From the IMG/VR virus record IMGVR_UViG_3300031565_000009: a stretch of DNA of 64,000 nt. The stretch is one strand, 5' to 3'. Shown piece by piece: positions 1 to 64,000 of the stretch. This DNA comes from a virus (lineage: Duplodnaviria > Heunggongvirae > Uroviricota > Caudoviricetes). Below the pieces are notes generated by a model. The model was not told where the DNA came from. It saw nothing but the letters and a program-made list of their open reading frames with translations, and made no database searches. Position numbers and translations under genes: made by a program. Position 1 is the first letter of the stretch. Each line of letters opens with the position of its first letter.

Positions 1-45
1 TCATTAACGGCCTCGATAGTCGCTTGGGCCTCTTCTCTCGTGAAA

Positions 46-252
46 TCACCTTGAGCCATTGGAGCCTCGGGGGTTTGTCTTTTTGCACTCTTCGCAGTAG
101 TGGCAGTCACCATCAACGAGCCAGCCGATGCTCTTCAGGTAGCAGGCGGCATTGCGCTCGTCCCAGCCCTTGCCGGCCGTGGCGGTCAACTGAACGATCT
201 CGACTTGATGGCAACCGTCGCAGGTCGCTTCAACGTAGGCATCGGACAACAT
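46..252 (-). CDS. small Cys-rich (Zn-ribbon-like) protein
   Basis: 68-aa ORF carrying CDGC...CHYCEEC. It lies downstream of promoter-like element 1. An alternative ATG at 323 in another frame gives ~50 aa. Confidence 0.25.
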   Translation of the reverse strand: MLSDAYVEATCDGCHQVEIVQLTATAGKGWDERNAACYLKSIGWLVDGDCHYCEECKKTNPRGSNGSR

Positions 253-343
253 AGAACAACTCGTAGAATCTCTTTTCGCGGGTCGATGTGCGCGTGGCCG
301 TAGTAGGGGTAGTAGTCGCGCATGGTCTCGTGAAACAGCACGC

Positions 344-390
344 CTCTATAAGAGTCGGGGTCAAAAGCACCTGGGTCGGGTCAACTTTTC
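344..390 (-). promoter_or_regulatory. phage promoter-like element copy 1 (TGACCC-N14-TTTTGACCCCGACTCTTATAGAG on minus strand)
   Basis: Plus strand reads ctctataagagtcggggtcaaaa...gggtcaac. Identical core to the copies at 5404, 11357, 14063, 22830 and 60165. Intergenic, downstream of the kinase stop. Confidence 0.55.
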
Positions 391-1043
391 CGCGAAGATT
401 TCGACCGGCGCTTGATATTGTTGGTCTGGATGGGCTCGATGTTGCCCATGCTCACTCCATGCCTCTCCAGTTCCTTTAGTGCTGGCCCCAGATCGTCGGA
501 CACAATATGCGTAAAAGGAACATGCCAGTCGTTCAAACACGTCTCAATGAAACGGTCCATCCCCACCGCCTGAACCAGATTCTCGTAACGGCCACCTTGT
601 TCGTAGGTGTCGGACTGGGCGCGATCCATGAGAAAATTGACAGAGGGGTATTCCTTCTCGAAACGCTTGGCGATCCGCCACAACTCGTTGGCCGCCTTCA
701 TCCGCTTGTGTAAGGCGTACATGCACTGCAAATAGACCGGCGAGTCCGTGACGATAATGTTCACTCCCGCCTGCAAGAGGCGGTCTTCCGTGTGCAACTG
801 CTGAGCGAACGTGTAAACGTAGTCGAACGACTGCATTTGCCTGCCAATGTAAGCCCAGTTCTTCACCCACTCCTGAACAAGTTCCGCCTGGAAACCCTGC
901 TGACGGAGCCAGCCGAACAGCAGGGCGGCCAAGGTGGATTTGCCTACACCAGGTCCACCGTAGATGTTGATCCGCATCATTCTCCCCTCAGTTGTTTCAT
1001 TGTCTGGAGGTAATGCGTTTCGCAGTTGCGGCAATTCCGGCAA
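381..1043 (-). CDS. P-loop NTPase / nucleotide or polynucleotide kinase-like
   Basis: Walker A INIYGGPGVGKSTLAALL resembles the T4 Pnk kinase domain and zeta-toxin/dNK P-loops. The likely true start is MMRINIY near 980; an ATGA overlaps the upstream radical-SAM stop. Confidence 0.5.
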   Translation of the reverse strand: MPELPQLRNALPPDNETTEGRMMRINIYGGPGVGKSTLAALLFGWLRQQGFQAELVQEWVKNWAYIGRQMQSFDYVYTFAQQLHTEDRLLQAGVNIIVTDSPVYLQCMYALHKRMKAANELWRIAKRFEKEYPSVNFLMDRAQSDTYEQGGRYENLVQAVGMDRFIETCLNDWHVPFTHIVSDDLGPALKELERHGVSMGNIEPIQTNNIKRRSKSSRKS

Positions 1044-1819
1044 TAGGCGCTGTCAAGGCTGCTGCACATGGACACCAGCCGATTGCCTGCGTATCGCCCC
1101 ATTACGGCCCGCATGAAACGTGGAGTCGCGCACCAGTAGGAATTGATGTGGCGGACCTTCCACTGGTAGCATTCATCTACCGGCAGCACGGTGGCCGTCT
1201 CGTCCACTTTCGGCTTCTCGGTGTAGTAGGCCATGAAGGTCAGGACTACGGGCACCTGCGCCGCCGTCCAAGCGAGCACTGCTTTGTCGATCAGATGCAA
1301 GTTGGTGCCTGATACCCGCAGACGAACGAACATCAGGTTCGAGGGTGCCCACCAGGACTCCCGATGATACTGTGGGTAATGATACTTCGCGCCGTCTTCC
1401 TCGTGTGGATTGGCCGTCAGAACAACGGGACCCGGGAAGTCGAAACGCGGCACGCTGGTGTTAAAGAAGAATCGCTTATACTGACGGGCTGTCTCGATCA
1501 CCAACTCACGCTGGTTGTTGGAGTCGTTGCCGCAATTCATGCGAACCAGCCCGTCGCCCACTTCCTCCGGGCTTGGAACCAGGGGCATTTGATCCAAGGG
1601 CACGTAGTATGCGCCCGGCCGGTTGAAGAAGCACTGGTTGCAGTCGAACGGGCAGGTGCCAGTTTGCGGAATGCAGTCCCAGAAGTCGGTGCCTTCCTGC
1701 TTGGGGTTTCGTTTCGTGCTCACGACTGATCCTCCGCAATCTGAAGGGCCTCCTCGACCGCCCCGCTTGGCGTATCCCCGTAACCACAGGAGGCATCGGG
1801 GATGATGGGAGCGCCGCAC
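977..1819 (-). CDS. radical SAM enzyme
   Basis: CPFDCNQC is a CxxxCxxC 4Fe-4S/AdoMet cluster motif near the N-terminus. The start is uncertain because it overlaps the upstream gene. Confidence 0.5.
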   Translation of the reverse strand: MRRSHHPRCLLWLRGYAKRGGRGGPSDCGGSVVSTKRNPKQEGTDFWDCIPQTGTCPFDCNQCFFNRPGAYYVPLDQMPLVPSPEEVGDGLVRMNCGNDSNNQRELVIETARQYKRFFFNTSVPRFDFPGPVVLTANPHEEDGAKYHYPQYHRESWWAPSNLMFVRLRVSGTNLHLIDKAVLAWTAAQVPVVLTFMAYYTEKPKVDETATVLPVDECYQWKVRHINSYWCATPRFMRAVMGRYAGNRLVSMCSSLDSAYCRNCRNCETHYLQTMKQLRGE

Positions 1820-2229
1820 TTATTGCAGTTCATGGCACCTTTCGCTAAAGCTGCCATGAAGCAAGGCTCACCGGCCATAGGTGAAAGCACGAAGTCATAG
1901 CCACGCGACACCATCTCGGTGACGCGCTGAAAGAGGCCGGGGTCGTAGATGCCCAGCGGACGAGGCGGGACGGGCTTGTTCTCTCGTGCGTACTGCTGCC
2001 CCTTGTCCGTGATGACGTGGACGATGGCCGTGGTCCCCGTGTCCGTGGGCCGGCGGTTGCCGGTCTTGCGGCAGAGGCCGTTCAATTCCAGGTCGCGGCG
2101 TCGGGTGGGGACATGATTCTTGCTGGCTCCAGTACGGGTAGCCAACTCGGAGTCAGTCAGGCCGTCGTCGCCGGCCTCGTAGAGCAGCTTCAGAAGGATG
2201 TTGCGGATTTTGGGTCGGTCAGCAATCAT
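1720..2229 (-). CDS. winged-helix DNA-binding protein with C-terminal Cys cluster
   Basis: N-terminus LLKLLYEAGDDGLTDSELATRTGASKNHV is an HTH-like segment. The C-terminus carries CNKCGAPIIPDASCGYG. Confidence 0.3.
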   Translation of the reverse strand: MIADRPKIRNILLKLLYEAGDDGLTDSELATRTGASKNHVPTRRRDLELNGLCRKTGNRRPTDTGTTAIVHVITDKGQQYARENKPVPPRPLGIYDPGLFQRVTEMVSRGYDFVLSPMAGEPCFMAALAKGAMNCNKCGAPIIPDASCGYGDTPSGAVEEALQIAEDQS

Positions 2230-2245
2230 GGGTGTTATCTCAGTG

Positions 2246-3157
2246 CTATCTCAAAAGGTGTTGGTTCTCGTTGATGATCTCCGCGATCTCCCGGAGGGCT
2301 CGCAGCGGATCGGCCTCGGTAACGATGCAGCCGGTGAGGCTGCCATAGTGCTCCTCCAGGCAATCGAGGAGAAGCTGCTTGATCTCGTCCTGGCGGGGAC
2401 CCCAGGGAAGGTCGGCCTTCTCATAGAGCCCTTCCAGGAACTTCTCTTTTGCGGCAAAGAAGTCCCTGATCTTCTGTTCGGAGACCTCACCTCGGCGGAT
2501 GGCCTTCAACTCTTCGGCATTGCGCCGCAGGTCCAGGTCGCCCGTGGTGAGAATCTGTTCGATCTCGTACATCAGGCGAACAAGGTGGTAGGCGAACTTC
2601 ACGTCAAAACCATACTGTTCCACCAGGGCGGTCCGCCTGCTGCCCGACTCTGGCGTCCTACCCATTTTCGATAGCTGGCTGTAGGCGTAGCCCTTAAAAC
2701 GGTGCCAGGCCCCCTTGTGCAGGAAGATATGCCGCTTCTCGCGGACCATCTCACCCACCTTCGTGGTGAATAGAACACAGTCGCGCGGCAGGAAGAGGCT
2801 GGCGACCATGTTGGGGTTGTTATCCATCGTGAGATGGAAGTAATGGACCACGTTGTAGATGTTCAGGTCATACTCCCGCCCCTTGCCACCCTGGGCGTCC
2901 TTGTCGAAGACGTGGTGCTTCTGGTAGCAGATGAATCGCTTCTTCTGCCGGCCGAAGCCTTCGATCTCGCCCGCAAGATGCGGGAAGATCATGTCCTTGG
3001 GCGGGATGCACCATCCCACGACATCGAAGTCGCTGGTATCCACGGCCAGGCCGTAGGCATTGGAGCCCTGCACACCCTCGAACTGGATGTTGTCCGGGAG
3101 CCAAGCGGGCGGCGTCAGTAGGCCGCGATCCGTGAGTTGTGAGGTGATGCTCGACAT
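2246..3157 (-). CDS. Pol-beta-superfamily nucleotidyltransferase (PF10127/RlaP-like, from memory)
   Basis: GSNAYGLAVDTSDFDVVG matches the GS...G...SDxD nucleotidyltransferase signature. Its stop abuts the start of the next gene at 3157. Confidence 0.5.
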   Translation of the reverse strand: MSSITSQLTDRGLLTPPAWLPDNIQFEGVQGSNAYGLAVDTSDFDVVGWCIPPKDMIFPHLAGEIEGFGRQKKRFICYQKHHVFDKDAQGGKGREYDLNIYNVVHYFHLTMDNNPNMVASLFLPRDCVLFTTKVGEMVREKRHIFLHKGAWHRFKGYAYSQLSKMGRTPESGSRRTALVEQYGFDVKFAYHLVRLMYEIEQILTTGDLDLRRNAEELKAIRRGEVSEQKIRDFFAAKEKFLEGLYEKADLPWGPRQDEIKQLLLDCLEEHYGSLTGCIVTEADPLRALREIAEIINENQHLLR

Positions 3158-3468
3158 CAGAGGCTCAGCATCTCGGGGAAAGCGGACTCAATGACGTGAG
3201 TTAGGAACTCGTCGCTGGCGGGCACCTCGAACATCCGCTCGGTGTAGCTGGTGTTGTATGTTTGCCAAAAGCCCGCCACCTGGGGTGGTTCTGTCTCGTA
3301 GATCACCAGTTGCTTTGCTGTCGTCTCGCGTGAGAGCACGCATAGCCACATCACGCCATTTTGACAATAGACGACGAACCCGAAGCCTTGGTAAACGGCG
3401 GTAAAGCCTCGGTCCTTCCAGACCCATTGAAGGTTCAGAGTGGCGAGCCGTGATTCAAGGGTGGTCAT
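3157..3468 (-). CDS. hypothetical protein
   Basis: 103-aa ORF tightly packed inside the ligase operon. Confidence 0.3.
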   Translation of the reverse strand: MTTLESRLATLNLQWVWKDRGFTAVYQGFGFVVYCQNGVMWLCVLSRETTAKQLVIYETEPPQVAGFWQTYNTSYTERMFEVPASDEFLTHVIESAFPEMLSL

Positions 3469-3485
3469 TGTTGTACTCCGGTAGT

Positions 3486-4001
3486 TTAGAACTCGTAGTC
3501 AAGTTGCTTGATGATCGCTGTGAACTTCTCGCGGACACGTTCCTTCCGGCGATGGTCATAGAACTCGCGGTAGTGCCGACCGTTTCGGAAGTGGCCAACA
3601 TTGCGGTGTGGCAGCGACGTGTGCGGCAGCCCGGCATCCTTGAGGAAGGCGGCCCAGTCGGCGTCCAGGTTCTCGAAGTGCAGGACGTGGGTTGCATACG
3701 GCAGGCCGAAGAAGAGCCCCTGCTGCACCAGGCGGTTAGTGTTGGTTATCCAGCCGTCAAACCATGTCTCGAATAGCGGGAACTTCGGTATTACGCTGTG
3801 GTAGTGGAAATACCAACTGACGACGGTATCCCACGGATTGCGAACAGTGGCCCCGATAATGCGCAGGCCAGTCAACCAGGGCTCGCGAATTTCGTGATGG
3901 TTGCCGCACTCCTCAAAGCCCAGTTCCATCAGACAGGCGGCGGCCGACTGGCTGCCCGTCTTCGGGTGAGCGATGAAGCCTATGTCATTGAGGAGGTACA
4001 T
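3486..4001 (-). CDS. sulfotransferase-like protein
   Basis: HPKTGSQS resembles the 5'-PSB motif PKSGTT. VRNPWDTVVSWYFHY resembles the 3'-PB motif RDPxDxxxSxY. Confidence 0.45.
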   Translation of the reverse strand: MYLLNDIGFIAHPKTGSQSAAACLMELGFEECGNHHEIREPWLTGLRIIGATVRNPWDTVVSWYFHYHSVIPKFPLFETWFDGWITNTNRLVQQGLFFGLPYATHVLHFENLDADWAAFLKDAGLPHTSLPHRNVGHFRNGRHYREFYDHRRKERVREKFTAIIKQLDYEF

Positions 4002-4046
4002 GGCGGCTCTTCAATGAGTGCAAAGCAGGAATGGTTGATCGACTCT

Positions 4047-4253
4047 TCACAGACAGCGTTTTCGGTCCCAGCCTGAGAAAACAATGCCCAAGGTTCCGAA
4101 GAACCAGGCGGTGGCGAACACAACGAGGCTTATAGCAGTGGGTATCAACCCACCACGAACACAGCCATCAGTAATGATGCCAACGCACGCCAGTCCCATG
4201 ATGAAGGTCAAAATGAACCAGGCTCTAAGCCCACACGGACAATTGGACTTCAC
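4047..4253 (-). CDS. small membrane protein (2 TM)
   Basis: 68 aa and hydrophobic. Its start overlaps the ligase stop (4250/4253). Confidence 0.3.
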   Translation of the reverse strand: MKSNCPCGLRAWFILTFIMGLACVGIITDGCVRGGLIPTAISLVVFATAWFFGTLGIVFSGWDRKRCL

Positions 4254-5377
4254 TCCATGCCCCTCCGTCGCCAGAATCTTGCTTCCTTCGGGATGCCGTC
4301 GTCGCTTAACTCGCGATACTTGAACGTCACGGTCTGGCCAACCTTAAACTGTTTCCCCTGGAAGCCTGTGGGCATATCTTCACCCGGGTGGAAGGTGGCG
4401 TGAGCCGACATCCATCCTTCGGCAAATTCTCGTTCGGCATCAGTGAGCCCGGACAGTTCGAGCCGCTTGCCCTGATAGTTGGTGATGAGCGCCCCGATCT
4501 TCCCCAAAAGCCGGCTGCCTTTGTTGGTCTTACGGCCGGAGGTGAAGCCCGTCACGGTCGCCTCGGCGTCACTGAAAGGCTTGTACTTCAAGAGCCCGCG
4601 ATGCCGCTTGGGTGTCCAGAGCGTCTTCGGGCCGCGAATCACGACACCCTCGCCGCCCTGGTCCAGCACCTTTTCCAGATAGGCTTCCACCTGATTGGCG
4701 GCCTCGACTGGCATGTCGATCAGCCTGGTCTGCGGGTGCATGTAGCACCGTGAGTCAGGATCGCAGTTATCCAGGGCCGTCTGCATGAATCGCAACTCGT
4801 CAGCGAAGACGGACCCAGGCGGCAGGTAGTGGAAGTCGCCTCGCTGCTTCCAGTCACGGCCAAAAACTTCAAGCCGTTGCCGGACCCAGTGCTCGATGGT
4901 GATGTAGTCGATGGGGACCACCATGTTGGCGTTCTTGATCTGCCCCGTCTGAAACACGGAAGCCAGCGGCGGGCTGGAATAGACGGCGAACGTGATCTGG
5001 TCAAAGCGGGGATCGGGCGTATCCCCGGCGCAAATCGAGCGGCAAAGCTGGAAGTTTCCGCGTCCGGCCCATAACTCACCGTCCAACGGACAAGCGGGAA
5101 GCTGGTTCAGGAACCACTCGGGGGCCATGATCGGGTTGCCGTAGCGGCTCCAGAGGCCCGTGGCGACCGGCTTGATCTTGGCTTTCCGCTTCCCAGTCTT
5201 CGGGTCGATGGTATTTGCATAGGGCACCCGCTCGGTCAGGAGGCCACGGGAAAGTCCGCCATCCCAAAAGCAGCGCGTGCCATCCAGCTTCTCTGAGATC
5301 AACCAGCCGGCTACGTCGCTCTTTTCCGGCTTGTAGTGGTTGGCCAGTTGCAGTAGTTCGCGTTTGGTGCTTGACAT
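4250..5377 (-). CDS. ATP-dependent DNA (or RNA) ligase
   Basis: Motif I is EKLDGTRC (KxDGxR). The size fits an adenylation domain plus OB domain. Promoter-like element 2 lies ~25 nt upstream of its ATG. Confidence 0.75.
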   Translation of the reverse strand: MSSTKRELLQLANHYKPEKSDVAGWLISEKLDGTRCFWDGGLSRGLLTERVPYANTIDPKTGKRKAKIKPVATGLWSRYGNPIMAPEWFLNQLPACPLDGELWAGRGNFQLCRSICAGDTPDPRFDQITFAVYSSPPLASVFQTGQIKNANMVVPIDYITIEHWVRQRLEVFGRDWKQRGDFHYLPPGSVFADELRFMQTALDNCDPDSRCYMHPQTRLIDMPVEAANQVEAYLEKVLDQGGEGVVIRGPKTLWTPKRHRGLLKYKPFSDAEATVTGFTSGRKTNKGSRLLGKIGALITNYQGKRLELSGLTDAEREFAEGWMSAHATFHPGEDMPTGFQGKQFKVGQTVTFKYRELSDDGIPKEARFWRRRGME

Positions 5378-5403
5378 GCCAGGGCTCCGGGGTGTAGATC
5401 GCT

Positions 5404-5450
5404 CTCTATAAGAGTCGGGGTCAAAACGGCTCCTGGTGGCTCACAGATTT
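5404..5450 (-). promoter_or_regulatory. phage promoter-like element copy 2
   Basis: Plus strand reads ctctataagagtcggggtcaaaacggctcctggtggctcaca. It lies between the HAD nucleotidase stop and the ligase start. Confidence 0.6.
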
Positions 5451-6013
5451 TTCAATCCCGTTAGATGTAGGAGACCGGCCGACAAATAAGGGCGTGGCTC
5501 TTGACCCCAGGCAGCATTCCAGGGCCTTGGGAATCGCAGAACCTCCCCACCCGCTGCCTCAAACTTGCGGCAGTTTTTCTCGTTGTCGTCGATTAGAAGA
5601 GCGCCACGCTGGGCTAGCTTCCACTTCCGGGGCGTGATGAAGAATTGTCGGTGTATCCACTTAGGCAGATGGACATGAATCCACTCCAGCTTGCCAGCCA
5701 GACAGTCAGGGTCCTTCGTGGGACTGGTAGCAATGTAGATTTCACGACCAACAGCGCGTTTACACGCCTTCAGCAGCCAACAACATTCGGCGGACCTGGG
5801 TGTTTCCGCCCAGACCTGCCGTGAGATTGCCTGCCAGAAGGTAGTGCGCGTGTACTTTCGACCTAGCATCCGGTTTGCTGCCAGCACGATGTCCAGCCTG
5901 CCCGGGTAAGTGCTGTAGTCATCCGCCGCAATGGGAGCACCGAGATGTTGGAGGATGTACGGTGCGAGCGTATTGAGAACATCATCAAGATCGAGATAGA
6001 TAGTGTGAATCAT
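5441..6013 (-). CDS. HAD-family 5'(3')-deoxyribonucleotidase-like phosphatase
   Basis: N-terminal IYLDLDDVL is the DxDx(V/T) HAD motif I of the NT5C type. The Pnkp 3'-phosphatase domain is also HAD-type. Confidence 0.5.
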   Translation of the reverse strand: MIHTIYLDLDDVLNTLAPYILQHLGAPIAADDYSTYPGRLDIVLAANRMLGRKYTRTTFWQAISRQVWAETPRSAECCWLLKACKRAVGREIYIATSPTKDPDCLAGKLEWIHVHLPKWIHRQFFITPRKWKLAQRGALLIDDNEKNCRKFEAAGGEVLRFPRPWNAAWGQEPRPYLSAGLLHLTGLKNL

Positions 6014-6642
6014 CGAAGTTGACTCAGTTTCCTTTCCACTTGTTTCTGGAGTCGTTTAGAGAGGCGGTAAACACTGCGGAGAGAAATCCCCGTCTCGCAG
6101 GCGATCTCTTCGTTGCTGTATCCTTCTTTGCGCATTTCCACAAAACGCCTCTCTCGGTCATCCTTGCAACAGGACATCAGCAAGTCTTCAGCGTCGATCC
6201 AGTCGATTTCCTGGTTGCTTCTGCCAAGTTCAGCAAGTGCCTCCTGCTGCGGCAATTTGCGGTCGGTTCCACGGGTGCGGTAGTGGGTGAAACGCGAGTA
6301 GTAGACCATCACCTCGGAGTCAACTACTTGTCCGAAAGCGTTGTTGATGGCAGCTATCAAGTAGCCTGAAGGCTTCTCGATGGTTGAATCGCGACACAGG
6401 GCTTCAACAGCCTCGATAAGGCAGAGGAAGCCTTGACCAACAAGATCGTTACGTAGATAGGACAGCCTCGGGGTATTGCGAAGGAAGCATTCAACCTTCG
6501 ACAGTACGAGAGGCATGTTGCTTTCGATCAAAGTCCGCTTGGCTGCTTCATCGCCCAAGCAGGCTCGTTGATGTAAATAAGTGTTGGTATCAATGTCTGA
6601 TGGTTCAGTCATTTGCGATACAAGAAGACTGTTGTAGGCCAC
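6010..6642 (-). CDS. sigma-70 family (ECF/FliA-like) sigma factor
   Basis: DLVGQGFLCLIEAVEAL resembles region 2.2. SNEEIACETGISLRSVYRLSKR resembles the region-4 HTH. Confidence 0.5.
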   Translation of the reverse strand: MAYNSLLVSQMTEPSDIDTNTYLHQRACLGDEAAKRTLIESNMPLVLSKVECFLRNTPRLSYLRNDLVGQGFLCLIEAVEALCRDSTIEKPSGYLIAAINNAFGQVVDSEVMVYYSRFTHYRTRGTDRKLPQQEALAELGRSNQEIDWIDAEDLLMSCCKDDRERRFVEMRKEGYSNEEIACETGISLRSVYRLSKRLQKQVERKLSQLR

Positions 6643-6651
6643 GTTGCCCTC

Positions 6652-7185
6652 CTAGTAGATGCGGTCAACGCGCCAGGCGCATTGTGGGAAGAAACTCTGC
6701 TCCTCGCAGGCTTCCAAACCGAAGGCATACTCGTAGCCGTTGGGATCATAGAGGAAGCCGTGATCGTAGGCGGCGGCATGGCCAACCATGCCGGTCATGG
6801 GCACACCACGGAGGCCGGTAACAACGCCACGACTTAGAAGAATCACGTCGCCGAAGGCACACTGGTTGTCGTCGCTCTCGGTTGTAACCACATAGTTCTC
6901 ATAGCCCGGCCTGGGTGGCGCGATCTGCGGGAACATCTCGCAGGGTGTGACAGCGTAGCCATAGTTCAAAGCGAGGCGAATCACCTCTTGGATATGCACG
7001 CCGCGCCAACACAGAGGTTCCGGGAGGCCGGGGAAAATCACGTCATGCCAACCTCTGAGTTGGGACAGGAGGCTTTCCACAGGCATGTCGAGAGCCATTG
7101 CGAATGAGGTTGGCAGGCAGAGACCTTGGGCTGGCATTACTTGCAATTGCATCAGCGCATACTCCCAGCGCAGTTGAAGTTTCAT
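6652..7185 (-). CDS. putative papain-like cysteine peptidase
   Basis: QGLCLPTSFAMAL supplies a candidate catalytic Cys. MVGHAAAYDHGFLYDPNG supplies a candidate His and Asp/Asn. Confidence 0.3.
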   Translation of the reverse strand: MKLQLRWEYALMQLQVMPAQGLCLPTSFAMALDMPVESLLSQLRGWHDVIFPGLPEPLCWRGVHIQEVIRLALNYGYAVTPCEMFPQIAPPRPGYENYVVTTESDDNQCAFGDVILLSRGVVTGLRGVPMTGMVGHAAAYDHGFLYDPNGYEYAFGLEACEEQSFFPQCAWRVDRIY

Positions 7186-7197
7186 GGACGGGGTGAG

Positions 7198-7656
7198 CTA
7201 TTGCTGTGCGCGATGCTCGCGCACTAGCTCGTCGATTAGCGCGTCAACGTCAGGTAATTCGCCCCAGGAGGGTTTCCAGTATTGCCGCCAGTTGGGCGGG
7301 GCGAACAACTTGTTGTATTCCTCTTGTGTGGCGGCGGTGAGAATCCAGATACAGACGCCCTTCTGCTCCCACTCGGGCCACTTCCGCTTTTGCTGCTTCG
7401 TGAACGAGTAGCGCTTTGGCTGCTTTACGTCGATCCAGCGATAGCTCCACTTCGGGTGATGGCAGTAAAGGTCAGGGATGCCCATCTGATAGGCGTTGCC
7501 AATCATCCGTTCAACAAGCCACCCACGAGCCTTCAGATACTCCACCACGTCTTGCTGGATGTACCATTCCGGCCCGTGCTTGGGCCGGCGGATTTTGCTC
7601 ATGGCATCTTCCAGGCCAGCCGCTTTGTGAGCCGGCGGAACATGCCTTGGTGCCAT
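7198..7656 (-). CDS. VRR-NUC domain nuclease
   Basis: VVEYLKARGWLVERMIGNAYQMGIPDLYC carries the GxPDL and K motifs of VRR-NUC. Confidence 0.55.
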   Translation of the reverse strand: MAPRHVPPAHKAAGLEDAMSKIRRPKHGPEWYIQQDVVEYLKARGWLVERMIGNAYQMGIPDLYCHHPKWSYRWIDVKQPKRYSFTKQQKRKWPEWEQKGVCIWILTAATQEEYNKLFAPPNWRQYWKPSWGELPDVDALIDELVREHRAQQ

Positions 7657-7897
7657 TCCCAGATGCGGAAGGCGTCACAGCGGTGCTGGCACTGGAGCCG
7701 AGCCAGCGTGCTGGCGACATAGGAACGCGCAACCTTGGCCGCCGAGGCGGCATCGTTGCCGATCACAGGCCGGCAGACGAGGCCCAAAAGCCACCACGGC
7801 CTGGTGATACACCAGTTGTACTTCGGGTAGTAGTTCCCAATATGCTCCCAGGAGCCGTCCGCGCATCGGGCCTCAATCTCATAGTGGTTGATGTAGC

Positions 7898-10402
7898 TCA
7901 TACCGGTGCCCTTATCTTCACTGTTCGTGAGCCGCCCTTCTTCTCAGCCCAATTGTCTTGTGCTTCATTCCATGTGAGGCCAATCAAAGGCACCTTTGAA
8001 CGAAAGGACTCAACAGCTATACCAACCGCCTCTGTAACCTTCTCCACGTAATCCGGGTGAGTCGCCACCATCAATTCATCGTGTACGTTGAAGGGGCCAA
8101 CATAGAGTGGGTGAACACCCACCGGCTGCAAGTCCCAGATCGCCCGTTGCACGCTCTTCGTGATCTGGGCACCCGGGCTCTGGATTTCATGGTTCGCGGC
8201 AGCCCGCATGTTGGCCGCCTGCATGGCGAAGGCTGCTCCATAGAGGGCCGACTGCGATGCGCCGCCGGCTGTCTGGACGCGATCACGCCGGACCACCTTG
8301 ATCTTCACGTCCTTCCAGTGCTTGGGCGGCTTGTTGGCCAAGTCGTAGAGGGCTTTGCAGATACGGTTTTCCAAAGTGAAATAGCGACGAAAGCCAAGGA
8401 AGGATTCCACGTAATTGGCCGGGTCCACCCAGACAACCTGTGTGCCGATACCCCCGGGCTGTCGCATTGAGCAGAATGCCTCAAACACCCGCCCTCGCCA
8501 CTTCTTGACACCCTTGTATCGCTTGCCGAAGGCGTCAATGGCATCACGAGCATCCTGTTCCCTGACGCCCAGCTTATTCATCAGCGTCGTGTGATCGCCG
8601 CCATAGAGGATGGCACCAAAGAAGCCTTGCTTGCCCTTCGTGTATAGATCATTCTCCATACCGGCTGTTGCCTTGATCTCCTCATAGGTGTAACCAGGAA
8701 AGAGGGCCATGCCAAAAAGAGCATGAATCTTCTTTCCTTGCTGCAACTCAGCACGCAAGGCGTCATCGTCGCACACGGCATCGGCAATCGTCACCTCGAA
8801 AGCATCGAAGTCGCCGCCACAGAGGGTGTAATTGTCCCAGGCCAGCGGAAACTGCTTGCGAACTTCCTTCGTGGCCTTAATACCCTGGGCGTTGAGGCCA
8901 TCTGACCCGCTCATGCGGGAGGAGAGCGCACCAATCACATTGAAGCTGGCATGAAACTTGCCAGCCAAAAGCAGCTTCTTATACAGTTCCACTTCCTTGG
9001 CAGCCGTCTTCACGTTGAGAATCTGCTTGCTTCGCACGGCCGCCGGATGTTTGCCCACAGGTACATCCCCCTCACCGTGACAGCGGGCACACTGCGGGTC
9101 CGACCCCTCGCAACGGGTGCAGGGTTCAGGCTCTCCGACGAGGCCCAGCCCGCCGCACTCCGGGCAGGGCGACGGCTTAATGTCGCTGCCCTCGGGTGGC
9201 GGGTCCAGAGTCACAACACTCTTGCCCTTGCAGACTGGGCACTGCTCACCGATCTCCCACTTGACAATGGCTTCGAGGTTGGTCTTCCTCGTGCTTTCTT
9301 CAAGGATCACCGCCTCGGTGTCATCACAGGCAGCCGTGATGTAGGCCCGCACCTCACTCGGCTTATTGATGTTGACCGGGCTGGCATCTACCCTAGCCTG
9401 AGCCTCGGCCAGCAGACCGTTCATACCAGCATGATTGATCTTGAAGCCGCGCCAGCGGATGCTGGCGACCATACAGGTGAGGATTGAGTCATCATCGCCG
9501 TGGGGCGGATCGCCGAAGTGATGATCGAGTGCCCGGGTGTAGACAATATCGTCGTTGGCGTACTCGCGGGCGTTCTCATGTGTGCGCCAGTGTTCAACGA
9601 ACCTGTGGATCACGCCGGGCCAGGCGTAACCTTTGACTCGCACCTCGCCTTTAGGAGTTTTGCCCCAGATGGCCCAATCCTTCTCCGGCGTGGAGATGGC
9701 CAGGGCGGTAGGGGCGTAGCCCAACTCAATAGGTCGCCAATCCGTAGGTGGTTCCACATCCTTGTAGTGAAACTTGGGCTTCAACTTCAGAACATGCTCA
9801 GCCAAAAACTTCAAGCCGCCGGCCGGGTTGAACCGAAGCACCACGTCCTTGAAATCCGGGTCGATGTCGCCATAGCGGTCATGGCGGTCAAAGACCTGCC
9901 ACTTGGGAGCCTCTGGATCGCTGGACTTGGCAAAGTAGATGTTGTCCAGTTCGATCCGTTTTTCCAACTCGGCCGCCAGAGCATAAGCTAGTGCGATGGG
10001 CACCCGCTTGATGCGGACATCATTGCGGCTCATAAGCGATTGCATCGGACCCTTGCGGCTGTGCATCAGCAAGTCAAGGGCGCTGTACGGCTTGACGCAG
10101 GGGCCATTTTGCGCGGCCGGCTCCAGCATAGCGATCTCGTTGACGTGCTCGATGGGTAGCCACTCGGGATCGCAGAGCCGGAGAATGGTGTAGAGTTTCG
10201 TGATATGGAACCAATCGAACGAGAGGTTGAAGCCCACAACGATATTCTCACAGAACCACTCGATCAGAACCAATGTCTCTCGCACTGTCTGATGCCACAC
10301 CTCATACAAATGAATGGGTCCATCTTCTAGCGCGTATTGCAGGAGAACCGGCATCCCATGCAGCCCACACGTCTCAGAATCAAGGTAGACTTTTCTAGGC
10401 AT
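7898..10402 (-). CDS. family A DNA polymerase with 3'-5' exonuclease
   Basis: YLDSETCGL is the Exo I motif. DFDAFEVTIA matches motif A and NVHDELMV matches motif C. An insertion carries four CxxC pairs. The likely start is MPRKVYLDSE at 10402; the ORF track extends to 10570. Confidence 0.7.
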   Translation of the reverse strand: MPRKVYLDSETCGLHGMPVLLQYALEDGPIHLYEVWHQTVRETLVLIEWFCENIVVGFNLSFDWFHITKLYTILRLCDPEWLPIEHVNEIAMLEPAAQNGPCVKPYSALDLLMHSRKGPMQSLMSRNDVRIKRVPIALAYALAAELEKRIELDNIYFAKSSDPEAPKWQVFDRHDRYGDIDPDFKDVVLRFNPAGGLKFLAEHVLKLKPKFHYKDVEPPTDWRPIELGYAPTALAISTPEKDWAIWGKTPKGEVRVKGYAWPGVIHRFVEHWRTHENAREYANDDIVYTRALDHHFGDPPHGDDDSILTCMVASIRWRGFKINHAGMNGLLAEAQARVDASPVNINKPSEVRAYITAACDDTEAVILEESTRKTNLEAIVKWEIGEQCPVCKGKSVVTLDPPPEGSDIKPSPCPECGGLGLVGEPEPCTRCEGSDPQCARCHGEGDVPVGKHPAAVRSKQILNVKTAAKEVELYKKLLLAGKFHASFNVIGALSSRMSGSDGLNAQGIKATKEVRKQFPLAWDNYTLCGGDFDAFEVTIADAVCDDDALRAELQQGKKIHALFGMALFPGYTYEEIKATAGMENDLYTKGKQGFFGAILYGGDHTTLMNKLGVREQDARDAIDAFGKRYKGVKKWRGRVFEAFCSMRQPGGIGTQVVWVDPANYVESFLGFRRYFTLENRICKALYDLANKPPKHWKDVKIKVVRRDRVQTAGGASQSALYGAAFAMQAANMRAAANHEIQSPGAQITKSVQRAIWDLQPVGVHPLYVGPFNVHDELMVATHPDYVEKVTEAVGIAVESFRSKVPLIGLTWNEAQDNWAEKKGGSRTVKIRAPV

Positions 10403-10913
10403 GATAAAGCTGGTCGTCGTACTCACCAATGAACCGCAGGATTTCCCGCTCGTCTTGAACGACCCGCCGGGCATTTTCCGCGCCGCTGGCATCAACTTCG
10501 GCACAACACTCGCACAGCACCTCCAGGGCAATGGCGTAAGTCTTCCAGTGGTCTCTCGCGTAGGTAGCAAACATCAAGGCGACCGTTGAAGCGGCCGTCT
10601 GGTTGACAAGCTGCGAAGCCAGGACATCCCAACTTTCCGAAACTTTCTCTGCTTGCGTACAAAGATTGACAAGCTGCGGAGCCAGGACATCCCAACTTTC
10701 CGTAACTTTCTCTGCTTGCATACAAAGATTGCAGGCCGCCTCCTGAAGAGACAGATTGGCCTCCTGACAAATGGTCAACTCCATCTGGCAAGAAGCCAAA
10801 GCCATTCGATATTGCTCAATCTCGCGCCGTTTGCGTGCAAACAGGAGGAGGAAGTAGATGCCGCACAAAGTCACAAGTGTGCAGGCGCAGATTGTGAGCA
10901 CAGTTGTCATCAT
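10395..10913 (-). CDS. coiled-coil protein with 21-aa tandem repeat and N-terminal TM
   Basis: CTQAEKVSESWDVLASQLVN is repeated. It is encoded by a 63-bp tandem duplication. Confidence 0.35.
   Translation of the reverse strand: MMTTVLTICACTLVTLCGIYFLLLFARKRREIEQYRMALASCQMELTICQEANLSLQEAACNLCMQAEKVTESWDVLAPQLVNLCTQAEKVSESWDVLASQLVNQTAASTVALMFATYARDHWKTYAIALEVLCECCAEVDASGAENARRVVQDEREILRFIGEYDDQLYHA
10605..10730. repeat. 63-bp tandem duplication (2 copies)
   Basis: gacaagctgcg(a/g)agccaggacatcccaactttccg(a/t)aactttctctgcttgc(g/a)tacaaagatt occurs twice in succession. Confidence 0.8.
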
Positions 10914-10949
10914 AGGGGTTTCTCCATCGGGTAGATAAGGGCAACGACG

Positions 10950-11348
10950 TTAGAACACGTCGAGATGCCATTCTTTGCCACGCACCGATGCGGACAGGAC
11001 TACGCCCGTCTCGAACACCGCGTTGCGGAATACAATGACAAGTCGCCTGGCAGGGCCGATCCATGCCTGCCGCTTGTCATCACGGTCGAGAGCACTGAAT
11101 GAGTGATCCAGCAAACCGACCGTGGCCGTATGAAGTCGCGGATCGGTTCCCGAAACTTCAACATACTGCCTAGTGGGATCGACGATTACCAACTCGTAGA
11201 TGCCGTTGTCGGTCTCGATCAGAATCGTGTCACCAACATGCCGCTGGCGAATGTCGATGCCTTGCTTCGAGTGGTCAATAACGGATTGCAGTGGCGGTGT
11301 GACGGCCTCTCCCTGAGCGTCGTCGTAGGGCTCGAAGTTGTCGTGCAT
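10950..11348 (-). CDS. hypothetical protein
   Basis: ORF starting at MHDNFEPYDD, ~10 nt downstream of promoter-like element 3. The track's upstream ATG at 11378 lies inside the element. Confidence 0.3.
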   Translation of the reverse strand: MHDNFEPYDDAQGEAVTPPLQSVIDHSKQGIDIRQRHVGDTILIETDNGIYELVIVDPTRQYVEVSGTDPRLHTATVGLLDHSFSALDRDDKRQAWIGPARRLVIVFRNAVFETGVVLSASVRGKEWHLDVF

Positions 11349-11356
11349 GTTAGGTC

Positions 11357-11402
11357 CCTCTACAAGAGTCGGGGTCAATTTGCCGCTGGGTGGGTCACTT
11401 TC
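11357..11402 (-). promoter_or_regulatory. phage promoter-like element copy 3 (variant CTCTTGTAGAG)
   Basis: Plus strand reads ctctacaagagtcggggtcaatttgccgctgggtgggtcac. Confidence 0.5.
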
Positions 11403-12208
11403 TCCATATCAGCGGTCAATTCCTCATTCGTGATATGACCGGCACACCATGCCCCCACCCTTGTTGGGAGGCCCGTGATGCCCAATTCCAACATCTTGGA
11501 GACCATCTGATTGATCTCCTCGCGGTTCCGCACGCGGTTGATCCGCTTGGCCGACTTCTGAAAGGGGCGAAAGCCTTTTCGCCGCCCCGGCTTCCGCTCT
11601 CGGTGAGACCGCACTAACTCCTCGGCAGCCCTGATCTGGGCTTCCTTGCCCTCTTCGATACGATCCAGAATCTCGATGTCCGCCCGCCGCAGCAGGCCGG
11701 CGGCCACCATCGTTTGGATTTCTTCCGGCAGTTGCAGGAGGCGAAGCCGTATGTAGGCCCAATAGTAGGGCCGCTGCAACTCGGTCTTGACCTTTATGAT
11801 GGAGGCCCCTTCCGGGAAGAGGCGCTGAATCGCACGAGCCTCTTCGAGAATGTTCAGGTCTTTCCTCTCCAGATTCTCCAGGAAGTTCAGCTTGTGTGCT
11901 TCCCAGTCAGAGAGATTGGCACGAATGTTGGCTGGAATGGTTTCCCAATCCAGGAAGGTCATAATCGCCTTGAAACGGCGATGGCCCGCAAGAAGCCGGT
12001 ATTCATAGTCCGGCCGCTGGTCCCACGGCTGAACGATCACCGGGTACGCGAGGCCATCCTTCCCAATGCTGTCGGCCAGTTCCTTCACGCTATCCAGAGT
12101 AAAGGCGCTACGACAGTTGAAGTCTGGGTCGTAGTAGATCAGGCTTGAATGGATGGCGAACGTGTCGTACTGCTCAAGACGTTCCATGAAGGCCCTCCAA
12201 GCGATCAA
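11375..12208 (-). CDS. ParB-like nuclease domain protein
   Basis: YRLLAGHRRFKAIM is a ParB/Srx N-terminal domain motif. Confidence 0.5.
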   Translation of the reverse strand: MIAWRAFMERLEQYDTFAIHSSLIYYDPDFNCRSAFTLDSVKELADSIGKDGLAYPVIVQPWDQRPDYEYRLLAGHRRFKAIMTFLDWETIPANIRANLSDWEAHKLNFLENLERKDLNILEEARAIQRLFPEGASIIKVKTELQRPYYWAYIRLRLLQLPEEIQTMVAAGLLRRADIEILDRIEEGKEAQIRAAEELVRSHRERKPGRRKGFRPFQKSAKRINRVRNREEINQMVSKMLELGITGLPTRVGAWCAGHITNEELTADMEKVTHPAAN

Positions 12209-12467
12209 GGATCAGCTTGCCGAAATCAGCAAGGAAGCTGCCGGCGCAGCCACAGGCGAACAGCACGAACAGGTTGACACTGACCAGAACCAGACCCAGC
12301 GCCACGCCGCACCAGAAGCCGCAACACTGATAGCACTCAAACAGGCCATGATGCAGCTTCGCGGGCAGTCGATTCTTGGCCCACTCGTCCACGGAGTCCA
12401 TGATCTCAGAGTCCACCATGATATGAGTCATGCCGACGACACCGAGAATAAAGAGGATCAGATTCAT
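12174..12467 (-). CDS. small membrane protein
   Basis: Hydrophobic ORF. The likely start is MNLILFILGVV, abutting the metallophosphoesterase stop. Confidence 0.25.
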   Translation of the reverse strand: MNLILFILGVVGMTHIMVDSEIMDSVDEWAKNRLPAKLHHGLFECYQCCGFWCGVALGLVLVSVNLFVLFACGCAGSFLADFGKLILDRLEGLHGTS

Positions 12468-13462
12468 ATCGGTAGCCTCGTCATATTGGAAACCGCACAG
12501 CCATTGATCCAATCGAAGACCCCAACCGCCCCCTGAGCGGGCTCGATGCAAAAAAAGCTGTTGACTCGCTCGGCCCAGGTGCCTGTGTTGTAAAGCCGGA
12601 GACCGACATGCCCCGCACGATGCGTGTGACCTGAGACAATGAAGTAGCCGGGATAAAGAGATGCGAGCCGGCGATTCATGGTTTTGAAGCGATCCGCCCG
12701 ACCCAGAAGTCGATAGACGACACTCAACACCCGCTCCATGCGGCCCACAACAGCCTCTTCAACCATTTGGTACTTATTGACCCACGGCGAGCCGTTTCGG
12801 TCTTCCCAGATGCCCGAATAGATGGCCGAGATGCGGCCCTTGCCCGGCGTGTCGCTGGCACAGTACGGGTCGGCTTGGTGGCCGTGGATGAACTTGAATC
12901 TCTGACCGCCGATGATCTCCTCGTGCTCCATCACCATCCGGTCGAAGAAGGTGTGGCGGAACATAGTGCTGTTGCAGAAATAAAGCAGGTCGGCGTCATG
13001 GTTGCCCAAGACATAGCGGACTCCCATTTCGGCCAGCCGGTCCAGGAGCCAAAGGTGCTTCATAATCACCTTGCTCACGTTGGCCTGCCAAAACTCGAAC
13101 AGGTCGCCCAAGATAATCAGGCGGCCCTTCTGCTCCTCCACGTAGTCGAGAAAGGCCAGAAATTGTTTCATCTTGTCGCCGACCGCAAAGTTGTCTCGCG
13201 GCCCGCCATCGCCAAGATGCAGGTCGCTCACGCAGTAGATCGGGCACCGGCTCCCTCGCGGCTCGGTCCATTTCTTCTCTGGCTTCGTGGCGAAGGTGGC
13301 TGCCTGCGGGCACGAGAGATGATCTATCATGACACTAAGGTCTCCAGGATGACGATCGAAATCAAACCATTCGCAGCACGCCACACGAAGCGAGCGCTTT
13401 ACAACATCAAGGTCTGTGTCTTCGGGCATGGCTTTGAGAAGCATGGTAACTTGCAGGTCCAT
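12464..13462 (-). CDS. calcineurin-like metallophosphoesterase
   Basis: Motifs VSDLHLGDGG, LGDLFEFW, GNHD and GHTH. Confidence 0.65.
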   Translation of the reverse strand: MDLQVTMLLKAMPEDTDLDVVKRSLRVACCEWFDFDRHPGDLSVMIDHLSCPQAATFATKPEKKWTEPRGSRCPIYCVSDLHLGDGGPRDNFAVGDKMKQFLAFLDYVEEQKGRLIILGDLFEFWQANVSKVIMKHLWLLDRLAEMGVRYVLGNHDADLLYFCNSTMFRHTFFDRMVMEHEEIIGGQRFKFIHGHQADPYCASDTPGKGRISAIYSGIWEDRNGSPWVNKYQMVEEAVVGRMERVLSVVYRLLGRADRFKTMNRRLASLYPGYFIVSGHTHRAGHVGLRLYNTGTWAERVNSFFCIEPAQGAVGVFDWINGCAVSNMTRLPI

Positions 13463-13481
13463 GAGGGTACTCGCAGAGAAG

Positions 13482-13554
13482 AGCCGGCGATCGGACTTGA
13501 ACCGACAACCGGCTGATTACAAATCAGCAGCCCTGCCAATTGGGCTACGCCGGC
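13482..13554 (-). tRNA. tRNA-Thr(UGU)
   Basis: Folds canonically by hand: acceptor GCCGGCG/CGCCGGC, D-arm GCCC-AATTGGCA-GGGC, anticodon loop TTTGTAA, T-arm GTCGG-TTCAAGT-CCGAT. Confidence 0.75.
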
Positions 13555-13558
13555 AAGA

Positions 13559-13632
13559 GTTGCGGGGCGGGGATCGAACCCGCGACCTTCAGATTATAGG
13601 CCTGACAAGCTACCGACTGCTCCACCCCGCAA
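13559..13632 (-). tRNA. tRNA-like, noncanonical (possible anticodon UAU, or a pseudo-tRNA)
   Basis: Canonical T-arm GCGGG-TTCGATC-CCCGC and D-arm GAGC-AGTCGGTA-GCTT. One extra nucleotide between the acceptor and D stems. Anticodon loop CCUAUAA has C at position 33. Confidence 0.4.
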
Positions 13633-13633
13633 G

Positions 13634-13705
13634 CTGTAGCGGCAGGACTCGAACCTGCAACCATCGGATTAACAGTCCGGTGCGCTACCGTTGCGCCACG
13701 CTACA
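13634..13705 (-). tRNA. tRNA-Asn(GUU)
   Basis: Acceptor TGTAGCG/CGCTACA, D-arm GCGC-AACGGTA-GCGC, anticodon loop CTGTTAA, T-arm GCAGG-TTCGAGT-CCTGC. Confidence 0.7.
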
Positions 13706-13721
13706 GTGACTTCCGTGTGTG

Positions 13722-14033
<312 letters not shown>

Positions 14034-14062
14034 GAAAGTCTCCTGATGGAAAAGGGATAGGT

Positions 14063-14110
14063 CTCTACAGTAGTCGGGGTCAAAACCGTCCCAGCCGGCT
14101 CACGAATTTT
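14063..14110 (-). promoter_or_regulatory. phage promoter-like element copy 4 (variant CTACTGTAGAG)
   Basis: Plus strand reads ctctacagtagtcggggtcaaaaccgtcccagccggctcacg. Confidence 0.5.
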
Positions 14111-14187
14111 GGTCGGGCGGCTTCTCTGGTTCGCAACAAGGCCATCCGATTCAGCCTTCTCGTCTAATCCAGAGACCGGCTACCCGC

Positions 14188-14391
14188 TCATGGTTTGTCG
14201 ATTCTCTCGGTAGTAAAGTCGAACATGAGAGTGTCGCGCTCATTTAGCTCGAAGTGTTCTGGAATCAGGACACGAACGGTCACGCCACCCTTGGGCCGCC
14301 TTCCGATCACGTAGTAGTGGTTCACCAGTCGCGGCTCGCAACCGCGCTGGTGAACCGTAATCTTCAGGCGGTATCGCTCGTCACTAAACAT
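14188..14391 (-). CDS. hypothetical small protein
   Basis: 67 aa, tightly packed with its neighbours. Confidence 0.25.
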   Translation of the reverse strand: MFSDERYRLKITVHQRGCEPRLVNHYYVIGRRPKGGVTVRVLIPEHFELNERDTLMFDFTTERIDKP

Positions 14392-14587
14392 GCTTCAGCA
14401 CATCCGCTGCATCATGCAGGTTGAAGTGCAATTCGTCGTCCGTGACGAACTCGACACGGCAGAGTGGAAACACGATGCGAACTACATCGTCTTCGTAGGT
14501 CGTAATGATCTTGTTGGTCAACTCAAAACTCTCGATGCACTCTCCATCCCGCCAGTGTTCGACAATGAACTTACTGTCTAGCATCAT
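14384..14587 (-). CDS. hypothetical small protein
   Basis: 67 aa, overlapping the stop and start of its neighbours. Confidence 0.25.
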   Translation of the reverse strand: MMLDSKFIVEHWRDGECIESFELTNKIITTYEDDVVRIVFPLCRVEFVTDDELHFNLHDAADVLKHV

Positions 14588-14599
14588 CTGACCCCTTCC

Positions 14600-14803
14600 T
14601 TACAGATGAGCCGGCCTCCCCGTGCGGTGGGCAATGGCGAGGGCCTGCTGGCGGGCCTTTTCCTTCGCCCGTTCGCGGCTGGCTTTGTTGCCCGACACAT
14701 AGGTGTACTTCGCACCGGTTGTGCCGTATTGGTAAGCCAGCTTACCGTTCTTCATGGTTCTGTGAATAGGCATGTCTAAACTCCCAAAATGCGGCGCGTC
14801 CAC
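14600..14803 (-). CDS. hypothetical small protein
   Basis: 67 aa containing KNGKLAYQYGTTGAKYTYV. Confidence 0.25.
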   Translation of the reverse strand: MDAPHFGSLDMPIHRTMKNGKLAYQYGTTGAKYTYVSGNKASRERAKEKARQQALAIAHRTGRPAHL

Positions 14804-15519
14804 TCCGCGCCAAAATACGATCTTGCAAATGTCCGAAGCGACTCAGCGTCAGGTGCATCGCGCAACCGCCTCAATGAATCAGGGCCGGCTAATGAGACCA
14901 CCCGCTCCAATTGCCAGCGAATAAAGGCCCGCATTTGTGCATCATTGGAGCCGGACACCATCGGCACACAGATCGCGTAGACCGACATCTCCAACGCATA
15001 ATCAACGGTTTCGTGCCGTCTTCGGATGCCAAGTTGCTGGCGGGCTTCAGCCCCATTCGTGTAGGCAACCCACTCGCCAAACACGTAAGTAGGCTGACTG
15101 TTCCAAGACACTCTCGCCTGCACGAGGTATGTATGATAAATCTTGCCACGCAAACTTCGTGGCACGAATGCTGCCACAGCAGAAAGGGTCGTTGGCGGCT
15201 CTGGCATCAAGACCGCTCGATTCTGCAAGACGTAGAATCCTGGACAGTGATACTTACTTCGTAGCAGACCGGCGATGCCTTGAGTGCCCTCATGGACCCA
15301 GCCCACTTTGTCTGCCTCCCGGTATGGGTTGCCAGACCATAAGTGCGACTCAATGTCTGTCACCACCGGCCCAAGATTGCCTGGGTTCCAGGTTGGCGAA
15401 TAAGTGGTCCAAGTCGGCTGCGGATACGATGTCGGTAGCAGGGGAAGGTCGCAGGAAAACTGCGTCAGTGCTATTACACACAGGATGACCGTTGACAGAA
15501 GCCGAACATGATTACGCAT
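14776..15519 (-). CDS. secreted or lipo-protein, function unknown
   Basis: N-terminal signal peptide MRNHVRLLSTVILCVIALTQFSC. Confidence 0.35.
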   Translation of the reverse strand: MRNHVRLLSTVILCVIALTQFSCDLPLLPTSYPQPTWTTYSPTWNPGNLGPVVTDIESHLWSGNPYREADKVGWVHEGTQGIAGLLRSKYHCPGFYVLQNRAVLMPEPPTTLSAVAAFVPRSLRGKIYHTYLVQARVSWNSQPTYVFGEWVAYTNGAEARQQLGIRRRHETVDYALEMSVYAICVPMVSGSNDAQMRAFIRWQLERVVSLAGPDSLRRLRDAPDAESLRTFARSYFGAEWTRRILGV

Positions 15520-15582
15520 GGTCTACCTCCAATGAGAAGAACCCTGCCGGGGCCTTATGGCGTGTCCGGCAGGGAGGAAGTG

Positions 15583-16893
15583 TTATTCCAGCGGCCCTAC
15601 ATCCCGGCCGCCGTCAATCACGTAGCGCTTGGGTCCGCCCCGCTCCTTCGGGCCTCGTAGCTTCACGTTCAGCCGCCACGTAACTCCATGCTTGGGATTG
15701 ACACCATGAAACCACTGTGCCGGCTCCCGATAGCCGCTGAGCGAGTTGAACGCGAACGGGTCCGTGGCGGTCCAAGCACCATTGACCATCATCTCGCCGT
15801 CAATGTCCGATAACGTGGCTGCATCGTGATGGTGGCCAACACAAAAGTAGCGGCATCGCTTGCCGCCGGCCGCCGCTCCCAGGGCGATCAATCCCTTTTG
15901 CCGGCGAACCATGCCGTACCAAGGGATGCCCAGATTGGAGCGCACATCGTCACCGTGACTGATATTGAAGCCAACACCGTTGATATCGATGTTCGCGCTC
16001 CACGCATCGGGAATCATAAAGCTGACGTTGTGCAGCCCCTTGCAGTACAGCCGGGCGACCTCGGCCACAAGGTAGTCCCAGTTGTCATTCGCCCCAAGAT
16101 AGTCCTTCTTCGGCGTTCGCCGGCCGTGATTGCCGGACAGATAGAGGATGTTCACCTGCTCGAAATGGCATGCCAAATCGCGGTACATCAAGGCGTGTAG
16201 TTGCCCGATGGCCAGACAATTGCGAAACTGGTTGCGGTAGTAACTCCGCTCGGCAGCCTTATGAATCTCCCCGCTGGTGTGATCGCCGTAGGCTAGCACC
16301 CACAAAACTGGAAAATAGAACTTCGGAGCCAGGGTGTCTTGCGTCCACTCGATTACCGTATCCACGTATCGCTCGCCACGGGCACAACTGATCGGGAAAT
16401 TGTACTCCTCCAGACCGCCTACCATCCCGGGCGTGATGACCTGATCGTGGTGTCCGTCCGAAAGGTGCATGGCACAATGCTCAACAATCTGTGCCTTGCG
16501 TCGGTACTCAAAGGCCGGCGGCAAGGGGTCGATGGGCTTCACCCGCTCGTCCATCTCGTGAGCCACCGCCTTGAAGAGGCCGGTAAGTTTCGCCCCCGCC
16601 TTGACTCGCCGTCGCTCGCGGTTCAATTCATCGTGCAAGTGAACAATGTCGGCTTCCAACTCCATGATCCGCTCATTGGTCGGATCGTAATCTTTCTTCA
16701 TCGGCTGGCCGCCCGGCTTCTTCGGGACCGGATTGTAGCCCTCCGGCCACGACACATCCCTGTGAGTCCGACCCGTTGCAATATCACTGATGGTAGAACG
16801 GCTGACACCATACCGCTTAGCGATCTCAGGCTGCGTCGTCCCCTCTGCGATATTGGCCTTGATTCCGGCGGCCTTTTTCTTCGTTAGTTTCAT
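15583..16893 (-). CDS. HTH DNA-binding domain fused to a metallophosphoesterase
   Basis: N-terminus EIAKRYGVSRSTISDIATG is an HTH. C-terminal motifs MIPDAWSANID, YLSGNHG and GHHHDAA. Confidence 0.5.
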   Translation of the reverse strand: MKLTKKKAAGIKANIAEGTTQPEIAKRYGVSRSTISDIATGRTHRDVSWPEGYNPVPKKPGGQPMKKDYDPTNERIMELEADIVHLHDELNRERRRVKAGAKLTGLFKAVAHEMDERVKPIDPLPPAFEYRRKAQIVEHCAMHLSDGHHDQVITPGMVGGLEEYNFPISCARGERYVDTVIEWTQDTLAPKFYFPVLWVLAYGDHTSGEIHKAAERSYYRNQFRNCLAIGQLHALMYRDLACHFEQVNILYLSGNHGRRTPKKDYLGANDNWDYLVAEVARLYCKGLHNVSFMIPDAWSANIDINGVGFNISHGDDVRSNLGIPWYGMVRRQKGLIALGAAAGGKRCRYFCVGHHHDAATLSDIDGEMMVNGAWTATDPFAFNSLSGYREPAQWFHGVNPKHGVTWRLNVKLRGPKERGGPKRYVIDGGRDVGPLE

Positions 16894-17068
16894 GGTGTAT
16901 CCTCATAGTTATTGATGTCGGAGAGCAGCCCACAGAGCAGAATGCTGCCTGAAGCGGGACCACAACACCACGCCACAACAGACTGTGCGAAATGCTCCGA
17001 GAGCAAGCTGGAGTCCAAAGTCAAGGCCCGCGCCGCCCGTGCATAGACTGAGATTGTAGAGGGCATCA

Positions 17069-17782
17069 TTACCCACAAGACGCCACCCCCTCGATCCAAA
17101 GCACTTCCTTCGAGTACCCCTTGCGCTTTAGTCCTGGTGTAGCCAAACAAGTATGAAATGCGCGAAAAGGAAGCCATGTCGCCCCCTCAGCTTCACACAC
17201 TATTACTTGCCCTCTGCGACTGCGGCACCAATCTGCCAACACAGAGTAATCAACATTGTGATAACGATACGCACACCCCGCTTTACAGTTATAGGGTGGA
17301 TCAATGAACCATGTTGCTTGTCGATTAGCTGCAAATTTGTAATCGACATTTCGTACATGCCAATGACGAATCTTCTCAACCTGATCGGCAATTCGACAGC
17401 GAATCACTTCACCCCAGAAACTATTAGGACGGCGACCAGAGCGCATCCATGCCGAGGGTGTTACACGAGGGGCGCTTGCGGCTGCATTCAGCCAAAAGCC
17501 GATCAGCCACTTGGCCTCCTGTGGAATATGCAGGGCTTCAGTCGATTCGACCTTAATAGGCAGCCGCAGAATCTCGGCCTTTGTTACACGAATGAGATAG
17601 TCCCATACGCCTGCAATAATTGGGTCTGCGTCATAGAGTGACACTTCATGCTGCGGATACCGAAGCGAATAGCCAGCACTGCCTGCAAAGGGCTCTACAA
17701 TCTTCTTATAAGCGGGCACGGGATAGCGCGGAGCAATCCGATACTTTCCGCCATAAAAATAGAAGAAAGGCTTACAGGACAT
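17069..17782 (-). CDS. Dam-like N6-adenine DNA methyltransferase (D12 class)
   Basis: N-terminus FYFYGGKYRIAP, then EPFAGSAGY (FxGxG) followed by WFIDPPY (DPPY). ATG at 17782 with GGAGGTGG SD. Overlaps the upstream methyltransferase stop by 11 nt, so the two are translationally coupled. Confidence 0.7.
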   Translation of the reverse strand: MSCKPFFYFYGGKYRIAPRYPVPAYKKIVEPFAGSAGYSLRYPQHEVSLYDADPIIAGVWDYLIRVTKAEILRLPIKVESTEALHIPQEAKWLIGFWLNAAASAPRVTPSAWMRSGRRPNSFWGEVIRCRIADQVEKIRHWHVRNVDYKFAANRQATWFIDPPYNCKAGCAYRYHNVDYSVLADWCRSRRGQVIVCEAEGATWLPFRAFHTCLATPGLKRKGYSKEVLWIEGVASCG

Positions 17783-18497
17783 TAGCCACCTCCTCGCAGC
17801 GGGCATCCGCCGACAAGGCGTCTGCCTCAATAGCCTCGCAGCCGGTGAAACGGCGGCCCAACTTCAAGGCCATAATCCCCGTTGTGCCATAGCCGCAAAA
17901 TGGGTCTGCCACCATGTCGTTAGGATTCGAGTGTGCCTGAATCAGGCGGGCCACCAGCGGCTCAGGCTTCTGGCAGTACCGTTTCGGCCGGAACAATTCC
18001 GTAATGTCGGTCCAGACGTTTGTGACCCGCTTGTACTCGGACTTCGCCGGATACTTCGGATTCATGGAAGGACAGGTTCGCTTCTCTCCCAGGTACGGAA
18101 TGTTGAAGGTGAACTCGTCAGAACAGGTGAGCCAGATCATCTCCTCGCGGGTGAAAAGATAGTCACGCTTCTTTCCATAGGCCCGGCGCTTGCCCCAAGT
18201 GATCCAGTTGCGATAGATGTAGGTTCCCTCCAGCCGTTCAATCAACTTGAATAGCGGATGCTGACCGTGGCGGCCGATGCCGCCGAAAAAGACCAGGGAC
18301 CCCGTTGTCTTCAGTTTCGGGCGGGCCGCCTCGAAGATGCCCGCCAACCAGGCAACAAAATCGTCTAGGCTAGACCACTGGTTGTCCCAAGAGTCCTTAA
18401 CAATGCCATAGTAAGGCGGGTCCGTCAGCAGAAGGTCCACTGACTGATCGGGTAGCCCATTACAGAACGCAAGCGCATCGGTAGCATGGACGTGCAT
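17772..18497 (-). CDS. N6/N4 DNA methyltransferase (beta-class, DPPY before FxGxG)
   Basis: LLLTDPPYYGIV, then DPFCGYGTTG. Confidence 0.7.
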   Translation of the reverse strand: MHVHATDALAFCNGLPDQSVDLLLTDPPYYGIVKDSWDNQWSSLDDFVAWLAGIFEAARPKLKTTGSLVFFGGIGRHGQHPLFKLIERLEGTYIYRNWITWGKRRAYGKKRDYLFTREEMIWLTCSDEFTFNIPYLGEKRTCPSMNPKYPAKSEYKRVTNVWTDITELFRPKRYCQKPEPLVARLIQAHSNPNDMVADPFCGYGTTGIMALKLGRRFTGCEAIEADALSADARCEEVANVL

Positions 18498-18560
18498 GGG
18501 ATTCCCTAAAGAAGAGCCAGGTGGCGCTGCCCCGACGCCACCTGGCCAGTGAATCGCCGA

Positions 18561-19634
18561 TCAGGTGGTATGAAGAACACGGAAGGGGCGCACGATCTCC
18601 CCCATGTCGCTTTCAGCCGGAATCTGCGCAGGCAGTGGGATGCCGATACTGGGACTCGGCCCTTCGATGCGGGGCTCTTCATCGCCCGGCTCTTCGGGCA
18701 CTACGATAGGCTCTTCATCGCCCGGCTCTTCGGGCACTACGATAGGCTCTTCATCGCCCGGCTCTTCGGGCACTACGATAGGCTCTTCATCGCCCGGCTC
18801 TTCGGGCACTACGATAGGCTCTTCATCGCCTGGACCAATGGAGATGATGATCTGCATCGGGTTTTGGTAGTCCGTCGCCGTGCCATCATCCACAGGCAGT
18901 TTGGCTCGCGCTTCCTCATTCGGCATGGAAACACTTAGGTCCAAAGCCCACAAGACGCCCATCTTCTTAGCCCAAGGGATAATCCGTCGCATGGGAATGA
19001 TGAAGTTCAGTCCAGGACCAACGCCACGGGTCAACAGACCGATGCACTCATGTGTCTCGTCGAGGTAGACACCGCCGCCGGATGATCCGGGATAGCCCAT
19101 GCAGCTTGTCTGGTCGAAGACCTTGCCCATAATGTCCCGTTCGGTCTGTGACAGAACGCCAAAACTCAGCGAATCATAGAGGCCCATAGTGCAGCCGACG
19201 TGAACCAGCTTCACGCCGATTTCAGGGATTTCGTCCTTCAAGTAGAACTTCGCCGAACGAATGACAGGTGCCCAATTGTCCTGCAAAATCTCCAACAGCG
19301 CCAGGTCTTCGCCGCTGTCCGGGGCGCTGTAGGCAATCACCTTGGCCTCAATCCGGCCGGAGCCAATCAGGCGGCCTTTGTCGCGATACTCGAAATAGAT
19401 GATCGAATTGTCGAACTTGCCGTCGTGACGAAGCGATTCGACAACATGCCCGGCCGTCCAGACAAAGGTGCGGGTCCGCTCGCCGTCGGCGCGTGTCACC
19501 AGCACACCGGTGCCACAGCCACGGCCGATCTCCACGCGCACACTCACACTCAGCAGATCATCGTACTTGCCCGCAAGGGCGTCCGACGCCAGTACCAACA
19601 CGGCAACTAGCGAGAAAATCAGTGCTCGAATCAC
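18561..19634 (-). CDS. secreted trypsin-like (S1) serine protease with C-terminal acidic Pro-rich repeats
   Basis: Signal peptide MIRALIFSLVAVLVLASDALA. TAGHVV supplies His and GYPGSSGGGVY the Ser motif. PGDEEPIVVPEE is repeated five times. Confidence 0.55.
   Translation of the reverse strand: MIRALIFSLVAVLVLASDALAGKYDDLLSVSVRVEIGRGCGTGVLVTRADGERTRTFVWTAGHVVESLRHDGKFDNSIIYFEYRDKGRLIGSGRIEAKVIAYSAPDSGEDLALLEILQDNWAPVIRSAKFYLKDEIPEIGVKLVHVGCTMGLYDSLSFGVLSQTERDIMGKVFDQTSCMGYPGSSGGGVYLDETHECIGLLTRGVGPGLNFIIPMRRIIPWAKKMGVLWALDLSVSMPNEEARAKLPVDDGTATDYQNPMQIIISIGPGDEEPIVVPEEPGDEEPIVVPEEPGDEEPIVVPEEPGDEEPIVVPEEPGDEEPRIEGPSPSIGIPLPAQIPAESDMGEIVRPFRVLHTT
18675..18840. repeat. 36-bp tandem repeat, ~4.6 copies
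   Basis: ctcttcatcgcccggctcttcgggcactacgatagg iterated. It encodes the PGDEEPIVVPEE repeat. Confidence 0.85.
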
Positions 19635-19732
19635 GGTTGTCTCTCCAGGTGTTAGGGAATGGTGTTAGGGAATGGTGAAGGTCAAATTGGTAGACTGCTA
19701 CTTCACATGACAATCGGTGGGTGCCGTAGGTA

Positions 19733-21721
19733 TTAAACCGCTTCCTCCTCGATCTGAAGCCCATCATCCGTGCCCTTGGGCTCGTCCCACTTCACGCCAC
19801 CCATGATTTCGCCCATCGTCATTAGCTCCAGCTTGCGATTGGCGCAGATGATCTCGATCACCCGCTCGTCGCTCGGTAAATGAATCAGGTCCACGATGAC
19901 ACAGCCGAGGTTTTCATCCATGCCCTTACGGTGGATTCGGTCTTCACTTTGGATGCGGTACTCGGGCTTATGACTGTTGGACCAGTAGACCGCCATGCGG
20001 GACTCAACAAGCGTTAGGCTCATACCCCCGGACTCGGGATGGGCGACAAAGGCGACACGCGGATGCTTCTCCATGTCGGCCCAGTAGTCCAGCGGCTCCT
20101 CGCCCGTGACAACGGCACCCTCATGGGTGGTGACCTTGAAGCCACGGCCGTCGCACCGCACCACGTCCCATCCCTGGCTCTGGCACAGTTTCGTCACGCG
20201 ATCCACGCTGCCGGTGAAGCTGGCAAAGATCACGATGCGGCCGACTTCCTCGCACTCCTCCAGGAGCAGCATCAGAGCGGCATCCTTGGGGCACGGCACC
20301 TCACGGGTTTCGCGCACGTACTTGGGCACCTCGCGACTGCCACCGCACAGCGGACAGACGGCCTCGCGCTCGACCAGCCGTTCCTTCGTCTCGGGATCGA
20401 GCAGGTCGATCACCTCGTAGGTCTTCTCTTCATCCAGCGGGTCAACCCATTCGCGGACCTTGCCCTTGATACAGTGCTTGCAGCGGGTGGTGCCGTCCTT
20501 GATCTCGCGATACTGGAAGCCGTCGCTCAATTCCCGCAGCAGGGTCATACCCGTGATGGTGTTCTGGGCCGACTGCACAACCACCTGGGCCACCCGCAGG
20601 GTGCTCGGCGTCGGCTTGCAAAAGACCTTGCGATACCGCTTGTCCGGCAGGTTGAGGCAATCCTTCTTGTGCTTGATGATGGCGAGGCCCTTCAGGCGCT
20701 CGTACATGAAGGCAACCTCGTTCTTCGAGGGCTGGTAGACGTGGAAGTCATCAGGGTCTTCACACAACTCCGAGTGGCAGTCGTCGTCTTCCCACCCTCC
20801 GCAGATTTCGCACTTTGCCTCGTTGTCCTTCCAGCCGATCCGCTTGTTGAAGGCGACTCCACTGTCAAATTCCTGCTTGACCATGAAGGCCAGCCGTTGC
20901 TCCAGCGCTCGTGGACTTCCTTCCTTGAGAAAGCCCGGCCAAACGATCTCGCACTGCGCCCACCAGTCGATAGGCGACTTGGGGCTCGGCGTGCCGGACA
21001 TGAGGATCACGTAGCCCTCGTGCCCGTACTTCTCGCGGATCAGGTCGGCCAACATCTGCGCGGCCTTCGTCCGCTGCGCGGTCGCCGTCTTCAGTCTCGA
21101 CGACTCGTCACAGATCACGCCCCGCACAACCGGAGTGCCCGGGGTCCATTCATCCATCCGGCGGACCAGACCCTCGTAGGTCATAAACTCGACATTGAAG
21201 GCGCTGGCGGGGAAGTTCCACTTGCGGAACTCCCGCTTGATGTTCGGGATGCTCGTCTTCGGGCCGACCCACCACCACGTCGGGATGCCGGAGCGCTCGA
21301 TCACCTCCTGGGCCGCCAGCGTCTTGCCTGTGCCCATTTCGGCAGCAAATATCTGATAGTGGTAGGTGAGGCCCGCGTCCGACAGGTCACACTGGTGTGC
21401 CATCAGCGGGCGCTCATACTTGCGTTGCACAACCGGCCGGTCAAACCAGGCGTAGACGTTCTCGCCCATGAGATAGCCGAGACTGAAGCTGTTCCGCTGA
21501 CAGTCTTCGATGGACCAAATCTTCTTCGGGTTCGGCTCCTCGAATCCGTGCCACTTCGAGCCCTTCATGCTCTTGATTTCATCCTTCAGAGCGAAAGGAC
21601 TCTTGAGGAAAAAGATGCGCCCGTCCTTTCGCTCGATCAAGGCCGTGGACTGGACCAAGGTGCCCTTGGGGGTTCGGTGTCGCAGCTTGACTTGTTTGAT
21701 CTCAGGCATCGAAACTCTCAA
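19733..21721 (-). CDS. SNF2-family helicase
   Basis: Motif I AEMGTGKT, motif II ICDESSRLK, motif VI QSEDRIHRKGM. Zn-ribbon inserts CEICGG...CHSELC and CKHC...CPLCGG. Confidence 0.65.
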   Translation of the reverse strand: MRVSMPEIKQVKLRHRTPKGTLVQSTALIERKDGRIFFLKSPFALKDEIKSMKGSKWHGFEEPNPKKIWSIEDCQRNSFSLGYLMGENVYAWFDRPVVQRKYERPLMAHQCDLSDAGLTYHYQIFAAEMGTGKTLAAQEVIERSGIPTWWWVGPKTSIPNIKREFRKWNFPASAFNVEFMTYEGLVRRMDEWTPGTPVVRGVICDESSRLKTATAQRTKAAQMLADLIREKYGHEGYVILMSGTPSPKSPIDWWAQCEIVWPGFLKEGSPRALEQRLAFMVKQEFDSGVAFNKRIGWKDNEAKCEICGGWEDDDCHSELCEDPDDFHVYQPSKNEVAFMYERLKGLAIIKHKKDCLNLPDKRYRKVFCKPTPSTLRVAQVVVQSAQNTITGMTLLRELSDGFQYREIKDGTTRCKHCIKGKVREWVDPLDEEKTYEVIDLLDPETKERLVEREAVCPLCGGSREVPKYVRETREVPCPKDAALMLLLEECEEVGRIVIFASFTGSVDRVTKLCQSQGWDVVRCDGRGFKVTTHEGAVVTGEEPLDYWADMEKHPRVAFVAHPESGGMSLTLVESRMAVYWSNSHKPEYRIQSEDRIHRKGMDENLGCVIVDLIHLPSDERVIEIICANRKLELMTMGEIMGGVKWDEPKGTDDGLQIEEEAV

Positions 21722-21888
21722 TCACAGTGGCAGCATAGTGGAGGGATTCAGCATTACGATGGGGTGAAACAGTGAGACCTTGGCCGCGAAGCCCAGGGCT
21801 TCAAGGTATTTCCGCTCCATTGCGTCGGCCTTCGACCAAAGGCCCGCTGCAATCGCGACAGCACACTGTTTACACGGTGCATCGTCCA

Positions 21889-22119
21889 TCAGATCACGCC
21901 GAACAGCTTCAAGAGTCCGAGAATCACGCCGCCGATCACACTGACTGTCAGGGCCGTGACGACCAAACCGATGACGAGATTGACGAGAAGAATCTTCCAG
22001 TAGGTCCGTTTGACGTGGTGCATCACCTTGCCGAAGTGATCGGCAGCATTGGTGGCCCCATCAAACGAGACACGAAGAGACTCAAAGGATTCAAGCAGGT
22101 CTTTACCAGTGCGGTTCAT
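21889..22119 (-). CDS. small tail-anchored membrane protein
   Basis: C-terminal TM segment LLVNLVIGLVVTALTVSVIGGVILGLL. Confidence 0.3.
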   Translation of the reverse strand: MNRTGKDLLESFESLRVSFDGATNAADHFGKVMHHVKRTYWKILLVNLVIGLVVTALTVSVIGGVILGLLKLFGVI

Positions 22120-22649
22120 CGTTTTCTCTTGTCTTCGAGGAGGAAGGTTACGTGGTCCGGGGCGTCACGCATGTTGAAGTCTGCCCATACGTCCAGCCCC
22201 TCAGCGGAGAACAGGTGGTGAATCTTGTTGAAGCAGTGGCGAACGCTTGCCTCGACTTCGAGCGACGACCCCGACTTGACGGCATCACGCCATTGACCCA
22301 GGGTGCCCGAGACCACGGCTACCTGGACGCCGCGAGCCAGCGTGTCGGCCGTGACAAACGGCATCCCCGCGCAGCACTCCAGGATGTCGAGCATGTCCCG
22401 CTCGTCCGCCACGATCAGGGCCGAAAACGAGACGTGCGTGAGCAACTTGGGCGGCAGGCCAACAGAAGCCTTCTGATCGCGCAGGGCCGCCAGGCAGCTT
22501 AGGAACCGCTCGGCATCTGCAAGATCGCGGGGCGACTGATCCGAGGCGGCGCATAAGCTGTAGCCAAGCACCTCGTAGCTCACGCCGAGGAACCTTTGGA
22601 AGTCAATCGCCGGGCGGTTGATAAGCAAGACCTCAGGATTCATCATCAC
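22116..22649 (-). CDS. hypothetical protein
   Basis: 177-aa ORF, the first gene downstream of promoter-like element 5. Confidence 0.3.
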   Translation of the reverse strand: MMMNPEVLLINRPAIDFQRFLGVSYEVLGYSLCAASDQSPRDLADAERFLSCLAALRDQKASVGLPPKLLTHVSFSALIVADERDMLDILECCAGMPFVTADTLARGVQVAVVSGTLGQWRDAVKSGSSLEVEASVRHCFNKIHHLFSAEGLDVWADFNMRDAPDHVTFLLEDKRKR

Positions 22650-22829
22650 TCACTTGGGAGAAGAGACGCCGCCAGGTGTCGAACCTGGAATCGCGGACGC
22701 TAGCCCACGAGTCTTCACTGCCGCCCTCGAAGGGCCGAATTGTGTGCTCGTCTAGCTCGGCGTGGCCCCGGGCCACGGCGTCAGAGAACGCCCGCCCGAA
22801 GCATCAAAGCGTTGGGCGGGCGGATTGTG

Positions 22830-22878
22830 CTCTATAAGAGTCGGGGTCAAAAATGCCCTGGAAGGGTCACACTTTTTC
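22830..22878 (-). promoter_or_regulatory. phage promoter-like element copy 5
   Basis: Plus strand reads ctctataagagtcggggtcaaaaatgccctggaagggtcaca. A GC hairpin in the 5' leader follows, at 22788-22822. Confidence 0.55.
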
Positions 22879-23671
22879 AGCGAGCCCGCCCCGAACCGTC
22901 TTCCTGGACCTTCTCGACGCCATCGGTCTTGATGGTCAGAAACTTCTGAATCTCGCGGACGATGGCCTCGGGCTTCGGCAGCTTTGTGAACGGCTGCCCG
23001 CACTTCGTCGTGACGGGAACGTGCCAGGAATACGATCCCTTCTCAACCAGCTTGCTCTTCAGGGTCATGGAGATCGGGCCGTGCGCCTGAAGCCCCGTCA
23101 CGTCGCCACGCTCGGCCATCGCGTCGATGGCAGCCTGGGTGAGCGGAAGAAACGAGAAAATCCGTTTCGCCTCAGCGCGGTTCGACTTCGTGCCGCAGAA
23201 GAACTCCAGGAAACGGCCGGTGCTCTTCTCGTAGACGAGGAAGCTGGGGCCGTACATGCAGTGCGATTCCTTCTCGCCTGCCTGCACCTGGATGCGCTGG
23301 AACTCCGCGCTCTTCACGTCGTAGACGGCGATCACGGCGTCGGTATCGCTCATGTCGAGCGCCTTCGGCCGGCGGGCCAGCACGAGCAGGTCGATGCTGT
23401 CACCCAGGTCGATCACTTCCTCGCCTTCGGGGATGCCGTAGTGGCCGGGGCGGACAAGACCGCGATTGACAGCCTTGCCCTTCGTGTAGAGTTGCAGCCG
23501 CCCGAGAAAGTCGGACGACTTGGCGATCTCGGCGAAGTCCTCGTCGGTGCCGATCTGCACGGAGGGAAGCTGGTCCAGGTTGACGACAACGAGAGCGGTT
23601 TCAGGGGTCTCGGGATTCTTGGTCCCGGGGTTCTTGGTCTCGGGGTTCTTGGCGGTTTGCTTCTTGGCCAT
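22877..23671 (-). CDS. hypothetical protein (Lys/Pro-rich N-terminus)
   Basis: 264-aa ORF adjacent to the ParB-like gene. No motif recognised. Confidence 0.3.
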   Translation of the reverse strand: MAKKQTAKNPETKNPGTKNPETPETALVVVNLDQLPSVQIGTDEDFAEIAKSSDFLGRLQLYTKGKAVNRGLVRPGHYGIPEGEEVIDLGDSIDLLVLARRPKALDMSDTDAVIAVYDVKSAEFQRIQVQAGEKESHCMYGPSFLVYEKSTGRFLEFFCGTKSNRAEAKRIFSFLPLTQAAIDAMAERGDVTGLQAHGPISMTLKSKLVEKGSYSWHVPVTTKCGQPFTKLPKPEAIVREIQKFLTIKTDGVEKVQEDGSGRAR

Positions 23672-23763
23672 AGATGCCTCACACAGGAGTAGAAGTGAAA
23701 ATGGGAACAGAAGTAGAAACAGTCACAGATACGAAGCCTCTGAGCAGGCGGTGTGACAAGAAC

Positions 23764-24699
23764 TCAGGCTTCATCAGGTGGCTTAAACAGCTTCGTCTGC
23801 ATCCGCCTCAATGCAGCCTCGCGCTGCTGCTCGACGCTTTCCTTGTCGAGGTGCAGCGCCCATTGCAGTGCGAGATACCAGCCGTCCACGGGCGTCTTGC
23901 AGCCGGCAGCCGTTATGAGCAACGCGCCAGAATGGCGGTTATTCAATTCATCCTCCAACTCGCGGACTTTCCTCGCGTAGGCCACGACCTGGAAGTCATC
24001 TCCGAACATGGCTTCCAGCTTCCCCTGCCGCACCGCCTCCATGAACTGCTTGATGAACGCCGCCGCAATGCGGCGGAACTCACTGGCGGGCAGGGTCTTC
24101 GCCTGGTCCACGAACTGGCGGCGGAACCGGCCGGGAATCTTCGCCAGCATGTAGGCCGAGGTGATCGGTATCTCGCTCCGATCCACGGCCTTCTGCTGCT
24201 CTTCGGACAATCTCAGGAGCCCCAGCATGTCCCGCAGCCACGACGGCCGCTTCTTGACGATCTGGGACAACTCGGCCAGCGTCATGTCCCTGCCATCTAT
24301 AGCGCCATCTAGTGTGCGGCGGTGGGCCATGATCCTTTTCAACTGGCGGGCGAACTCGATTGGCGTTGTCTCCGGGCGAACGGCATTGGCCTGAATTTGC
24401 AACGCCAGCACGTCGTCATCCGTGAGATGGTGCTTGACGACACACGGGATCGAAGATCGCCGCAGGTCGCGGGCGACATGATAGCGGTAGTTGCCGTCCA
24501 CCGGCTCGTACTTTCCCGGCGCGTGCGGCGCGGGACGAACACAGATGGAGTTGAGGAAACCGTGCTCCGCAACCGAGTCCCGCAGTTCCAAGTAGTCGGC
24601 CGAGACCTTGTTTACTACCCGCAGCAGCAGCCGAGGCTCGACAATCTCGTCGGTCGGGATGTCGCGGAACTCGTCTTGCATTCCCCCTCCTGTTGTCAC
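23764..24699 (-). CDS. ParB-like nuclease domain protein
   Basis: YEPVDGNYRYHVARDL resembles the ParB N-terminal DGhHR motif. Confidence 0.45.
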   Translation of the reverse strand: MTTGGGMQDEFRDIPTDEIVEPRLLLRVVNKVSADYLELRDSVAEHGFLNSICVRPAPHAPGKYEPVDGNYRYHVARDLRRSSIPCVVKHHLTDDDVLALQIQANAVRPETTPIEFARQLKRIMAHRRTLDGAIDGRDMTLAELSQIVKKRPSWLRDMLGLLRLSEEQQKAVDRSEIPITSAYMLAKIPGRFRRQFVDQAKTLPASEFRRIAAAFIKQFMEAVRQGKLEAMFGDDFQVVAYARKVRELEDELNNRHSGALLITAAGCKTPVDGWYLALQWALHLDKESVEQQREAALRRMQTKLFKPPDEA

Positions 24700-24768
24700 G
24701 TTCGGATCGCACTCCCTGCTGTCACCCTGCTGTCACGTTCAAAGGCAATAATCGCCTTCACAACTACA

Positions 24769-24907
24769 ACGGATGAGCAAAGCGCCGTGTTTTTGCCAAC
24801 AATCCCGCGCGAATCTCGAAATTGCGCCGGGCGGCACAGGGCGGCGCAAAGCAGAAGAGAATCCCGCGAGATTTTTGGCAATTTCGAGGGCAAATGCTCA
24901 TCCGTTA
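24769..24907. promoter_or_regulatory. divergent control region with nested palindromes and direct repeats
   Basis: Perfect 12-bp inverted repeat AACGGATGAGCA (24769) / TGCTCATCCGTT (24896). Inner repeats AATCCCGCG and CTCGAAATTGC / GCAATTTCGAG. Upstream direct repeats CTG(T/C)TGTCAC at 24710-24740. Confidence 0.45.
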
Positions 24908-24930
24908 TGGAAGAGCGCTGCTTCTTCGCG

Positions 24931-24955
24931 CCGACTCTTACACGACTGCCGCCAG
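24931..24955 (+). promoter_or_regulatory. degenerate copy of the phage promoter core (GCCGACTCTTACACGAC) upstream of the primase-helicase gene
   Basis: Shares CCGACTCTTA with the six full elements. It faces the downstream rightward operon. Confidence 0.3.
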
Positions 24956-24982
24956 TAAGGGCGTTTACACGCTCTTCATCTC

Positions 24983-27796
24983 TTGACGCGGCATCAACAC
25001 GGGCTCGCTGTCGTAGGAACACCCATGCCAAAAGTCACCGAAGCCATCGCCCGTTTTCTCACAGCCAAACTGGAGGATCACCCCGGGCGTGACTTGCTCG
25101 AACGCTACCTGTCCCACGGCGGCCCCCAGACCCTCGAAACCCAGATGAACGTGGCGGCCGGCGACGGGGAGCCCGTGGAAGGGAAGCGGACGACCTGGAC
25201 CAACGGCATCGACTCCTGGTTCAACATCAGAATCCCGCGCAACGCCAACGCCGACCCGGAGTGGAACGACTACGAGTTGCGCTACGCGCCAGAGATGCAC
25301 GCCGAGGGCATCGGCAGCACGGGCTGGGATTGGAAGGCCCGCAGGTCGCGCTGGATCGGCTTCGACTTCGACAGCATCACCGGCCACGCCCGGGGCGTCG
25401 GGATCACCGACGAGGAGTTGCACCGGGTCTTCGAGGCCGCCAAGGCGATCCCCTACGTCGAGACCCGGCGCAGCACCGGCGGCAAGGGGTGGCACCTCTA
25501 CGTCTACTTCGACGAAGCGGGCATCCCCACGGCCAACCACACGGAGCACGCCGCCTTGGCCCGCTGTGTGCTAGGGATGATGTCCAGTGAGGCCGGCTTC
25601 GACTTCGCCGCCGCCGTGGACTGCTGCGGCGGGGTCATGTGGTTCTGGCACCGGAAGATGACGCCCGAGAACCAGGGCCTCGCCCTGGTGAAGGGTGCGA
25701 CGAAGGCGCTGGCTATAGCAGACCTACCCACCAACTGGCGGGACCACATCGAAGTCGTAACCCGCAAACGCGCCAAAATCCGCATAAGCGGGGTCCCCGA
25801 AGAGAGCCAAGACCCCTTCGAGGCCATCGCCTCGGCCCGGCGGATCATCCCCCTGGACGAGCGCCACAAGGCCGCCATCCAGGCCCTCCAGGAATCCGGC
25901 TTCTCCACCATCTGGGTCGCCGACCACCATCTGCTCCAGACCCACACCTGCGCCTTGCAGGAGTTGATGCAGGAGCACCGAAGCGAACTGGGCCTGATCG
26001 GGCCATTCAGCACCAACAGCCAGGGGAAAGACAAAGGGACACCCAACTGCTTCCTCTTCCCCATGCTTAGCGGTAGCTGGAAGGTCTACCGCTTCTCCCA
26101 GGGCATCGCCGAAGCCAACACCTGGACCCAGGACGGGGACGGGTGGACGACCTGCTATTTCAATCGCATCCCCGATCTGGCGACCGCCTGTAAGGCCAGC
26201 GGCGGCGTGGAAGACCCGGAGAAGAACGAGTGGGTCTTCGGCCACGCCGACAAGGCCATCGAAGCAGCGGCGGCAATGGGCCAGGAGATCAAGATCGACC
26301 CCTCCCTGCTGGACCGCGAGGCGCGACTGAAGCTGCACCGCGACGGCAGGCTGATCGTCTCCCTGACGAAGGAAGAGAACGACACCCAAGCCCAGATGCC
26401 CGGGTGGCTGGGTAAGAAGGACAAGTGGATTCGCAAGTTCGAGAAGAAACTGCAAGACAACCCGGACGAGGAGTTGGGCGTCAACGACTTTGACGCCGTT
26501 CTGCGAACCTTGGTGACGCCCGACGGCGATTCTGCCGGCTGGGTCTGTCGGCTTGAGAACTCTGGCTGGTCACGACAACCCTTCAGCCACGTCAAGATAT
26601 TCCTTCAGCACCTCGGCATGGACAAGAACACGGCCGAGGGGATTATGGGCGGGGCCGTCAAGCGGGCCTGGACCCTGGTGAACCTGCCATTCCGCGAGGA
26701 GTACCCGGGTGGCCGGCAGTGGAACCTCGGTGCCCCGCAGTTCGCCTTCCAGCCGGCGGAACTCGGCGACGACGAAGCGCCGCGCCACCCCCACTGGGAC
26801 CTGATCCTCAATCATATCGGACGCGACCTGGACACGCCGCTCAGGGAACTTGCCTGGGCGCAGCGGGCGGGCATCAAGATCGGCGGCCAGTTCCTCATGA
26901 CCTGGATCGCCTGCATGGTGCGGGAGCCCTTCGAGCAGTTGCCCTACCTGTTCACCTACGGTTCTGAAAACTGCGGGAAGTCGATCTTCCACGAAGCCAT
27001 TGCACTCTTGCTGACCAAAGGCGTGGTCCCGGCCGACCGGGCGCTGGCCAGCCGCAACGACTTCAACGGCGAGTTGGCCAACGCCATCCTCTGTGTCGTG
27101 GAGGAGCGGGACCTGTCTAAGGCGGACAGCGCCAACGCCCGGCTCAAGGAATGGGTGACGTGCAAGATGCTCTCGATCCGCAAGATGCGCACCGACAGCT
27201 ACACGCAACCCAACACGACTCACTGGTTCCAGGCGGCCAATCAGCAGAGTTTCTGCCCAGTGTTTAGAAATGACACGCGCATCATCGTGATGAACGTGCC
27301 CGACCTGCTACCAGAGCAGGAGATTTTCAAGCCGATCCTCCTCGAAAGGTTGCGCGAGGAGGCAACCCACTTCATGTACTCCCTAATGAAGATGGATTTG
27401 CCCCCGGTTCTGGGACGCCTGCGGCTGCCGGTCATCACCACCGCCAACAAGCTGCTCTCCGAGGAGTTGAACTGCAACGACCTGGACGAGTTTCTGATGG
27501 ACTGCTGCTTCTGGGCTCCCGGTCGCAAGATTCTGTTCAAGGACTTCTATGACAAGTTTCTCGATTGGTTGCCCTCTGAGAAGAAGATGCTCTGGTCCCG
27601 GATCAAGACGACCCGAGCGCTGCCGAACAAGTACCCCACCTGGCGCGGCACCGCCAACAAGGTGTTCATCGGCAACCTCTCATTCGAGGAAGTCACACCC
27701 TCAGCCGACGCGAAGCCCATCATCGTGAGAGATGGCAAAGTCGTGGAGAACGGCAAGGACAGCGGCAAGGACAGCGGCAAGGAGGGAGGTAAGTAG
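24983..27796 (+). CDS. primase-polymerase / D5-SF3 helicase (P4 alpha-like)
   Basis: N-terminus YVETRRSTGGKGWHLYVYFD is prim-pol-like. C-terminal Walker A YGSENCGKSIFHEAI. 937 aa. Ends with a GKDSGKDSGKEGGK repeat. Confidence 0.7.
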   Translation: MTRHQHGLAVVGTPMPKVTEAIARFLTAKLEDHPGRDLLERYLSHGGPQTLETQMNVAAGDGEPVEGKRTTWTNGIDSWFNIRIPRNANADPEWNDYELRYAPEMHAEGIGSTGWDWKARRSRWIGFDFDSITGHARGVGITDEELHRVFEAAKAIPYVETRRSTGGKGWHLYVYFDEAGIPTANHTEHAALARCVLGMMSSEAGFDFAAAVDCCGGVMWFWHRKMTPENQGLALVKGATKALAIADLPTNWRDHIEVVTRKRAKIRISGVPEESQDPFEAIASARRIIPLDERHKAAIQALQESGFSTIWVADHHLLQTHTCALQELMQEHRSELGLIGPFSTNSQGKDKGTPNCFLFPMLSGSWKVYRFSQGIAEANTWTQDGDGWTTCYFNRIPDLATACKASGGVEDPEKNEWVFGHADKAIEAAAAMGQEIKIDPSLLDREARLKLHRDGRLIVSLTKEENDTQAQMPGWLGKKDKWIRKFEKKLQDNPDEELGVNDFDAVLRTLVTPDGDSAGWVCRLENSGWSRQPFSHVKIFLQHLGMDKNTAEGIMGGAVKRAWTLVNLPFREEYPGGRQWNLGAPQFAFQPAELGDDEAPRHPHWDLILNHIGRDLDTPLRELAWAQRAGIKIGGQFLMTWIACMVREPFEQLPYLFTYGSENCGKSIFHEAIALLLTKGVVPADRALASRNDFNGELANAILCVVEERDLSKADSANARLKEWVTCKMLSIRKMRTDSYTQPNTTHWFQAANQQSFCPVFRNDTRIIVMNVPDLLPEQEIFKPILLERLREEATHFMYSLMKMDLPPVLGRLRLPVITTANKLLSEELNCNDLDEFLMDCCFWAPGRKILFKDFYDKFLDWLPSEKKMLWSRIKTTRALPNKYPTWRGTANKVFIGNLSFEEVTPSADAKPIIVRDGKVVENGKDSGKDSGKEGGK

Positions 27797-27977
27797 CCAT
27801 AAGAGTCAAAGTCTACCGCTACTCTGCGCCCATCACCCGCTCGATTCTCCGCGCCTCGTGTGTGGCAGAAATCGAAACCAATAAGTACCCCGGCCGCCTC
27901 GCCGAATGTCTTGAAGATCAAGAAGACTTTGCCCGCAAGCACGGAGGCGACTTCATCGAGTTTGACGACAACGAGTT

Positions 27978-28667
27978 TTGACATCCAGGATGAATGACAT
28001 CATGAGCAATACCACACGCACTCTTTTCATCGGCCTCGGACACTACTCTCGCACCGGAAAAGACACCTTCGCCAACTACCTTGCTGCTGCCCTCCGCAAG
28101 CGTGCTCCCCACCTTCACGTACTCAAGCGCCCACTCGCCTGGAAATTGAAGCAGATCACCTACGAGTTGTATGCCTGGGCCGGGATGCAGCCGCCAGAAC
28201 ACTATGAGACGAGAGAAGGCGAGAAGGACCGTGACGTAGTGCTATCGGCCCTTGACATGACGCCCGTACAACTCTGGGTTTCTTTCGGCACGAAAGCCGT
28301 TCGCGAACAGGTCTATCCGGCGACGTGGCTCGATTACCTGCTGAAGACGAGGCATGATGCCAACGTGATTATCATCCCCGACTGCCGCTTCCCCAACGAG
28401 GTTGATGCCATCAAAGCAGAAGGCGGCCTAGCAATCAAGATCGTCCGCCCAGGTTACGGGCCGCGCAAGACCGTGGCCGACCGGGCGCTGCTGGGATACC
28501 AAGGCTGGAACTACGTGCTCGGCGACCGGGGATCAATGAAATCCCTCAGCGATACAGCATGGAACTTCGCGGAGTGGATCGCAGGGGATGCGCCGAGACC
28601 AGTGCAGACGCCGGAGGCCCGTGAGGCGGCCCTGGCCGTCGAGACCATTGAACCCTGGGAGGAGTAG
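27978..28667 (+). CDS. dNMP kinase (T4 gp1-like)
   Basis: LFIGLGHYSRTGKDTFANYL resembles the T4 dNMP kinase P-loop G..SGKDT. Confidence 0.5.
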   Translation: MTSRMNDIMSNTTRTLFIGLGHYSRTGKDTFANYLAAALRKRAPHLHVLKRPLAWKLKQITYELYAWAGMQPPEHYETREGEKDRDVVLSALDMTPVQLWVSFGTKAVREQVYPATWLDYLLKTRHDANVIIIPDCRFPNEVDAIKAEGGLAIKIVRPGYGPRKTVADRALLGYQGWNYVLGDRGSMKSLSDTAWNFAEWIAGDAPRPVQTPEAREAALAVETIEPWEE

Positions 28668-28669
28668 CC

Positions 28670-29290
28670 GTGGGCAAAATCTATCCTGGCATGGTTCACA
28701 TCAATGGCAACCTGCTGGCGGCCATCGACTTCGAGACAACGGGACGCCGGCCGGGCTACCATGAGATCATCCAAATCGCCGTTCTTCCGCTGGACTCCGA
28801 AATCCGGCCGCTGGCTTCCGTGCGTCCATTCTACACGAACATCCGACCGCAGCACCCCAAGCGGCAAGAGACAGACGCGGGACGAGTCCACCACCTCGAC
28901 ATGGAAAACCTGCTTATTCACGCACCAGAGGCCAGCCGAGTCGCTGATTTGCTTGTCGAATGGTTCCAACGATTGGAGCTACCACAAAGCCGGGTCGTCG
29001 TGCCGCTAGTGCAGAACTGGGCTTTCGAGTCAGCTTTCCTCAAGGCATGGCTCGGGCCGGACATGGTGGACATGATATTCCACAGCCACGCCCGAGACCC
29101 GATGCTTCTGGCCGTGATGATGAACGACATCGCCGCCTTCCGTGGCGAGGAGTTGCCCTTCAATCGCGTTGGGCTGGGCTCACTCTGCAATCGGCTGGGC
29201 GTCACGAATACGAACCCGCACGATGCCCTAGCCGACTGTATGGCGACGGCCGAAGTCTACCGGGCAATGCTGACCCTGAATCTCGTCTGA
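28670..29290 (+). CDS. DnaQ-like DEDDh 3'-5' exonuclease
   Basis: AAIDFETTG is the Exo I motif. HDALADCMATAEVY is the Exo III motif. Confidence 0.65.
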   Translation: MGKIYPGMVHINGNLLAAIDFETTGRRPGYHEIIQIAVLPLDSEIRPLASVRPFYTNIRPQHPKRQETDAGRVHHLDMENLLIHAPEASRVADLLVEWFQRLELPQSRVVVPLVQNWAFESAFLKAWLGPDMVDMIFHSHARDPMLLAVMMNDIAAFRGEELPFNRVGLGSLCNRLGVTNTNPHDALADCMATAEVYRAMLTLNLV

Positions 29291-29310
29291 ATCTCGTCTG
29301 AGGTGCGCTA

Positions 29311-30465
29311 ATGGGACAAGTCTGGACACGCGCTGACTGGAACGACATCATCCAGCGGATCAATGATCTGGCCCAGGACCCCGACGCCGGCTGCGACCCG
29401 GTGGCAACCTTGCCGGAGGTAGACCCAGAGCATATTTGGACAAACACAGACATCCAGCAGGTCCGCGACAAGCTGACGGAAATCTGTGACGAGAACTTGT
29501 TCTCGGCCGAACTCCGACTTTGGGCACAAGAGATCATCGACGAGATTGAAGCGGCCATCGCCAACGGATGGTGTGGCTGTGAAGATTGCATACCGGAATG
29601 CTCCAACGCCTACGGAGCCGCGGTAAGCTATTTAGGTTCCTATGTGATTGAAGCTTGCCTCGACTGTGGCCCATGCGACAATCCAACTTGCACCGACAAT
29701 TGCACCACTGAATGCCGTCAAGCCGCCACCGCAGCCGGGAACCAAGCAAACACAAAGATCGGCCAATGGGCCGATGCCTGGTCCGCCTATTGCACCTTGG
29801 CAGATGCCGTCGTAGTCGTCCAACAACAGTTGGACGACTTGGAAGCAGAACTCGTTATACTTGAACAAGCCCGCGATGAAGCCTGCGCACATGGCACCCC
29901 CGAGGAGTGTGCAGCGGCACAGGCGGCCGTCGATGCCAAACAGGCGGAAGTAGATGCCAAGCAAGCCGAATTAGACCAGAAGACCCAGGAACGTGACGAC
30001 AAGTTGACTGAGGCTGACGGTTACGAAACAGAGGCAGAAACCAAAGCAGCCGAAAGCCTCAGCCTTTCGAACCTTTGCGTTCCCGATGGTGTGCTTATCT
30101 ACTACTCTTCACTAGCCAGTAGCGCCCTGTGGGCTGATTATGATTGCAACCAGCTTGGCCCAACATGCTTAGGACGCGACCCACGCCGATGCCGGGTATG
30201 GTGGCATGTCCAAAAACGCACTACGACTCACTTTTACAGCGGAGGTACATTTGAGGGAACTTGGGCAACCGTCATTGGCGGTGGCTACACACGACAGGGT
30301 TCACCCTATGTGACCAGTCTTCCAGGCTGCGGAGGGCTATCAAGCTATGCTTGTTCATCTTGTGGGCCGGCTGCTTGCCAGAGCGGCTGCGCTGCCTGGC
30401 TGACCCATGAATTGCGTCTGATCCAAGACTATCCTGATCCGCTCGGAGAGGAATGCTGTGACTAA
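29311..30465 (+). CDS. Cys-rich protein with central coiled coil
   Basis: About 30 Cys (CGCEDCIPEC, CLDCGPCDNPTCTDNCTTEC) plus an EAELVILEQAR...QAEVDAKQAELDQK coiled coil. No signal peptide. Confidence 0.4.
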   Translation: MGQVWTRADWNDIIQRINDLAQDPDAGCDPVATLPEVDPEHIWTNTDIQQVRDKLTEICDENLFSAELRLWAQEIIDEIEAAIANGWCGCEDCIPECSNAYGAAVSYLGSYVIEACLDCGPCDNPTCTDNCTTECRQAATAAGNQANTKIGQWADAWSAYCTLADAVVVVQQQLDDLEAELVILEQARDEACAHGTPEECAAAQAAVDAKQAEVDAKQAELDQKTQERDDKLTEADGYETEAETKAAESLSLSNLCVPDGVLIYYSSLASSALWADYDCNQLGPTCLGRDPRRCRVWWHVQKRTTTHFYSGGTFEGTWATVIGGGYTRQGSPYVTSLPGCGGLSSYACSSCGPAACQSGCAAWLTHELRLIQDYPDPLGEECCD

Positions 30466-31225
30466 AATCCTAGCCATCAAGGACGACGGGACATTGCTCC
30501 TCAACGGACTCAATGTCCGCATTCCAACCTACTGGAAGGCGACCGATACGTCCGGCATCTACGAATGCCAGTTGCCAGGGTGCAAGTATCGGCGATTCTC
30601 CTACAGGATCAAGAACCATGAGTTAGCGGTGAAACTACACTGCTTTCTCCAGCAAAGAAGCTGCATCCACGAGGAGTGCCAATCGTGTCCACTAGCGACC
30701 CCCGACACGAGCGTGCGAAAGAAGATCGAGATGGAAATCGACAATGGTGACGGCACAAAGACAACCACCCAGATCGTGATGTGTGTTGATCCAAACACGG
30801 ACCCCCGCCTCCAGACCCTCGGCACCTGGATACCGACACACGATACCGAGACGAAAGCACGGCCCGTGGCCCGGCCCGATCTACAAGCCATCCAGGATAC
30901 CTTATCCCCATTCAAAGCCGGCCGGGACCGCAAGTTTCGCATCGAAGAAGACGGCATGATCGTCTATGAGAAGGAAGAGGGCGAGTGGGAGACGCCCAAG
31001 GACATCAACGGCTACCGCAGGGACCCGAATAACCCCTGGCGATTCATCCCCCTCTGGCCGCCCTGTGTCATGCGGCACCAGATCGGCATCCGCTATGCCA
31101 ACTGCGGCTGCATCAACGTCATCATGCGATGCAACCACCCGGAACATCCCAAGTACGTGGATCGAATCGGGCATGAGGATTGCCAAGCCTGCCCGCTTCG
31201 GATAGCCAGCAAGTCGGAGAACTGA
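30458..31225 (+). CDS. Cys/His-rich protein
   Basis: ATGA overlap with the previous gene. Contains CQLPGCKY, CIHEECQSCP, CGCINVIMRCNHPEHP and HEDCQACP. Confidence 0.35.
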   Translation: MTKILAIKDDGTLLLNGLNVRIPTYWKATDTSGIYECQLPGCKYRRFSYRIKNHELAVKLHCFLQQRSCIHEECQSCPLATPDTSVRKKIEMEIDNGDGTKTTTQIVMCVDPNTDPRLQTLGTWIPTHDTETKARPVARPDLQAIQDTLSPFKAGRDRKFRIEEDGMIVYEKEEGEWETPKDINGYRRDPNNPWRFIPLWPPCVMRHQIGIRYANCGCINVIMRCNHPEHPKYVDRIGHEDCQACPLRIASKSEN

Positions 31226-31228
31226 GTA

Positions 31229-31723
31229 ATGCCCTGCGACGACTGCCCAGAGAAGCAACACCTATCAGAACATCTGCCCGGAGCCGTCTACATCGCCTAC
31301 GGCGGCGGGCCGCCGTCCGCCCCCTTTGCCACCGTGGCCCGAGCGATCCCGCCAGCCGACGAGCGGGTCGTGACCCTCTATGGCACGCCCACGGTGAATC
31401 CGAACGGGACAATCTCGTACCCAAACATCCATAAAGAAGGGCCGGAGCCCCCAGTTCCCACAGGGTACGAATGTGTACCCGGTGACAACTGGACACTCCG
31501 GCCCGTATGGGCTTCGTGCATGTTCCGCCTTCTTCGCGTCCGATTCATTGAAGACGGATCGTTGAACATTGCGGGCCTCTGCACGCACCCCGGCTCCGGC
31601 ATCAAGGCCCAGGAGCCCCTGGACCCGGATTACTGCAAGCACTGTAGCCTGCGTGCGCCGATCCCTGCCCCTAGTAAGTCTGCACGGTCGGCAGGCCGCT
31701 CCGGTGGCCTTCCGCGTTCGTGA
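31229..31723 (+). CDS. Cys-containing protein
   Basis: Starts MPCDDCPEKQH. Third gene of a coupled triad. Confidence 0.3.
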   Translation: MPCDDCPEKQHLSEHLPGAVYIAYGGGPPSAPFATVARAIPPADERVVTLYGTPTVNPNGTISYPNIHKEGPEPPVPTGYECVPGDNWTLRPVWASCMFRLLRVRFIEDGSLNIAGLCTHPGSGIKAQEPLDPDYCKHCSLRAPIPAPSKSARSAGRSGGLPRS

Positions 31724-32300
31724 CGATCTTGTAGACCCGGCAGTCAGCAAAGTCCACCACCTTGCAGCGCCGCACGGAGACGCCGAAGGGGCGAAGTTCC
31801 TTCTGCACCGCCTCGGTCAACGTGTTCTCAAACTGGTCGTTCCCGATCATGTCCATGATCTCCTGGAACGAGTGTTTGGCAATCACAGCGGTCACGGCCG
31901 CCTGAGTAATATCGTTGATCGTGGTGTCCACATCCCAATTCATCCGTCCGATGGCATGAATGACATCCCTGATCTTGTAGACTACGACACAGCCCACGAC
32001 GACCTTCTTCAGGTCCTTCGTGGTAAGCACCTGGATGGGTAGAGCGAGCGTCTGGCGAGCAGTGACAATCACCTCAATATCCGTAGTCAGGGGCCAGTAA
32101 AAATGGAGCCCCGAGGCCATTGCCACAACCTTCTTGCCGCGCTTCCACTTTACGCCACCGTGGGTCGCCCTGACAATGACGATCCTCGGAAAAAACTTCA
32201 GCAGAGCATCAAAAATCTGCCCAAGCCAAGCGAAAGCGGTTTCCATAAAATCTCCAGGTAACAGAAATAAAACGCCCAGGCCGAATGTCGGCCTGGGCAT
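31671..32300 (-). CDS. SPFH/band-7 (stomatin/prohibitin-like) domain protein
   Basis: N-terminal hydrophobic segment, then LHFYWPLTTDIEVI...LTTKDLKKVVVGCVVVYKIRDV, an SPFH-like pattern. Confidence 0.45.
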   Translation of the reverse strand: MPRPTFGLGVLFLLPGDFMETAFAWLGQIFDALLKFFPRIVIVRATHGGVKWKRGKKVVAMASGLHFYWPLTTDIEVIVTARQTLALPIQVLTTKDLKKVVVGCVVVYKIRDVIHAIGRMNWDVDTTINDITQAAVTAVIAKHSFQEIMDMIGNDQFENTLTEAVQKELRPFGVSVRRCKVVDFADCRVYKIVTNAEGHRSGLPTVQTY

Positions 32301-32334
32301 ATTTGTTGCGCCACAGACCCGGTGTGGCTACTTC

Positions 32335-32506
32335 TTCTTCTGGCCAAGCCTCTTCAGTGTGCGGGCCAAGTTGACCTGCCTTTGCGTAGTCTTATCCCGA
32401 TGCGGAGCACGCATAAACTCGGTGAGAGTCATGCCTGCGGCCTTCGCCTTTCGTGTCAGCGCACCAGGGTGTTTGATCGCGCCCTGAATCCACTTCTTTG
32501 CCATGT
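32335..32506 (-). CDS. small basic protein (not in ORF track, <60 aa)
   Basis: Hand-translated: MAKKWIQGAIKHPGALTRKAKAAGMTLTEFMRAPHRDKTTQRQVNLARTLKRLGQKKK. Confidence 0.25.
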
Positions 32507-32592
32507 TGGCACCTCATTGATTGAAGGTGATAGCCGGCGGTACAGACCGCCGACCTGATGACAGATAAAGAAACGATTGCACCCGCAAAGGG

Positions 32593-35394
32593 CTAATCTT
32601 GCAGAAACGCAGTACCGGCCCCATAGACGCTTTGCTCGGAGTCGTACTTGAAGTCGAACTCGGCCCCTTCCGGGTGATCTGTGTCAGCCACCAACGCATC
32701 TGTCTTAATGAGAAGCCGATTACTCTCATTGATGCCACGGAAGATCGAGGTAAACTTCGCAGAACGGCCATTCTGCTCTCGGGAGTCAATGATGACCGTC
32801 TTGGCAATGTCGATGCTGATGCCACCTTTCAATGGCGGCAAGTTTGCCGAAGGAGACGGGTTCGCCAAGTGCAATCGCAGATGCAAGCGAGGCTTCGGCG
32901 CATGCGCCAACTCCCCATAAATGCTGGGATTGATGACGATTTGCGGCGTGAAACCCTGATCCGTAATGATTGGGTCGCCATAGTCACTGTGGGCACGAAA
33001 GGCAATGTTCGGGCCTCCGACCCACACGATGCCGCCAGACTCGATACCGTCGATATAGCCAATAGGCAACTCGCCCGTGGCACCCTGCCCGACACCGCCA
33101 CCTCCGGCATCACCAGTGTTGATGTCTGCCTGGGACGGCCATGTCTCGTCAACACGAAGCGTGGACGGCCAGTAATACCGACTCTTTTCCATTTCGCCCG
33201 CCTTGACGGGCACGAGGCAATCGAAGTCAATCAGATTCGCATCCGAGTCATAGTTCGCCTGAAGCACGATGGCCTTGACGGCTTCATTCGCCACGTACCC
33301 GCCGGAGAAATTCAGGTTCACGCAATCGAACGTCTCCAGGTCCAGCTTGTTGAGAAAGGTCTTGAATCTGATCTTCTTCCAAGTGCAGGACTTGCGAATC
33401 AGCCAGAACGTCGCGCACTTCAGGATAATGTCAGGCTGGTTGTAACAGTACCAATCGTACTCCTCCTCATGCGTCCCGTATCGAGTGATGTTGTGACGCA
33501 GAATCATCCACTTCTCGCTGCTGTCCCGCTCCTGGTCCGTCTCCCCGGGTGCCCAACTGATGCGCCACTTCACCTTCATCTTCGTGATAAGGTCTTCCGT
33601 GCGGGTCAGGTCCACCTCGACGCCGCTCTCGGCATCCAGGTCGCTCACCGTCACGGTATCATCCACTGCCGGCTCCTCCGGCAGGTACTTGATATAGAAC
33701 ACCCCGTTGCTGATCCAGAGCGCACAGCGGGCTTGATAGGCCATCTCCTGAAGCACGTCAATGGTGTTTTTCCGCTCCAGGATCGGGAAGTTCATGGGGA
33801 ACTGCGTCAGCTTCGTCCGCACGTAATCAAACAAAGTGCTGTCCCAGGTCAGGTCCGTCCAGCCAGCAATCAGGTACTTCATTATGTCAATAGTGTTGGG
33901 ACCAACACTTGACTGGAACGTCACGTACACGTCATCGCCCCACCCCTGCTCCGCAATGGACGAAAGCGGCTTGTTTAGAACAACCTGCACGGCCGCGATC
34001 GTGCCATAGGTAACATTCTGCACCGTGTAGAGATCAGTTGGCACATTCACTAGTCGGCGATAGCCCTCGAACTGCTTGTACGCCTTCACGGCCAGCACGG
34101 TGCCGGGCACAATGGAAACAATGTAAGTGATCGGCTCGCCGCTATAGATGCGCACCGTCGATCCAGGCTCGGCCCAGAACTGCTGAATGATCGGATCATC
34201 CGAAATTGTGGTGCCACGGCCGCCCGTGGAGACAATGAACCCGTAGTGGCGACACTCGCAAGTGTTGTAGACATCACCGCACCCGCAGGGCACGTCGATT
34301 CGATAGTCAAAAGGCGCAACCTGCCCGCTGCCTTGATCGTAAGGGCATGGATCATCACGGTCATCGGCCTCATTGGCGGCCTGCTCCTCGCCATCCGGCC
34401 AATATCGGCTCTGAATGTAAAACAACGAGCCAGAGAAGTAACCCGTGAACAGGCCGCCATTGATCTCCAGTATGAGAGTGGTTCCTTGCGGGAAGTCTTC
34501 CCCACCGAGGATATGCGCAGGGTTGGCCCCTAGACCCTGGTTTCTGGCCTCCGTCACCTGCGACTGCCGGGAGTACGTGGCGCACTTCGACTGCTGTAAG
34601 GAGCCAGACACCGCCTGGGATCGCTGAGAGTACAAGTCGTTGATCTGATCGAGGATGGCGGCAGCCCGCGCGTTGTCCACGCGGTCCCAGCAATACTTAC
34701 CGCACCATAGGGTGCTGATCTGCGCCGAGATTTGCGCTAAGGTCATGCCCAAGCCCGAATCCGTATTGAGACCGTTGCTGAACAAGGGCACGGCGTTGTG
34801 CAGGTCCACGCCCGCCAGAATCCCGATACCATCAAGCGTAGTCCCCGTAATGGCATGATTGACCTGAAGGGCAGGGCAATCCCGCACTGTGCCGAAGATC
34901 ATCGGCCACGGTTTGCCCACCATGTCGGCGGGCAAGAGTGGGAACTGACCCTCCTCGGCCGAGAATCCGACTTCTCTGTCTTCAAGCTGAGAGATGATGG
35001 TAAACCTGATGGTTCGCTCTCGCTCGCTCCAAGTAATCGGGGAACTGATCTTGCCGGAAAACAGGAGAAACTTGTCGGCCAAATCGAGGCCGGCAAAATA
35101 CTGATACACGCGGGCGTCCCGCTTGTGGATGTCCACACCATTGAAAATGGTCTTGATCGTGCCTTCCGTGTCATCCAGCGTCACGTCAAGAGATTGCGAC
35201 GAATTGCTGGCCGAGACAGCAACCACGTTGTCCAAGTCGCCCACTTCAAGAATGCGGCCGGGTATCGCGCCCACCGTCCGGTCGGCATAAGAGGCCGTCC
35301 GGCCGGAGACCCAATCCACCTCAATAATCGTGATGGGCTCATTGCCGTATTGCTGCGCCAACTTGGCCAGGGCGGCTGCTGAAATCGTGCGCAT
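32593..35394 (-). CDS. tail fiber / host-specificity (J-like) protein
   Basis: 933 aa, the last gene of the tail module. Confidence 0.45.
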   Translation of the reverse strand: MRTISAAALAKLAQQYGNEPITIIEVDWVSGRTASYADRTVGAIPGRILEVGDLDNVVAVSASNSSQSLDVTLDDTEGTIKTIFNGVDIHKRDARVYQYFAGLDLADKFLLFSGKISSPITWSERERTIRFTIISQLEDREVGFSAEEGQFPLLPADMVGKPWPMIFGTVRDCPALQVNHAITGTTLDGIGILAGVDLHNAVPLFSNGLNTDSGLGMTLAQISAQISTLWCGKYCWDRVDNARAAAILDQINDLYSQRSQAVSGSLQQSKCATYSRQSQVTEARNQGLGANPAHILGGEDFPQGTTLILEINGGLFTGYFSGSLFYIQSRYWPDGEEQAANEADDRDDPCPYDQGSGQVAPFDYRIDVPCGCGDVYNTCECRHYGFIVSTGGRGTTISDDPIIQQFWAEPGSTVRIYSGEPITYIVSIVPGTVLAVKAYKQFEGYRRLVNVPTDLYTVQNVTYGTIAAVQVVLNKPLSSIAEQGWGDDVYVTFQSSVGPNTIDIMKYLIAGWTDLTWDSTLFDYVRTKLTQFPMNFPILERKNTIDVLQEMAYQARCALWISNGVFYIKYLPEEPAVDDTVTVSDLDAESGVEVDLTRTEDLITKMKVKWRISWAPGETDQERDSSEKWMILRHNITRYGTHEEEYDWYCYNQPDIILKCATFWLIRKSCTWKKIRFKTFLNKLDLETFDCVNLNFSGGYVANEAVKAIVLQANYDSDANLIDFDCLVPVKAGEMEKSRYYWPSTLRVDETWPSQADINTGDAGGGGVGQGATGELPIGYIDGIESGGIVWVGGPNIAFRAHSDYGDPIITDQGFTPQIVINPSIYGELAHAPKPRLHLRLHLANPSPSANLPPLKGGISIDIAKTVIIDSREQNGRSAKFTSIFRGINESNRLLIKTDALVADTDHPEGAEFDFKYDSEQSVYGAGTAFLQD

Positions 35395-35798
35395 TACAAC
35401 TCCTCCCCCTCGAACTCGATCTCGACTGTCTGAAGTTCGCCTCGCGGCATCGGGTCGATGGCGGGTGCTGCCTTCTGCTGAGACTCAAACTCGAAGGGAT
35501 TACTCGTGAAATGCCCCAGCCAAATTCGTCCGCGATGGTCGGTGATACGAATCTTGGAGGCGAAGTAGGACAACAGGAAGGCCCGGACCTCCAGGGCCTT
35601 GGTGCGACTCAATCGGAAGGTCCAGTACATCTTTCGTCGATCGCGGCGTTTCACGTAGGTATACCGCGTGCCGTCCATCGCCGTTCTCCGCGACACCGAA
35701 CTCAGCAGCGCCTCCTGATCGGAGAACAGCGGATTCGGTAGTCGGGAGAGAGTTTGCAGAGCAGGGAATGGTGCCTCCATGATGAAGGACATGGCCAC
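35394..35798 (-). CDS. tail/baseplate assembly protein
   Basis: 134 aa with a start/stop overlap. Sits between the large tail proteins. Confidence 0.3.
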   Translation of the reverse strand: MAMSFIMEAPFPALQTLSRLPNPLFSDQEALLSSVSRRTAMDGTRYTYVKRRDRRKMYWTFRLSRTKALEVRAFLLSYFASKIRITDHRGRIWLGHFTSNPFEFESQQKAAPAIDPMPRGELQTVEIEFEGEEL

Positions 35799-35804
35799 CT
35801 CCGG

Positions 35805-37697
35805 TTATGGACTGTACGTGGTTAGCTCACCCTCGAACTCGAAGCTGACCGAGTAGCCCCACTTCCCATCGTGAACCGCCGGGTCTGTGGTGTTGACGAT
35901 CACTCCTTTCCAGTATCGCTGCTCCCAATCGAGCAGGCCGATCTCCAGACCGAGGTGGTCTTCCATGAACACCAGGAGGCCGGCCACCTCATCCCAGGAA
36001 AGCCCCTCGAATTGGACGGCAAGCGACTGAATCTTGGGCCAAATGGGGTCCGCGAATACCACCAGGGTTCCACCCCGGGTCTCACGGCTGATCCGATTCA
36101 TCTGCAACCGATCACGATTCCCAAACTGGGGAGCCCGCAGAATCAGCGTGTCATCAAATGGCCCCACCACCGGGTAGACCAACGTGAACCTGTCCGTGAC
36201 ACCGGGTATCGGCAACTCCACGCCAGCCAACTCGCCCGGAGGCGGCGTCGGACCACCCGTACCGCCACCAACAAAGGGATGATAGGTACACTCGACATCG
36301 GCATACGGGTTGTACCACAAGCTGGCCTCGCCCAGTGTGAGGGTATCCACAACCGTCAGGATGCGGGCAATGTGATAGACAGCCGAATCGCTAAGGCTGA
36401 GGGAATCCACAAACAACTTGGACAGAACCGGCGTAGCAGTCTCCGTGAGCGACAGGACATCCACACTGATAGGCGTCAAGCTGCTCCAGGCCAGGTCGGT
36501 AAGTGCCAGGGTATCTTCCGCCACCCCGGGCAAGGCGTCTGCACGAATGCGGATGCCCGTGGCATGATCGCCCAGGCTCAGGTTGTCCACAACCGGAAAT
36601 GACTCACCCCGCAAGACAAAGGCCACCGCCAAATCCTGCAATCCAATCAAGTAGTCATAGAACTCCCCTGAGACTGGATCGTATTCCTGATACACCGCCT
36701 GGAGATCGTCTTCGGCCGAACAGTAGCGCGGGCCGGTGACAAAGGCCGTATCATGCAGGTAAAGGAGTGCATCACCAGTGCCGCGATTATAGGTGCCTCC
36801 ACAATCAGCCGTATCACTCAGGTCCACTAACGACGAGGTAGCCCCGACATGATTCGTCACCACCGTCGCATTGTCCGAAAGCGAGAGGGTGTCCAGCCCA
36901 AACAAGGATGTTACCCCCACTGCCTCGTCGCTAAGACTCAGGGTATCAGACACCCCATAAATGAGGGCCGCTGTCTCCGTCAACGACAGCGTATCAGTTG
37001 CAATGCCGATCTTCGGACGGATGCCTTGGGCAGTGTCCGATATACTGAAAGTATCAGTGGCCCGCCTATAGAATACCCCATCCACCTCGGCGACATCCGT
37101 AATCGACAGGGTGTCTTCACCGCGATTGAACACCTCCTCGGCAGCATCCGCCAGTGACAGCGTGTCCTGTGCTGAACGGGCGTAGACCGCCAGATATGAT
37201 CCCGTATCCGAAAGACTCAGAGTGTCAGCGATAGTATAGATGCGCTCTACAACGGCGTACTCCATCAACACCAGTGAATCATACACCGGCTTAACTACTT
37301 CGGATGTCGCCGTATCAATGATTGATGCGAGGCTATCGAAGCCCTGACACCGCCACACAAAGTCCACATCTATGCTATCAGACAGATCGAGTACATCAGT
37401 CGGTGCGCGAACAAAAATGGCCTCGCGCGATGCCGCATCACTCGCAGCAATCGTATCCGACACCTCAACAAGGCCGGGCAACAGTATCACACTGGCTTCA
37501 TCGCTAATTACCAGTGAATCATTCACTGGTATCACTACCAACCCGCCAACTGCCAACTCTGACAATGCTAACGTGTCTGTCGCCGCCGTCTCAATGCCGA
37601 GTGACCAAAGCACCTCTACGTACTGCTGCGACATACGCGCAGTACCGTCGCCTGTGCCCAGCACTTCAACGAATTGTCGAGTGGCACGGGCAACCAT
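35805..37697 (-). CDS. tail tip/baseplate protein with DTLSLSD-type degenerate repeats
   Basis: 630 aa with (S/T)DTLSL(S/T)D heptad-like repeats repeated more than 15 times, consistent with a beta-helix-like domain. Confidence 0.4.
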   Translation of the reverse strand: MVARATRQFVEVLGTGDGTARMSQQYVEVLWSLGIETAATDTLALSELAVGGLVVIPVNDSLVISDEASVILLPGLVEVSDTIAASDAASREAIFVRAPTDVLDLSDSIDVDFVWRCQGFDSLASIIDTATSEVVKPVYDSLVLMEYAVVERIYTIADTLSLSDTGSYLAVYARSAQDTLSLADAAEEVFNRGEDTLSITDVAEVDGVFYRRATDTFSISDTAQGIRPKIGIATDTLSLTETAALIYGVSDTLSLSDEAVGVTSLFGLDTLSLSDNATVVTNHVGATSSLVDLSDTADCGGTYNRGTGDALLYLHDTAFVTGPRYCSAEDDLQAVYQEYDPVSGEFYDYLIGLQDLAVAFVLRGESFPVVDNLSLGDHATGIRIRADALPGVAEDTLALTDLAWSSLTPISVDVLSLTETATPVLSKLFVDSLSLSDSAVYHIARILTVVDTLTLGEASLWYNPYADVECTYHPFVGGGTGGPTPPPGELAGVELPIPGVTDRFTLVYPVVGPFDDTLILRAPQFGNRDRLQMNRISRETRGGTLVVFADPIWPKIQSLAVQFEGLSWDEVAGLLVFMEDHLGLEIGLLDWEQRYWKGVIVNTTDPAVHDGKWGYSVSFEFEGELTTYSP

Positions 37698-37698
37698 C

Positions 37699-38730
37699 TT
37701 ATCCCACCTTTACACCAAATTGCGCTGCATTGACTCCGCTGACAGTCCAGGCGGCAGCAGTATCAGGGTCAAGTTCGACGATCCGGCGATAATCGGCATA
37801 CGAGGCGGCCAAAGCCTGGCCTGCATCGTCTGAATCCGTCGTGCCTGAATGACACGTTGTTTTCAAGTCGAATGACGTGGCATCCGTGATTCGGGCTTGC
37901 GTGTTCACTTGCAGACCCTTGATTCCCCCCGTTACGTATTGGAGGGAGGCATAATCATACAAGTCTTTGTGGTCTGAGATGTCATCCTCGACATACTCAG
38001 CGTCATCGTTGCACTCGGCCTCGTCCACAAGAGCATAGTGGTCCGTACCGGAACTCGGTGTCCACTGCGTCGTGCCACCATCTGCATCGGGAAAAATGGC
38101 CTCGACACGGCAGTTCCCAAGAAAGTCGTTGTTCTGCGAGCCCGTGCTATCCAGGAAGTAGAGATCGTCAAAAGTTGGAATACTTCCAGTTGCACAGTAA
38201 AGCTGAAAGCAGTTGTGGTAATCGTGGCTGCCTGCTTTCGTGTTGACACCTGACCCACTCAAAACAGCGGAACCATCAACTCGCAACTCGTAGCTGCCTG
38301 TCGTCGCATTGCACGTCACCTTGAACTCGACGTAATACCAAGTTGCTGCCACCAATCCTAAACCGGACGTAATGGCGAGTTGCGTGACCCCCCGTCTGAC
38401 TTCCAACTCCCCTCCTGTTGTAATCCTCACAGTCATGCCTTGAGTAGCATCGTCAAACAACATGATGAAATCAGCCGCCGTGGGGATGGTGGTGAATTGG
38501 ACCGCTGCGCCCAGCACCACGGTAGCATTCGTCGTCAAGTTCACAGAACGGATGCGCTGCCCATTACTCGTCAACTGCAAGCCATAGCCAGCAAAGCGCC
38601 CAGCTTCGACATCCAAGAAGGATTCCGTGTCAACGGTGGCATACTTTCTGGCAACAATTCCAGAAGGTGCGGGTACACCCCCAACAGTAGTCCCGAATCC
38701 CTCGAAACCTTCAATCCAGAGCATTGCCAT
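37699..38730 (-). CDS. tail tip protein
   Basis: 343 aa, adjacent to the repeat protein. Confidence 0.35.
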   Translation of the reverse strand: MAMLWIEGFEGFGTTVGGVPAPSGIVARKYATVDTESFLDVEAGRFAGYGLQLTSNGQRIRSVNLTTNATVVLGAAVQFTTIPTAADFIMLFDDATQGMTVRITTGGELEVRRGVTQLAITSGLGLVAATWYYVEFKVTCNATTGSYELRVDGSAVLSGSGVNTKAGSHDYHNCFQLYCATGSIPTFDDLYFLDSTGSQNNDFLGNCRVEAIFPDADGGTTQWTPSSGTDHYALVDEAECNDDAEYVEDDISDHKDLYDYASLQYVTGGIKGLQVNTQARITDATSFDLKTTCHSGTTDSDDAGQALAASYADYRRIVELDPDTAAAWTVSGVNAAQFGVKVG

Positions 38731-38805
38731 CGCTGCACCTCAACAGAAATAGGCCGGGTCGGGGCCGAGAGACCCCGGCCCGGCCTTGGCGAGGGAGAGT
38801 TTCCG

Positions 38806-39405
38806 TTACGAATTGACGGTATACGTGACCTTCAACTGGTCGTTGTTGGCAACGGTCACATACCCACCACTGAAGGCGGTCGCCGCCCAGAGAGTGTTGC
38901 CGGCAGTCGCATCACCCTTCGTGGCGGCCTGGGTGCCGGCGGCCAGGAAGAGCCCGTAGACCGCACCCGAGCCAGTGATATTGTAGACCACCGGCGTGCT
39001 GTTGGTGATCGAGCCAGCCGCCGCAGCGTCTTCGGTCCACTCACCACGAGTGGACTCGCTGTACGTCGTGAACTCGTCCCAGCCATTGGTTGTGCCGATC
39101 CCTTCGTAGGTATTCCCCGCGACCGGGGGCGTGACACCGGCATTGTCGATCAGGCCGATGTACCACGTCGCCAAGGCCGAGACGGCATGGAACATCACGT
39201 CCAACAGCTTCGTCTTGCCTTCGGTCACAATGACGTTCGGAACGATATAGCGGCCGATCACCTTGCCGTCACGCAGGTGCTCGACCACGAACTTGCCGCG
39301 AAGCGGCAGCTTGTCGGACAGGCAGTGGGTGGCGGCGGCGGCGGCGGCGGCGGGAACCAACTCGCAGTGAGCCCGTTCACGCAGATTCAAAAAAGAACAA
39401 GTCAT
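38806..39405 (-). CDS. tail protein downstream of the tape measure (Dit-like position)
   Basis: 199 aa. A (GCC)7 run encodes poly-Ala near the N-terminus. Confidence 0.3.
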   Translation of the reverse strand: MTCSFLNLRERAHCELVPAAAAAAATHCLSDKLPLRGKFVVEHLRDGKVIGRYIVPNVIVTEGKTKLLDVMFHAVSALATWYIGLIDNAGVTPPVAGNTYEGIGTTNGWDEFTTYSESTRGEWTEDAAAAGSITNSTPVVYNITGSGAVYGLFLAAGTQAATKGDATAGNTLWAATAFSGGYVTVANNDQLKVTYTVNS

Positions 39406-39421
39406 GGTTTCTCCTCAGTCA

Positions 39422-42400
39422 CTACAGGGTTGAAGTGCCACGCCGCAATTCACGTCGAAGTTCAGCGGCGATGGACCGAGCCGTTTGGCGGCTGGTTCCG
39501 CCGCCGTTCACTGACACATTGATGTCGCCGACGTTCGTGACGCTGCCACCTTCGCTACGGAAGACAGGCTGGACGCCAGCGTTCATGGCAACAAGCTGCG
39601 ATGCGAACTTCCTTGTGGACGCAGCATTCATCACAAATTCGCCCGGCGAGAGCATCGCCGGGATCACATCCGTGCCAACTACGCCGCCGGCCGCCAGATA
39701 CCGCACGGGGCCACCCTTGGCCGCCGTAAAATCGGCCGAAGATGGAACGCGCACATTCAGCGATGCTATCGCCAACGATTGCATGGCACCGGCGGCCTGG
39801 CCGATCTGGCTGACCAGCCTGCTCATATCCGTATTGGCCACCTGAGCAAGGTTATTAGCGGCCGCGCCAGCACTGAGGGCGGCCTGATCCGTCGCGCCGC
39901 GTGTCTGCCTGGCCGCCTCCTCAGCGGCCTTCAATGCCTCCTGGATTCCGGGAATCTCCTGACGGGCTCGGGTAGCTTCAGCCTTCAGAGCCTTGACGCC
40001 ACCCTTCAAATCCATTGCTCGCACAGCTTGATCGGCCGCCGTTTCCGCTTCACCTATGAACTCTTGCAGTGCCGCGCGGCTTTTCACGTCAGGCTTAATC
40101 GTTTCGAGATACTTCTTGTAGGCATCATTGAGAGCCTGAAACTGTTTCTCGTCGATCTTGGCCCCAGGCACAGTGAACTTCTCGGCTGCGGAAACAAAGG
40201 TCAGGATGACATCCGACACCGCCTTGTACTTCTCGGGGAAGTTCGACCGCATCAGCCTGTCGTTCAAGACCTTGGCTTCCTTCGTGCCAGATTCCTTCAC
40301 CCATCTCGACAGCACATTGCGGGCATCTTCCTGTTTCTTGGAAATCACATTCGTGGTTTCCTTCAAGGCATCGCCCAACTGTCGATATTTGGTGATAACC
40401 TGCTCTGACTGCCGCAACTGATGCGAGAAGTAGCTAACCGACTCTTCCGCAGACATGCCCTCCGTCTCTTTCGCAAGTTGCGGGCTGATTTCCTTCACCC
40501 GCTCGATCAATATGCGAAACGGGCCAACACCCTTTTCGATGTCCTGGCGAAACTGAGCGAAGGTTCGCTCTTCTGCGAATATCCGCTTCACCTCGACATC
40601 ACTGACGCCACCCTCCACCACGGTCGATATGCGCTGTTGCAGCTTATCCAGTCCAAGAAAATCGGAGATACTTACCTGCTTGCCGCCCAACCAGTCCTTT
40701 TGCAGTTTGGCCAGGTTTTCGCGCAGCGCCTTCTGCTGCTCCTCCAATTGCTTGGGCGTCTTCGCCCCTTGCTTATTGAACGCCTGGAGTGCGTCGAGAA
40801 TAGCCTTCATCGACACCTTCATGCGATTCGCACGAGCCTGCTCCTCGGCAGCCGTTTTGGCGGCCTCTTGAGTCTGCTTCGCCTGCAATGCTTGAAGCTG
40901 CCGTTCGGCATTGATCTTCTGTCGGTAGACGCCCAGCACGTTGCGATGGGCATCTTCCTGCAACAGCACGCTCTTTGTGCTGCTGGCAATCGACTGGGCC
41001 TCCTGAGCCGCCGCTTCTGCACGCTGCTGTACCGCCAGGGCGGCCTGAATCTGCTCCTCGGTCTTGGCCCCGGAAAAAGCATCGGCCGCTTCACGTGCCA
41101 ACTGGCGGCTTCGCCGCATGTACTCATTCGCCCGCTGGCCGGCGTCAGCCTGCTGCGCACGAAACTTGAAAACGGCGTCCGAATACTGCGCCTCGCCCTG
41201 AAGCTGGCGCTGCTGCGACTGCTGTACCGCTCGCAAGGCTTCATTGGCCGCCCGGCGGTAGGCGCTAACAACCCGCCCCTGCGAGGAGACCATCGACTGC
41301 AACGTCGCGCGATCACTCTCAATGATCTCTTTGTTCTTGTCTTTCAGTTCATCGAGGGCATGAAAGTAATTACGCCGAATCACGGCGGCGCGATTCTCCC
41401 AATTCTTATTGGACTCACGAAGCGCCGCCAACTCCGCTTCACGAACCTTTCGATGCTTCTCCTCCTCGTCCTTGATGAACTCCAAAGTCGCCTGACGTTG
41501 CTCCGACGCCATCTTGCGAATGTCGGCAACCGCCTGAGCCGAGGCATACGCGGAGGCCCCCGCAAACAGCGTGACGGCGGCCGTGACTCCGGCAAACGCC
41601 AGCCCGAGAGGACCGAGCGAAATGTTTGCAACCGCAAACCCCACCCCAAGCGCGATGAAGGCCGCCGCCGCCGGAACGGCCGCCGCCGCAAGGGCCTGGA
41701 TAATCGACGCCAGGTTGTCGGCACCGCCGGCAAACTGGATGATCGCGTTGAGCACTTGAATAATGGCCGATCCCAACTCCTCGGTGAGTGTGACCTTGAC
41801 CTTGTTGAGCGAAGCAGTCAGCTTCTCGGCGTCCGTGCTGCGAAACTCCTCGAAGACTTTATTCAGAGACTCCGGCGTAGACTCAGCCATCGCCTCCAAT
41901 GCCTTGTGAACTTGTTCCGCACCACTCTGGCTGAGTCGCAATTCGGCGACCATGCCACGGATATTAGGGATACTCTTGGCAATCTTCGACCCCATGTTGT
42001 CCGCAGCATTAGCGACCGCCTCAATCGCGCCCTGGAAACCCTTAGCCGCAATAAGCTGATCGGGCGAGCCGAAACCCAACTCCCGGACGACCCGCTTCAA
42101 ATCTTCCGAAGGCTTCAAGAACTGCACCATGACCGACCGCAGGCTAGTCATAGTCTTGTGGGCGTTCATACCACCGATGGTCATAGCCACGATGGCGGCG
42201 TTCAACTCGTCCAGACTTATGCCCAACTGGGACGCAAATGGGATTGCCGCACCGATGGTGTCCGCCAGTTCCTTCCCACGGATTCGCCCCAGGCGGATCG
42301 TATTGAAGAACTTCGCGGCCACAGCCTCGGCCTCACTGGAGGCCATGCCGTAAGCATTCAGCGTCCCCGTGACTAACAGGATCGAGTCCTGGAGGTCCAT

Positions 42401-43162
42401 TGCCCCAACGCGAGCCAATTTCATAGAGGCGGCCATCACATTCGCCCGCTCACTCACCGTGGCGAACTGGTTCGAGATCGACTGATACAAGCCCTCCGAG
42501 ACCTGGGGCAGGGGGATGTTGAAGTTCTTAGAAAACTCGGCCGCCTCACGGCTCAGGCTGGTGAAGTCGCGACCAATAGTTGGGGCGATAGTGCGGATTT
42601 CCGCGATGGCCTGCTGAAACTCAATGGCGGATCGGGTGGCCTCTTTCAAGGCATCCCGAATGCTGGACATGGCGCGAACAATAAGCTGCGTTGTTACCAC
42701 CCGAGCCAACGTCTCGAAGCTGACCACAAACTTGTGGGTATGTTGCGTAGCATTACTGGTGGCATTGCCGGCATTAGTCATACCGCCGGCAATCTTCTGA
42801 CCAGCCTGCTGCCCAGCCTGACCAACCTTGGCCATTGCCCGGGCTGCCTGTTGCGCCTGCGACTGAAAGCCGGGCGGCAGCCAAAGCTGCGAGGCCGGAG
42901 TCTGGGCGGGGGCTGCCGCAGCCGGGGCCGCAGCCGGGGCTGCGCCGGCACCCTGCATCGCGCCCGCCACGCGGGTCGCCGCTGAGGCCAAACCACGCAT
43001 GGTGGCAAGGGCTGCGGCAGCGCGGCCATTCCAGGCATCAAGCGAGGCACCGAACGTATTGAACGAGGCCCTGGCCGCCTTCAATGCCTCATCGAGGCGA
43101 TTGAGGGCCGACAAGGCTTCGCTCACATCGAAGCCTAGTTTGTTGATAATCTCGTCGGCCAT
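39422..43162 (-). CDS. tail tape measure protein
   Basis: 1246 aa, Ala/Gln-rich and alpha-helical or coiled-coil throughout. Canonical position after the chaperones. Confidence 0.75.
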   Translation of the reverse strand: MADEIINKLGFDVSEALSALNRLDEALKAARASFNTFGASLDAWNGRAAAALATMRGLASAATRVAGAMQGAGAAPAAAPAAAAPAQTPASQLWLPPGFQSQAQQAARAMAKVGQAGQQAGQKIAGGMTNAGNATSNATQHTHKFVVSFETLARVVTTQLIVRAMSSIRDALKEATRSAIEFQQAIAEIRTIAPTIGRDFTSLSREAAEFSKNFNIPLPQVSEGLYQSISNQFATVSERANVMAASMKLARVGAMDLQDSILLVTGTLNAYGMASSEAEAVAAKFFNTIRLGRIRGKELADTIGAAIPFASQLGISLDELNAAIVAMTIGGMNAHKTMTSLRSVMVQFLKPSEDLKRVVRELGFGSPDQLIAAKGFQGAIEAVANAADNMGSKIAKSIPNIRGMVAELRLSQSGAEQVHKALEAMAESTPESLNKVFEEFRSTDAEKLTASLNKVKVTLTEELGSAIIQVLNAIIQFAGGADNLASIIQALAAAAVPAAAAFIALGVGFAVANISLGPLGLAFAGVTAAVTLFAGASAYASAQAVADIRKMASEQRQATLEFIKDEEEKHRKVREAELAALRESNKNWENRAAVIRRNYFHALDELKDKNKEIIESDRATLQSMVSSQGRVVSAYRRAANEALRAVQQSQQRQLQGEAQYSDAVFKFRAQQADAGQRANEYMRRSRQLAREAADAFSGAKTEEQIQAALAVQQRAEAAAQEAQSIASSTKSVLLQEDAHRNVLGVYRQKINAERQLQALQAKQTQEAAKTAAEEQARANRMKVSMKAILDALQAFNKQGAKTPKQLEEQQKALRENLAKLQKDWLGGKQVSISDFLGLDKLQQRISTVVEGGVSDVEVKRIFAEERTFAQFRQDIEKGVGPFRILIERVKEISPQLAKETEGMSAEESVSYFSHQLRQSEQVITKYRQLGDALKETTNVISKKQEDARNVLSRWVKESGTKEAKVLNDRLMRSNFPEKYKAVSDVILTFVSAAEKFTVPGAKIDEKQFQALNDAYKKYLETIKPDVKSRAALQEFIGEAETAADQAVRAMDLKGGVKALKAEATRARQEIPGIQEALKAAEEAARQTRGATDQAALSAGAAANNLAQVANTDMSRLVSQIGQAAGAMQSLAIASLNVRVPSSADFTAAKGGPVRYLAAGGVVGTDVIPAMLSPGEFVMNAASTRKFASQLVAMNAGVQPVFRSEGGSVTNVGDINVSVNGGGTSRQTARSIAAELRRELRRGTSTL

Positions 43163-43170
43163 TCGTCACC

Positions 43171-43679
43171 TCACTTGATCCGCTGCGCCCTGACAAAGGG
43201 CGCAACCGCCGGCAGCTTGACCTTCTCCGCAAACCGCTGAAACGCATCGGTCCCCTTGACCTGAAACATATAGGGGCCTTCCTTCCAGACCCGGTAGAAG
43301 AGCGTTGGGTCCGGCTCGATGTTGGCGTTGTGGTACTCGTTCCAGATCAGCCAGGGAAGCGTCGTGCCGTAGCCGAAGGTGTAAAGACCCTTATTGATGT
43401 CGGCAACCACTTCGCCGCTGCTCTGCGAGACACCCTGGGCCGTGCGGTTGATAGCCGGGGGCGTGATGTCGATGGCGTAGTTGATCTCCTGTGCCAGCTT
43501 CAGGAAGGTCGCCCTTGATGCTCCGCTCCAGACCGGAATCTCGCGCAGCACCGTATCCAGCCATTCCATCGTGGCCTGGGCAATTGCCTCGCCCATATCA
43601 CGGTGCAGTTCCTTCCTGTAGGCCATGATGTTAATGGCCGGCAAAGCAAAGGTGCGCGTAAACTTCATGGTCAGGAGCC
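43171..43679 (-). CDS. tail assembly protein (T-position ORF)
   Basis: The plausible start is MKFTRTFALPAIN at 43679. The track ORF extends to 44100 in an R/W-rich, probably non-coding frame. Confidence 0.3.
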
Positions 43680-43864
43680 TCGCCGTCGTCGGGGTGGCCG
43701 TGCGGATGGCGGCAGCGTTGCCTCGGAGGGCTTCCTTGCCCCCATAAGTTGAGCCTCCCGCTCGGACTCGTCGTAACTCGCCGTCTGATCGAAGGCGACG
43801 ATCAACGCCTGGGTCTCCAACCCGCACTCGTCCCACGACTGGCGCACGCCGGGTGGGCGAATGC

Positions 43865-44467
43865 CTAGTCTTGCGCAGGCTTTCCAGATGGAGTGTTCGC
43901 CAGTGCGGTAAGTTGGCCAGAGAACTCGGGCGGCATCGGACCCTGACCAGCAAGAAAAACCTCGCGAGCCTTTTGCAGCTTCGCTTCATCCAGCGCGTTG
44001 GCCTCCATGACCAGCGCCAGCACGCGGTTGCACTCGATCTGGGTGAGGCCGCCATCCAGCAGGTCTTTCTCCCAGTTGGCCCAGGTCCGCTGGTCGTCAA
44101 GTTTCACCATGTCCCATTCGATCTCGCTCGGCTGGAGTGAGCGGGTCACAATGTAGCCGAGGCGCTTCTTCGACCAGGCGGCCAGAATTTGCTGGTAGGT
44201 CGGGTCCTCCGCGTTGGCAACCCAGCCATCCTTCGTCAGCTTTCCGGGTGGCTTGGGCTGAGGGCAAAGGGCTTCAAATTCGTCTGTGTCCTTCAGGCCG
44301 CGAGCCCGAAACACGATCTTGTCTTCGCCGCGCGGCAGGACCAGCACGACTTCATTGCACAGGGTCTTGGGGTCGATTCCACCAATCTTCATGTTCTTTC
44401 TCCACTCGCTAGGAAAAGAAAACGGCGGGCGGCTGGCTACAACGCCGGCCGCCCGCCGGTCGATCAA
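43865..44467 (-). CDS. tail assembly chaperone (G-like position)
   Basis: 200 aa immediately upstream of the tape measure. The likely start is MKIGGIDPKTL. Confidence 0.4.
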   Translation of the reverse strand: MIDRRAAGVVASRPPFSFPSEWRKNMKIGGIDPKTLCNEVVLVLPRGEDKIVFRARGLKDTDEFEALCPQPKPPGKLTKDGWVANAEDPTYQQILAAWSKKRLGYIVTRSLQPSEIEWDMVKLDDQRTWANWEKDLLDGGLTQIECNRVLALVMEANALDEAKLQKAREVFLAGQGPMPPEFSGQLTALANTPSGKPAQD

Positions 44468-44545
44468 AACAGCTAGTCTTCAAGACTAGCCAAACCGCCC
44501 TCAAAAGAGGCGGGGAGTCGTCTTTACTGCCGCAAGCCACCGCGC

Positions 44546-44983
44546 TTAGATGCGGTTGACAATCGGCTCGATCACGTTGCACTTGCCGGTGATCGAGATC
44601 GTGGCGTCCTTCAGATTGATCTCGGCCGTCTCATGTCGGAAATCGGGAAACTGCGTGGTCTCGTCCTGGTTGGTGCCGCAGGGGACGTTGTGCTCCACCT
44701 CCATGTCCACGGCATACGGCTCGCACTGGTCTGCGGCAGAACTGAACCAGCCGGCCGCTGCACCCTTCTGCTTCAGGGCGTCGAGCGGACTGATGTTCTC
44801 GTTGGTGCCGGTCGTGATATGCTCGTAGACGCACTCGATGCGCACGTCCATCGGGACTTCATCGCCCTCCCGCACCGTGTCCAGGTCGCCCCGGTCGAGC
44901 AGATAGTCGTAGGACTTATGCTCAGTGTAAGTGAGGTTGCCGTCGCCGATCTTGATCTCCAACTGCTGGGGCAGGAAGGTGAT
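44546..44983. repeat. direct repeat copy 1 (~438 bp, ~192 bp perfect)
   Basis: About 90% identical to 45611-46048. The stretch 44792-44983 is 100% identical to 45856-46048. Confidence 0.85.
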
Positions 44984-45559
44984 CGGATCATCCTCCGACG
45001 GGACATCGCCAGCGGGAATCACGGGGGCGAAGGTCAACTCCCAAGTCGTCGCACCCTCGCGATCCACCACGACCGAAATCACCGGAGTGGTGCCGATCAG
45101 TTCCCCATCATCCGCCGTCACGGCCCCAACATTCGTCGCGGCCAACGTGCCAGTGAACTCAATTCGATAGGGGCCTCCATCAATGCCAGTCACCGCGACA
45201 TTGCCGGTCCCAATGGTGGAAAGCACTTCCAAAGCAGCATCAACTGCTGAAGCTGGCGCATCATAGGCAAGGGCAGTCGTGGTTTGACCGCCAAATGACA
45301 GGGTAAAGGTGCCGCCCGTGGCCCCCGTTATGGTCACGGTCACAACCTCGTTCGAGTTGACAGCCGTGATCGTATATTCAGTAATGCTCACCTCGAAGTG
45401 AGCACCCACCGGGACAATCGTGACGCCGTTCGTAAGGCCGGTCAGCGTGTCGATCTCCATCGTTGATTCACCCTGCGCGGGTGTATCGTCAACCAGAGCC
45501 GATCCGCCAAACCCATCCTTCAGGCGAACTATGCAATCACGCAGTTCGATTCGTGCCAT
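44546..45559 (-). CDS. major tail protein paralog A (337 aa)
   Basis: MTP position. Shares its N-terminal 16 aa and C-terminal ~147 aa with paralog B. A unique T/G/V-rich middle domain looks Ig-like. Confidence 0.45.
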   Translation of the reverse strand: MARIELRDCIVRLKDGFGGSALVDDTPAQGESTMEIDTLTGLTNGVTIVPVGAHFEVSITEYTITAVNSNEVVTVTITGATGGTFTLSFGGQTTTALAYDAPASAVDAALEVLSTIGTGNVAVTGIDGGPYRIEFTGTLAATNVGAVTADDGELIGTTPVISVVVDREGATTWELTFAPVIPAGDVPSEDDPITFLPQQLEIKIGDGNLTYTEHKSYDYLLDRGDLDTVREGDEVPMDVRIECVYEHITTGTNENISPLDALKQKGAAAGWFSSAADQCEPYAVDMEVEHNVPCGTNQDETTQFPDFRHETAEINLKDATISITGKCNVIEPIVNRI

Positions 45560-45610
45560 TGTCTAAGGGTTCCTTTCTTGACACAGGGTCATTGTGCCGC
45601 AAGTCGTTGC

Positions 45611-46048
45611 TTAGATGCGGTTGACAATCGGCTCGGTCGCGTTGCTCTTGCCGGTAATCGAGATCGTGGCATCCTTCAGGTTGATCTCGGCTGTCTCGTG
45701 CCGGAAATCCGGAAACTGCGTGGTCTCGTCCTGGTTCGTGCCACAGGGGACGTTGTGCTCCACCTCCACGTCCACGGAATACGGCTCGCATTGGTCTGCG
45801 GCAGCACTGACCCATTCCGTTGCCTTGCCCTTCTGCTTCAGGGCGTCGAGCAGACTGATGTTCTCGTTGGTGCCGGTCGTGATATGCTCGTAGACGCACT
45901 CGATGCGCACGTCCATCGGGACTTCATCGCCCTCCCGCACCGTGTCCAGGTCGCCCCGGTCGAGCAGATAGTCGTAGGACTTATGCTCAGTGTAAGTGAG
46001 GTTGCCGTCGCCGATCTTGATCTCCAACTGCTGGGGCAGGAAGGTGAT
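45611..46048. repeat. direct repeat copy 2
   Basis: Partner of 44546-44983. The intergenic leaders are also similar. Confidence 0.85.
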
Positions 46049-46348
46049 TACGGCTTCATCAGCAAGAGCGCTGGCCAAAGCCGGCGTGAAGACGATGTTC
46101 GTCGTCGGGCTGGTGTCAGTTGGCGTGCGTGCCGTGACCACATGAATCGGCGTGTCGGTTTCACCTGCCACGGTAAACCGCGCCCCAATCGGCACCAAAT
46201 CAGGGTCAACTGTATTCAGCACAATGGAGTCGATGTCAAACTCAGTGTCGTTCGGGGCCGGCGGTGTCGTCGGTTCATTGACGGCGGCCGAACCACTCAA
46301 ACCGTCCTTCAGACGGACGGTGCAATCTCGCAATTCGATGCGTGCCAT
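45611..46348 (-). CDS. major tail protein paralog B (245 aa)
   Basis: Same termini as paralog A with a shorter, distinct middle segment. Confidence 0.45.
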   Translation of the reverse strand: MARIELRDCTVRLKDGLSGSAAVNEPTTPPAPNDTEFDIDSIVLNTVDPDLVPIGARFTVAGETDTPIHVVTARTPTDTSPTTNIVFTPALASALADEAVITFLPQQLEIKIGDGNLTYTEHKSYDYLLDRGDLDTVREGDEVPMDVRIECVYEHITTGTNENISLLDALKQKGKATEWVSAAADQCEPYSVDVEVEHNVPCGTNQDETTQFPDFRHETAEINLKDATISITGKSNATEPIVNRI

Positions 46349-46363
46349 GTCGTCTATCTCCTG

Positions 46364-46870
46364 TTAGGTATCTTCGTTGTCGGATAGCTCCATCACATAC
46401 TTGGCGTCAATCATTGACTGCCTCAGCCCGTCTGTTTCGTTGACCTGGCCGAAGTGAAAAACCTTCACGGCGTCCTGACGGCCAGACAACGGTGACAAGC
46501 ACCCAACCAGGGTCTCGTCGTCGCCTGATTGGCTTCCATACCGATAGATGGCGATGGCCGCATCCATAGCTGATTGAAAGATGCCAGCTAACTGCGTAAA
46601 CGTGTAACGATTCCTCGTGTCCGGCCCGTCGAATCGACTCGACAGCAGAACATTCGCGTCCACTTTCAGTACCCAGTAGTTGTGGCTCAACTCACGAACG
46701 GAAGGCCCCGTGATCCTGATCTCCACACGGTCTGCGGCCTCCATGAACTGGCTGGACCGTTCATCAAGCCCCTCCACCATGACGGCTACGTCATTCGCTT
46801 GGGCAACCTTCTTCAAATAGTCAGCCAGCGAGGCGAAAATCCACCGTGCCCAATTCGGGTTCGCAGGCAT
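46364..46870 (-). CDS. tail terminator / neck protein (positional)
   Basis: 168 aa, immediately upstream of the major tail proteins. Confidence 0.3.
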   Translation of the reverse strand: MPANPNWARWIFASLADYLKKVAQANDVAVMVEGLDERSSQFMEAADRVEIRITGPSVRELSHNYWVLKVDANVLLSSRFDGPDTRNRYTFTQLAGIFQSAMDAAIAIYRYGSQSGDDETLVGCLSPLSGRQDAVKVFHFGQVNETDGLRQSMIDAKYVMELSDNEDT

Positions 46871-46872
46871 GA

Positions 46873-47445
46873 TTACACCTCCCCTTGGCTGTCGGAGGTG
46901 AGGTTGAGGGTGTCTGCCTCCACGCAGGTGAGCACGCGAAGCGGGCGGGCTATCTCCTCCAAATCCACGCTGTCCGCCCCATCGAGGTATTGAATCAGCG
47001 TGCTGTCATCAAAGGTCTCGCCAATCAGCTTCTTCGCTATAACGGAATAGGCTGATGCAAACTCGTAGTCGTCGATGGTCTCCACGGCATACTTGCAACC
47101 GTCATAGACCAGAAAATCGTCCTTCTCCAAAGTCAATTGTCCCGTGTCGCGCCGGTCAATGATGAATGTCCGTTTCCCACTGTCGTACCAGCCGCCCATC
47201 ACTACCTGCTTGTTGGCGGAAATAAGCGAGATCGTTCGCTCGGCCTCCCGATTGATCCGCGCCGGCAGAATGATCGCCCGTTTCACACGTTTGGCCAGGC
47301 AGCGGGCCGTGGACTCTCCCGTCTTCGCATCCGTGTCCCGCGACAGGACATGAAACACAGTGATCGTGCCGCCATATTGGCGCTTTAAGGAATAGAGTGC
47401 CACCTGCATCTGACGATTCAGGAAGTATTGATTGTGAGCAGTCAT
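46873..47445 (-). CDS. head-tail connector protein (positional)
   Basis: 190 aa between the capsid and tail genes. Confidence 0.3.
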   Translation of the reverse strand: MTAHNQYFLNRQMQVALYSLKRQYGGTITVFHVLSRDTDAKTGESTARCLAKRVKRAIILPARINREAERTISLISANKQVVMGGWYDSGKRTFIIDRRDTGQLTLEKDDFLVYDGCKYAVETIDDYEFASAYSVIAKKLIGETFDDSTLIQYLDGADSVDLEEIARPLRVLTCVEADTLNLTSDSQGEV

Positions 47446-47466
47446 GGCAACACTATCGTGTGAAGG

Positions 47467-47826
47467 TTACTCTTTCGCACAATCCCCATCCCGCGGGCTG
47501 TTAGCTTTATGAGACCACCGTTGGTCCATCGCATATTCCAGCCGGCGCATGATAAGGCTGTTCTTCGCAACGACTTTCATGCACTTGGCCACCAGGGGCA
47601 GTAACACCTTACGTTGTCCATCCTCCAGCTTGCTGATGCGGGCCAGCAGATGTTTCTCCCGGACCCAGCCCTGCCAAAGGAAGAACGCCACAATCAGGAC
47701 AAGCGGCCCGTACTGTCGCAACAGAATCAACACGTCAGTGAAATCCAGCATGGTATGCCTCCATTCATAACGGGCGGTGATAGAGAAGATCGCCCACCGG
47801 GGATTGCTCCCCGGTGGGCAGATCAT
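47467..47826 (-). CDS. small membrane-spanning protein
   Basis: Probable start MLDFTDVLILLRQYGPLVLIVAFFLWQGW. One TM segment. Confidence 0.2.
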   Translation of the reverse strand: MICPPGSNPRWAIFSITARYEWRHTMLDFTDVLILLRQYGPLVLIVAFFLWQGWVREKHLLARISKLEDGQRKVLLPLVAKCMKVVAKNSLIMRRLEYAMDQRWSHKANSPRDGDCAKE

Positions 47827-47862
47827 TGTTACCCGACGTTGCGGGGATGCCCGTTCAAAGGC

Positions 47863-49359
47863 TTACCCCAAGAGCACGACGCACAGGTTCTCGTCGAGAA
47901 CCGCGACACCGGCGAGGATGTCCAGGTTGACGACGGTGCCGCCCGCGTTGATGTCGTACTGCATCGAGACCCGCATGGCGATGTCGTTGTAGACGCCGAC
48001 GTGCGAGAGCACACCCATCGCATTACTCGGCACAGCCAGGGGCCGGGTGACGAGGGCGAGGGCGTCCCGATGGAACGCCATATTCAGCGAGCCGGCCGGG
48101 CCGGGGTACGCTTTGTCTTCGTTCGTCAGGAGGATGTCCAGCGGCCGGTCAAGAATCACGCTCTGCTCACCAGCGGCCGACAGCCACGACTCGATCACGG
48201 TGTAGACCCTGCGGCCTGCGCCCGTGCCGAAGGCAACCAGTTGGCCGATCTGCGGAGCGACGGTCCAACCGTCCAACACGACGGCCTCACTGTAGCCAGC
48301 CGCATAGGAACCGTTCACGTCGCACGAAGCATAGCGCGTGACCACGGCGTCTTCCGGGACGGCGTACTTCAGGGCCTCACTCAGGGTGATGCCCGTGGTG
48401 TCCGAGGTGGCCGTGACGGCAGTGGCATAGGTCGGCTGATCGTTGCCGGCCACGTTGACATACTCGCCAACAAGGACCACGACGCCCGTGAAGCCGTCCA
48501 CGGTCAGTTCGGTCACTGTGCCGGCGGGATAGCCGCCGGTGTTGTTGATCGCACCAGCGTTCGTGTCACACGAGCCCACAGCGGGGCTGTTGACATTCTG
48601 GTCCATATAGGTCTCGAAGCCGAGGATGCGGCCGAGGGTGGCGTTCTCCAACGCCGTGCCGCCGTCACCTCGCTCGTTGGCCTTGATGAACAAGTCGTTC
48701 TTCAGCAGCGCGGTCTCGCTGGCCGGGGCCAGAACGAGGTTGCGGCCGTTGACCGGGGCCTTGTTCACGTTCAGGATTTCGCGGGCCTCCAGCACGTAGT
48801 CCTTACTGTTGCTGCTGAGAAGGTTGCCGAGCCGGCCACAACGCTTCGCCAAAGTGCCGAAGTAGGCGTGGACGCGACCCAAAACGGAACGATCCACGCC
48901 ACGGGCGATAGTCTGCATCCCGGGACGGAGGTAGATGTCCACCAACTCCTGGAAGGACTTGCTGGCCTCACCATCCTTGATCGTGAAGCTGTTGTAGAAC
49001 CACTGGTCCAACGGTACGCGGACATTGGTGGAATTGGCATTCTGCTGAACCAGCGCGGTGCCGTCCTTTTTGCGGCTGATCTTGAACTCGCCGGGCCGGC
49101 GGGTGTTCACCACGTCGCCGAAGTCCTTGATCTCGTTCTCGAAGTCCCGGTGGACGAGGTTGGCGATGACCATGTTCTCTTCGAGGATGGCCAGACCCTC
49201 GTTGGCCCACAGTTCCGGGATGTAGGCGTCATTGTCGTTGTCGAAGCAAGCGACCTGAGCCAGGGACAGGTACAAATTGATCTTCATGAATGTTCCTTTC
49301 GGTTTGTCTGGGAACAAAAAGGGCCGCTCACAAGCGGCCATGCCTGAGAGGCCGCACAC
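47863..49359 (-). CDS. major capsid protein
   Basis: 498 aa directly downstream of a scaffold-like gene. N-terminus NDNDAYIPELWANEGLAILEEN is typical of major capsid proteins. Confidence 0.55.
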   Translation of the reverse strand: MCGLSGMAACERPFLFPDKPKGTFMKINLYLSLAQVACFDNDNDAYIPELWANEGLAILEENMVIANLVHRDFENEIKDFGDVVNTRRPGEFKISRKKDGTALVQQNANSTNVRVPLDQWFYNSFTIKDGEASKSFQELVDIYLRPGMQTIARGVDRSVLGRVHAYFGTLAKRCGRLGNLLSSNSKDYVLEAREILNVNKAPVNGRNLVLAPASETALLKNDLFIKANERGDGGTALENATLGRILGFETYMDQNVNSPAVGSCDTNAGAINNTGGYPAGTVTELTVDGFTGVVVLVGEYVNVAGNDQPTYATAVTATSDTTGITLSEALKYAVPEDAVVTRYASCDVNGSYAAGYSEAVVLDGWTVAPQIGQLVAFGTGAGRRVYTVIESWLSAAGEQSVILDRPLDILLTNEDKAYPGPAGSLNMAFHRDALALVTRPLAVPSNAMGVLSHVGVYNDIAMRVSMQYDINAGGTVVNLDILAGVAVLDENLCVVLLG

Positions 49360-49420
49360 GCGGCCCTTATATGGTGGAGACCACTACAGTGTGGCCTCGA
49401 CAGAACAAACCCCTGGATGA

Positions 49421-50368
49421 CTAGCGGTGGCCCTTGATGGGCCGCAATCCCAGAAGTTCAGGGTTCTTCTCGCGAATTTCCCGGTATTGCTGCGGAGTCA
49501 ATTTCCGCACGTCCACCCGGCCGCTTTGACCCGGCAGTAGGCCGCCGGTCGCCGACCCCGACCCGATCCCGCTGACCACGCCGGCTTTGAAGAGGTTGCC
49601 GTACTGTTCGGGCAACTCTTTCATCCGCTTCACGGCCTCTTCGGGAGTCCGAGTCATCATCACCTGTTCGCCCGTTTTGGGGTCCACGTCGGGCATTTCG
49701 ACCATAACCTTGTAGTGGCCATTAGGCCGCTTCGTGGTCGGGTCCATCTCTTCCATCATCTTCGTCATCGGCTTCAAGAGCGTGACGATCTGGCCGGGGC
49801 TGAAGGCATCGTTCTTGATCCCGGCATCTTGCAGACTCCGCTGGACAGTCGAGTCTCGATACAACGATTCCCAGGTCGTAGCCTTCTTCTCGGCATCGGT
49901 GAGTTTCACCTGATACGACTGCTCCAACTCCTGCTTCTCCAAGGCCGCCTGGGCTTCCTTGCTCCGCAACTGTCCCTGGACCGCCGACAAGTTCTCCTGC
50001 AACGCCTTCCGCTCGGCCTCCGTCAGATTCTTGCTGCTCAGCACCTCCTGCAAGCGCGTCTCCATCGTCTTCAACTGGGCTTGATGCTTGCGACGGTCTT
50101 CCGCCAACATTTTGTTGACATCATCCTGAGTGAACGATTTGCCGGCAGCCGCAGCCGCAGCCGCAGCCGCAACCTCTTCAGCAGCGGCCTTTTCGGCGGC
50201 GGCCTTCGCAGCAGCAGCGGCAGCAGCAGCAGCAGCGGCATCTTCACCATCAAAGCAAGCAAACTGCGCACGCGACAGAAGAAGATCAAACAATTTCATC
50301 AGTAGACCTCGATACCCGCCAAGAAATGCACAAAGGCCATAACGGTCGCGTAGACGGTCTGGCGACAC
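49421..50368 (-). CDS. scaffolding protein
   Basis: Ala/Glu/Lys-rich coiled coil with poly-Ala runs. Immediately upstream of the capsid gene. Confidence 0.5.
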   Translation of the reverse strand: MSPDRLRDRYGLCAFLGGYRGLLMKLFDLLLSRAQFACFDGEDAAAAAAAAAAAKAAAEKAAAEEVAAAAAAAAAGKSFTQDDVNKMLAEDRRKHQAQLKTMETRLQEVLSSKNLTEAERKALQENLSAVQGQLRSKEAQAALEKQELEQSYQVKLTDAEKKATTWESLYRDSTVQRSLQDAGIKNDAFSPGQIVTLLKPMTKMMEEMDPTTKRPNGHYKVMVEMPDVDPKTGEQVMMTRTPEEAVKRMKELPEQYGNLFKAGVVSGIGSGSATGGLLPGQSGRVDVRKLTPQQYREIREKNPELLGLRPIKGHR

Positions 50369-50430
50369 TGGCCCGCCCGGCTTAGAAGCCCGCCGGTGGG
50401 GTGGCCGAACACTCGGCCAAGCAGCAAGGG

Positions 50431-50952
50431 TTAAGAAACCCGTGACAGCCTCATGGCATCATCGTCCCGAAGGAACGGCTTGAGTAGACGCCAAGCAAGA
50501 GCATTCGGTATGAGATTTACGAGGTGTTCAATGGGCACCTGACTCCGTTCGTAACTCGTGCGGACGCTGCCATAGCCCATCGACGTGACGGCCAGCGACT
50601 CCAATTCCAGTTCCGGGTCCTTGTTGTCAAGAAGGCTGTGCGCGATCTCATAAGACGCCCGGCAAATGTCTTCCGGCACTATCGTGTCTGTGCCGCGAGG
50701 AAACTCGTTTGCCTGTTGTGCCTCGGCTGCCTGAATCTCCTCAACTGTGGCTTTCGAGTTGGACTGCAAGAGCGTGTAAACGGTGCTCTTGTAGCCCTTG
50801 AAGTTGAGTTGGTCGATCAGGCGTCGGGCGGCGATCAGCGCCTTCTGGCGATCCGTCGTCGAAGCCGCCGTCCAAGCAAACTCGTGCAGCCGCATGGCAA
50901 AGTATTCAATCGCTTCCTCGACCGTACCATAAAAGGTGTTATTGATCGCCAT
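50431..50952 (-). CDS. gp6-like head-tail connector / head protein
   Basis: 173 aa. EEAIEYFAMRLHEF...QKALIAARRLIDQL pattern. Confidence 0.25.
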   Translation of the reverse strand: MAINNTFYGTVEEAIEYFAMRLHEFAWTAASTTDRQKALIAARRLIDQLNFKGYKSTVYTLLQSNSKATVEEIQAAEAQQANEFPRGTDTIVPEDICRASYEIAHSLLDNKDPELELESLAVTSMGYGSVRTSYERSQVPIEHLVNLIPNALAWRLLKPFLRDDDAMRLSRVS

Positions 50953-50964
50953 GCGTCACCTCAA

Positions 50965-51678
50965 CTACACGTTAGCAGCGGCAACAATCGCATCGCAGAT
51001 GTCATCGTTGCCTTCGGTGATAGTGATCTCAAGGGCAACCGCCTTAATCGTCTCAGCACTCAGACGACGTTCTCCAGGAGATGCAAGTGCGACCAATGCC
51101 GAAGGAGTGACGCTTTCTGCCGGCACTGTACCAGAGAGAATCCCCATCTGGATCAGAATGGCGTATCCAAGACGATCTGCTTGACCCTCTGTCGTGGCCG
51201 TGATCGCACCACCAGAGCCGCCGCCAGTCAACAGGGCGTCATCCATCACGACCAGATCGTGGTTGGCTTCATCAACCGACGCGCCGTCAAACGTCAGCGT
51301 GACCGGAGTTGTAGTAAGAGGGCCGCCAGCGACCGAGATGTCGCCGTTCGTCCAACCAACAATACTCGCCGACGTTGCAGCCGTGTCAATCGCGCCTTCG
51401 ATAGTTGCAGCGTTGGCATCAAAAGCAATGGCCGCCGTCGTGAAGGTCTCGCCACTTGCCAAGGTAAACGCCAACGTGAAAGTGCCACCACTGACGGTTC
51501 CCTCATAGATGGCAATCGACTGAACCTCGTCGGTTGCCTGCAAAGCCGCCGGTAGATCGAAATCTCCAGCATCTTGAATGGCCTTCAGTTCCCGATACTC
51601 GCGCCGATCAAGCGCGTGAATCGGAAGTGTCGTGTCAATCGTCACTGATGCAGCAAGAAAATCCGCAATTACGCCCAT
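50965..51678 (-). CDS. Thr/Ala/Gly-rich head protein (decoration-like)
   Basis: 237 aa of low-complexity, beta-rich composition. Confidence 0.25.
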   Translation of the reverse strand: MGVIADFLAASVTIDTTLPIHALDRREYRELKAIQDAGDFDLPAALQATDEVQSIAIYEGTVSGGTFTLAFTLASGETFTTAAIAFDANAATIEGAIDTAATSASIVGWTNGDISVAGGPLTTTPVTLTFDGASVDEANHDLVVMDDALLTGGGSGGAITATTEGQADRLGYAILIQMGILSGTVPAESVTPSALVALASPGERRLSAETIKAVALEITITEGNDDICDAIVAAANV

Positions 51679-51728
51679 CCCGATTCCTCCTCTTGAAGTT
51701 AATCTGTTGGTGTACCGTCCGCGTCACT

Positions 51729-52010
51729 CTACTGGGCAATCCACGAGTAGTCACTGTCGGCAGCCTCACCGACGACCCACACCTTGGAAAGATCGTCGAT
51801 GCAAATCATTGGGCTCTGCTCGCCGGCCACCAGCTTAAAGCCGGTGCCCGCCGTAACACCCGAATGGGCTCCGATGACAAGCGACTTTGTGCCGGCACGG
51901 ACAACGACGCCTTTTGCAAGAGCCTTGCAACTATGCAGCACAGCCGGAGTCGTACCGACCGATCCGCCACCGACGTATAACTCTTCAATAGCCGTTTTGA
52001 TGATGTCCAT
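51729..52010 (-). CDS. small head protein
   Basis: 93 aa between the portal and head genes. Confidence 0.25.
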   Translation of the reverse strand: MDIIKTAIEELYVGGGSVGTTPAVLHSCKALAKGVVVRAGTKSLVIGAHSGVTAGTGFKLVAGEQSPMICIDDLSKVWVVGEAADSDYSWIAQ

Positions 52011-52012
52011 GC

Positions 52013-53851
52013 TTATTCCTCCACCTTCGTGTCCTTGCCCGCGCCGCGAACACGGCTTGCGGGGGTGTCACTCAGGTCAGTGATTCTGCTCAGTTCTTTT
52101 TCTGCCTTGCCAGCATTGGCCGGATCGGCAGAGAGATCGGCAACGCCGCGCGACGCAGGGTCGCCACTAGCACCTTTGTTCGCCGATTGACTCTCAGCAA
52201 TTCTCTTGATCCGGGCCACATGATCCTCGCGGGCCGTAAGATATTCCTCTGCACTGAAGCCAAGGGCCATCGACGCCGTTTTCTCGCCGACCAGGCCATT
52301 TTCCTTAGCCGTGTTGATAATGTCGGGGTCGCTCGTCGTGTATGGGGCCTCGTCGATTTCCTTCTCAATCATGGCAATCGTGTCAACATGAACCTTACCC
52401 GCAAGCAAGGATGCCACAATCATCTTGGCCAGTTCACGCTTCACGGTGCGGCCAGGCACGGCAAACATCAAGTCGGACAGCTTGCTCGATTCCTCGATCC
52501 GGTCCTTGTCCGTCTTCAGGCTGTACTGGTCCGGGTACTTGATCGTCGCCACCCGGCGTTTGGTCAGTTGTCGTTCCTCGTAGGCGGCCCAATGTTCGGC
52601 CACTTGCTGCTCAGCGCCTTGCAGAACGAGGCCGATGTACGACAGCCCGGCCTCCAGACCCTCGCTGTCCTTCGCCTTCGACTCAGCGGATGCTCGGGCC
52701 GAGAGGTTCGTCACGGCCAGATTTATCAGCTTGCGGATGTCCGCTTCCAGCTTGCCCTGCAACTCCAGGCTCGCTCGCAACGGCTCGGCGGACGGATTGA
52801 TGAAATCGGGCGGATTCATGCCCTTGTCGTAAGCCCGGCCGTGGGTTACGCCGACCTTGATGTCCGTGTCGGCCGAGCCCTGTCCGCCGGTGCTCGCCGT
52901 GCCATCTGCATTGGCGGCCGGTTTCAGGTGCGAACCGACCGCACGTAGGTCCCGCTGCTCGACATAGAATGGGAAGTTGGCCTTCAAGGCATAGTACACG
53001 TCGCTCGAACCGAGGTTCAGCATCGCGATCTGATGGTAGCACACGTCCTTCAGGAGTGAGTCACCGATGTCCAGCATCACGAAGGGGATGCGCGTCAGTT
53101 GCAGTTCAATCGGGCCGGAGGACACACCATCGGGGCCAATCTGGTTGCCTTCCAGATCGTAAAACTGAAGATTAACCCGACCCGTATCCTGGTCGATCCA
53201 CAACAAGCGGTAGCGCTGCGTAGTCAGGTTGGGAAGCATGGTCGTCTGATTGTATTCCAGCGTGGTGTCACGCAGGAGCACGGACCTAAACTCGCTCGGC
53301 TCTTCCGCCTTAGCGCACGACCAGTTCAAAATGTCTTCGATGTCGTACTTGTAGAGGTACGGCCGCGCGTCGGGAACATCCTTCAGGGTCGGCACGTCGG
53401 GGACAACAGGGGCGTCCACGTAGACGCCAACGCGCCCCATAATCAGCAACTCCGTGAGCAACTTCACACCGAAGAAGGCATCCATCGTCGAACCACGACG
53501 ATCCACGCCCAAGTCCAGGCCAGTGAGCGCCCGCTGATAGCTCTCCGAGCCGCCGCGCCGCACAATATCCCGCATCCTCTGAAAGATGCTGTTCCGCACG
53601 TCGTTCAGGGCAGCCTTAGCGAAGTTAGGGATCGGCGTGATCTTCTTCCGGGAGTTGAAGTCCGTCTGATCCTCGCGAGCGGTAAACTTCTCCAGATAAG
53701 CATCACGGAACTCTCCGCCGCCACGGTAAGTTCTGCGCCACAGCAGCCAGTCGTTCGTGCCATTAAACAGAGCCGGATGGCGACTGTCAATGATGCGACT
53801 CGGTGTTCTGGTCACAGTTACATCTCCGCAAGTACCGAGCGGCTGCTTCAA
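52013..53851 (-). CDS. portal protein
   Basis: 612 aa immediately downstream of TerL. Confidence 0.5.
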   Translation of the reverse strand: MKQPLGTCGDVTVTRTPSRIIDSRHPALFNGTNDWLLWRRTYRGGGEFRDAYLEKFTAREDQTDFNSRKKITPIPNFAKAALNDVRNSIFQRMRDIVRRGGSESYQRALTGLDLGVDRRGSTMDAFFGVKLLTELLIMGRVGVYVDAPVVPDVPTLKDVPDARPYLYKYDIEDILNWSCAKAEEPSEFRSVLLRDTTLEYNQTTMLPNLTTQRYRLLWIDQDTGRVNLQFYDLEGNQIGPDGVSSGPIELQLTRIPFVMLDIGDSLLKDVCYHQIAMLNLGSSDVYYALKANFPFYVEQRDLRAVGSHLKPAANADGTASTGGQGSADTDIKVGVTHGRAYDKGMNPPDFINPSAEPLRASLELQGKLEADIRKLINLAVTNLSARASAESKAKDSEGLEAGLSYIGLVLQGAEQQVAEHWAAYEERQLTKRRVATIKYPDQYSLKTDKDRIEESSKLSDLMFAVPGRTVKRELAKMIVASLLAGKVHVDTIAMIEKEIDEAPYTTSDPDIINTAKENGLVGEKTASMALGFSAEEYLTAREDHVARIKRIAESQSANKGASGDPASRGVADLSADPANAGKAEKELSRITDLSDTPASRVRGAGKDTKVEE

Positions 53852-53923
53852 GCTGCTCTGGTCTATCGTTAAAGTAACCTAAGCCCTGGTTACACTGCGT
53901 ACAAAGCAAACCACGCAGTTGAA

Positions 53924-55591
53924 TCAGAGGAACTTGCTGATGTTCTCGCCAGTGGTCATGGACGCTGCCAGAGGTAGAGCCATTTCCGCGTAAGTAAGCG
54001 AGTGGGCGTAGTGGTCGGGTCCCGTTGCCACGTAGACCATCTTGTAGTTACCCTTGTCGTCCTTCTCAAAGGTCCGCACAAGGTTCTTCAGATGTTCGCG
54101 GTACTCCAACGAGATGTCGCGCGGCAACTGAATGCGAGGCGGCTTCGCCTTAAAACGCCCCAGAGAGCATGACAGCCAATTGGTGCGATCCACCTGGGCA
54201 ATCGGAGCGTTATCCTGCTCCTCGATGGACATTTCCTTTGCAGTCTGGCCACGGCGATACCGGGTCAACCAGACGTAGCCCCAGAAACGACGAGCGAAGC
54301 GGCGAGCCTCATTGATGTTCGGGTCAGCATCGACGACGCAGGCGAGAACCTGCCACTCACGCATCAACTCGTCAAGGTATTTCCAGTCTTCCTCGCCAAA
54401 ACGGCCAAACCAAAGCACCTTCCCCCGCGCCACCGCATTGATGTCGCGGTCCATACGATCCAGCGACCACTCCGCCACCGTAATGTAGCCAACCTTACCC
54501 TGGTCCACACCCATCGTTATCAGCTTCTCGCGACCGATTGCGGGTCGAGGATCGTTGATAGTGTAATTGCTGACAGCGGCATCAATCATGTCATCCGTGA
54601 TCTGAGCGTGGTCGCCGAGAAAGGGGAGACCCAACTTTGAATTATGAAACTCTTTATTGGCCGCCTCGTCTCCCAGGCCGCGATGGTAGGACACGACCAA
54701 TTCAGCAGGCGAGACCGTGTAGGAGTACATCTGGCTGATATGAAGGCCGCGAATAACTGGATTCGCCTGCTCGTTCATCACTTTCCAGATGGCACTGCTT
54801 AGCCACTCGGGCTTCGCCGCGTGCTCCAGTCGGCCCTGGCATTCCTTGCACTTCAGGAACGACTCGCTGCATCGCGGGTCCAAGACCGTTTCACCGATGA
54901 TCTCGATGCAGTCCGGCCAAACCAGTTCTGTCCACCGACCGCAGCGTGGGCACTTGAAAACAAAGTGCTCCTGGGTCGAGGTGAGGAACAGCTTATGGAT
55001 TCCATAATTCGGAATCGTCGGCGTCGAAATGGCCCAGACATGCTTTTCTAACTGGCCACTGAGTCGTTCCAACGCCAGCCAGATTTGTTTCTGATCCATC
55101 TCGTCCACCTCGTCCAGGATCAGGTCCGAGACGGGAATGGACTTCAAGTTGCTATCACCGCGCGAGCCACGAATGTAGAGCGAGTTGGCCGCCGTCCGCT
55201 TCAAGTTGACCGTATCAGTGTCCTTGAAGATCAATTTCAGATAAGGACTCAAGTTGAGGGCCGCATTGAAGCGGGCCTTACTGAAGTCGCCAGCATTCAG
55301 TGCGGTTGGCAGCACGTAGAGCACGTCACGTCGCAGCCAGTCGAGCACATACAGCGCCCGATTGATCGCCACCTCGGTCACGCCCAACTGTGCGCCCTTC
55401 ATCACGTAGTTGAAGAGCGCATTCGAGTCCAGAATGTCCTTGACCCAGGGGTGATACTTCCAACCATACGAACCTGGAAACGGCTGCCCCATGATGCGCC
55501 GCTTCGCTGACCACCGCGAACAACTGGTCAGCGTTCGAGTCTGGCCACTGTCACAAACCGACGTGACAAATGCGTCGTTTAGCTGGTTCAT
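53924..55591 (-). CDS. terminase large subunit
   Basis: ATPase N-terminus. LILDEVDEMD is Walker B. A Zn ribbon CPRCGRW precedes the C-terminal nuclease region GVDQGKVGYITVAEW. Confidence 0.7.
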   Translation of the reverse strand: MNQLNDAFVTSVCDSGQTRTLTSCSRWSAKRRIMGQPFPGSYGWKYHPWVKDILDSNALFNYVMKGAQLGVTEVAINRALYVLDWLRRDVLYVLPTALNAGDFSKARFNAALNLSPYLKLIFKDTDTVNLKRTAANSLYIRGSRGDSNLKSIPVSDLILDEVDEMDQKQIWLALERLSGQLEKHVWAISTPTIPNYGIHKLFLTSTQEHFVFKCPRCGRWTELVWPDCIEIIGETVLDPRCSESFLKCKECQGRLEHAAKPEWLSSAIWKVMNEQANPVIRGLHISQMYSYTVSPAELVVSYHRGLGDEAANKEFHNSKLGLPFLGDHAQITDDMIDAAVSNYTINDPRPAIGREKLITMGVDQGKVGYITVAEWSLDRMDRDINAVARGKVLWFGRFGEEDWKYLDELMREWQVLACVVDADPNINEARRFARRFWGYVWLTRYRRGQTAKEMSIEEQDNAPIAQVDRTNWLSCSLGRFKAKPPRIQLPRDISLEYREHLKNLVRTFEKDDKGNYKMVYVATGPDHYAHSLTYAEMALPLAASMTTGENISKFL

Positions 55592-55615
55592 GGTTCATGT
55601 CGGTTTTCAGGATCA

Positions 55616-56104
55616 CTAGCCCTTGGGGTACTTGCGGCGCATCGGATACTTCGGCTTCACGGCGGGCTCCGGCTTCACGGCGGGCTCCAGTTCCACGGTG
55701 GGCTCCGGCTCGGCGGCGGGCTCCGGCTCGGCGGCGGGCTCCGGCTCGGCGGCGGGCTCCGGCTCGGCGGCGGGCTCCGGCTCGGCGGCGGGCTCCGGCT
55801 CGGCGGCGGGCTCCGGCTCGGCGGTGGGCTCCGGCTCGGCGGCGGGCTCCGGCTCGCGGATCACAATCGGCTGCATGTGTGGGTCCACCTGTCCGCTACA
55901 AAAGCAGAACTCGGCATACACCCCGCAGTGCCGTTCCTCGACACCCTCGGGAAGCCTCACGTTGTACTGCCGAAGGGTGTCATCGCAAGTTACGTTGACA
56001 GGCCCCTTGGGCGTTTCCACCGTGAGTCGGACAAGGGGATGATTGCTACTTTGGGGAACCGGCACTAGCATGGATTCGTTCCTCTCGTATTTGAATGATC
56101 TCAC
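55616..56104 (-). CDS. Pro/Glu repeat protein upstream of TerL (possible TerS-position protein)
   Basis: (PEPAAE)n run of ~13 units. Confidence 0.35.
   Translation of the reverse strand: MRSFKYERNESMLVPVPQSSNHPLVRLTVETPKGPVNVTCDDTLRQYNVRLPEGVEERHCGVYAEFCFCSGQVDPHMQPIVIREPEPAAEPEPTAEPEPAAEPEPAAEPEPAAEPEPAAEPEPAAEPEPAAEPEPTVELEPAVKPEPAVKPKYPMRRKYPKG
55660..55860. repeat. 18-bp tandem repeat, ~10 copies
   Basis: gcgggctccggctcggcg iterated. Confidence 0.85.
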
Positions 56105-56345
56105 CCAACCGGGTATGCAGGCGCTTCAGCTTCGGAAGCACATCACCCGGCACGTCCATTGCCACATACCCGCCCAACATCCCAGTCGTGATGCCGGCTG
56201 CGTAGATGGCGTACTGCCACAACTTCTCGGCCTCGACACCAAACGAGGGCAGCGTGGCAGGCTGCGGTTGCAGTTGCGGTAGCGGCAACCCGTCTTTCGT
56301 CTCCGGGCAATTCCGGCATCGTCGCGGGTTGCGGGTTGCCATACG

Positions 56346-56813
56346 TTACCTCTGTCGAATACGTTCCAGAACGTCGTTCGCCTGGTTCGTCCGCAACAAT
56401 GGCTGTTGGCACTCGAAGTAGATATAGGTCGGAACGGCAGTCACACTGTACCGCCGGATTGCCGTTGGATTCGCGTCGATGTCGATCCGTATCACGCGCA
56501 CTCCGGCGGCCTCGATCTGGTCCACAAGCGGTGCCTGCCGGTGACAGGGACCGCACCAGGAAGCCGTAAAGGCGATCATCACCGGCTTCTGATTCGGACA
56601 GCACTTGGGCGGCGCTGGTGACGATGGCGGCATCGGTTGACAGCCGGCCAGGAGACCCAGACAAAGGGCAGCCAGACAAAAGAGCCTTCGTGTCATGTTG
56701 TCATTCCTCGTGGTATTCGGTTCTCCAATCGCTCGCGCCGCGCGGAAACGATTGGAGAACCGGCCCCAAGCGCGTACGACCGCGACCGGGACCGGGGCTC
56801 GGTGATCTAGCAA
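56346..56813 (-). CDS. thioredoxin-family lipoprotein
   Basis: Lipobox LLAGC. IAFTASWCGPCHRQAP carries the WCGPC active site. Confidence 0.6.
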   Translation of the reverse strand: MLDHRAPVPVAVVRAWGRFSNRFRAARAIGEPNTTRNDNMTRRLFCLAALCLGLLAGCQPMPPSSPAPPKCCPNQKPVMIAFTASWCGPCHRQAPLVDQIEAAGVRVIRIDIDANPTAIRRYSVTAVPTYIYFECQQPLLRTNQANDVLERIRQR

Positions 56814-56831
56814 TGCTGTTGTCAGAGGGGC

Positions 56832-57254
56832 TTACGCCTTGACAGCAACCGCCGGGGCGGGAGCCGACTGGACGGAACTGGGATCAGTCGGCTTCGTGGC
56901 ATCGGTCAGCTTGGCAGCGATCAGGGCTCGGCCGGATTCACACGTCAGCTTCGCGGCCAAGACCTTCTCGAAAACGGTGTCAAACTCGGCAATCACACTC
57001 TGCTCGCCAGACAGGAACAAGTCGGCAAGGCTTTTCATCTTCTCGGCCATGCCGCTGTAGTCCCCGACGCTGTAGTCGATCAGGAAAGCGGGAATCTTCG
57101 AGAGACCATACGCCGTCAAGGCGGCGGCCAGCTTTGCAGCGCCGCGCCGACGATCCTCGACCACGGTGTCCTTCTGGAAGAGCCACTTCGCGGACAACCA
57201 GGCGAGCACGGCGACCAGAGCGAGCACGATGACCTGCAAGAGGGAAACGACCAT
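56832..57254 (-). CDS. N-terminal-TM membrane protein (holin-candidate position)
   Basis: N-terminus MVVSLLQVIVLALVAVLAWLSAKWLF forms a TM segment. Confidence 0.3.
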   Translation of the reverse strand: MVVSLLQVIVLALVAVLAWLSAKWLFQKDTVVEDRRRGAAKLAAALTAYGLSKIPAFLIDYSVGDYSGMAEKMKSLADLFLSGEQSVIAEFDTVFEKVLAAKLTCESGRALIAAKLTDATKPTDPSSVQSAPAPAVAVKA

Positions 57255-57327
57255 TGCTGTACCTCACTATTGGAGAAGGTTTGTTCAGAACGATTGCCAC
57301 AACAACGTGGCGGGAATCAGGGATGGG

Positions 57328-58008
57328 TTACTTCTGCTTGTAAGTCTCACGCCACTTCTGCACAACACCCACGAAGCCTCCGGCCAACATGCCCAGAAGC
57401 ATGGCCCACCACGCGGGTAGGAGCGACTGAGCGGGAGAGATGTTGGGCGGCCCGGGGTCCGGGTTGATCGGCTGAGGCGGGGGATCAGGGTTCGGGTTCG
57501 GATCAGGAGTCGGGCCGGGACTGGGGCAGAGGCGACTTTCCATCCGTCGCCGCCACGGCAGAAGCGGCCGGCAGCCCTGAGCAGTCTGAACGTCGGCGGC
57601 AATCGCAGCATAAAGGGCGTCCGGCGACATAGGAATCTGGAGAGCCGATGCCTCGTAGACCACGACGCCTTTGCCATCCTGCACGCGGACGGTCGGCAAC
57701 CCTTTGATATTAGAGGCGTACCGCTCGCTAAAGATCGCCGTATTCGTTCGGATCGAACAGAAGTGGACCTGATCCTTCAGATGCTTCAGATTGGGATTCG
57801 TCTCGAACCAGCCGAGCACTTCCTGGTATCTCTGGTTGGTGACATCGCCGACAACAGAGATGTACCACTTATTCTGGTCCTGGGGAAAGTTGACCACGCG
57901 CTCTTCGACGAGCACGCCGTTGACAACATCCTGCGTGGCAAAGGTCGGAGCGACAAGCCCGACAAGCATTACCAACGCAAGACACAAACACAGCACGGAA
58001 CGATTCAT
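57328..58008 (-). CDS. secreted protein with Pro-rich linker and C-terminal TM anchor
   Basis: Signal peptide ending ...VAPTFA. C-terminal region PGPTPDPNPNPDPPPQPINPDPGPP is followed by a TM segment. Confidence 0.35.
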   Translation of the reverse strand: MNRSVLCLCLALVMLVGLVAPTFATQDVVNGVLVEERVVNFPQDQNKWYISVVGDVTNQRYQEVLGWFETNPNLKHLKDQVHFCSIRTNTAIFSERYASNIKGLPTVRVQDGKGVVVYEASALQIPMSPDALYAAIAADVQTAQGCRPLLPWRRRMESRLCPSPGPTPDPNPNPDPPPQPINPDPGPPNISPAQSLLPAWWAMLLGMLAGGFVGVVQKWRETYKQK

Positions 58009-58051
58009 CTGCTTACCTCGCTTGTAAAGAAGATGGTGACTTGTTTCGCAA

Positions 58052-58636
58052 CTACTGAGGCAGAGGGGCCGCCGGAGTGTAGATCGGCGTCAGCGCCCAA
58101 CCGTAAGATGCCTTCCACTCGGCAATCAAAGTCTCACGCGGAACCCAGATGTAGTTGGACGTTGCATTGTTATCAAGAAGAGCAGCCCACTTGTCGTCCA
58201 GGTGAACGAGGCAGACCATGTGTTTGCCGCCCATGACAGTGATGGCAGCGCCTCTCCGTGTGCGACAGGCCCATTCCAGAAAGGAGACATCTCCGCCCGT
58301 CGTGAGGGCGTATCGGAGTCCAATCTTCTCAGCCAACTGCATCCAGTGTTCGGGCCGCTCGCCGTTACCGTAATTCTGTCGAATCCAGTTGGCCGTGACG
58401 TAGCGCCCCTGCCACCGCAGGAGCGAGATGGTCGAGGCCCAAACGCAGGACGCTTCGCCTTTGTTGCCGATCCAATTCTTTTGCCGCAGGACTTCGGGAA
58501 GATTGACCGTGGGGCGCTCCTCGTTGACCACGGGCGCAAGATGTGGGGGATCGAATGGATTCAAATCAATCCGAAACTTGAGATCACAGCCGGTGCAGCA
58601 AAGCAAAAGCACCAACACGAAGAGTAATCGCTTCAT
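58052..58636 (-). CDS. lipoprotein papain-like (CHAP/C39-like) peptidase
   Basis: Lipobox LLCCTGC. GEASCVWAS supplies a candidate Cys and HMVCLVHLDD a candidate His/Asp. Confidence 0.4.
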   Translation of the reverse strand: MKRLLFVLVLLLCCTGCDLKFRIDLNPFDPPHLAPVVNEERPTVNLPEVLRQKNWIGNKGEASCVWASTISLLRWQGRYVTANWIRQNYGNGERPEHWMQLAEKIGLRYALTTGGDVSFLEWACRTRRGAAITVMGGKHMVCLVHLDDKWAALLDNNATSNYIWVPRETLIAEWKASYGWALTPIYTPAAPLPQ

Positions 58637-59229
58637 TTGAGTCTCCGGGCTTTGCCAAGGATGCCATCACCTCGAAGATGACGGGCCAGCCTATTCGGAT
58701 TCCAGCGGCTCACATTGTCCATTGGATGCAATCCGACGTAGGTGTAGGCGGCAGCAATCCATTCGCTGCAAAAGATGGTCGTTAGGTTTTGTTCGCGAAA
58801 AAGTGATTCGATCCAGGAGAAGCCGACCCCGGCGCTACGAAACGCGCCCATCTCGTCGTAAGGCGTCCCGATGGTGCCCATCAGAAACTCGATGAAGCGT
58901 TCATCCTCCCAAGCGTAAAGCGGTCGGTAAAGCGGATAGTGCCAAACAGCACCATGATACAATTTGATGATTCGTTCGAGGTGATGGGCTTGAGTCCCGG
59001 CGATGGGCTTGCCAGTAATCTCACAGGGATGGTTGCCATCAAGGGTCGTGGATTCAAAAATCAGCAGGCGCTTGTCCGGCGTGTTCGCCATCACGCCGAC
59101 GTGGCTCAAGTCCCACAGTGGAATGCCATAGGTGGCAATGTTGACGCCAGCGCTGATCCAGTTGTAACCGCTGAAGCCGATGATGTCGCCAGCTTTAATC
59201 ACGCTGGAATCAAGGTATTTCTTGGCCAT
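58633..59229 (-). CDS. permuted papain-fold (NlpC/P60 or C92-like) peptidase, endolysin candidate
   Basis: His in SHVGVM precedes Cys in IFCSEWIAAAY. Confidence 0.35.
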   Translation of the reverse strand: MAKKYLDSSVIKAGDIIGFSGYNWISAGVNIATYGIPLWDLSHVGVMANTPDKRLLIFESTTLDGNHPCEITGKPIAGTQAHHLERIIKLYHGAVWHYPLYRPLYAWEDERFIEFLMGTIGTPYDEMGAFRSAGVGFSWIESLFREQNLTTIFCSEWIAAAYTYVGLHPMDNVSRWNPNRLARHLRGDGILGKARRLK

Positions 59230-59479
59230 GACTCCCCCCAGCCTTGCGGCTCTTCTCCCGAACCGGCACGACAGGACGGATCAACTCAAAGTAGGGCCTA
59301 TGCCCCATACAGCCGTAACGCTCTTGATCCCGCGCCCAGCAATCCTCACAGCGAGTTTCACAGGGGTCACGAATGATGCGGCCGCACGCGCAGAATCGTG
59401 GTATATTCACACGCGCCTCAATCAGGAGAAAGCGGCTCTCGCCATCACAAGACTGCCACAGCAAGGACTGTTCCTGCAC
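59210..59479 (-). CDS. small Zn-finger protein
   Basis: CACGRIIRDPCETRCEDCW. Confidence 0.25.
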   Translation of the reverse strand: MQEQSLLWQSCDGESRFLLIEARVNIPRFCACGRIIRDPCETRCEDCWARDQERYGCMGHRPYFELIRPVVPVREKSRKAGGSHGQEIP

Positions 59480-59492
59480 GATGGCAGATCAG

Positions 59493-60125
59493 CTACAGGG
59501 GCGGCCCGGACAGAAGTTTCATGCCCCGAGCAGGCTCTTCATTCTGAGCGCTCTTGGCGCAGACAAGGAAGCGATGGAATATCTCGTCTGCCACCATCTC
59601 ATAACGCTCAATGCCCTCTTCTTTCAGCACCTCGATAACGATTTCGCCCAATTGATTGGCTAGACGGATGGCCGTCTCTTTTGACATGAGCAAACCGAGG
59701 TTTTGTTCAAGAACATGGGCCGACTTGACGAGCCGTTCAACAGTCAGAAGAAGCTGGTTCAGTGGGGCACAGGAAGCCAGCATGTCGTTCTTGCCCTCGA
59801 TGCTGTTCAGCCTCTCCTCGATCAGCATCCGGGTGATAGCAATCTCGTCCCGAAGCGACTTCACTTTTTCGTGGTCACTCAACGCGGCCAGACGTTGGCG
59901 GTATTCGGCTTTCGTGAGGAGGTACTGCCGGCGCTCACGTTGTAGACTCTGATCCACCCCGCCGCAGGCAGCGCAATACTCAGACCCGGACTCCGCATAA
60001 TTGCTGCACTGCCCGTCGCGGGCATTGCCCTTGCAGCGTCGGGGATCAGCCGGATCATCAACTTGCTTCATCGCGCACCCTAATGCCAAAGAGACAACTC
60101 CTCCTCTATCTATAAGGATGAGCAA
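59493..60125 (-). CDS. first late-operon protein (N-terminal Zn ribbon plus helical C-terminus)
   Basis: CKGNARDGQCSNYAESGSEYCAACGG. The likely start is a TTG near 60089 or the ATG at 60071, downstream of the GAGGAGGAG SD. Confidence 0.3.
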   Translation of the reverse strand: MLILIDRGGVVSLALGCAMKQVDDPADPRRCKGNARDGQCSNYAESGSEYCAACGGVDQSLQRERRQYLLTKAEYRQRLAALSDHEKVKSLRDEIAITRMLIEERLNSIEGKNDMLASCAPLNQLLLTVERLVKSAHVLEQNLGLLMSKETAIRLANQLGEIVIEVLKEEGIERYEMVADEIFHRFLVCAKSAQNEEPARGMKLLSGPPL

Positions 60126-60140
60126 ACACGGTCAATTTTG
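60105..60140 (-). promoter_or_regulatory. sigma70-like late promoter TTGACC-N15-TATAGAT, followed by the GAGGAGGAG SD
   Basis: Minus strand reads TTGACCGTGTTTGCTCATCCTTATAGATAGAGGAGGAG. Confidence 0.35.
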
Positions 60141-60164
60141 CCAGAAAACCGAAAAATGCAGAAA

Positions 60165-60214
60165 AAGTCCCGCATGACCCTCCGTAAGCCTTTTTGACCC
60201 CGACTCTTATAGAG
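60165..60214 (+). promoter_or_regulatory. phage promoter-like element copy 6 (plus orientation)
   Basis: catgaccc-N14-tttttgaccccgactcttatagagg. Drives the rightward genes beginning at 60272. Confidence 0.55.
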
Positions 60215-60271
60215 GCCGGCAGTTTCCTGGCCGACGACATCCACAGACCTCAAGTTGGGAGCGTTTACACG

Positions 60272-60508
60272 ATGCGACAGTACATAATCCTCTACCGACG
60301 CGGCACTGGAAAATGGGGTCGCCTGACCCCCGGCGTCCACCAAAGGCTCTACGACAAACCCGAAATCGACGCGGCAGTTGCCTTCTTGCGCAACAACCTC
60401 GCCGCTGAAGGTGTGGCCGTGCGCCTGGGAGAAGAGTCCTTCAACATCATGGTCACAGCAGAGCCCAAGACCAAGAACACCTTCGGCTTCGAGGAGGAAG
60501 GATGCTGA
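60272..60508 (+). CDS. hypothetical protein
   Basis: The track ORF 60194-60508 begins inside the promoter element. The plausible start is MRQYIILYRRG. Confidence 0.3.
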   Translation: MRQYIILYRRGTGKWGRLTPGVHQRLYDKPEIDAAVAFLRNNLAAEGVAVRLGEESFNIMVTAEPKTKNTFGFEEEGC

Positions 60509-61032
60509 TCCACCGCCAACGACCGTATCAGCCGAAGCCGCGTTGGCGGTGGCCGGACGGAAAACCGAAGCCCAAACTGACGGCAATCCACCTGCCCCAC
60601 TTCCGAGTCCACCACACGGACCTGGAAAAGTACCTGGAGACCGTCTACCGGATGCGGGACTTCCGCTTCTTCAAAGCGACAGGATTCACGCCAGGGCTGA
60701 TCCCGGAATACAGAGTCTCCGGCAACCTACCCCCAGCCTGGGAGTCAAAGAACAAGGCCGAACGTATTCGCAGCGGCCAGCGGACCAGTGACATGCTGCT
60801 GATCCTCAACGTGCTCTGCCTGGATGGCTTCATCCCGGCGGGCCACTACCTGATCGACACGAAGCCAAAGCCCAAGCCCATCGAAATCTACCGAGCCTTG
60901 TTAGAGAGGCACCGTGATCCGCTGGCCCGTGAATGCGTGCAGTTCCGAGAGAAGCACAGAACCACGCCCGGTTTTTCCAAACAGGCGGCCGTATTCGACA
61001 ACGCCGTAGTTGAGTGGATAAAGAGCCAGTAA
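60502..61032 (+). CDS. hypothetical protein (Lys/Pro-rich)
   Basis: 176 aa, overlapping start. Followed by a terminator. Confidence 0.3.
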   Translation: MLIHRQRPYQPKPRWRWPDGKPKPKLTAIHLPHFRVHHTDLEKYLETVYRMRDFRFFKATGFTPGLIPEYRVSGNLPPAWESKNKAERIRSGQRTSDMLLILNVLCLDGFIPAGHYLIDTKPKPKPIEIYRALLERHRDPLARECVQFREKHRTTPGFSKQAAVFDNAVVEWIKSQ

Positions 61033-61037
61033 TGAAC

Positions 61038-61071
61038 AAAGCCCAGGGCGGCATCTGCTGCCCCGGGCTTT
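61038..61071. terminator. bidirectional intrinsic terminator-like palindrome
   Basis: AAAGCCCAGGGCGGCA-TC-TGCTGCCCCGGGCTTT lies between convergent genes. Confidence 0.45.
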
Positions 61072-61088
61072 GCTTAATGCCAAAGTGG

Positions 61089-61394
61089 TTACTTCTTCCG
61101 CTTTGTCTTCTTCTTCGGCTCCTTTTTCGCTGCCGTCTTCATCTCGACAACGATAGACCGAGCCTCAATAAGAAGCGCGGACATGGCATTCTGCCACGCC
61201 TGGGCATCAGGCAAACCCAAGGAGGCCGCCGCCAGTGCCGCGCTAAACATGATCTTCACCGTGCTGCCGCGATTTGGACGGGGCAGGCTGATTTCCGCAA
61301 AAATCACCATTCCGCCAAGGGCCTTGTGCCCTGCAAACGGCCTGACGGTCAACCGCACGCCCCAATTGAACACCTCCCTTTGTATCAGACTCAT
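61089..61394 (-). CDS. hypothetical protein with Lys-rich C-terminus
   Basis: The likely start is MSLIQREV. The track's N-terminal extension overlaps the next gene. Confidence 0.2.
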   Translation of the reverse strand: MSLIQREVFNWGVRLTVRPFAGHKALGGMVIFAEISLPRPNRGSTVKIMFSAALAAASLGLPDAQAWQNAMSALLIEARSIVVEMKTAAKKEPKKKTKRKK

Positions 61395-61407
61395 TTTCAA
61401 CCTCCAT

Positions 61408-61686
61408 TCAATACTCACTTGGCAAAAGAATGCACGTTGAGGATCGGTCAGCCTCCGTGATAACCCATATCTTAACACCTTTCGCCGTGTGGTAAACACT
61501 GAAAATCCTGGCCCCATCCCTGAGAGCCTGGTCGTTGGCCATCGCATCCTCGACACAGCAGTTGCCCCAGTCCCCCACAACATGCCGGTCCAGAAACACG
61601 GTCGGAGACTGGCCAGCCCTCTGAAGTTCCTCCAAGACTCCCGGTGTGGCTACCAACTGGCCCAACGAAAACAAGGGTTCAGCCAT
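61408..61686 (-). CDS. hypothetical protein
   Basis: 92 aa, MAEPLFSLGQLVATPGVLEEL. Confidence 0.25.
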   Translation of the reverse strand: MAEPLFSLGQLVATPGVLEELQRAGQSPTVFLDRHVVGDWGNCCVEDAMANDQALRDGARIFSVYHTAKGVKIWVITEADRSSTCILLPSEY

Positions 61687-61852
61687 CGCGCCTCCTCAAT
61701 CGAAACTCGAAACAGGTAAATCACGACCCGGTACTTGTGCTGCCACAGTACGGATGCCGTGTGATGGGTGTAGTAGAGACATAGCCCGGGCTGATCCTCC
61801 AACCTGGCAAGTCGCCGCTCAATCTCGACAATCATCTTAGCACGCTTCCCCA

Positions 61853-62437
61853 TCAATGGTCAATCCGCACAATGCCTCCAACCTTGCACAATTCGCAGCG
61901 GCAGGGCGGCGACGTATGCTCACCTTGCGGGTCACCACTCGCGCAGCCGTGCCAGCGCCCGCGATCCTCGGCACCCATCAACCGGCCGCCGATCTCGCTC
62001 TCCGGCCGGCCCGAATAGAGGATGCGTTCCACATATCGCTCAAAGCTGGCCAAGACCTCCTCGTCCGACATGCCAGTGTCGAACGTCCAGTGCGAAAACC
62101 AGCCGTCGCACCAAACATCCCGGTGGACCAGCTTCACCTCAATGGTCAGATCAGCCGGCTTGAGAAGGTTCTTCTTCTCGACGTATTGGGGCCACCAGTC
62201 GCGGGCCTCCTCGTCCTTGATCGACTCAGGATCGCGCTCCTCGCGTTCCATCATATACCAGCCAGCGCCGTTCCAGAAGCGACCTTCCGGTAGTAGCGGC
62301 AGACTGGGACGATGGATACGATTCTCAGCCCCAGGCGGATAGTCTTCCGACCAACGGACACGAATGTCGTAGATCGAATAGACCTTCTCGCCTTCATGCA
62401 GGTCCGCCAGGACCGCTTCATCACTCGTCGTGCTCAT
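61853..62437 (-). CDS. hypothetical protein
   Basis: 194 aa, Trp-rich with C-terminal CRCELC. Confidence 0.25.
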   Translation of the reverse strand: MSTTSDEAVLADLHEGEKVYSIYDIRVRWSEDYPPGAENRIHRPSLPLLPEGRFWNGAGWYMMEREERDPESIKDEEARDWWPQYVEKKNLLKPADLTIEVKLVHRDVWCDGWFSHWTFDTGMSDEEVLASFERYVERILYSGRPESEIGGRLMGAEDRGRWHGCASGDPQGEHTSPPCRCELCKVGGIVRIDH

Positions 62438-62750
62438 AGACCGCTTTCAGCATGGGATTCAGGATCGTCTGGGAATCATCATGGTGCCAGACGTAGTTGA
62501 ACAAACGCGGACGCCTCCTACCTGTACGCAAAACCTCAATATACTGATTCACGCCAGGCTGTGTGGGGACAAACTGCCGCCGCCTCTGCACCGGCGTCAG
62601 CAGACGGCTATCGAAGCCGAAGCCGCGCACGGTGTCCGAGTCGATACCCTGATCCTGGGCCTTCACCCACAGGTCCAAGACCGCAAGCAAATAGGCCCGC
62701 TCTTTCTCGCAAGCCGTAATCCGGTCAATCACTTCTTGTACAGTGCTCAC
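62421..62750 (-). CDS. hypothetical protein
   Basis: 109-aa ORF. Confidence 0.2.
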   Translation of the reverse strand: MSTVQEVIDRITACEKERAYLLAVLDLWVKAQDQGIDSDTVRGFGFDSRLLTPVQRRRQFVPTQPGVNQYIEVLRTGRRRPRLFNYVWHHDDSQTILNPMLKAVYEHDE

Positions 62751-63157
62751 GTTCCCTCTTTCCGCATGACGGTGATGCCGCGAACCACAGAATCGCGAAG
62801 GAAAAACGGCTCACCCCAGTGGAGGGCACGGAACGGAATCGAAGCGGTCGCCGTCATAGGTGTTCCCGCCGGCGCTCTCGGGTCCAGCGGCTTCAACGAT
62901 ACCTGGATCGGCAAACCCTCGACGCCCATCTTCTTGAACAAGTCGCCCATGTACTTCTGGAAACTGGCCGGGGTAGTCCCCTCGGCCGCCGCCGCCCGAG
63001 CGGCATCGCGCGAGATGTTGGTCATCATCTGCGTCACGCGGATGTAGCCGCCGTACTCGATCATGCCCAGCAGCAGAAAGAAGAACAACGGGGCAACAAG
63101 GGCAAATTCCACAGCCGCTACACCATGCCGATCAGTTCGTTTCATGCAAATAGCCAT
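62747..63157 (-). CDS. TadE/TadG-like Flp-pilus assembly protein
   Basis: GVAAVEFALVAPLFFFLLLGMIEYG is the classic TadE N-terminal domain. Confidence 0.55.
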   Translation of the reverse strand: MAICMKRTDRHGVAAVEFALVAPLFFFLLLGMIEYGGYIRVTQMMTNISRDAARAAAAEGTTPASFQKYMGDLFKKMGVEGLPIQVSLKPLDPRAPAGTPMTATASIPFRALHWGEPFFLRDSVVRGITVMRKEGT

Positions 63158-63216
63158 CCAGTTAGAAGTGTTCCCGATTCAAGGATACCACAATTTGGGC
63201 GCAAGTCAAGTTGGCA

Positions 63217-63927
63217 TCAGGCCATGATCTCGACGATCATACGGAAGGCGAAGTCCTGTAAGTCGCGGGAGCCATCCCGGGCCTTTGTAACCCAGTGGAC
63301 GCACTCTTCGAGGGCCGTCTGCAACAGAGGCTTGCTGCGGGCGCTGGCCTGATCGTCGGCAATGAAGACGCCCTCCTCGTCGCAGAAGCCATACTTACGA
63401 CTGCCACCATTCATCACGTCACAGAACAGGCCAACCGGCGGCTTATCCACACCCTCGTTGAGGCCGCACAGAGTCAGCCAGCCCCAGACTTCATCCACGG
63501 CGGCCTGAGCCATGTCGTTGGCCGGCAGCTTCTCCTGGCCGTTCTTCTCGTTCTCAGTGAGAACCTGATTGACCGTCCTGATACCGAACCGCTCGGCCAC
63601 ATCCACGAAGGTCGATGACCGCACAGGCTTGGCAGTGTATCCCTTCCGCTCCACGAAGTCCACGAAGGGGGCCGAGGGGCCACAGAGCACGGCGTCGGCA
63701 GCCACGGCCTGCCACGCCTGCTGCCACTGCTGCTTCTGCTCGTCCTTGGGCGTCTGCCATGAGGGCAGGACGTAATAGGAGTCCAGGCGTTCCTCGTAGA
63801 CCGGCTTCTGCTCCACCATCGCCCGCATGACGGGGATCAACTCCTGGGAAGTAGCCTTCTGGTAGAGCCGGCATACGGCGGCCTTGATCTCGTAGTCGCT
63901 GCTGTTGCGGGACTCGTCGATCCGCAA
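63217..63927 (-). CDS. hypothetical protein (possibly 5'-truncated by the window end)
   Basis: 236-aa ORF with no recognised motif. Confidence 0.25.
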   Translation of the reverse strand: MRIDESRNSSDYEIKAAVCRLYQKATSQELIPVMRAMVEQKPVYEERLDSYYVLPSWQTPKDEQKQQWQQAWQAVAADAVLCGPSAPFVDFVERKGYTAKPVRSSTFVDVAERFGIRTVNQVLTENEKNGQEKLPANDMAQAAVDEVWGWLTLCGLNEGVDKPPVGLFCDVMNGGSRKYGFCDEEGVFIADDQASARSKPLLQTALEECVHWVTKARDGSRDLQDFAFRMIVEIMA

Positions 63928-64000
63928 CTCGCTGGGCTTGAAGTTGTAGTCGTAGACCGAGGCTTCATCGGAATCCTCGATCTCTCGGACGAAGACGCCA

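Follow-up and report, generated by a model that had tools for sequence, protein, structure and literature searches.

Redirection of the host RNA polymerase by a phage-encoded sigma factor is a known phage strategy. In Salmonella phage 7-11, the sigma factor gp47 serves eight promoters of the form GTAAtg-N16-aCTA, and gp36 of phiEco32 serves six promoters with the consensus tAATGTAtA (PMC8948821). In Bacillus phage SPO1, gp28 (middle) and gp33/34 (late) replace the host sigma factor and thereby switch the temporal class of transcription (PMC13401047). The DNA analysed in the present study, a stretch of 64,000 nucleotides from an uncultured tailed phage of the class Caudoviricetes (hereafter, the window), contains a repeated element that the initial annotation described as promoter-like. 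We consider it likely that the copies of this element are phage-specific, middle-type promoters used by the host core RNA polymerase together with a two-domain sigma factor encoded by the phage (6010-6642, minus strand).

Copies of the element and their gene settings

The element, gTGA(G/C)CC-N13-TTGACCCCGACT(C/A)(T/C)T(A/G)TAGAG, spans 46 bp and is present in at least eight copies, six in the window and two just to the left of it, and its invariant block is 21-23 nt long. A search for TTTTGACCCCGACT with up to two mismatches recovered the six annotated copies in the window (353-366, 5413-5426, 11367-11380, 14072-14085 and 22839-22852 on the minus strand, and 60192-60205 on the plus strand), whereas 0.34 matches were expected, with a maximum of two, in shuffled sequence. 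The upstream box, TGA(C/G)CC, is separated from the TGACCC of the block by N14 in all six copies, which agrees with the annotated distance of 20 bp from start to start (0.52 such arrangements were expected from the shuffles). The 20 nt on the 5' side of box 1 are also A-rich as described (35% A versus 19% in intergenic DNA, binomial P = 1.5e-6). With a 46-nt position weight matrix, the six copies and both left-flank copies (L004 5269-5314 and 12223-12268, corresponding to window −160..−115 and −7114..−7069) scored 53-64 bits, and no further site exceeded 8 bits in the window, L002 and L004, so that no score fell between 8 and 53 bits. The initial annotation had proposed such a scan beyond the window and regarded copies at random positions or inside genes as contrary to its reading; the scan added the two copies in L004, and sites of that kind above 8 bits were absent from the three sequences. 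The 'degenerate copy' annotated at 24931 could not be retained, as it shares only CCGACTCTTA (10 nt) with the element, lacks both TGACCC boxes and stays under 8 bits.

All eight copies lie at gene boundaries and are aimed at the next gene on the same strand, as annotated, and they are intergenic or share no more than the final codon(s) with the gene before them. Copy 1 of this class I promoter-like element (344..389, minus strand, 60.2 bits) has box 1, TGACCC, at 383-378, the block TTGACCCCGACTCTTATAGAG at 364-344 and a putative start at about 349-346, and the TGA of its box 1 is the stop codon of an AAA_28 gene (381-980). The TGA of box 1 (TGAGCC) in copy 2 (5404..5449, minus strand, 64.4 bits) is likewise the stop codon of an NT5C-like gene, and the ATG (5377) of the ATP-dependent DNA ligase gene is found 26 nt after the final G of the element. 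Copy 3 (11358..11403, minus strand, 55.6 bits) heads the operon with the genes for DNA polymerase A and the sigma factor; here the TGA of box 2 serves as the stop codon of the preceding ParB_N gene, the Shine-Dalgarno sequence GAGG overlaps the final bases of the element, and the ATG of a 132-aa gene (MHDNFE) follows after 9 nt. Copy 4 (14063..14108, minus strand, 53.3 bits), a variant with ...GACTACTGTAGAG, lies 29 nt before the GTG of the gene for a 101-aa acidic (poly-D) protein, in an operon that continues with tRNA-Asn/Ile/Thr, a Metallophos gene and a ParB_N gene. Copy 5 (22830..22875, minus strand, 64.3 bits) is followed by a structured leader of 183 nt and then by an operon for an SNF2 helicase, a trypsin-like protease, a methylase and an exonuclease. 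Copy 6 (60169..60214, 54.4 bits), the sole copy on the plus strand, is divergent from the operon at 59493-60089 (minus strand) and is located 57 nt ahead of an operon of two genes (60272-61032). The measured distances are consistent with those annotated for the ligase and MHDNFE genes (about 25 and 10 nt), while the poly-D gene is shortly downstream as claimed but closer than the annotated distance of about 35 nt. Taken together, the eight known copies head operons for replication and nucleotide metabolism (ligase, PolA, helicase, exonuclease, methylases and tRNAs).

The overlap with stop codons and the position at module boundaries would also be expected of some other repeated DNA or RNA signal, such as an operator or parS-like ParB site, a recombination 'boundary' between modules or an RNA-processing site. 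Two proteins with a ParB_N domain are encoded, one copy is located directly 3' of a ParB_N gene, and the near-identity of the copies could stem from gene conversion. Nevertheless, we regard such a signal as quite improbable, given that the element lacks symmetry, containing neither a palindrome nor a consistent hairpin, that every copy strictly shares the orientation of the gene downstream of it, and that the element is followed at variable distance by a Shine-Dalgarno sequence and a start codon or, in the relative L006, by a tRNA gene. The divergent motifs of the same architecture in related phages, with their ECF signature, are in keeping with a promoter but not with a recombination scar.

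The phage sigma factor and motifs in related phages

The product of 6010-6642 (210 aa) was annotated as a sigma-70-family factor, and this assignment was supported by Pfam (Sigma70_ECF, 1.9e-5), phrog_351 (6e-9), TIGR02937 (5e-10), a profile comparison with PDB (region 2 of SigF, 7e-19, plus SigK, SigA, RpoS and RpoD) and an AlphaFold model (pLDDT 91.8), for which the top Foldseek matches were all sigma factors. The protein has region 2 and region 4 with no clear region 3. BLAST detected nothing similar to it among the sequenced phages in INPHARED, an anti-sigma partner was likewise not identified, and it is the only sigma factor seen in this phage.

Four syntenic uncultured relatives (L006, L011, L012 and L014), each with a sigma homologue (31-46% identity), have motifs of their own at matching map positions, namely before the ligase gene in all four and between the ParB_N gene and the next gene in L006, L011 and L012. 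In the closest relative, L006, the motif is GAATCTGTGAGCC-N13-TTGGCACCTAGTATG (four copies, with box 1 reading GTGAGCC), and its −35 box and TTGnCnCC box are common to the window with identical spacing. The motifs of L011 (GAATnTGCAACC-N16-CGTTCTAAG, four copies), L012 (GGAATCTGCAACC-N16-CGTAAK, two copies) and L014 (AAAACC-N16-CGTGkTAwT, three copies) contain the signature AACC-N16-CGT. They match the AAC/CGT paradigm of the ECF sigma consensus, which includes that of sigma-E and sigma-W and was reportedly described by Staron et al. in 2009. No shared motif was found in two other sigma-bearing relatives, L009 and L017.

Since these four phages carry motifs of their own at corresponding places on the map, the element of the window can be read as a promoter of the same family, in which a 16-bp spacer separates a −35 box from a −10/start block. 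The weight that the initial annotation placed on the TGACCC direct repeat was not sustained, because the boxes in the sister phages are unlike each other (TGCAACC / CGTTCTAAG; AAAACC / CGTGTTAAT). Judging from these sequences, the direct repeat is specific to this phage, and the −35/16-bp/−10 geometry is the conserved feature.

In the window as well as in L006, L011 and L014, a motif copy precedes the sigma gene. A region-2.4-like segment (AI.NAFG..V..EV..YYSR.T) and the type of recognition helix are common to the window and L006, and L011, L012 and L014 share another such pair. The class of motif therefore appears to follow the sequence class of the sigma factor in these five phages, a co-variation that is confounded by the overall phage phylogeny.

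Proposed recognition of the element

The sigma factor is the best candidate for the recognising factor and a candidate specificity subunit for the element, the link between the two being their co-occurrence and co-variation. In the proposed promoter, region 4 would read box 1, gTGA(G/C)CC (positions 1-6, counted from its T), as the −35 element, and the A-rich or GAAT-like tract just 5' of it may act as an extended −35 or UP-like element. Box 1 would be followed by the 16-bp spacer ending in TTTTG and by a −10 element within ACCCCGACT (positions 23-31), which would be read by region 2. The start would be within TTATAG, at about positions 35-38 from the T of box 1, so that the last conserved bases would comprise the discriminator and the start site. 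In L006 copies 2-4 and copy 3 of the window, the Shine-Dalgarno sequence begins 0-5 nt past the element, and one L006 copy precedes a tRNA gene by 12 nt, suggesting that transcription begins within the 3' end of the element, which would make the signal transcriptional, not translational. With such a start, box 1 is located at about −37..−32. We infer the start site, the −10 bases and the identity of the sigma factor that reads the element. The window element has no AAC in its −35 and no CGT in its −10 and thus matches no characterised ECF group; moreover, region 2 is nearest to the group-3 sporulation sigmas and not to ECF, so that the assumed spacer rule may not transfer. Most ECF sigma genes are autoregulated, and the location of the phage sigma gene in the copy 3 operon would allow positive autoregulation, the first sigma molecules being supplied from another promoter class or by read-through.

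The invariant block exceeds the need of a sigma factor and hints at an additional constraint or factor. The two TGACCC boxes form a direct repeat on the same helix face, two turns apart, and several HTH and ParB-like DNA-binding proteins are encoded, so that a phage activator bound to the boxes might assist a host holoenzyme (with an ECF/alternative sigma or sigma70), leaving the phage sigma for other genes, for example late ones. For the late and other operons, the class II motif is the only promoter assigned. The initial annotation had proposed a different, sigma70-like promoter for the late operon; a second repeated motif was indeed found (three copies), but it matches the sigma70 consensus only in part. 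We consider the activator reading unlikely, because the relatives keep the −35/N16/−10 geometry and not the direct repeat, and because their motifs are of ECF type and track the phage sigma class. In addition, no sigma70-like −10 or −35 exists at a workable distance (TTGACC-N8-TATAGA and TGASCC-N28-TATAGA are unfit). The spacing does not fit the housekeeping pair TTGACA-N17-TATAAT, as annotated. It also favours the phage sigma that competing signals are lacking, sigma70-consensus promoters and intrinsic terminators not being over-represented in positions 1-14200.

Comparison with known promoter systems

Like T7, T3 and SP6 promoters, the element is nearly invariant over about 23 bp, has a TATAG-like start region and is present in multiple copies before operons. 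CGACTC and TATAG are reminiscent of the T7 consensus, as is TATAGAG of the SP6 start, and the initial annotation emphasized a T7/SP6-type core. A single-subunit (T7/SP6-like) RNA polymerase encoded outside the window, where about 10 kb of the contig of at least 93 kb lies beyond the sequence scanned, is nevertheless highly improbable as the enzyme using the element. In about 83 kb (the window, for which this had been annotated, and about 19 kb of flanks, where such a gene had been suggested), the scanned ORFs, including every large one, had no RNA_pol/RPOL_N or RNA polymerase PHROG match, and PolA, primase, tape measure and a tail-module protein account for all four ORFs that reach 800 aa. No Pfam RNA polymerase family was recorded at the sigma-homologue loci (12-21 kb) of six relatives, where many genes have no Pfam match. 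The resemblance to T7 requires a 1-nt gap, and without it only TATA aligns. T7-type promoters have their upstream edge at −17, whereas the conservation of the element reaches back about 37 bp from the putative start, with a box at fixed spacing and the A-tract beyond it. The core is not kept in relatives, L006 having TTGGCACCTAGTATG in its place and more distant relatives having AACC-N16-CGT. Thus, the copies are most likely not T7-type promoters.

The promoters proposed here for the phage sigma share with bacterial ECF (group 4) systems rigid spacing, a sigma of about 210 aa with two domains (regions 2 and 4), a sigma gene within a target operon and, in L011, L012 and L014, the AACC-N16-CGT signature. 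ECF (group 4) promoters have a −35 with AAC, a 16-17-bp spacer and a −10 with CGT. In contrast, the window and L006 have GAGCC/GACCC in the −35 and ACCCC/GCACC in the −10 region, and SigF/SigK/SigA-type sigmas give the best scores for region 2.

Distinct bipartite promoters and a proposed sigma replacement are shared with SPO1, although there is no detectable sequence relationship, one sigma is seen here and a cascade is putative here. A parallel in organization exists with the phiEco32-like phages, in which a lytic phage has a sigma-70-family factor of its own, six to eight very similar promoters precede operons, the start is a few bp 3' of a −10-like element and the host core RNA polymerase is redirected without a phage polymerase; phage 7-11 also has the bipartite arrangement with a 16-bp spacer. 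The box sequences differ from those of the phiEco32-like phages, the invariant block is much longer, and the promoters of the window are predicted from sequence. Whereas the targets in the phiEco32-like phages are late structural genes, those in the window are replication and nucleotide-metabolism operons, including that of the sigma gene itself, and the known strategy of redirecting the host polymerase would here be found in a new lineage.

Sequence and distribution of the repeated element

Six occurrences of the core TTTTGACCCCGACT were counted in the window, against an expectation of 0.34 from shuffled sequences; five belong to minus-strand copies of the element (copies 1 to 5, at 344, 5404, 11358, 14063 and 22830) and one to a plus-strand copy (copy 6, at 60169), and in all six copies TGA(C/G)CC is found exactly N14 5' of the TGACCC of the conserved block. 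Read toward the downstream genes, the consensus is (A-rich)-g-TGA(G/C)CC-N13-TTGACCCCGACT(C/A)(T/C)T(A/G)TAGAG. We extended the analyzed region by 9-10 kb per side with identical metagenomic contigs (100% identity; L004 for the left flank, L002 and L003 for the right); window-matching contigs from other samples were also 100% identical to the window. The left flank contained two further copies and the right flank none, and the upstream box TGASCC (box 1) lies at an invariant distance in all eight. A position weight matrix of 46 nt scored these copies at 53-64 bits and everything else in the approximately 83 kb below 8 bits, and the element is therefore a discrete site class rather than the tail of a degenerate motif. 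The multi-copy, oriented element of the initial annotation is thus real, and its scan now reaches beyond the window; the degenerate copy proposed at 24931, which has only CCGACTCTTA in common with the others and scores below 8 bits, is not a member. The 20 nt 5' of box 1 are A-rich (35% versus 19%, p = 1.5e-6).

All copies are situated at gene boundaries and point to the next gene, some sharing their TGA with the upstream stop codon, and random or intragenic positions, which had been named as evidence against the element, were not seen among the eight copies in the approximately 83 kb. The copies are restricted to the part of the map devoted to replication (PolA, primase, SNF2 helicase, ligase and exonuclease) and nucleotide metabolism, plus one two-gene operon (60272-61032), and essentially all operons of that part are headed by a copy, including those of the tRNA cluster and the sigma gene. 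The window comes from a tailed, uncultured phage, whose structural genes comprise the tape measure (39422-43162), major head protein, portal and TerL (53924-55591) genes. The spacing between element and start codon ranges from 9 to 183 nt, as fits a signal for transcription rather than for translation. The exact element pattern had no match in IMG/VR, one in the JGI metagenome contigs (L005) and two in the GTDB genomes (L015 and L016); since these three matches are single, intragenic and devoid of box 1, we regard them as chance. A terminator or hairpin reading was rejected, as the copies have no consistent inverted repeat.

Some further features were observed near the copies. The operon of copy 4 contains a tRNA cluster (13481-13705, minus strand; Thr-TGT, Ile-TAT and Asn-GTT), and these three tRNAs were the only findings of an Rfam scan. 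The 183-nt leader after copy 5 (22646-22830, minus strand) has a strong GC hairpin (GCCCGCCC...GGGCGGGC) and is tRNA-like, with a 7-bp acceptor-type stem (GACGCCG/CGGCGTC) beside the T-arm CCAGGTTCGACACCTGG; it was not called by ARAGORN or Rfam, and its overall folding z-score was only −0.9. In the right-hand minus-strand block, 62747-63145 encodes a 132-aa protein with a precomputed match to Pfam TadE (Flp pilus assembly), an unusual finding in a phage. Outside the window, a topoisomerase-like two-gene pair occupies 5355-7865 of L002 (about 65281-67791 in window numbering, minus strand). Its 479-aa protein has a weak GHKL ATPase match; its 322-aa protein matches phrog_6247 at 1.6e-110 and shares about 44-48% identity with proteins of the unrelated phages Pseudanabaena Pam3, Xylella Salvo and Pseudomonas PaMx25/NP1, which suggests a mobile module.

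The phage sigma factor and the search for an RNA polymerase

The product of 6010-6642 (minus strand; 210 aa) matched Pfam Sigma70_ECF and region 4 (Sigma70 r4_2) as well as PHROG 351 (phrog_351). An exhaustive HMMER search with this protein yielded 429 clusters at 50% identity, with relatives of about 200-230 aa, and a profile built from 50 of them matched region 2 of SigF in the PDB (7e-19), also SigK, SigA, RpoS and RpoD, and matched region 4 with its C-terminal end. The AlphaFold (AF2) model had a pLDDT of 91.8, and its top Foldseek matches were all sigma factors in holoenzyme structures. NCBIfam TIGR02937 matched the protein at 5e-10 (39.2 bits, slightly below the cut-off of 42.9 bits) and matched all six sigmas compared. 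Because of these concordant matches, the protein, which carries the DNA-binding regions 2 and 4 expected of a cognate sigma, is a genuine, divergent two-domain sigma factor of ECF-like size with a region 2 nearest to group-3 sigmas, and its initial assignment to the sigma-70 family is confirmed.

As expected for autoregulation, the sigma gene belongs to an operon headed by the element: copy 3 (11358) is followed by PolA, three small genes and the sigma gene, with no standout terminator-like site between them. The sigma gene is likewise located in a motif-headed operon in three related loci (L006, L011 and L014).

The initial annotation had read the core as a T7-like promoter while finding no single-subunit RNA polymerase gene in the window. 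Pfam, PHROG and PDB sequence searches of all large ORFs in the window and its approximately 19 kb of flanks detected neither a single-subunit nor a multisubunit RNA polymerase, which bears out the latter statement and gave no match to a T7-like gene in the flanks; the searched region is about 83 kb, and contigs with genes of this phage reach 93 kb. PolA, primase, tape measure and a tail-module protein account for all ORFs of 800 aa or more in this region.

Corresponding motifs in related phages

No near relative of the phage was found in a set of 50,697 sequenced phages: a 25-kb megablast query against INPHARED and tblastn with the window sigma against sequenced phages gave no match, and TerL, PolA and the L011 sigma had distant matches only. 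Locus searches of viral contigs with the sigma, P0005 and P0006 as queries also yielded no relatives. We then used relatives with long contigs recovered from the sigma alignment. The six loci compared share the gene order of the window (ParB_N, small gene(s), PolA, small genes, sigma, NT5C-like, ligase), and four have their own multi-copy intergenic motif: (GAATC)TGTGAGCC-N13-TTGGCACCTAGTATG in L006 (4 copies; sigma identity 46%), GAATnTGCAACC-N16-CGTTCTAAG in L011 (4 copies; 36%), GGAATCTGCAACC-N16-CGTAA(T/G) in L012 (2 copies; 36%) and AAAACC-N16-CGTG(T/G)TA(A/T)T in L014 (3 copies; 32%). The motif search in the remaining two loci, L009 and L017, found no shared motif. A copy lies 5' of the ligase gene in all four motif-bearing loci, as copy 2 (5404) does in the window, and directly 3' of the ParB_N gene in L006, L011 and L012. 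A tRNA-Asn gene is also present in L006, L009 and L012, in the neighbourhood corresponding to the tRNA cluster of the window, that of L006 directly behind a motif copy. In L017, the syntenic replication module (sigma, PolA, ParB and ligase) is inside a 4.2-Mb assembled contig and may represent an episomal or prophage-like form or else an assembly error.

ECF promoters combine a −35 box with AAC and a −10 box with CGT, 16 bp apart, and the L011, L012 and L014 motifs fit this pattern. When the motifs are anchored on the CC ending the −35 box, the window element and the L006 motif line up with the other three, GAATCTG-TGAGCC facing GAATCTG-CAACC, and N16 past this CC stand ACCCC (window), GCACC (L006) and CGT (L011, L012 and L014); the fixed spacing of the element is thus compatible with the 16-17-bp spacer of a −35/−10 pair. 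On this alignment, the upstream half of the element is a predicted −35 box homologous to the boxes of the sister phages, and the second TGACCC sits in the putative −10 region. The TGACCC direct repeat noted initially is present in the window copies; its reading as a meaningful repeat did not hold, as each relative has two unlike boxes, and the repeat is most simply seen as an accident of the window phage.

The conserved block is directly adjoined by Shine-Dalgarno sequences, starting 0-5 nt past it in L006 copies 2-4 as well as in copy 3 of the window, and by a tRNA-Asn gene, starting 12 nt past it in L006 copy 1, so that the predicted transcription start is confined to the 3' end of the element. 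If transcription begins at about positions 35-38 (TTATAG), box 1 would be at about −37..−32 with the A/GAAT tract just upstream, as would be expected for a multisubunit RNA polymerase holoenzyme. Sigma-70-family factors place the transcription start 6-9 bp past the −10 box; TATAGA or TAGTAT as the −10 is excluded by a start within the 3' end, as the Shine-Dalgarno sequence in four copies would precede the start. A non-promoter function of the element is very unlikely, being a misfit with the strict orientation, the asymmetry and this Shine-Dalgarno/tRNA context.

Known promoter classes were compared with the element. Housekeeping sigma70 recognizes TTGACA-N17-TATAAT with hexamers 16-18 bp apart, and the misfit pointed out initially was reproduced: TTGACC and TATAGA are 8 bp apart, TGASCC and TATAGA 28 bp, and a sigma70 consensus scan reported none of the copies. 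Sigma54 promoters have GG-N10-GC (TGGCAC-N5-TTGC) at −24/−12; no such pair is present in the element, and TGGCAC of L006 is without TTGC at N5. The core of T7/T3/SP6-type promoters spans −17..+6, with nothing conserved further upstream. The T7-like reading, which takes CGACTC-T-TATAGAG as such a core, requires a 1-nt gap to be in register with their consensus and has to accommodate the conserved box 1 and the A-tract upstream; moreover, this core is absent even from the closest relative, L006 (TTGGCACCTAGTATG), and L011, L012 and L014 have CGT-type boxes. Together with the lack of a polymerase match in the approximately 83 kb searched, these observations make a single-subunit polymerase promoter extremely unlikely. 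A host holoenzyme assisted by a phage activator bound to both TGACCC boxes would leave the ECF-type motifs of the relatives unaccounted for, and we consider it unlikely.

We favor, as a probable interpretation, a bipartite promoter of the phage-encoded sigma over a T7-like promoter with a direct repeat, and the comparison with the relatives is the decisive evidence for this predicted assignment. The element would be a sigma-70-family-dependent promoter with an ECF-like architecture; as the canonical AAC/CGT signature is confined to the sister phages L011, L012 and L014, and the window has GAGCC/GACCC and ACCCCGACT, we place it outside any defined ECF group. The region-2.4-like segment and recognition helix are of one pair in the window and L006 and of another in L011, L012 and L014, so that the sigma sequences appear to co-vary with the motif class, in few phages and confounded by phylogeny.

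A second motif, a proposed circuit and known systems

A second motif (class II), TGGCAA-N13-TGCTCATCC-nTTRTAG, has exactly three copies, all intergenic: 24876-24903 (plus strand) and 24771-24798 (minus strand) in the two arms of the divergent region 24682-25024 (ParB-like gene/primase), and 60116-60143 (minus strand) 5' of the 59493-60089 operon. After TGCTCATCC it continues as (G/T)T(T/A)(T/G)(A/T)G. In it, TTGGCA resembles a sigma70 −35 box, but TCATCC makes a poor −10 box; the motif may be an early promoter class. The 5' part of the divergent region (24682-24760) also has three close TGTCAC boxes (ctgTTGTCACgtt, ctgcTGTCACc and ctgcTGTCACgtt), which look like putative repressor operator sites.

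In the proposed mechanism, host core RNA polymerase with the phage sigma would initiate at the element promoters, of which there are at least eight, to express the replication and nucleotide-metabolism operons, and since the sigma gene sits in one of these operons, a positive feedback loop would arise. The first sigma would probably be supplied from a different promoter class; transcription from 24798 (minus strand) would run toward copy 5 and beyond.

The invariant 3' part of the element (GACTCTTATAGAG) is unusually long and ends in TTRTAG, as does the class II motif. Since TTRTAG is common to these unrelated motifs, the 3' block is possibly a separate initiator/discriminator, which may be read by core RNA polymerase or an additional phage factor instead of the sigma. 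Taken jointly, a window sigma from a large and entirely uncharacterised clade of two-domain phage sigmas (the 429 clusters, none with a cultured member), with a promoter code that in this lineage drifted from ECF AAC/CGT to C-rich GAGCC/ACCCC and with such a separate 3' block, is a tentative picture that we think rather doubtful as a whole; if true, the family would supply a set of naturally orthogonal sigma/promoter pairs, together with a start-site element imposed by the phage.

The tempting T7-like reading is thereby corrected, and a transcription strategy, with a sigma and a promoter class of its own and autoregulated middle operons, can be proposed for this uncultured phage lineage, whose genome measures at least 93 kb. 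Metagenomes contain a broad range of this sigma family, which could be mined for orthogonal sigma/promoter pairs, because the cognate motifs of the relatives differ clearly at map positions that are conserved; it could also serve to study the co-evolution of −35/−10 specificity with regions 4 and 2. That phage sigma factors redirect host RNA polymerase is a well-established principle, and what is new here is the previously undescribed phage lineage. The architecture would work like that of ECF promoters, although the window phage is without their canonical AAC/CGT signature. The SPO1 gp28 and gp33/34 systems are more distant analogues. Among experimentally studied systems, the closest analogues of the element come from phiEco32-like phages, namely the eight sigma-dependent promoters GTAAtg-N16-aCTA of phage 7-11 gp47 and the six, tAATGTAtA, of phiEco32 gp36 (PMC8948821).

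Follow-up and report, generated by a model that had tools for sequence, protein, structure and literature searches.

Minimal ATP-dependent DNA ligases, represented by bacterial Lig E and by the enzymes of T7 and Chlorella-virus type, are the closest known system to the ligase encoded at the locus described here (PMC8455567). The RlaP family (PF10127), in turn, comprises RNA-ligase-associated Pol-beta nucleotidyltransferases, T4 NrdC.11 included (PMC12776372; PMC7824862), and its members extend cut RNA at the 3'-OH by one or two nucleotides (PMC12776372). We compared these and other described enzymes with the genes at positions 381-6013 of a 64,000-nt stretch of uncultivated tailed-phage DNA (hereafter, the window), which a first-pass annotation made from sequence alone had read as one coupled module for nucleic-acid repair or modification. 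We consider it likely that this segment is instead a replication backbone with unrelated accessory genes inserted in a variable slot, not one repair or modification pathway.

All nine ORFs proposed by the first-pass annotation, every one on the minus strand, were recovered with the same boundaries, and each enzyme motif that it named was found in its place. Eight of these genes, from the ligase to the kinase, are bracketed by copies of a promoter-like repeat element. One copy (5404..5443, minus strand; 23-nt core at 5404-5426) precedes the ligase gene and begins at the stop codon of the NT5C gene before it, and another (344..383, minus strand; core at 344-366) ends this unit and opens the next. 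The core, TTTTGACCCCGACTCTTATAGAG, occurs six times in the window at ≤3 mismatches versus none in 100 shuffles. The element, also found as a repeat family of 40-55 nt (D5/D6), is specific to this phage, and its copies are intergenic, oriented as the genes downstream. One phage-specific promoter would drive the eight co-directional genes, which would not make up a single pathway. In operon order, the junctions from ligase to kinase measure -4, +45, +17, -1, +16, -4 and -4 nt. The three overlaps that had been listed as signs of translational coupling (4253/4250, 3157 and 980/977) are real, and a fourth, at 1723/1720, was absent from that list; however, overlaps are no commoner in this unit (4/7 junctions) than among the called-gene junctions of the same contig arm (21/37, 57%). 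Overlapping stop and start codons are a genome-wide norm, not a special trait of the ligase-to-kinase unit. As a counterpoint to any patchwork view of the locus, one promoter and four overlapping junctions fit some functional linkage.

For comparison, we gathered about 50 related phage contigs, with 44 viral loci carrying a homologue of the radical-SAM gene, and scored gene presence or absence by tblastn in the 7 kb flanking that gene on each side. One backbone order is common to about 30-31 of the 44 loci: PolA, two uncharacterised genes, a sigma factor, NT5C, DNA ligase, the slot, radical-SAM, then optionally the kinase and an RNA ligase, followed by DeoC and an Ndt-like gene. Sigma (30/44), DeoC (29/44) and NT5C (24/44) homologues were frequent, RNA ligase was found at 16 loci and the AAA_28 kinase at 10, while RlaP (3/44) and the 103-aa protein g103 (1/44) were rare. 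Within the same 7-kb limits, homologues of the sulfotransferase-like protein, the winged-helix-like protein and a possible 68-aa membrane ORF (TM68) were each detected at 0/44 loci; for the sulfotransferase, co-occurrence statistics are weak because the family is small. The slot between the ligase and radical-SAM genes is hypervariable, spanning 120-3848 bp across 34 loci and holding 88 ORFs in 40 clusters, the two commonest of which are DNA methyltransferases (12 and 8 loci); at L005, the radical-SAM gene directly follows the ligase. The proposed gene set does not, then, co-occur across the 44 related loci. The order ligase, RlaP, radical-SAM, kinase and RNA ligase at L035/L036 indicates that at least this subset recurs.

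The ligase gene (4250..5377, minus strand; 375 aa) belongs to the replication backbone and adjoins DNA polymerase A in all related phages; orthologues with 55-71% identity occur at 31/44 loci, plus L005-L011. Motif I (KLDGTR) maps to residues 30-35. The protein matched PHROG 114 (6e-32), PF14743 (OB_2; 38.6 bits, cut-off 28) and NCBIfam PRK09125 (3.2e-50; 170.7 bits, below the equivalog cut-off of 200 bits), as well as the Lig E structures 4d05, 8u6x and 6gdr (1e-21 to 1e-16, best 1.5e-21), followed by Chlorella virus ligase. It shares with minimal ligases the KxDGxR motif I, a nucleotidyltransferase domain followed by OB_2 and a gene position beside the phage DNA polymerase. Unlike Lig E, it is ~90 residues longer, with the PRK09125 match broken into four stretches, and, with its motif I lysine already at residue 30, it shows no obvious leader peptide at the N-terminus. 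An assignment as RNA ligase was rejected, every model and structure match being to DNA ligases, and these matches identify the protein as a minimal ATP-dependent DNA ligase. The first-pass annotation had cast it as an RNA-sealing enzyme while naming a plain DNA ligase as the outcome that would speak against this, and a plain DNA ligase is what we find. A separate true RNA ligase co-exists with it in relatives, so the DNA ligase is no substitute for an RNA ligase. Given its family and position, it would seal nicks in replicating phage DNA.

The HAD phosphatase located directly upstream (5441..6013, minus strand; 190 aa; DLDDV at residues 8-12) is of the family and in the place that had been proposed, with matches to Pfam NT5C (33.7 bits, cut-off 24.8) and PHROG 2643 (5'-3' deoxyribonucleotidase; 2.4e-11). 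However, its gene lies upstream of the promoter-like element and therefore belongs to the preceding sigma-factor unit, overlapping the sigma gene by 4 nt at 6010-6013, and its presence among relatives is independent of RNA-repair genes. A role as polynucleotide 3'-phosphatase was rejected on the NT5C match and on its occurrence with or without RNA ligase. As a 5'(3')-deoxyribonucleotidase, the protein would dephosphorylate dNMPs of the nucleotide pool.

The proposal that the nucleotidyltransferase (2246..3157, minus strand; 303 aa) is an RlaP protein was confirmed by Pfam RlaP (52.4 bits, cut-off 23) and PHROG 388 (2.7e-41). The motif GSNAYGLAVDTSDFD (residues 31-45) carries the signature GS...DxSDxD, and the family is large, with 3709 homologues and matches in 472 cultured-phage records. 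The protein resembles known RlaP in this membership, in the GS...DxD catalytic signature and in its phage setting, where related phages also encode RNA ligase. It differs in that the neighbouring RNA ligase lacks a catalytic domain and unrelated genes lie between RlaP and both the kinase and the ligase remnant. A 61%-identical RlaP is a stand-alone gene amid housekeeping genes, on a contig in a cluster named Gemmataceae by one source, which counts towards the planctomycete host proposed below. The g103 gene (3157..3468, minus strand) ends in a stop codon that shares 1 nt with the RlaP start. No Pfam, PHROG or NCBIfam model matched g103, whose only homologue found, in L037, lies directly upstream of an AAA_28 kinase and an RNA ligase.

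The last gene of the unit (381..980, minus strand; 199 aa), coupled with the radical-SAM gene through an ATGA overlap, had been termed a Pnk-like P-loop kinase. It is a P-loop kinase (GGPGVGKS, residues 8-15) of AAA_28 nucleoside/nucleotide-kinase-like type (48.3 bits, cut-off 27; PHROG 2107, 5.5e-12), but without specific Pnk similarity: a PDB search with its family profile retrieved no polynucleotide kinase, and in cultured phages its homologues occur in contexts of nucleotide metabolism or NAD salvage. An OB-fused RNA ligase is present in 9/10 loci with the kinase versus 7/34 without it (one-sided Fisher P = 1.3e-4; 2e-3 with duplicate loci removed). The RNA ligase of this lineage combines an OB domain with PF09414, and the copy of this phage, which lies just outside the window past position 1, is reduced to the N-terminal OB domain. 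The window also encodes a second kinase, a canonical dNMP kinase (PF21448) at 27978-28667.

Among the accessory genes, that at 3486..4001 (minus strand; 171 aa) had been described as sulfotransferase-like, and fold and family-profile searches bear this out. The 5'-PSB (PKTGS, residues 13-17) and 3'-PB (RNPWDTVVS, residues 54-62) motifs are invariant in its 28 homologues; the AF2 model (pLDDT 94.7) retrieved sulfotransferases in 50/50 of its best 50 Foldseek matches in the PDB, and the family profile matched SULT4A1 at 2.3e-4. The protein thus shares the fold, both motifs and profile-level similarity across the 3'-PB region with PAPS-dependent sulfotransferases (cytosolic SULTs and Sulfotransfer_2-type carbohydrate sulfotransferases). 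It differs from them in its location in phage replication arms, in scoring below Pfam thresholds and in length (171 versus ~250-300 aa), so that it lacks most of the acceptor-binding part. Homologues in three relatives directly follow PolA, with neither RlaP nor a radical-SAM gene nearby. TM68 (4047..4253, minus strand), whose GTG start overlaps the ligase stop codon, would encode a two-helix membrane protein; a public gene caller did not call it, neither Pfam nor PHROG families matched it, no homologue was found in related loci, and its status as a gene is uncertain. The winged-helix-like protein with a Cys-rich C-terminus (1720..2229, minus strand; 169 aa) gave weak matches only (HTH_24, 0.056; B-block_TFIIIC, 7e-4; PHROG 1123, 3.4e-7), and no relative among viral contigs.

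The radical-SAM assignment of the CxxxCxxC protein was upheld by fold search. The true start of its gene, a GTG at 1723, yields a 248-aa product (977..1723, minus strand) identical to database protein P0001, with CX3CX2C (CPFDCNQC, residues 24-31) straight after the first strand, as in the radical-SAM superfamily; the fold of the protein comes closest to those of NifB, spore photoproduct lyase, QueE, viperin and PFL-activating enzyme. No sequence match was found to PF04055, NCBIfam or PHROG models, to any PDB chain or in 50,697 phage records. This divergent protein has Gln before the third Cys, where the superfamily usually has an aromatic residue, and an extra invariant C-terminal CX7CX2CX2C cluster. 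The family is closed (226 clusters at 50% identity), and 10 of the best 120 homologues bear a winged-helix-like N-terminal extension of ~95 aa, which loosely echoes the separate winged-helix-like gene of this phage; no homology was detected between the two.

A split T4-like pathway of tRNA healing and sealing would have the kinase phosphorylate 5'-OH ends, the HAD protein strip 3' or 2',3'-cyclic phosphates, RlaP replace lost nucleotides and the KxDG ligase close the break. The phage indeed resembles T4 Pnkp plus Rnl1/Rnl2 in combining a P-loop kinase, a HAD phosphatase, a KxDG ligase and an end-modifying nucleotidyltransferase with its own tRNAs, which number three (13481-13705), in agreement with the earlier claim. 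RlaP is moreover an RNA-repair-associated enzyme (PMC12776372), the kinase tracks RNA ligase across relatives, and g103 has RlaP as its neighbour here and, in L037, the kinase with RNA ligase. This repair reading nevertheless fails at the remaining steps: the ligase is a DNA ligase that relatives carry alongside a true RNA ligase, the HAD protein matches NT5C nucleotidases and comes from another transcription unit, neither the profile nor the contexts of the kinase point to Pnk, and the OB + PF09414 RNA ligase of this phage is truncated, its catalytic domain deleted. We regard the complete pathway as decidedly unlikely. Narrower, and still unlikely, is a module centred on the radical-SAM protein, in which the winged-helix-like protein would guide that protein to nucleic acid and the kinase would prepare or process its substrate, the remainder being unrelated cargo. 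It accords with the 4-nt overlaps at both junctions of the radical-SAM gene, with the extension fused to some homologues and with the kinase directly following the radical-SAM gene in L036, L038 and L041. The winged-helix-like protein, however, lacks both a homologue in related loci and detectable similarity to that extension, the kinase, at only 10/44 loci, goes with RNA ligase and not with the radical-SAM gene, and in more distant phages the latter has no conserved neighbour.

In known thymidine hypermodification clusters, a radical-SAM enzyme is found together with a P-loop DNA kinase, and nucleobase or DNA hypermodification had also been suggested for this locus, with the radical-SAM, sulfotransferase, nucleotidyltransferase and kinase proteins successively activating and decorating a base. 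The radical-SAM gene does lie in the replication arm, directly after DNA methyltransferases in many relatives, and is translationally coupled to the kinase gene here and adjacent to it in several relatives. Yet these four genes are not found together across the 44 loci of the relatives, and no hydroxymethylase, glycosyltransferase, DpdA/queuosine-type enzyme or aminotransferase was found in 40 further ORFs, a part of those in the window. The radical-SAM protein is likewise unmatched in the 50,697 phage records, a collection that presumably includes phages with known hypermodification. Finally, the RlaP substrate in one biochemical study is RNA, not DNA (PMC12776372). We found no evidence for hypermodification and consider it very improbable.

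On the preferred reading of a backbone with a variable slot, the segment would belong to the phage's early/middle arm for DNA replication and nucleotide metabolism. DNA ligase, NT5C and the radical-SAM protein, a putative self-contained Fe-S enzyme, would be its backbone genes; the slot, occupied by DNA methyltransferases or by nothing in relatives, would here hold the unrelated TM68, sulfotransferase-fold protein, g103, RlaP and winged-helix-like protein. What survives of the module is a partial RNA-repair kit and two orphan enzyme families. In this kit, RlaP would act on the 3'-OH of cut RNA by adding one or two nucleotides, as shown for its family, and the AAA_28 kinase, judging by its co-occurrence with RNA ligase in relatives, may phosphorylate RNA 5' ends. 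With the phage's own RNA ligase reduced to its OB domain, either a host enzyme would have to do the sealing or the kit is in decay. That host is probably a planctomycete, as the matches of the radical-SAM protein in cellular genomes all fall in MAGs of Planctomycetota (5/5).

Recomputation of starts, stops, junctions and motifs confirmed nine co-directional open reading frames on the minus strand between positions 381 and 6013, as the first-pass annotation had placed them. Down the eight-gene block these encode a ligase, a 68-aa ORF, a 171-aa sulfotransferase-like protein, the unnamed protein g103, an RlaP-type nucleotidyltransferase, a wHTH protein, a CX3CX2C Fe-S protein and an AAA_28 kinase, with a HAD protein upstream; the successive junctions measure −4, +45, +17, −1, +16, −4 and −4 nt. 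A GTG at position 1723 replaces the start formerly set at 1819 for the Fe-S protein, giving 248 aa identical to the database protein P0001 and adding a fourth stop/start overlap to the block. Overlapping junctions thus amount to four of seven in the block versus 21 of the 37 called-gene junctions in L001, the 87.6-kb metagenomic contig of the same phage; tight coupling is no special property of this block. The 68-aa ORF is not called by the public gene caller and has no informative family match, nor do the wHTH protein and g103 in Pfam, PHROG and NCBIfam. Relatives of the wHTH protein were not found in viral contigs, and PADLOC defence-system models yielded no meaningful match.

The promoter element proposed for this block proved real: TTTTGACCCCGACTCTTATAGAG occurs in six copies at up to three mismatches, against none in 100 shuffles, and this core is part of a 40-55 nt repeat. 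The copies (23-40 nt) map to 344-383, 5404-5443, 11358-11397, 14063-14102 and 22830-22869 on the minus strand and to 60192-60214 on the plus strand, all of them between genes or at gene ends and in the same orientation as the downstream genes. The genes from ligase to kinase are exactly those enclosed by the copies at 5404-5426 and 344-366. Because the HAD gene is situated upstream of the element and shares a 4-nt overlap with the sigma-factor gene, it is assigned to the preceding unit. No copy is found in any related phage locus, which makes the element phage-specific; the phage also has a sigma-factor gene of its own (6010-6642). In two cases (344-383 and 5404-5443) the element begins at the upstream gene's stop codon. 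A generic scan for sigma-70 promoters and terminators gave matches no commoner than in shuffled sequence.

The ligase, the HAD protein and the kinase had been read as parts of a T4-like RNA healing-and-sealing pathway. In the ligase, motif I (KxDGxR, with the predicted adenylated lysine) reads KLDGTR at residues 30-35. The protein scores 38.6 bits against PF14743 (DNA_ligase_OB_2; cut-off 28), matches PHROG 114 at 6e-32 and NCBIfam PRK09125 at 3e-50 (170.7 bits, under the equivalog cut-off of 200), and reaches 21.9 bits with PF01068, under the cut-off of 26.2. Its best PDB matches are the Lig E structures 4d05, 8u6x and 6gdr (Lig E chains at 1.5e-21), followed by the Chlorella virus ligase. 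It is therefore predicted to be a minimal ATP-dependent DNA ligase of the Lig E/viral type, a cluster described in PMC8455567. RNA-ligase models (Rnl, PF09414 and relatives) matched none of the nine proteins in Pfam, PHROG or NCBIfam. Family models and structures thus give a plain DNA ligase instead of an RNA ligase, an outcome that the first-pass annotation itself had named as counting against its reading. The HAD protein does carry the DxDx(T/V) nucleophile motif (DLDDV) and scores 33.7 bits against PF06941 (NT5C; cut-off 24.8), so that its motif and family are borne out. Its supposed end-healing role is not: a polynucleotide 3'-phosphatase of the T4 Pnkp type was rejected because the protein matches NT5C only and is transcribed from a different unit, and it is best described as a predicted NT5C deoxyribonucleotidase.

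The kinase had previously been called Pnk-like. It is a P-loop kinase with a Walker A motif (GGPGVGKS), AAA_28 as its best family and the PHROG label "thymidylate kinase". PDB searches with the single sequence or a 14-member profile reached no polynucleotide kinase, and the matches went no further than the P-loop of APS, thymidylate and deoxyguanosine kinases. In cultured phages, its homologues are found in the company of nucleotide-metabolism genes (S-CBWM1) or beside Nampt (Mx1), and polynucleotide, dNMP and nicotinamide-riboside kinase are all candidate roles. The AAA_28 protein is not the only nucleotide kinase of the phage, since a canonical dNMP kinase of the T4 gp1-like family (PF21448) is encoded at 27978-28667 on the plus strand.

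To examine gene-neighbourhood conservation, related loci were gathered via the radical-SAM protein (as we term the Fe-S protein, see below; these include 44 IMG/VR viral loci), via the sulfotransferase and via RlaP, and every window protein was scored against them with tblastn. A backbone order recurs in about 31 of the 44 loci: PolA, g152, g177, sigma, NT5C, DNA ligase, a variable slot, radical-SAM, optionally AAA_28 and RNA ligase, then g163, DeoC, an Ndt-like gene and DUF2061 (g152, g177 and g163 being unnamed proteins). Within 7 kb of the radical-SAM gene, the ligase was present in 31 of the 44 loci, NT5C in 24, an RNA ligase in 16, the AAA_28 kinase in 10, RlaP in three and g103 in one, while the sulfotransferase, the wHTH protein and the 68-aa ORF were found in none. 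The slot between ligase and radical-SAM genes ranges from 120 to 3848 bp; its 88 ORFs group into 40 clusters, the most frequent of which are two DNA methyltransferase types (12 and 8 loci). In the related contig L005 the ligase abuts the radical-SAM gene. Loci in more distant phages share no neighbour of the radical-SAM gene.

These counts argue against the gene set co-occurring as one module and, together with the plain DNA ligase, make the single-module reading fail in both forms in which it had been put forward. A unified healing-and-sealing system is not supported. A unified hypermodification system, suggested by the radical-SAM, sulfotransferase and nucleotidyltransferase genes, is likewise not supported, as no pathway-defining enzymes were found in the scanned ORFs: Pfam searches of the nine proteins, the sigma factor and 40 further window ORFs, a set that covers part of the short ORFs, detected no pyrimidine hydroxymethylase, aGPT-Pplase or DpdA/QueC/QueD/FolE. 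An analogy with thymidine hypermodification, based on the pairing of kinase and radical SAM, was rejected for want of a hydroxymethylase or pyrophosphorylase gene, and literature searches on phage DNA modification by radical-SAM enzymes or sulfotransferases yielded nothing relevant. The block is instead a mosaic delimited by promoter elements, in which genes of the replication backbone stand beside accessory cargo; among them are a partial RNA-repair kit and two enzymes without assigned function.

For the nucleotidyltransferase, the earlier guess of RlaP was right. The protein scores 52.4 bits against PF10127 (cut-off 23), carries the Pol-beta GS...DxD signature as GSNAYGLAVDTSDFD and is, at the sequence level, a clear RlaP/PF10127 member. 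Enzymes of this family, which includes T4 NrdC.11, extend RNA 3'-OH ends by one or two NMPs, an activity shown for the Pseudomonas enzymes only (PMC12776372). In the lineage the RNA ligase combines an N-terminal PHA02142 OB domain with PF09414 (~366 aa in relatives), and the AAA_28 kinase lies just upstream of it. An RNA ligase is present in nine of the ten kinase loci versus seven of the 34 loci without the kinase (one-sided Fisher P = 1.3e-4, or 2e-3 without duplicate loci, a test that ignores phylogeny). RlaP occurs together with an RNA ligase in the related contigs L035/L036, where RlaP, kinase and ligase surround the radical-SAM gene, and in L012, from an unrelated phage, where the kinase follows RlaP by 4 kb and the RNA ligase by 7 kb; in L037, g103 directly precedes kinase and ligase. 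From these co-occurrences we infer a loosely clustered RNA end-repair kit to which RlaP, perhaps the kinase and perhaps g103 belong. In L035/L036, RlaP occupies the same slot as in the window, and an HD-domain protein, of the (p)ppGpp-hydrolase type by eye, is encoded between RlaP and the radical-SAM gene (5805-6365).

In this phage the RNA ligase itself survives as a remnant. Searching by tblastn with the RNA ligases of three relatives retrieved only a truncated OB-domain gene outside the window, at L001:11938-12381 on the minus strand, ~0.7 kb past window position 1. The in-frame product of 147 aa keeps residues 1 to ~133 and the last few residues; its N-terminal OB domain has a tRNA-binding-type motif, HPNADRL, and the whole catalytic nucleotidyltransferase domain is missing, including the TEKIHGxN lysine motif. 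The same truncated gene is present in L002, an independent sample. A host enzyme may then do the sealing, the kit may be in decay, or the OB domain may have acquired another role.

Pfam and tRNA scans identify the window as a tailed-phage genome with a gpA-type terminase, a tape-measure protein, DNA polymerase A, two ParB-like proteins, SNF2 and DUF5906 replication proteins, a DNA methylase and three tRNAs. Among 50,697 phage records, megablast with window positions 1-8000 found no relative at the DNA level, and a protein search with the radical-SAM protein found no match. The host is probably a planctomycete, because all five cellular-genome matches to the radical-SAM protein are Planctomycetota MAGs and a 61% identical cellular RlaP homologue stands alone among housekeeping genes in a contig from a cluster that one source names Gemmataceae. 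Past window position 1, L001 encodes a zinc-ribbon ORF, a 60-aa ORF, the 147-aa PHA02142 OB-domain protein, a 163-aa protein, a DeoC aldolase, a weakly Ndt-like protein and a DUF2061 protein. The DeoC-family aldolase and the Ndt-like protein (L001:12856-14561, outside the window) form a pair conserved in about 30 related phages; the latter resembles nucleoside 2-deoxyribosyltransferase/dNMP N-hydrolase weakly at its N-terminus and contains an HNH endonuclease insertion. With NT5C, this pair may constitute a route of deoxynucleotide breakdown or salvage.

Several further features of the genome were recorded. The DNA polymerase A gene (7898-10354, an 890-aa ORF) contains an internal DnaJ-type CXXCXGXG zinc-finger segment at about residues 442-490, an insertion unusual for family-A polymerases, and the intergenic region upstream holds a 63-nt sequence twice in tandem (10603-10728, 95% identity between the copies). 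The tRNAs at 13481-13705 are Thr(TGT), Ile(TAT) and Asn(GTT), and for an Ile tRNA it is unusual that a TAT anticodon is encoded in the genome. The cluster has as its immediate neighbour, at 12464-13462 on the minus strand, a Metallophos gene for a calcineurin-like phosphoesterase, a candidate Mre11/SbcD-type nuclease or RNA-end phosphoesterase; in L005 a Metallophos gene is annotated just upstream of ParB. Also beside the tRNAs, and just before a copy of the promoter element, at least 18 copies of a ~12-nt unit spaced by 9-15 nt stand in register (13708-14028), which could be an iteron/origin-like region or a repetitive coding region. A 300-nt direct repeat of 91% identity (44544-44843 and 45609-45908) links two neighbouring tail-region genes, and tandem repeats of 36 nt (18637-18852) and 18 nt (55613-55892) lie inside a trypsin-like protease gene and just upstream of the terminase gene, respectively.

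As to the two enzymes without assigned function, the sulfotransferase-like protein has both PAPS motifs that had been ascribed to it, 5'-PSB (PKxGxT/S, here PKTGS) and 3'-PB (RxPxDxxxS, here RNPWDTVVS), and H12, P13, T15, S17, R54, D58, V61, S62 and W63 are invariant in 27 aligned homologues. Family models remain under threshold (Sulfotransfer_2 at 14.5 bits, cut-off 22; PHROG 3347 at 0.0028). The structure model of the 171-aa protein is confident (pLDDT 94.7), and all 50 top Foldseek matches in the PDB are sulfotransferases (best E 1.2e-3, probability 1.0, TM 0.62); with the family profile, SULT4A1 is matched along the 3'-PB motif (2.3e-4). Motifs, fold and profile match therefore bear out the original call. 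The family is small, with 28 homologues restricted to the replication arms of related phages, and in three relatives the gene directly follows PolA, away from RlaP and the radical-SAM gene.

For the 248-aa CX3CX2C protein (CPFDCNQC), we accept membership of the radical-SAM superfamily, as a divergent representative, from motif and modeled fold without any sequence-model support; in this form the previous guess stands. C24, C28 and C31 are invariant in 42 sequences, as are five C-terminal cysteines, and the model displays a partial TIM-barrel radical-SAM core. An invariant G65-x-D67-S68 after strand 2 and an invariant N88-T89-S90 on the third longer strand (84-89) sit where SAM-binding motifs (GGE-like and ribose motifs) would be expected, their sequences not being canonical. 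Neither PF04055 nor other curated radical-SAM models matched at E ≤ 0.1 (Pfam, NCBIfam) or E ≤ 0.01 (PHROGs); against PDB sequences the family profile found nothing and phmmer returned only spurious L28 matches. Foldseek against viral structures gave weak radical-SAM matches only (best 4.4e-3). A word-indexed search collected at least 1178 family members, and 226 clusters at 50% identity among 1.84 billion representatives offered no bridge to other families, delineating a closed family. The 120 closest homologues share 60-76% identity, and ten of these best 120 have an N-terminal extension of ~95 aa, winged-helix-like in look; a Rosetta-stone link from this extension to the window wHTH protein was discarded, as the two show no similarity (E 0.77). 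Ten longer members were examined, of which nine have no informative fused domain and the tenth has an intein. The one member with an intein is P0271, which is split near residue 52, directly behind its Fe-S motif, by an intein with an HNH homing endonuclease.

Where the radical-SAM gene lies and how well it is conserved point to a role related to nucleic acids. That the protein founds a new family of nucleic-acid-directed radical enzymes, acting in DNA repair or in DNA or RNA modification, is a tentative proposal that we consider rather unlikely. The case for it is circumstantial: the gene is part of the backbone in a large Planctomycetota phage clade, its place is always in the replication arm just behind the DNA ligase and often right after DNA methyltransferases, some members are fused to the winged-helix-like domain, and one carries an intein. 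Inteins often invade essential replication genes. As a weaker addition to this proposal, the minimal sulfotransferase would sulfate a nucleotide or a nucleic-acid hydroxyl.

Collectively, neighbourhood comparison resolves an apparent eight-enzyme module into backbone and cargo, a cautionary case showing that a phage may pack genes tightly, transcribe them together and fill the unit with suggestive enzyme families without their forming a pathway. As a system the block is ordinary; what remains of interest is the orphan radical-SAM family, the miniature sulfotransferase and the decapitated RNA ligase. Retention of RlaP and the kinase beside an RNA ligase cut down to its tRNA-binding-type OB domain is a possible natural experiment in RNA repair. 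The rare 171-aa sulfotransferase-fold family is notable for its setting in phage replication arms, where we know of no sulfation chemistry, and the large radical-SAM family, orphan and without a curated model, is a concrete target for enzymology. The block also adds gene content for the phages of Planctomycetota, which to our knowledge are poorly known.

What the first reader, a model, noticed from the sequence alone, without database searches (positions are those of the whole stretch)
44546..46348. Tandem major-tail-protein paralogs with conserved termini and a swapped middle domain; 192 bp of perfect identity
Two adjacent genes of 337 and 245 aa in the MTP position share the N-terminal 16 aa (MARIELRDC.VRLKDG) and the C-terminal ~147 aa. 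Their central segments differ: a T/G/V-rich Ig-like insert in A and a short Pro/Thr segment in B.

At DNA level the C-terminal regions are ~90% identical with one 192-bp stretch at 100% (44792-44983 = 45856-46048). The leader sequences are also related.

This implies recent duplication with ongoing gene conversion, or cassette-like domain shuffling of a tail-surface domain. A phage encoding two alternative tube subunits that differ only in an exposed domain is unusual.
Basis: seen in the sequence. Interest (0 to 1): 0.6.

Follow-up and report, generated by a model that had tools for sequence, protein, structure and literature searches.

The report
Paired tail-tube genes kept matched
This phage has two adjacent genes for its tail-tube subunit, one plainer and one with an extra surface module. 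The pair is old and widespread among relatives, and repeated DNA copying between the two genes keeps the tube-forming part nearly identical.

Summary
Two minus-strand genes lie between the head-tail connector genes and the tape measure gene: S (45611-46348, 245 aa) and L (44546-45559, 337 aa). They share the first 16 aa and the last 145 aa (92% aa, 93.8% nt). One stretch of 196 bp is perfect: 44788-44983 = 45853-46048.

Both proteins are predicted to have the tail-tube fold. The tube core is the 16 N-terminal plus the 145 C-terminal residues. The middle is an insertion: a small beta-barrel in S, and a barrel plus a ~100-aa module homologous to the mycobacteriophage Bxb1 capsid/tail extensions in L.

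The duplication is not recent. The S+L pair recurs in 56 distinct metagenomic loci of a siphovirus family whose integrated members sit in Planctomycetota genomes. Other loci have S only, L only, L-S order or a two-module L.

N-terminal parts group by type (S or L), whereas tube domains group by genome (89% versus 61-63% identity). In the window the first 195 nt of the shared domain have no synonymous difference, against pS 0.27 in the rest (P about 1e-6). This is domain-limited concerted evolution.

Co-assembly of both subunits into one partly decorated tube is my inference. It would be a two-gene analogue of SPP1 gp17.1/gp17.1*.

The parts
45611..46348 (-). Gene S (the finding's B): short tail-tube subunit, 245 aa, own ATG and AGGAG Shine-Dalgarno site
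44546..45559 (-). Gene L (the finding's A): long, decorated tail-tube subunit, 337 aa, own ATG and weaker AAGGAA Shine-Dalgarno site
45614..46048 (-). Tube-core domain of S (codons 101-245): the homogenised repeat copy
   Evidence: 92% aa and 93.8% nt identity to the L copy. Family members of 157-163 aa consist of an N-terminal ~17-19 aa plus this domain only.
44549..44983 (-). Tube-core domain of L (codons 193-337): the homogenised repeat copy
45853..46048 (-). 196-bp perfect-identity tract, S copy (most recent conversion tract). Its 5' edge is the first codon of the shared domain.
44788..44983 (-). 196-bp perfect-identity tract, L copy
46301..46348 (-). Codons 1-16 of S (MARIELRDCTVRLKDG): N-terminal strands of the tube core
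   Evidence: The motif is conserved in S, L and minimal family members, where it joins directly to the tube domain. By my count from the two 5' sequences printed, the two window copies are 39/48 nt identical and most differences are synonymous, so the motif looks kept by selection rather than conversion.
45512..45559 (-). Codons 1-16 of L (MARIELRDCIVRLKDG): N-terminal strands of the tube core
46049..46300 (-). S-specific insertion (codons 17-100), predicted small beta-barrel
44984..45511 (-). L-specific insertion (codons 17-192): L-type barrel segments flanking the decoration module
45044..45361 (-). Bxb1-type virion decoration module inside L (about codons 67-172)
45560..45610 (-). 51-nt S-L spacer with the L ribosome-binding site and no terminator-like hairpin, implying co-transcription
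   Evidence: Fold z-score -1.0.
50965..51678 (-). Second protein of this phage carrying the same module (237 aa), in the head-gene block between the portal and an Ad1-like adaptor
   Evidence: HMM built from the module: E 2e-11. BLASTP to L gives 28-31% identity. Neighbour annotation.
46364..46870 (-). Context: 168-aa gene immediately upstream of S. Its neck or tail-completion role is inferred from position only.
   Evidence: Synteny conserved in relatives.
43865..44392 (-). Context: 175-aa gene in the tail-assembly-chaperone position immediately downstream of L
   Evidence: Gene call in L002. Syntenic in relatives. No family hit.
39422..43162 (-). Context: tape measure protein, 1246 aa
   Evidence: PF10145 PhageMin_Tail on the identical gene in L002.

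Best explanation
S and L are two co-transcribed paralogous tail-tube (major tail) subunits of a siphovirus.

Anatomy. Each protein has the same tube core, made of the first 16 residues plus the last 145. The core is interrupted by an outward-facing insertion. In S the insertion is a small beta-barrel. In L it is a different-type barrel carrying a ~100-aa decoration module of the kind found on the capsid, tail tube and tail tip of mycobacteriophage Bxb1.

History. The pair is old and is conserved in many related phages. These appear to be Planctomycetota phages and prophages. In each genome the 435-nt segment encoding the tube core is repeatedly overwritten from one copy to the other. The mechanism is homologous recombination between the two direct repeats 1065 bp apart, either gene conversion or unequal exchange between replicating genomes. 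The tube-forming surfaces therefore stay matched while the outer parts stay distinct. In this window the latest tract is the 196-bp perfect stretch, laid over an older conversion.

Inferred function, not shown. Because the cores are nearly identical, both subunits fit the same lattice and co-polymerise around the tape measure protein. The result would be a tube only partly studded with the module. That matches what SPP1 achieves with gp17.1 and frameshifted gp17.1*, but here it is encoded by two genes. The module probably gives weak, reversible adhesion to host surface polymers. That last point is inference from Ig-like and FN3 tail decorations; in Bxb1 the module is dispensable and its role is unknown.
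For: Tube identity:
- The genes sit between connector genes and the chaperone-position gene and TMP.
- In the syntenic relative L021, S alone fills the major-tail-protein slot.

Core plus insertion:
- Family members of 157-163 aa are the N-terminal ~17-19 aa joined directly to the 145-aa domain.

Module:
-. The same module is in a head-block protein of this phage.

Old pair:
- 56 unique tandem pairs.
- The N-terminal nearest neighbour is the same type in 43/44 genes and the own-genome paralog in only 2/70.
- Both type-specific parts are under purifying selection, median pN/pS 0.27 and 0.36.

Homogenisation:
- Tube-domain identity is 0.89 within a genome against 0.61-0.63 between genomes. The own-genome paralog is the closest relative in 47/70 genes.
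- Within-genome nt identity steps up at the domain start and drops at the stop codon.
- Tube-domain pS is as low as 0.02-0.19 in 5 pairs and below 0.5 in 21 of 56. Perfect runs of 100 nt or more occur in 10 pairs.
- Window pair: pS 0 against 0.27, P about 1e-6.

Co-expression:
- Both genes have their own start codon and SD in most loci. There is no terminator between them.
Against: - No expression or virion data exist, so co-assembly, stoichiometry and the arrangement of S and L are inferred.
- SD strengths give no consistent S:L ratio: S is stronger in 16 loci and L in 16.
- In 35 of 56 pairs the tube-domain pS is 0.5 or more, and in about 25 it is 0.6 or more. The within-genome saturation level seen in the N-terminal parts is about 0.65-0.75. 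In those genomes DNA-level proof of conversion is gone. The higher within-genome protein identity could partly reflect co-adaptation of interacting subunits.
- L-only and S-only relatives show that neither form is strictly needed.
- The S model is only of moderate confidence (pLDDT 77.8).
Confidence: 0.72

Rival explanations
1. Division of labour rather than random co-polymer. S builds the tube shaft. L forms a specialised part, such as particular rings at the head-proximal or distal end, or obligate alternating S3L3 rings.
Against: The tube cores are 87-99% identical within genomes, so the lattice contacts are essentially the same. S-only and L-only phages exist, so each form can build a whole tube. 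Nothing in the sequence specifies position.
Confidence: 0.17
2. Selection alone. Interacting subunits co-adapt, so their tube domains stay alike at the protein level in each genome without any DNA transfer.
For: In 35 of 56 pairs pS is 0.5 or more while pN stays at about 0.05-0.17, against 0.24 between genomes.
Against: It cannot explain identical synonymous sites. The window has 195 nt with pS 0. L083 has a 429-nt perfect run and pS 0.02. Ten pairs have runs of 100 nt or more. The identity step coincides with the edges of homology.
Confidence: 0.06
3. A recent tandem duplication in this phage, followed by a swap of the middle domain.
For: High DNA identity and a 196-bp perfect tract in the window.
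Against: The first 62 codons of the same pair have pS 0.71 and pN 0.35. S-type and L-type N-terminal parts each have orthologs in dozens of diverged phages. The nearest relative L001 already carries an S plus L pair.
Confidence: 0.03
4. Assembly artefact or collapsed strain variants joined in tandem.
For: Repeats of 435 nt can confuse short-read assemblers.
Against: The identical pair is on 5-6 contigs. There is 100% identity over 5 kb in an independently recorded contig. 56 distinct pairs have divergences from 1% to 31%. The spacer upstream of L is unlike the sequence upstream of S, so this is not a join of two alleles. Both genes are under purifying selection.
Confidence: 0.01

Closest known systems
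Bacillus phage SPP1 major tail proteins gp17.1 and gp17.1*
   Same: There are two tube subunits with the same tube core. One carries an extra exposed domain. They assemble together in one tail at about 3:1, and the extra domain is dispensable (PMC8718954). This is the closest functional analogue of the S/L pair.
   Different: SPP1 makes both forms from one gene by a programmed frameshift, and the extra FN3 domain is C-terminal. Here there are two separate genes with their own start codons. The extra module is inserted inside the protein. The shared part has to be kept matched by recombination.
Mycobacteriophage Bxb1 capsid (gp14), tail tube (gp19) and tail-tip (gp23) extension domain; Patience gp22
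   Different: In Bxb1 the domain is a C-terminal extension of a single tube gene. Here it is an internal insertion in one of two tube genes. The hosts differ (Actinobacteria versus apparently Planctomycetota), and the tube cores show no sequence similarity.
Tail tube proteins with an internal or C-terminal decoration domain (JBD30 gp44, lambda gpV, T5 pb6)
   Same: A beta-sandwich tube core carries a protruding decoration domain. In JBD30 the domain is inserted mid-sequence (PMC11445458), as in L.
   Different: Those phages have one tube gene. Their decoration is Ig-like, not the Bxb1-type module.
Concerted evolution of tandem filament-subunit genes (Campylobacter flaA/flaB flagellins; from my own knowledge, not checked here)
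   Same: Two adjacent paralogous genes encode subunits of one helical polymer. Intragenomic recombination keeps them more alike within a genome than between genomes.
   Different: That is a bacterial flagellum, not a virus tail. In the phage pair the homogenisation is confined to the polymer-forming domain, and the outer domains are kept apart.
Fused double tube-domain proteins (T5 pb6, P74-26 gp93)
   Different: In those proteins the two domains are fused in one chain and form trimeric rings. Here the two genes are separated by a stop codon and a 51-nt spacer.

Membership tests
Siphovirus major tail (tube) protein, Hcp/gpV-N/T4 gp19 fold class | Tube beta-sandwich fold | tested here: met
Siphovirus major tail (tube) protein, Hcp/gpV-N/T4 gp19 fold class | Gene located between head-tail connector genes and the chaperone/tape measure genes | tested here: met
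   Order on the minus strand: MCP, three small genes, S, L, 175-aa gene, 165-aa gene, TMP. The synteny holds in relatives.
Siphovirus major tail (tube) protein, Hcp/gpV-N/T4 gp19 fold class | Membership of a curated major-tail-protein sequence family (Pfam or PHROGs) | tested here: not met
   No Pfam hit reaches its cut-off. The PHROG hits of L lie in the module only, and S has only a weak hit of E 0.004. There is no match in 50,697 phage records. This is a tube family not yet described by sequence.
Siphovirus major tail (tube) protein, Hcp/gpV-N/T4 gp19 fold class | Polymerises as stacked hexameric rings in virions | not testable with these tools
   Needs virions, or multimer modelling with access to coordinates.
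SPP1-type dual major tail proteins | Two forms sharing the tube core and differing by one exposed domain | tested here: met
SPP1-type dual major tail proteins | The longer form is made by programmed translational frameshift from the same gene | tested here: not met
   There are two complete ORFs, each with an ATG and an SD, separated by a stop codon and 51 nt.
SPP1-type dual major tail proteins | Both forms present in the same tail at a fixed ratio | not testable with these tools
   No proteomic data. SD strengths are uninformative.
Bxb1-type virion decoration module | Sequence and fold homology to the Bxb1 gp14/gp19/gp23 extension domain | tested here: met
Bxb1-type virion decoration module | The same module deployed on several virion proteins of one phage | tested here: met
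   It is also in the 237-aa head-block protein 50965..51678, E 2e-11.
Concerted evolution by gene conversion between tandem paralogs | Paralogs within a genome are more alike than orthologs between genomes, in a delimited segment | tested here: met
Concerted evolution by gene conversion between tandem paralogs | DNA-level tracts lacking synonymous differences next to diverged sequence | tested here: met
   The window. Runs of 100 nt or more in 10 of 56 pairs, and pS below 0.5 in 21 of 56. Inconclusive for the 35 pairs with pS of 0.5 or more.
Fused double tube-domain tail tube proteins (T5 pb6 type) | Two tube domains in one polypeptide | tested here: not met
   Each of S and L has a single tube domain.

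The most novel reading that the evidence does not exclude
S and L may not mix at random. They may form ordered hetero-hexameric rings (S3L3), giving a pseudo-threefold tail tube. That would be an unfused evolutionary counterpart of the fused double tube-domain proteins of T5 and P74-26. On this reading, domain-limited gene conversion is the mechanism that keeps two separately encoded protomers geometrically compatible. The separately conserved S-type and L-type barrels would then supply the alternation code.
Probability: 0.12. Interest if true: 0.75.

Novelty: new variant of a known kind. Interest (0 to 1): 0.55.

Why it matters
Phages are known to mix bare and decorated tube subunits, but the described route is a translational frameshift in a single gene. 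This locus shows a second genetic route: two genes. It also shows the evolutionary price of that route. The polymer-forming domain has to be kept matched, and recombination confined to exactly that domain does it.

The result is a natural experiment on how hetero-polymeric virus structures stay compatible. It involves dozens of independent lineages and a range of conversion ages.

The work also defines a large tail-tube family that has not yet been described by sequence: 540 representatives at 50% identity. The family has an unusual split core and an internal insertion site that accepts different decoration domains. That site could be useful for display engineering.

Finally, it extends the Bxb1-type decoration module from actinobacteriophages to phages whose integrated relatives lie in Planctomycetota genomes.

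Tried and rejected
- DNA and protein searches of the 50,697-record phage collection with the locus and with S found nothing.
- Pfam gave only sub-threshold hits.
- MAFFT of the two full genes misaligned the 5' halves. I re-did the comparison anchored at the 3' end.
- I tested whether S or L has the stronger ribosome-binding site across 36 loci, to infer stoichiometry. There is no difference (16 against 16, Wilcoxon p = 1.0).
They are not above chance.
- I looked for a terminator or regulatory hairpin between S and L and downstream of L. Nothing is significant (z -1.0 and -0.7).
- I looked for a programmed frameshift in the chaperone region as extra positional evidence. There is no XXXYYYZ heptamer. 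The downstream frame is +1 and its upstream extension looks like non-coding high-GC sequence.
- A Biopython neighbour-joining tree timed out. I replaced it with nearest-neighbour and distance statistics.
- Literature searches for two tube genes, tube paralogs, or gene conversion in phage structural genes returned nothing relevant. The Bxb1 structure paper PMC12124961 is not held.
- Model coordinates are not exposed, so I could not map which residues of the models align to the tube templates.

Full report
**1. The observation**

Two intact ORFs lie on the minus strand exactly where stated: A (called L here) at 44546..45559, 337 aa, and B (called S here) at 45611..46348, 245 aa.
- BLASTP gives 134/145 identities (92%) over the C-terminal 145 residues without gaps. 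It gives about 39% over the first ~60 residues, and the first 16 residues are identical at 15 positions.
- The last 435 nt are 93.8% identical.
- The longest perfect run is 196 bp, 44788-44983 = 45853-46048.
- All 27 differences lie in the last 240 nt of the shared segment. The first 195 nt have no synonymous difference, while the remainder has pS 0.27 (P about 1e-6). Random placement of the differences never gave such a run in 200,000 trials.
- The 5' leaders are not related: 1702 of 2000 shuffles score as well. Only about 17 nt after the stop codons are weakly alike.

**2. What the proteins are**

The genes sit in a standard siphovirus late operon on the minus strand:
- large terminase 53924..55591
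- portal 52013..53851
- scaffold-like protein 49421..50368
- P22-type coat protein 47863..49359
- three small genes
- S and L
- two small genes in the chaperone position
- the 1246-aa tape measure protein 39422..43162

The AlphaFold2 models are confident for L (pLDDT 90, pTM 0.79) and moderate for S (77.8).

A scan of 1.84 billion representative proteins with the 145-aa C-terminal domain found 540 relatives (398 at E of 1e-10 or better) with many architectures. The smallest, 157-163 aa, consist of an N-terminal 'MARIxLK..V...DG' of 17-19 aa joined directly to the C-terminal domain. The tube core is therefore residues 1-16 plus the last 145. The 'conserved termini' are the two halves of that core, and the middle is an insertion.

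In L the insertion (residues 17-192) contains, at about residues 67-172, a module with one helix. The module is homologous to:
- the repeated domain of Bxb1 gp23 (E 5.8e-30)
- the C-terminal extension of the Bxb1 capsid protein (9e-11)
- the C-terminal extension of the Bxb1 tail tube protein gp19 (7e-7)
- Patience gp22 (2e-5)

The same module occurs in a second protein of this window, the 237-aa product of 50965..51678 in the head block (E 2e-11). No Pfam or PHROG family covers the tube core. No record in the phage collection matches.

**3. The pair is old and widespread**

Searching with L found more than 1100 homologs, mostly about 340 aa at 50-60% identity over the full length. Searching with S found more than 1300, mostly about 245 aa at 62-81%. 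Many S and L hits share a contig.

I fetched 171 related loci. Among loci with enough flanking DNA the architectures are:
- S only: 46
- S then L: 36
- S then a two-module L of about 460 aa: 3
- L only: 11
- L then S: 5

Some contigs appear in two samples.

Hits in genome assemblies are overwhelmingly in Planctomycetota MAGs (Thermoguttaceae, Pirellulaceae, Planctomycetaceae), including chromosomes of 1.7-6.9 Mb. So at least some family members are prophages.

The closest syntenic relatives differ at this locus. L021 has S only, and L001 has S plus a two-module L. L-only genes have an S-like N-terminus with a module inserted. In the L-S-order clade the two N-termini are alike (pN 0.06-0.14), which suggests a separate origin.

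**4. Concerted evolution confined to the tube core**

With 164 unique genes and 35 unique complete pairs:
- For the first 62 residues, a gene's closest relative is its own-genome paralog in only 2 of 70 cases. These residues group by type; in an earlier, smaller set the nearest neighbour was the same type in 43/44.
- For the tube domain, the closest relative is the own-genome paralog in 47 of 70 cases.
- Tube-domain identity is 0.89 within genomes. Between genomes it is 0.61-0.63, whether S-S, L-L or S-L.

Within-genome nucleotide identity is about 0.35-0.42 just upstream of the domain, 0.74-0.92 inside it, and 0.26 after the stop.

Across 56 unique pairs:
- Tube-domain pS is below 0.2 in 5 pairs. 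L083 has a 429-nt perfect run and pS 0.02.
- pS is 0.2-0.5 in 16 pairs and 0.5 or more in 35.
- Ten pairs have perfect runs of 100 nt or more.
- The first 62 codons of the same pairs have pS 0.55-0.87 and pN 0.23-0.41, apart from the L-S clade.

Both type-specific parts evolve under purifying selection between orthologs (median pN/pS 0.27 and 0.36), so neither gene is a pseudogene.

Taken together, this is an old duplication with episodic, lineage-independent homogenisation of the 3' 435 nt. The window shows a young 196-bp tract on an older converted background.

One caveat applies. Where pS is near the within-genome saturation level (0.6 or more), only the protein-level signal remains: pN 0.04-0.17 against 0.24 between genomes. 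There I cannot separate very old conversion from co-adaptation.

**5. Mechanism**

Shown:
- two tube-fold paralogs with the same split core
- each gene has its own start codon and SD
- no terminator-like structure between them
- DNA-level homogenisation limited to the core

Inferred:
- Nearly identical cores should occupy the same lattice positions, so S and L co-polymerise around the tape measure protein and give a tail partly covered by the module.
- Selection against mismatched subunits favours genomes in which conversion has just matched the cores.
- Lack of homology in the insertions, and possibly selection, sets the 5' limit of the tracts.
- The direct repeats should also allow deletion of the segment between them, which in S-L order leaves an S-only gene. 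That fits the frequent S-only relatives but was not tested.
- The stoichiometry is unknown. SD strength does not differ systematically between S and L.

**6. Comparison with known systems**

- SPP1 gp17.1/gp17.1* is the closest functional analogue. It has the same core, one form carries an extra dispensable domain, and both forms sit in one tail at about 3:1 (PMC8718954). It differs because it uses a frameshift within one gene and a C-terminal FN3 domain.
- JBD30, lambda and T5 have decorated tube proteins from single genes.
- T5 pb6 and P74-26 gp93 carry a fused duplication of the tube domain.
- Tandem flagellin genes of Campylobacter are, from my own knowledge, the classical case of concerted evolution of filament subunits.
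- Literature searches found no description of tandem tube paralogs in siphoviruses or of gene conversion between phage structural paralogs.

**7. Verdict**

The 'recent duplication' reading is wrong, the 'gene conversion' reading is right, and the 'cassette' reading is right at family level.

This is a new variant of a known kind. It combines dual tube subunits encoded by two genes, domain-restricted concerted evolution, a tube family not described by sequence, and a Bxb1-type module in a phage whose integrated relatives lie in Planctomycetota genomes. Interest is moderate (0.55), because function and co-assembly remain inferred.

Noticed in passing
window 50965-51678 (-): A 237-aa protein in the head-gene block, between the portal and an Ad1-like adaptor, carries the same Bxb1-type module as tube subunit L (HMM E 2e-11, 28-31% identity). 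The phage may display one module on both head and tail, as Bxb1 does.
   Followed up: partly
L001 1201-2157; L083, L092, L099 (second gene, 459-461 aa): Some relatives have an L gene with two tandem copies of the decoration module. Module copy number therefore varies between close relatives.
   Followed up: partly
L143, L145, L150, L154, L160/L161: A clade has the reverse gene order (L then S). There the N-terminal parts of the two paralogs are also alike (pN 0.06-0.14), and the 17 nt upstream of the two start codons are identical in L145 and nearly identical in L143 and L150. This is probably an independent duplication, or conversion reaching the 5' end.
   Followed up: partly
L016, L151 and other L-only loci: Single decorated tube genes of 351-382 aa have an N-terminus closer to the S type (63-67% identity to S residues 1-64/71), with a module inserted. 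This is a one-gene solution within the same family.
   Followed up: partly
window 47791-47820 (-): A very stable hairpin (12-bp G+C-rich stem, -43.9 kcal/mol for the 78-nt stretch, z -5.6) lies just downstream of the major capsid gene. It is a likely terminator, attenuator or RNA-stabilising element.
   Followed up: partly
window 43171-44467 (-): The two small genes in the chaperone position are separated by about 196 nt. The downstream frame stays open for about 430 nt upstream of its ATG and is +1 relative to the upstream gene. No XXXYYYZ slippery heptamer was found, so the usual G/GT frameshift is not evident.
   Followed up: partly
window 40421-42376 (+), 45578-46387 (+), 47614-49347 (+): Long antisense ORFs (651, 269 and 577 aa) overlap the minus-strand structural genes. 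Their Arg/Gly/Leu-rich translations look like the usual by-product of high G+C content rather than genes.
   Followed up: no
L012, L014, L019, L020 (genome-contig hits): A few relatives sit in MAG bins labelled Anaerolinea, 'uncultured archaeon', Saccharibacteria and Zixibacteria. Three of these contigs are only 34-63 kb, which suggests mis-binned viral contigs, but the 'archaeon' hit is on a 490-kb contig. The host range may be wider than Planctomycetota.
   Followed up: no
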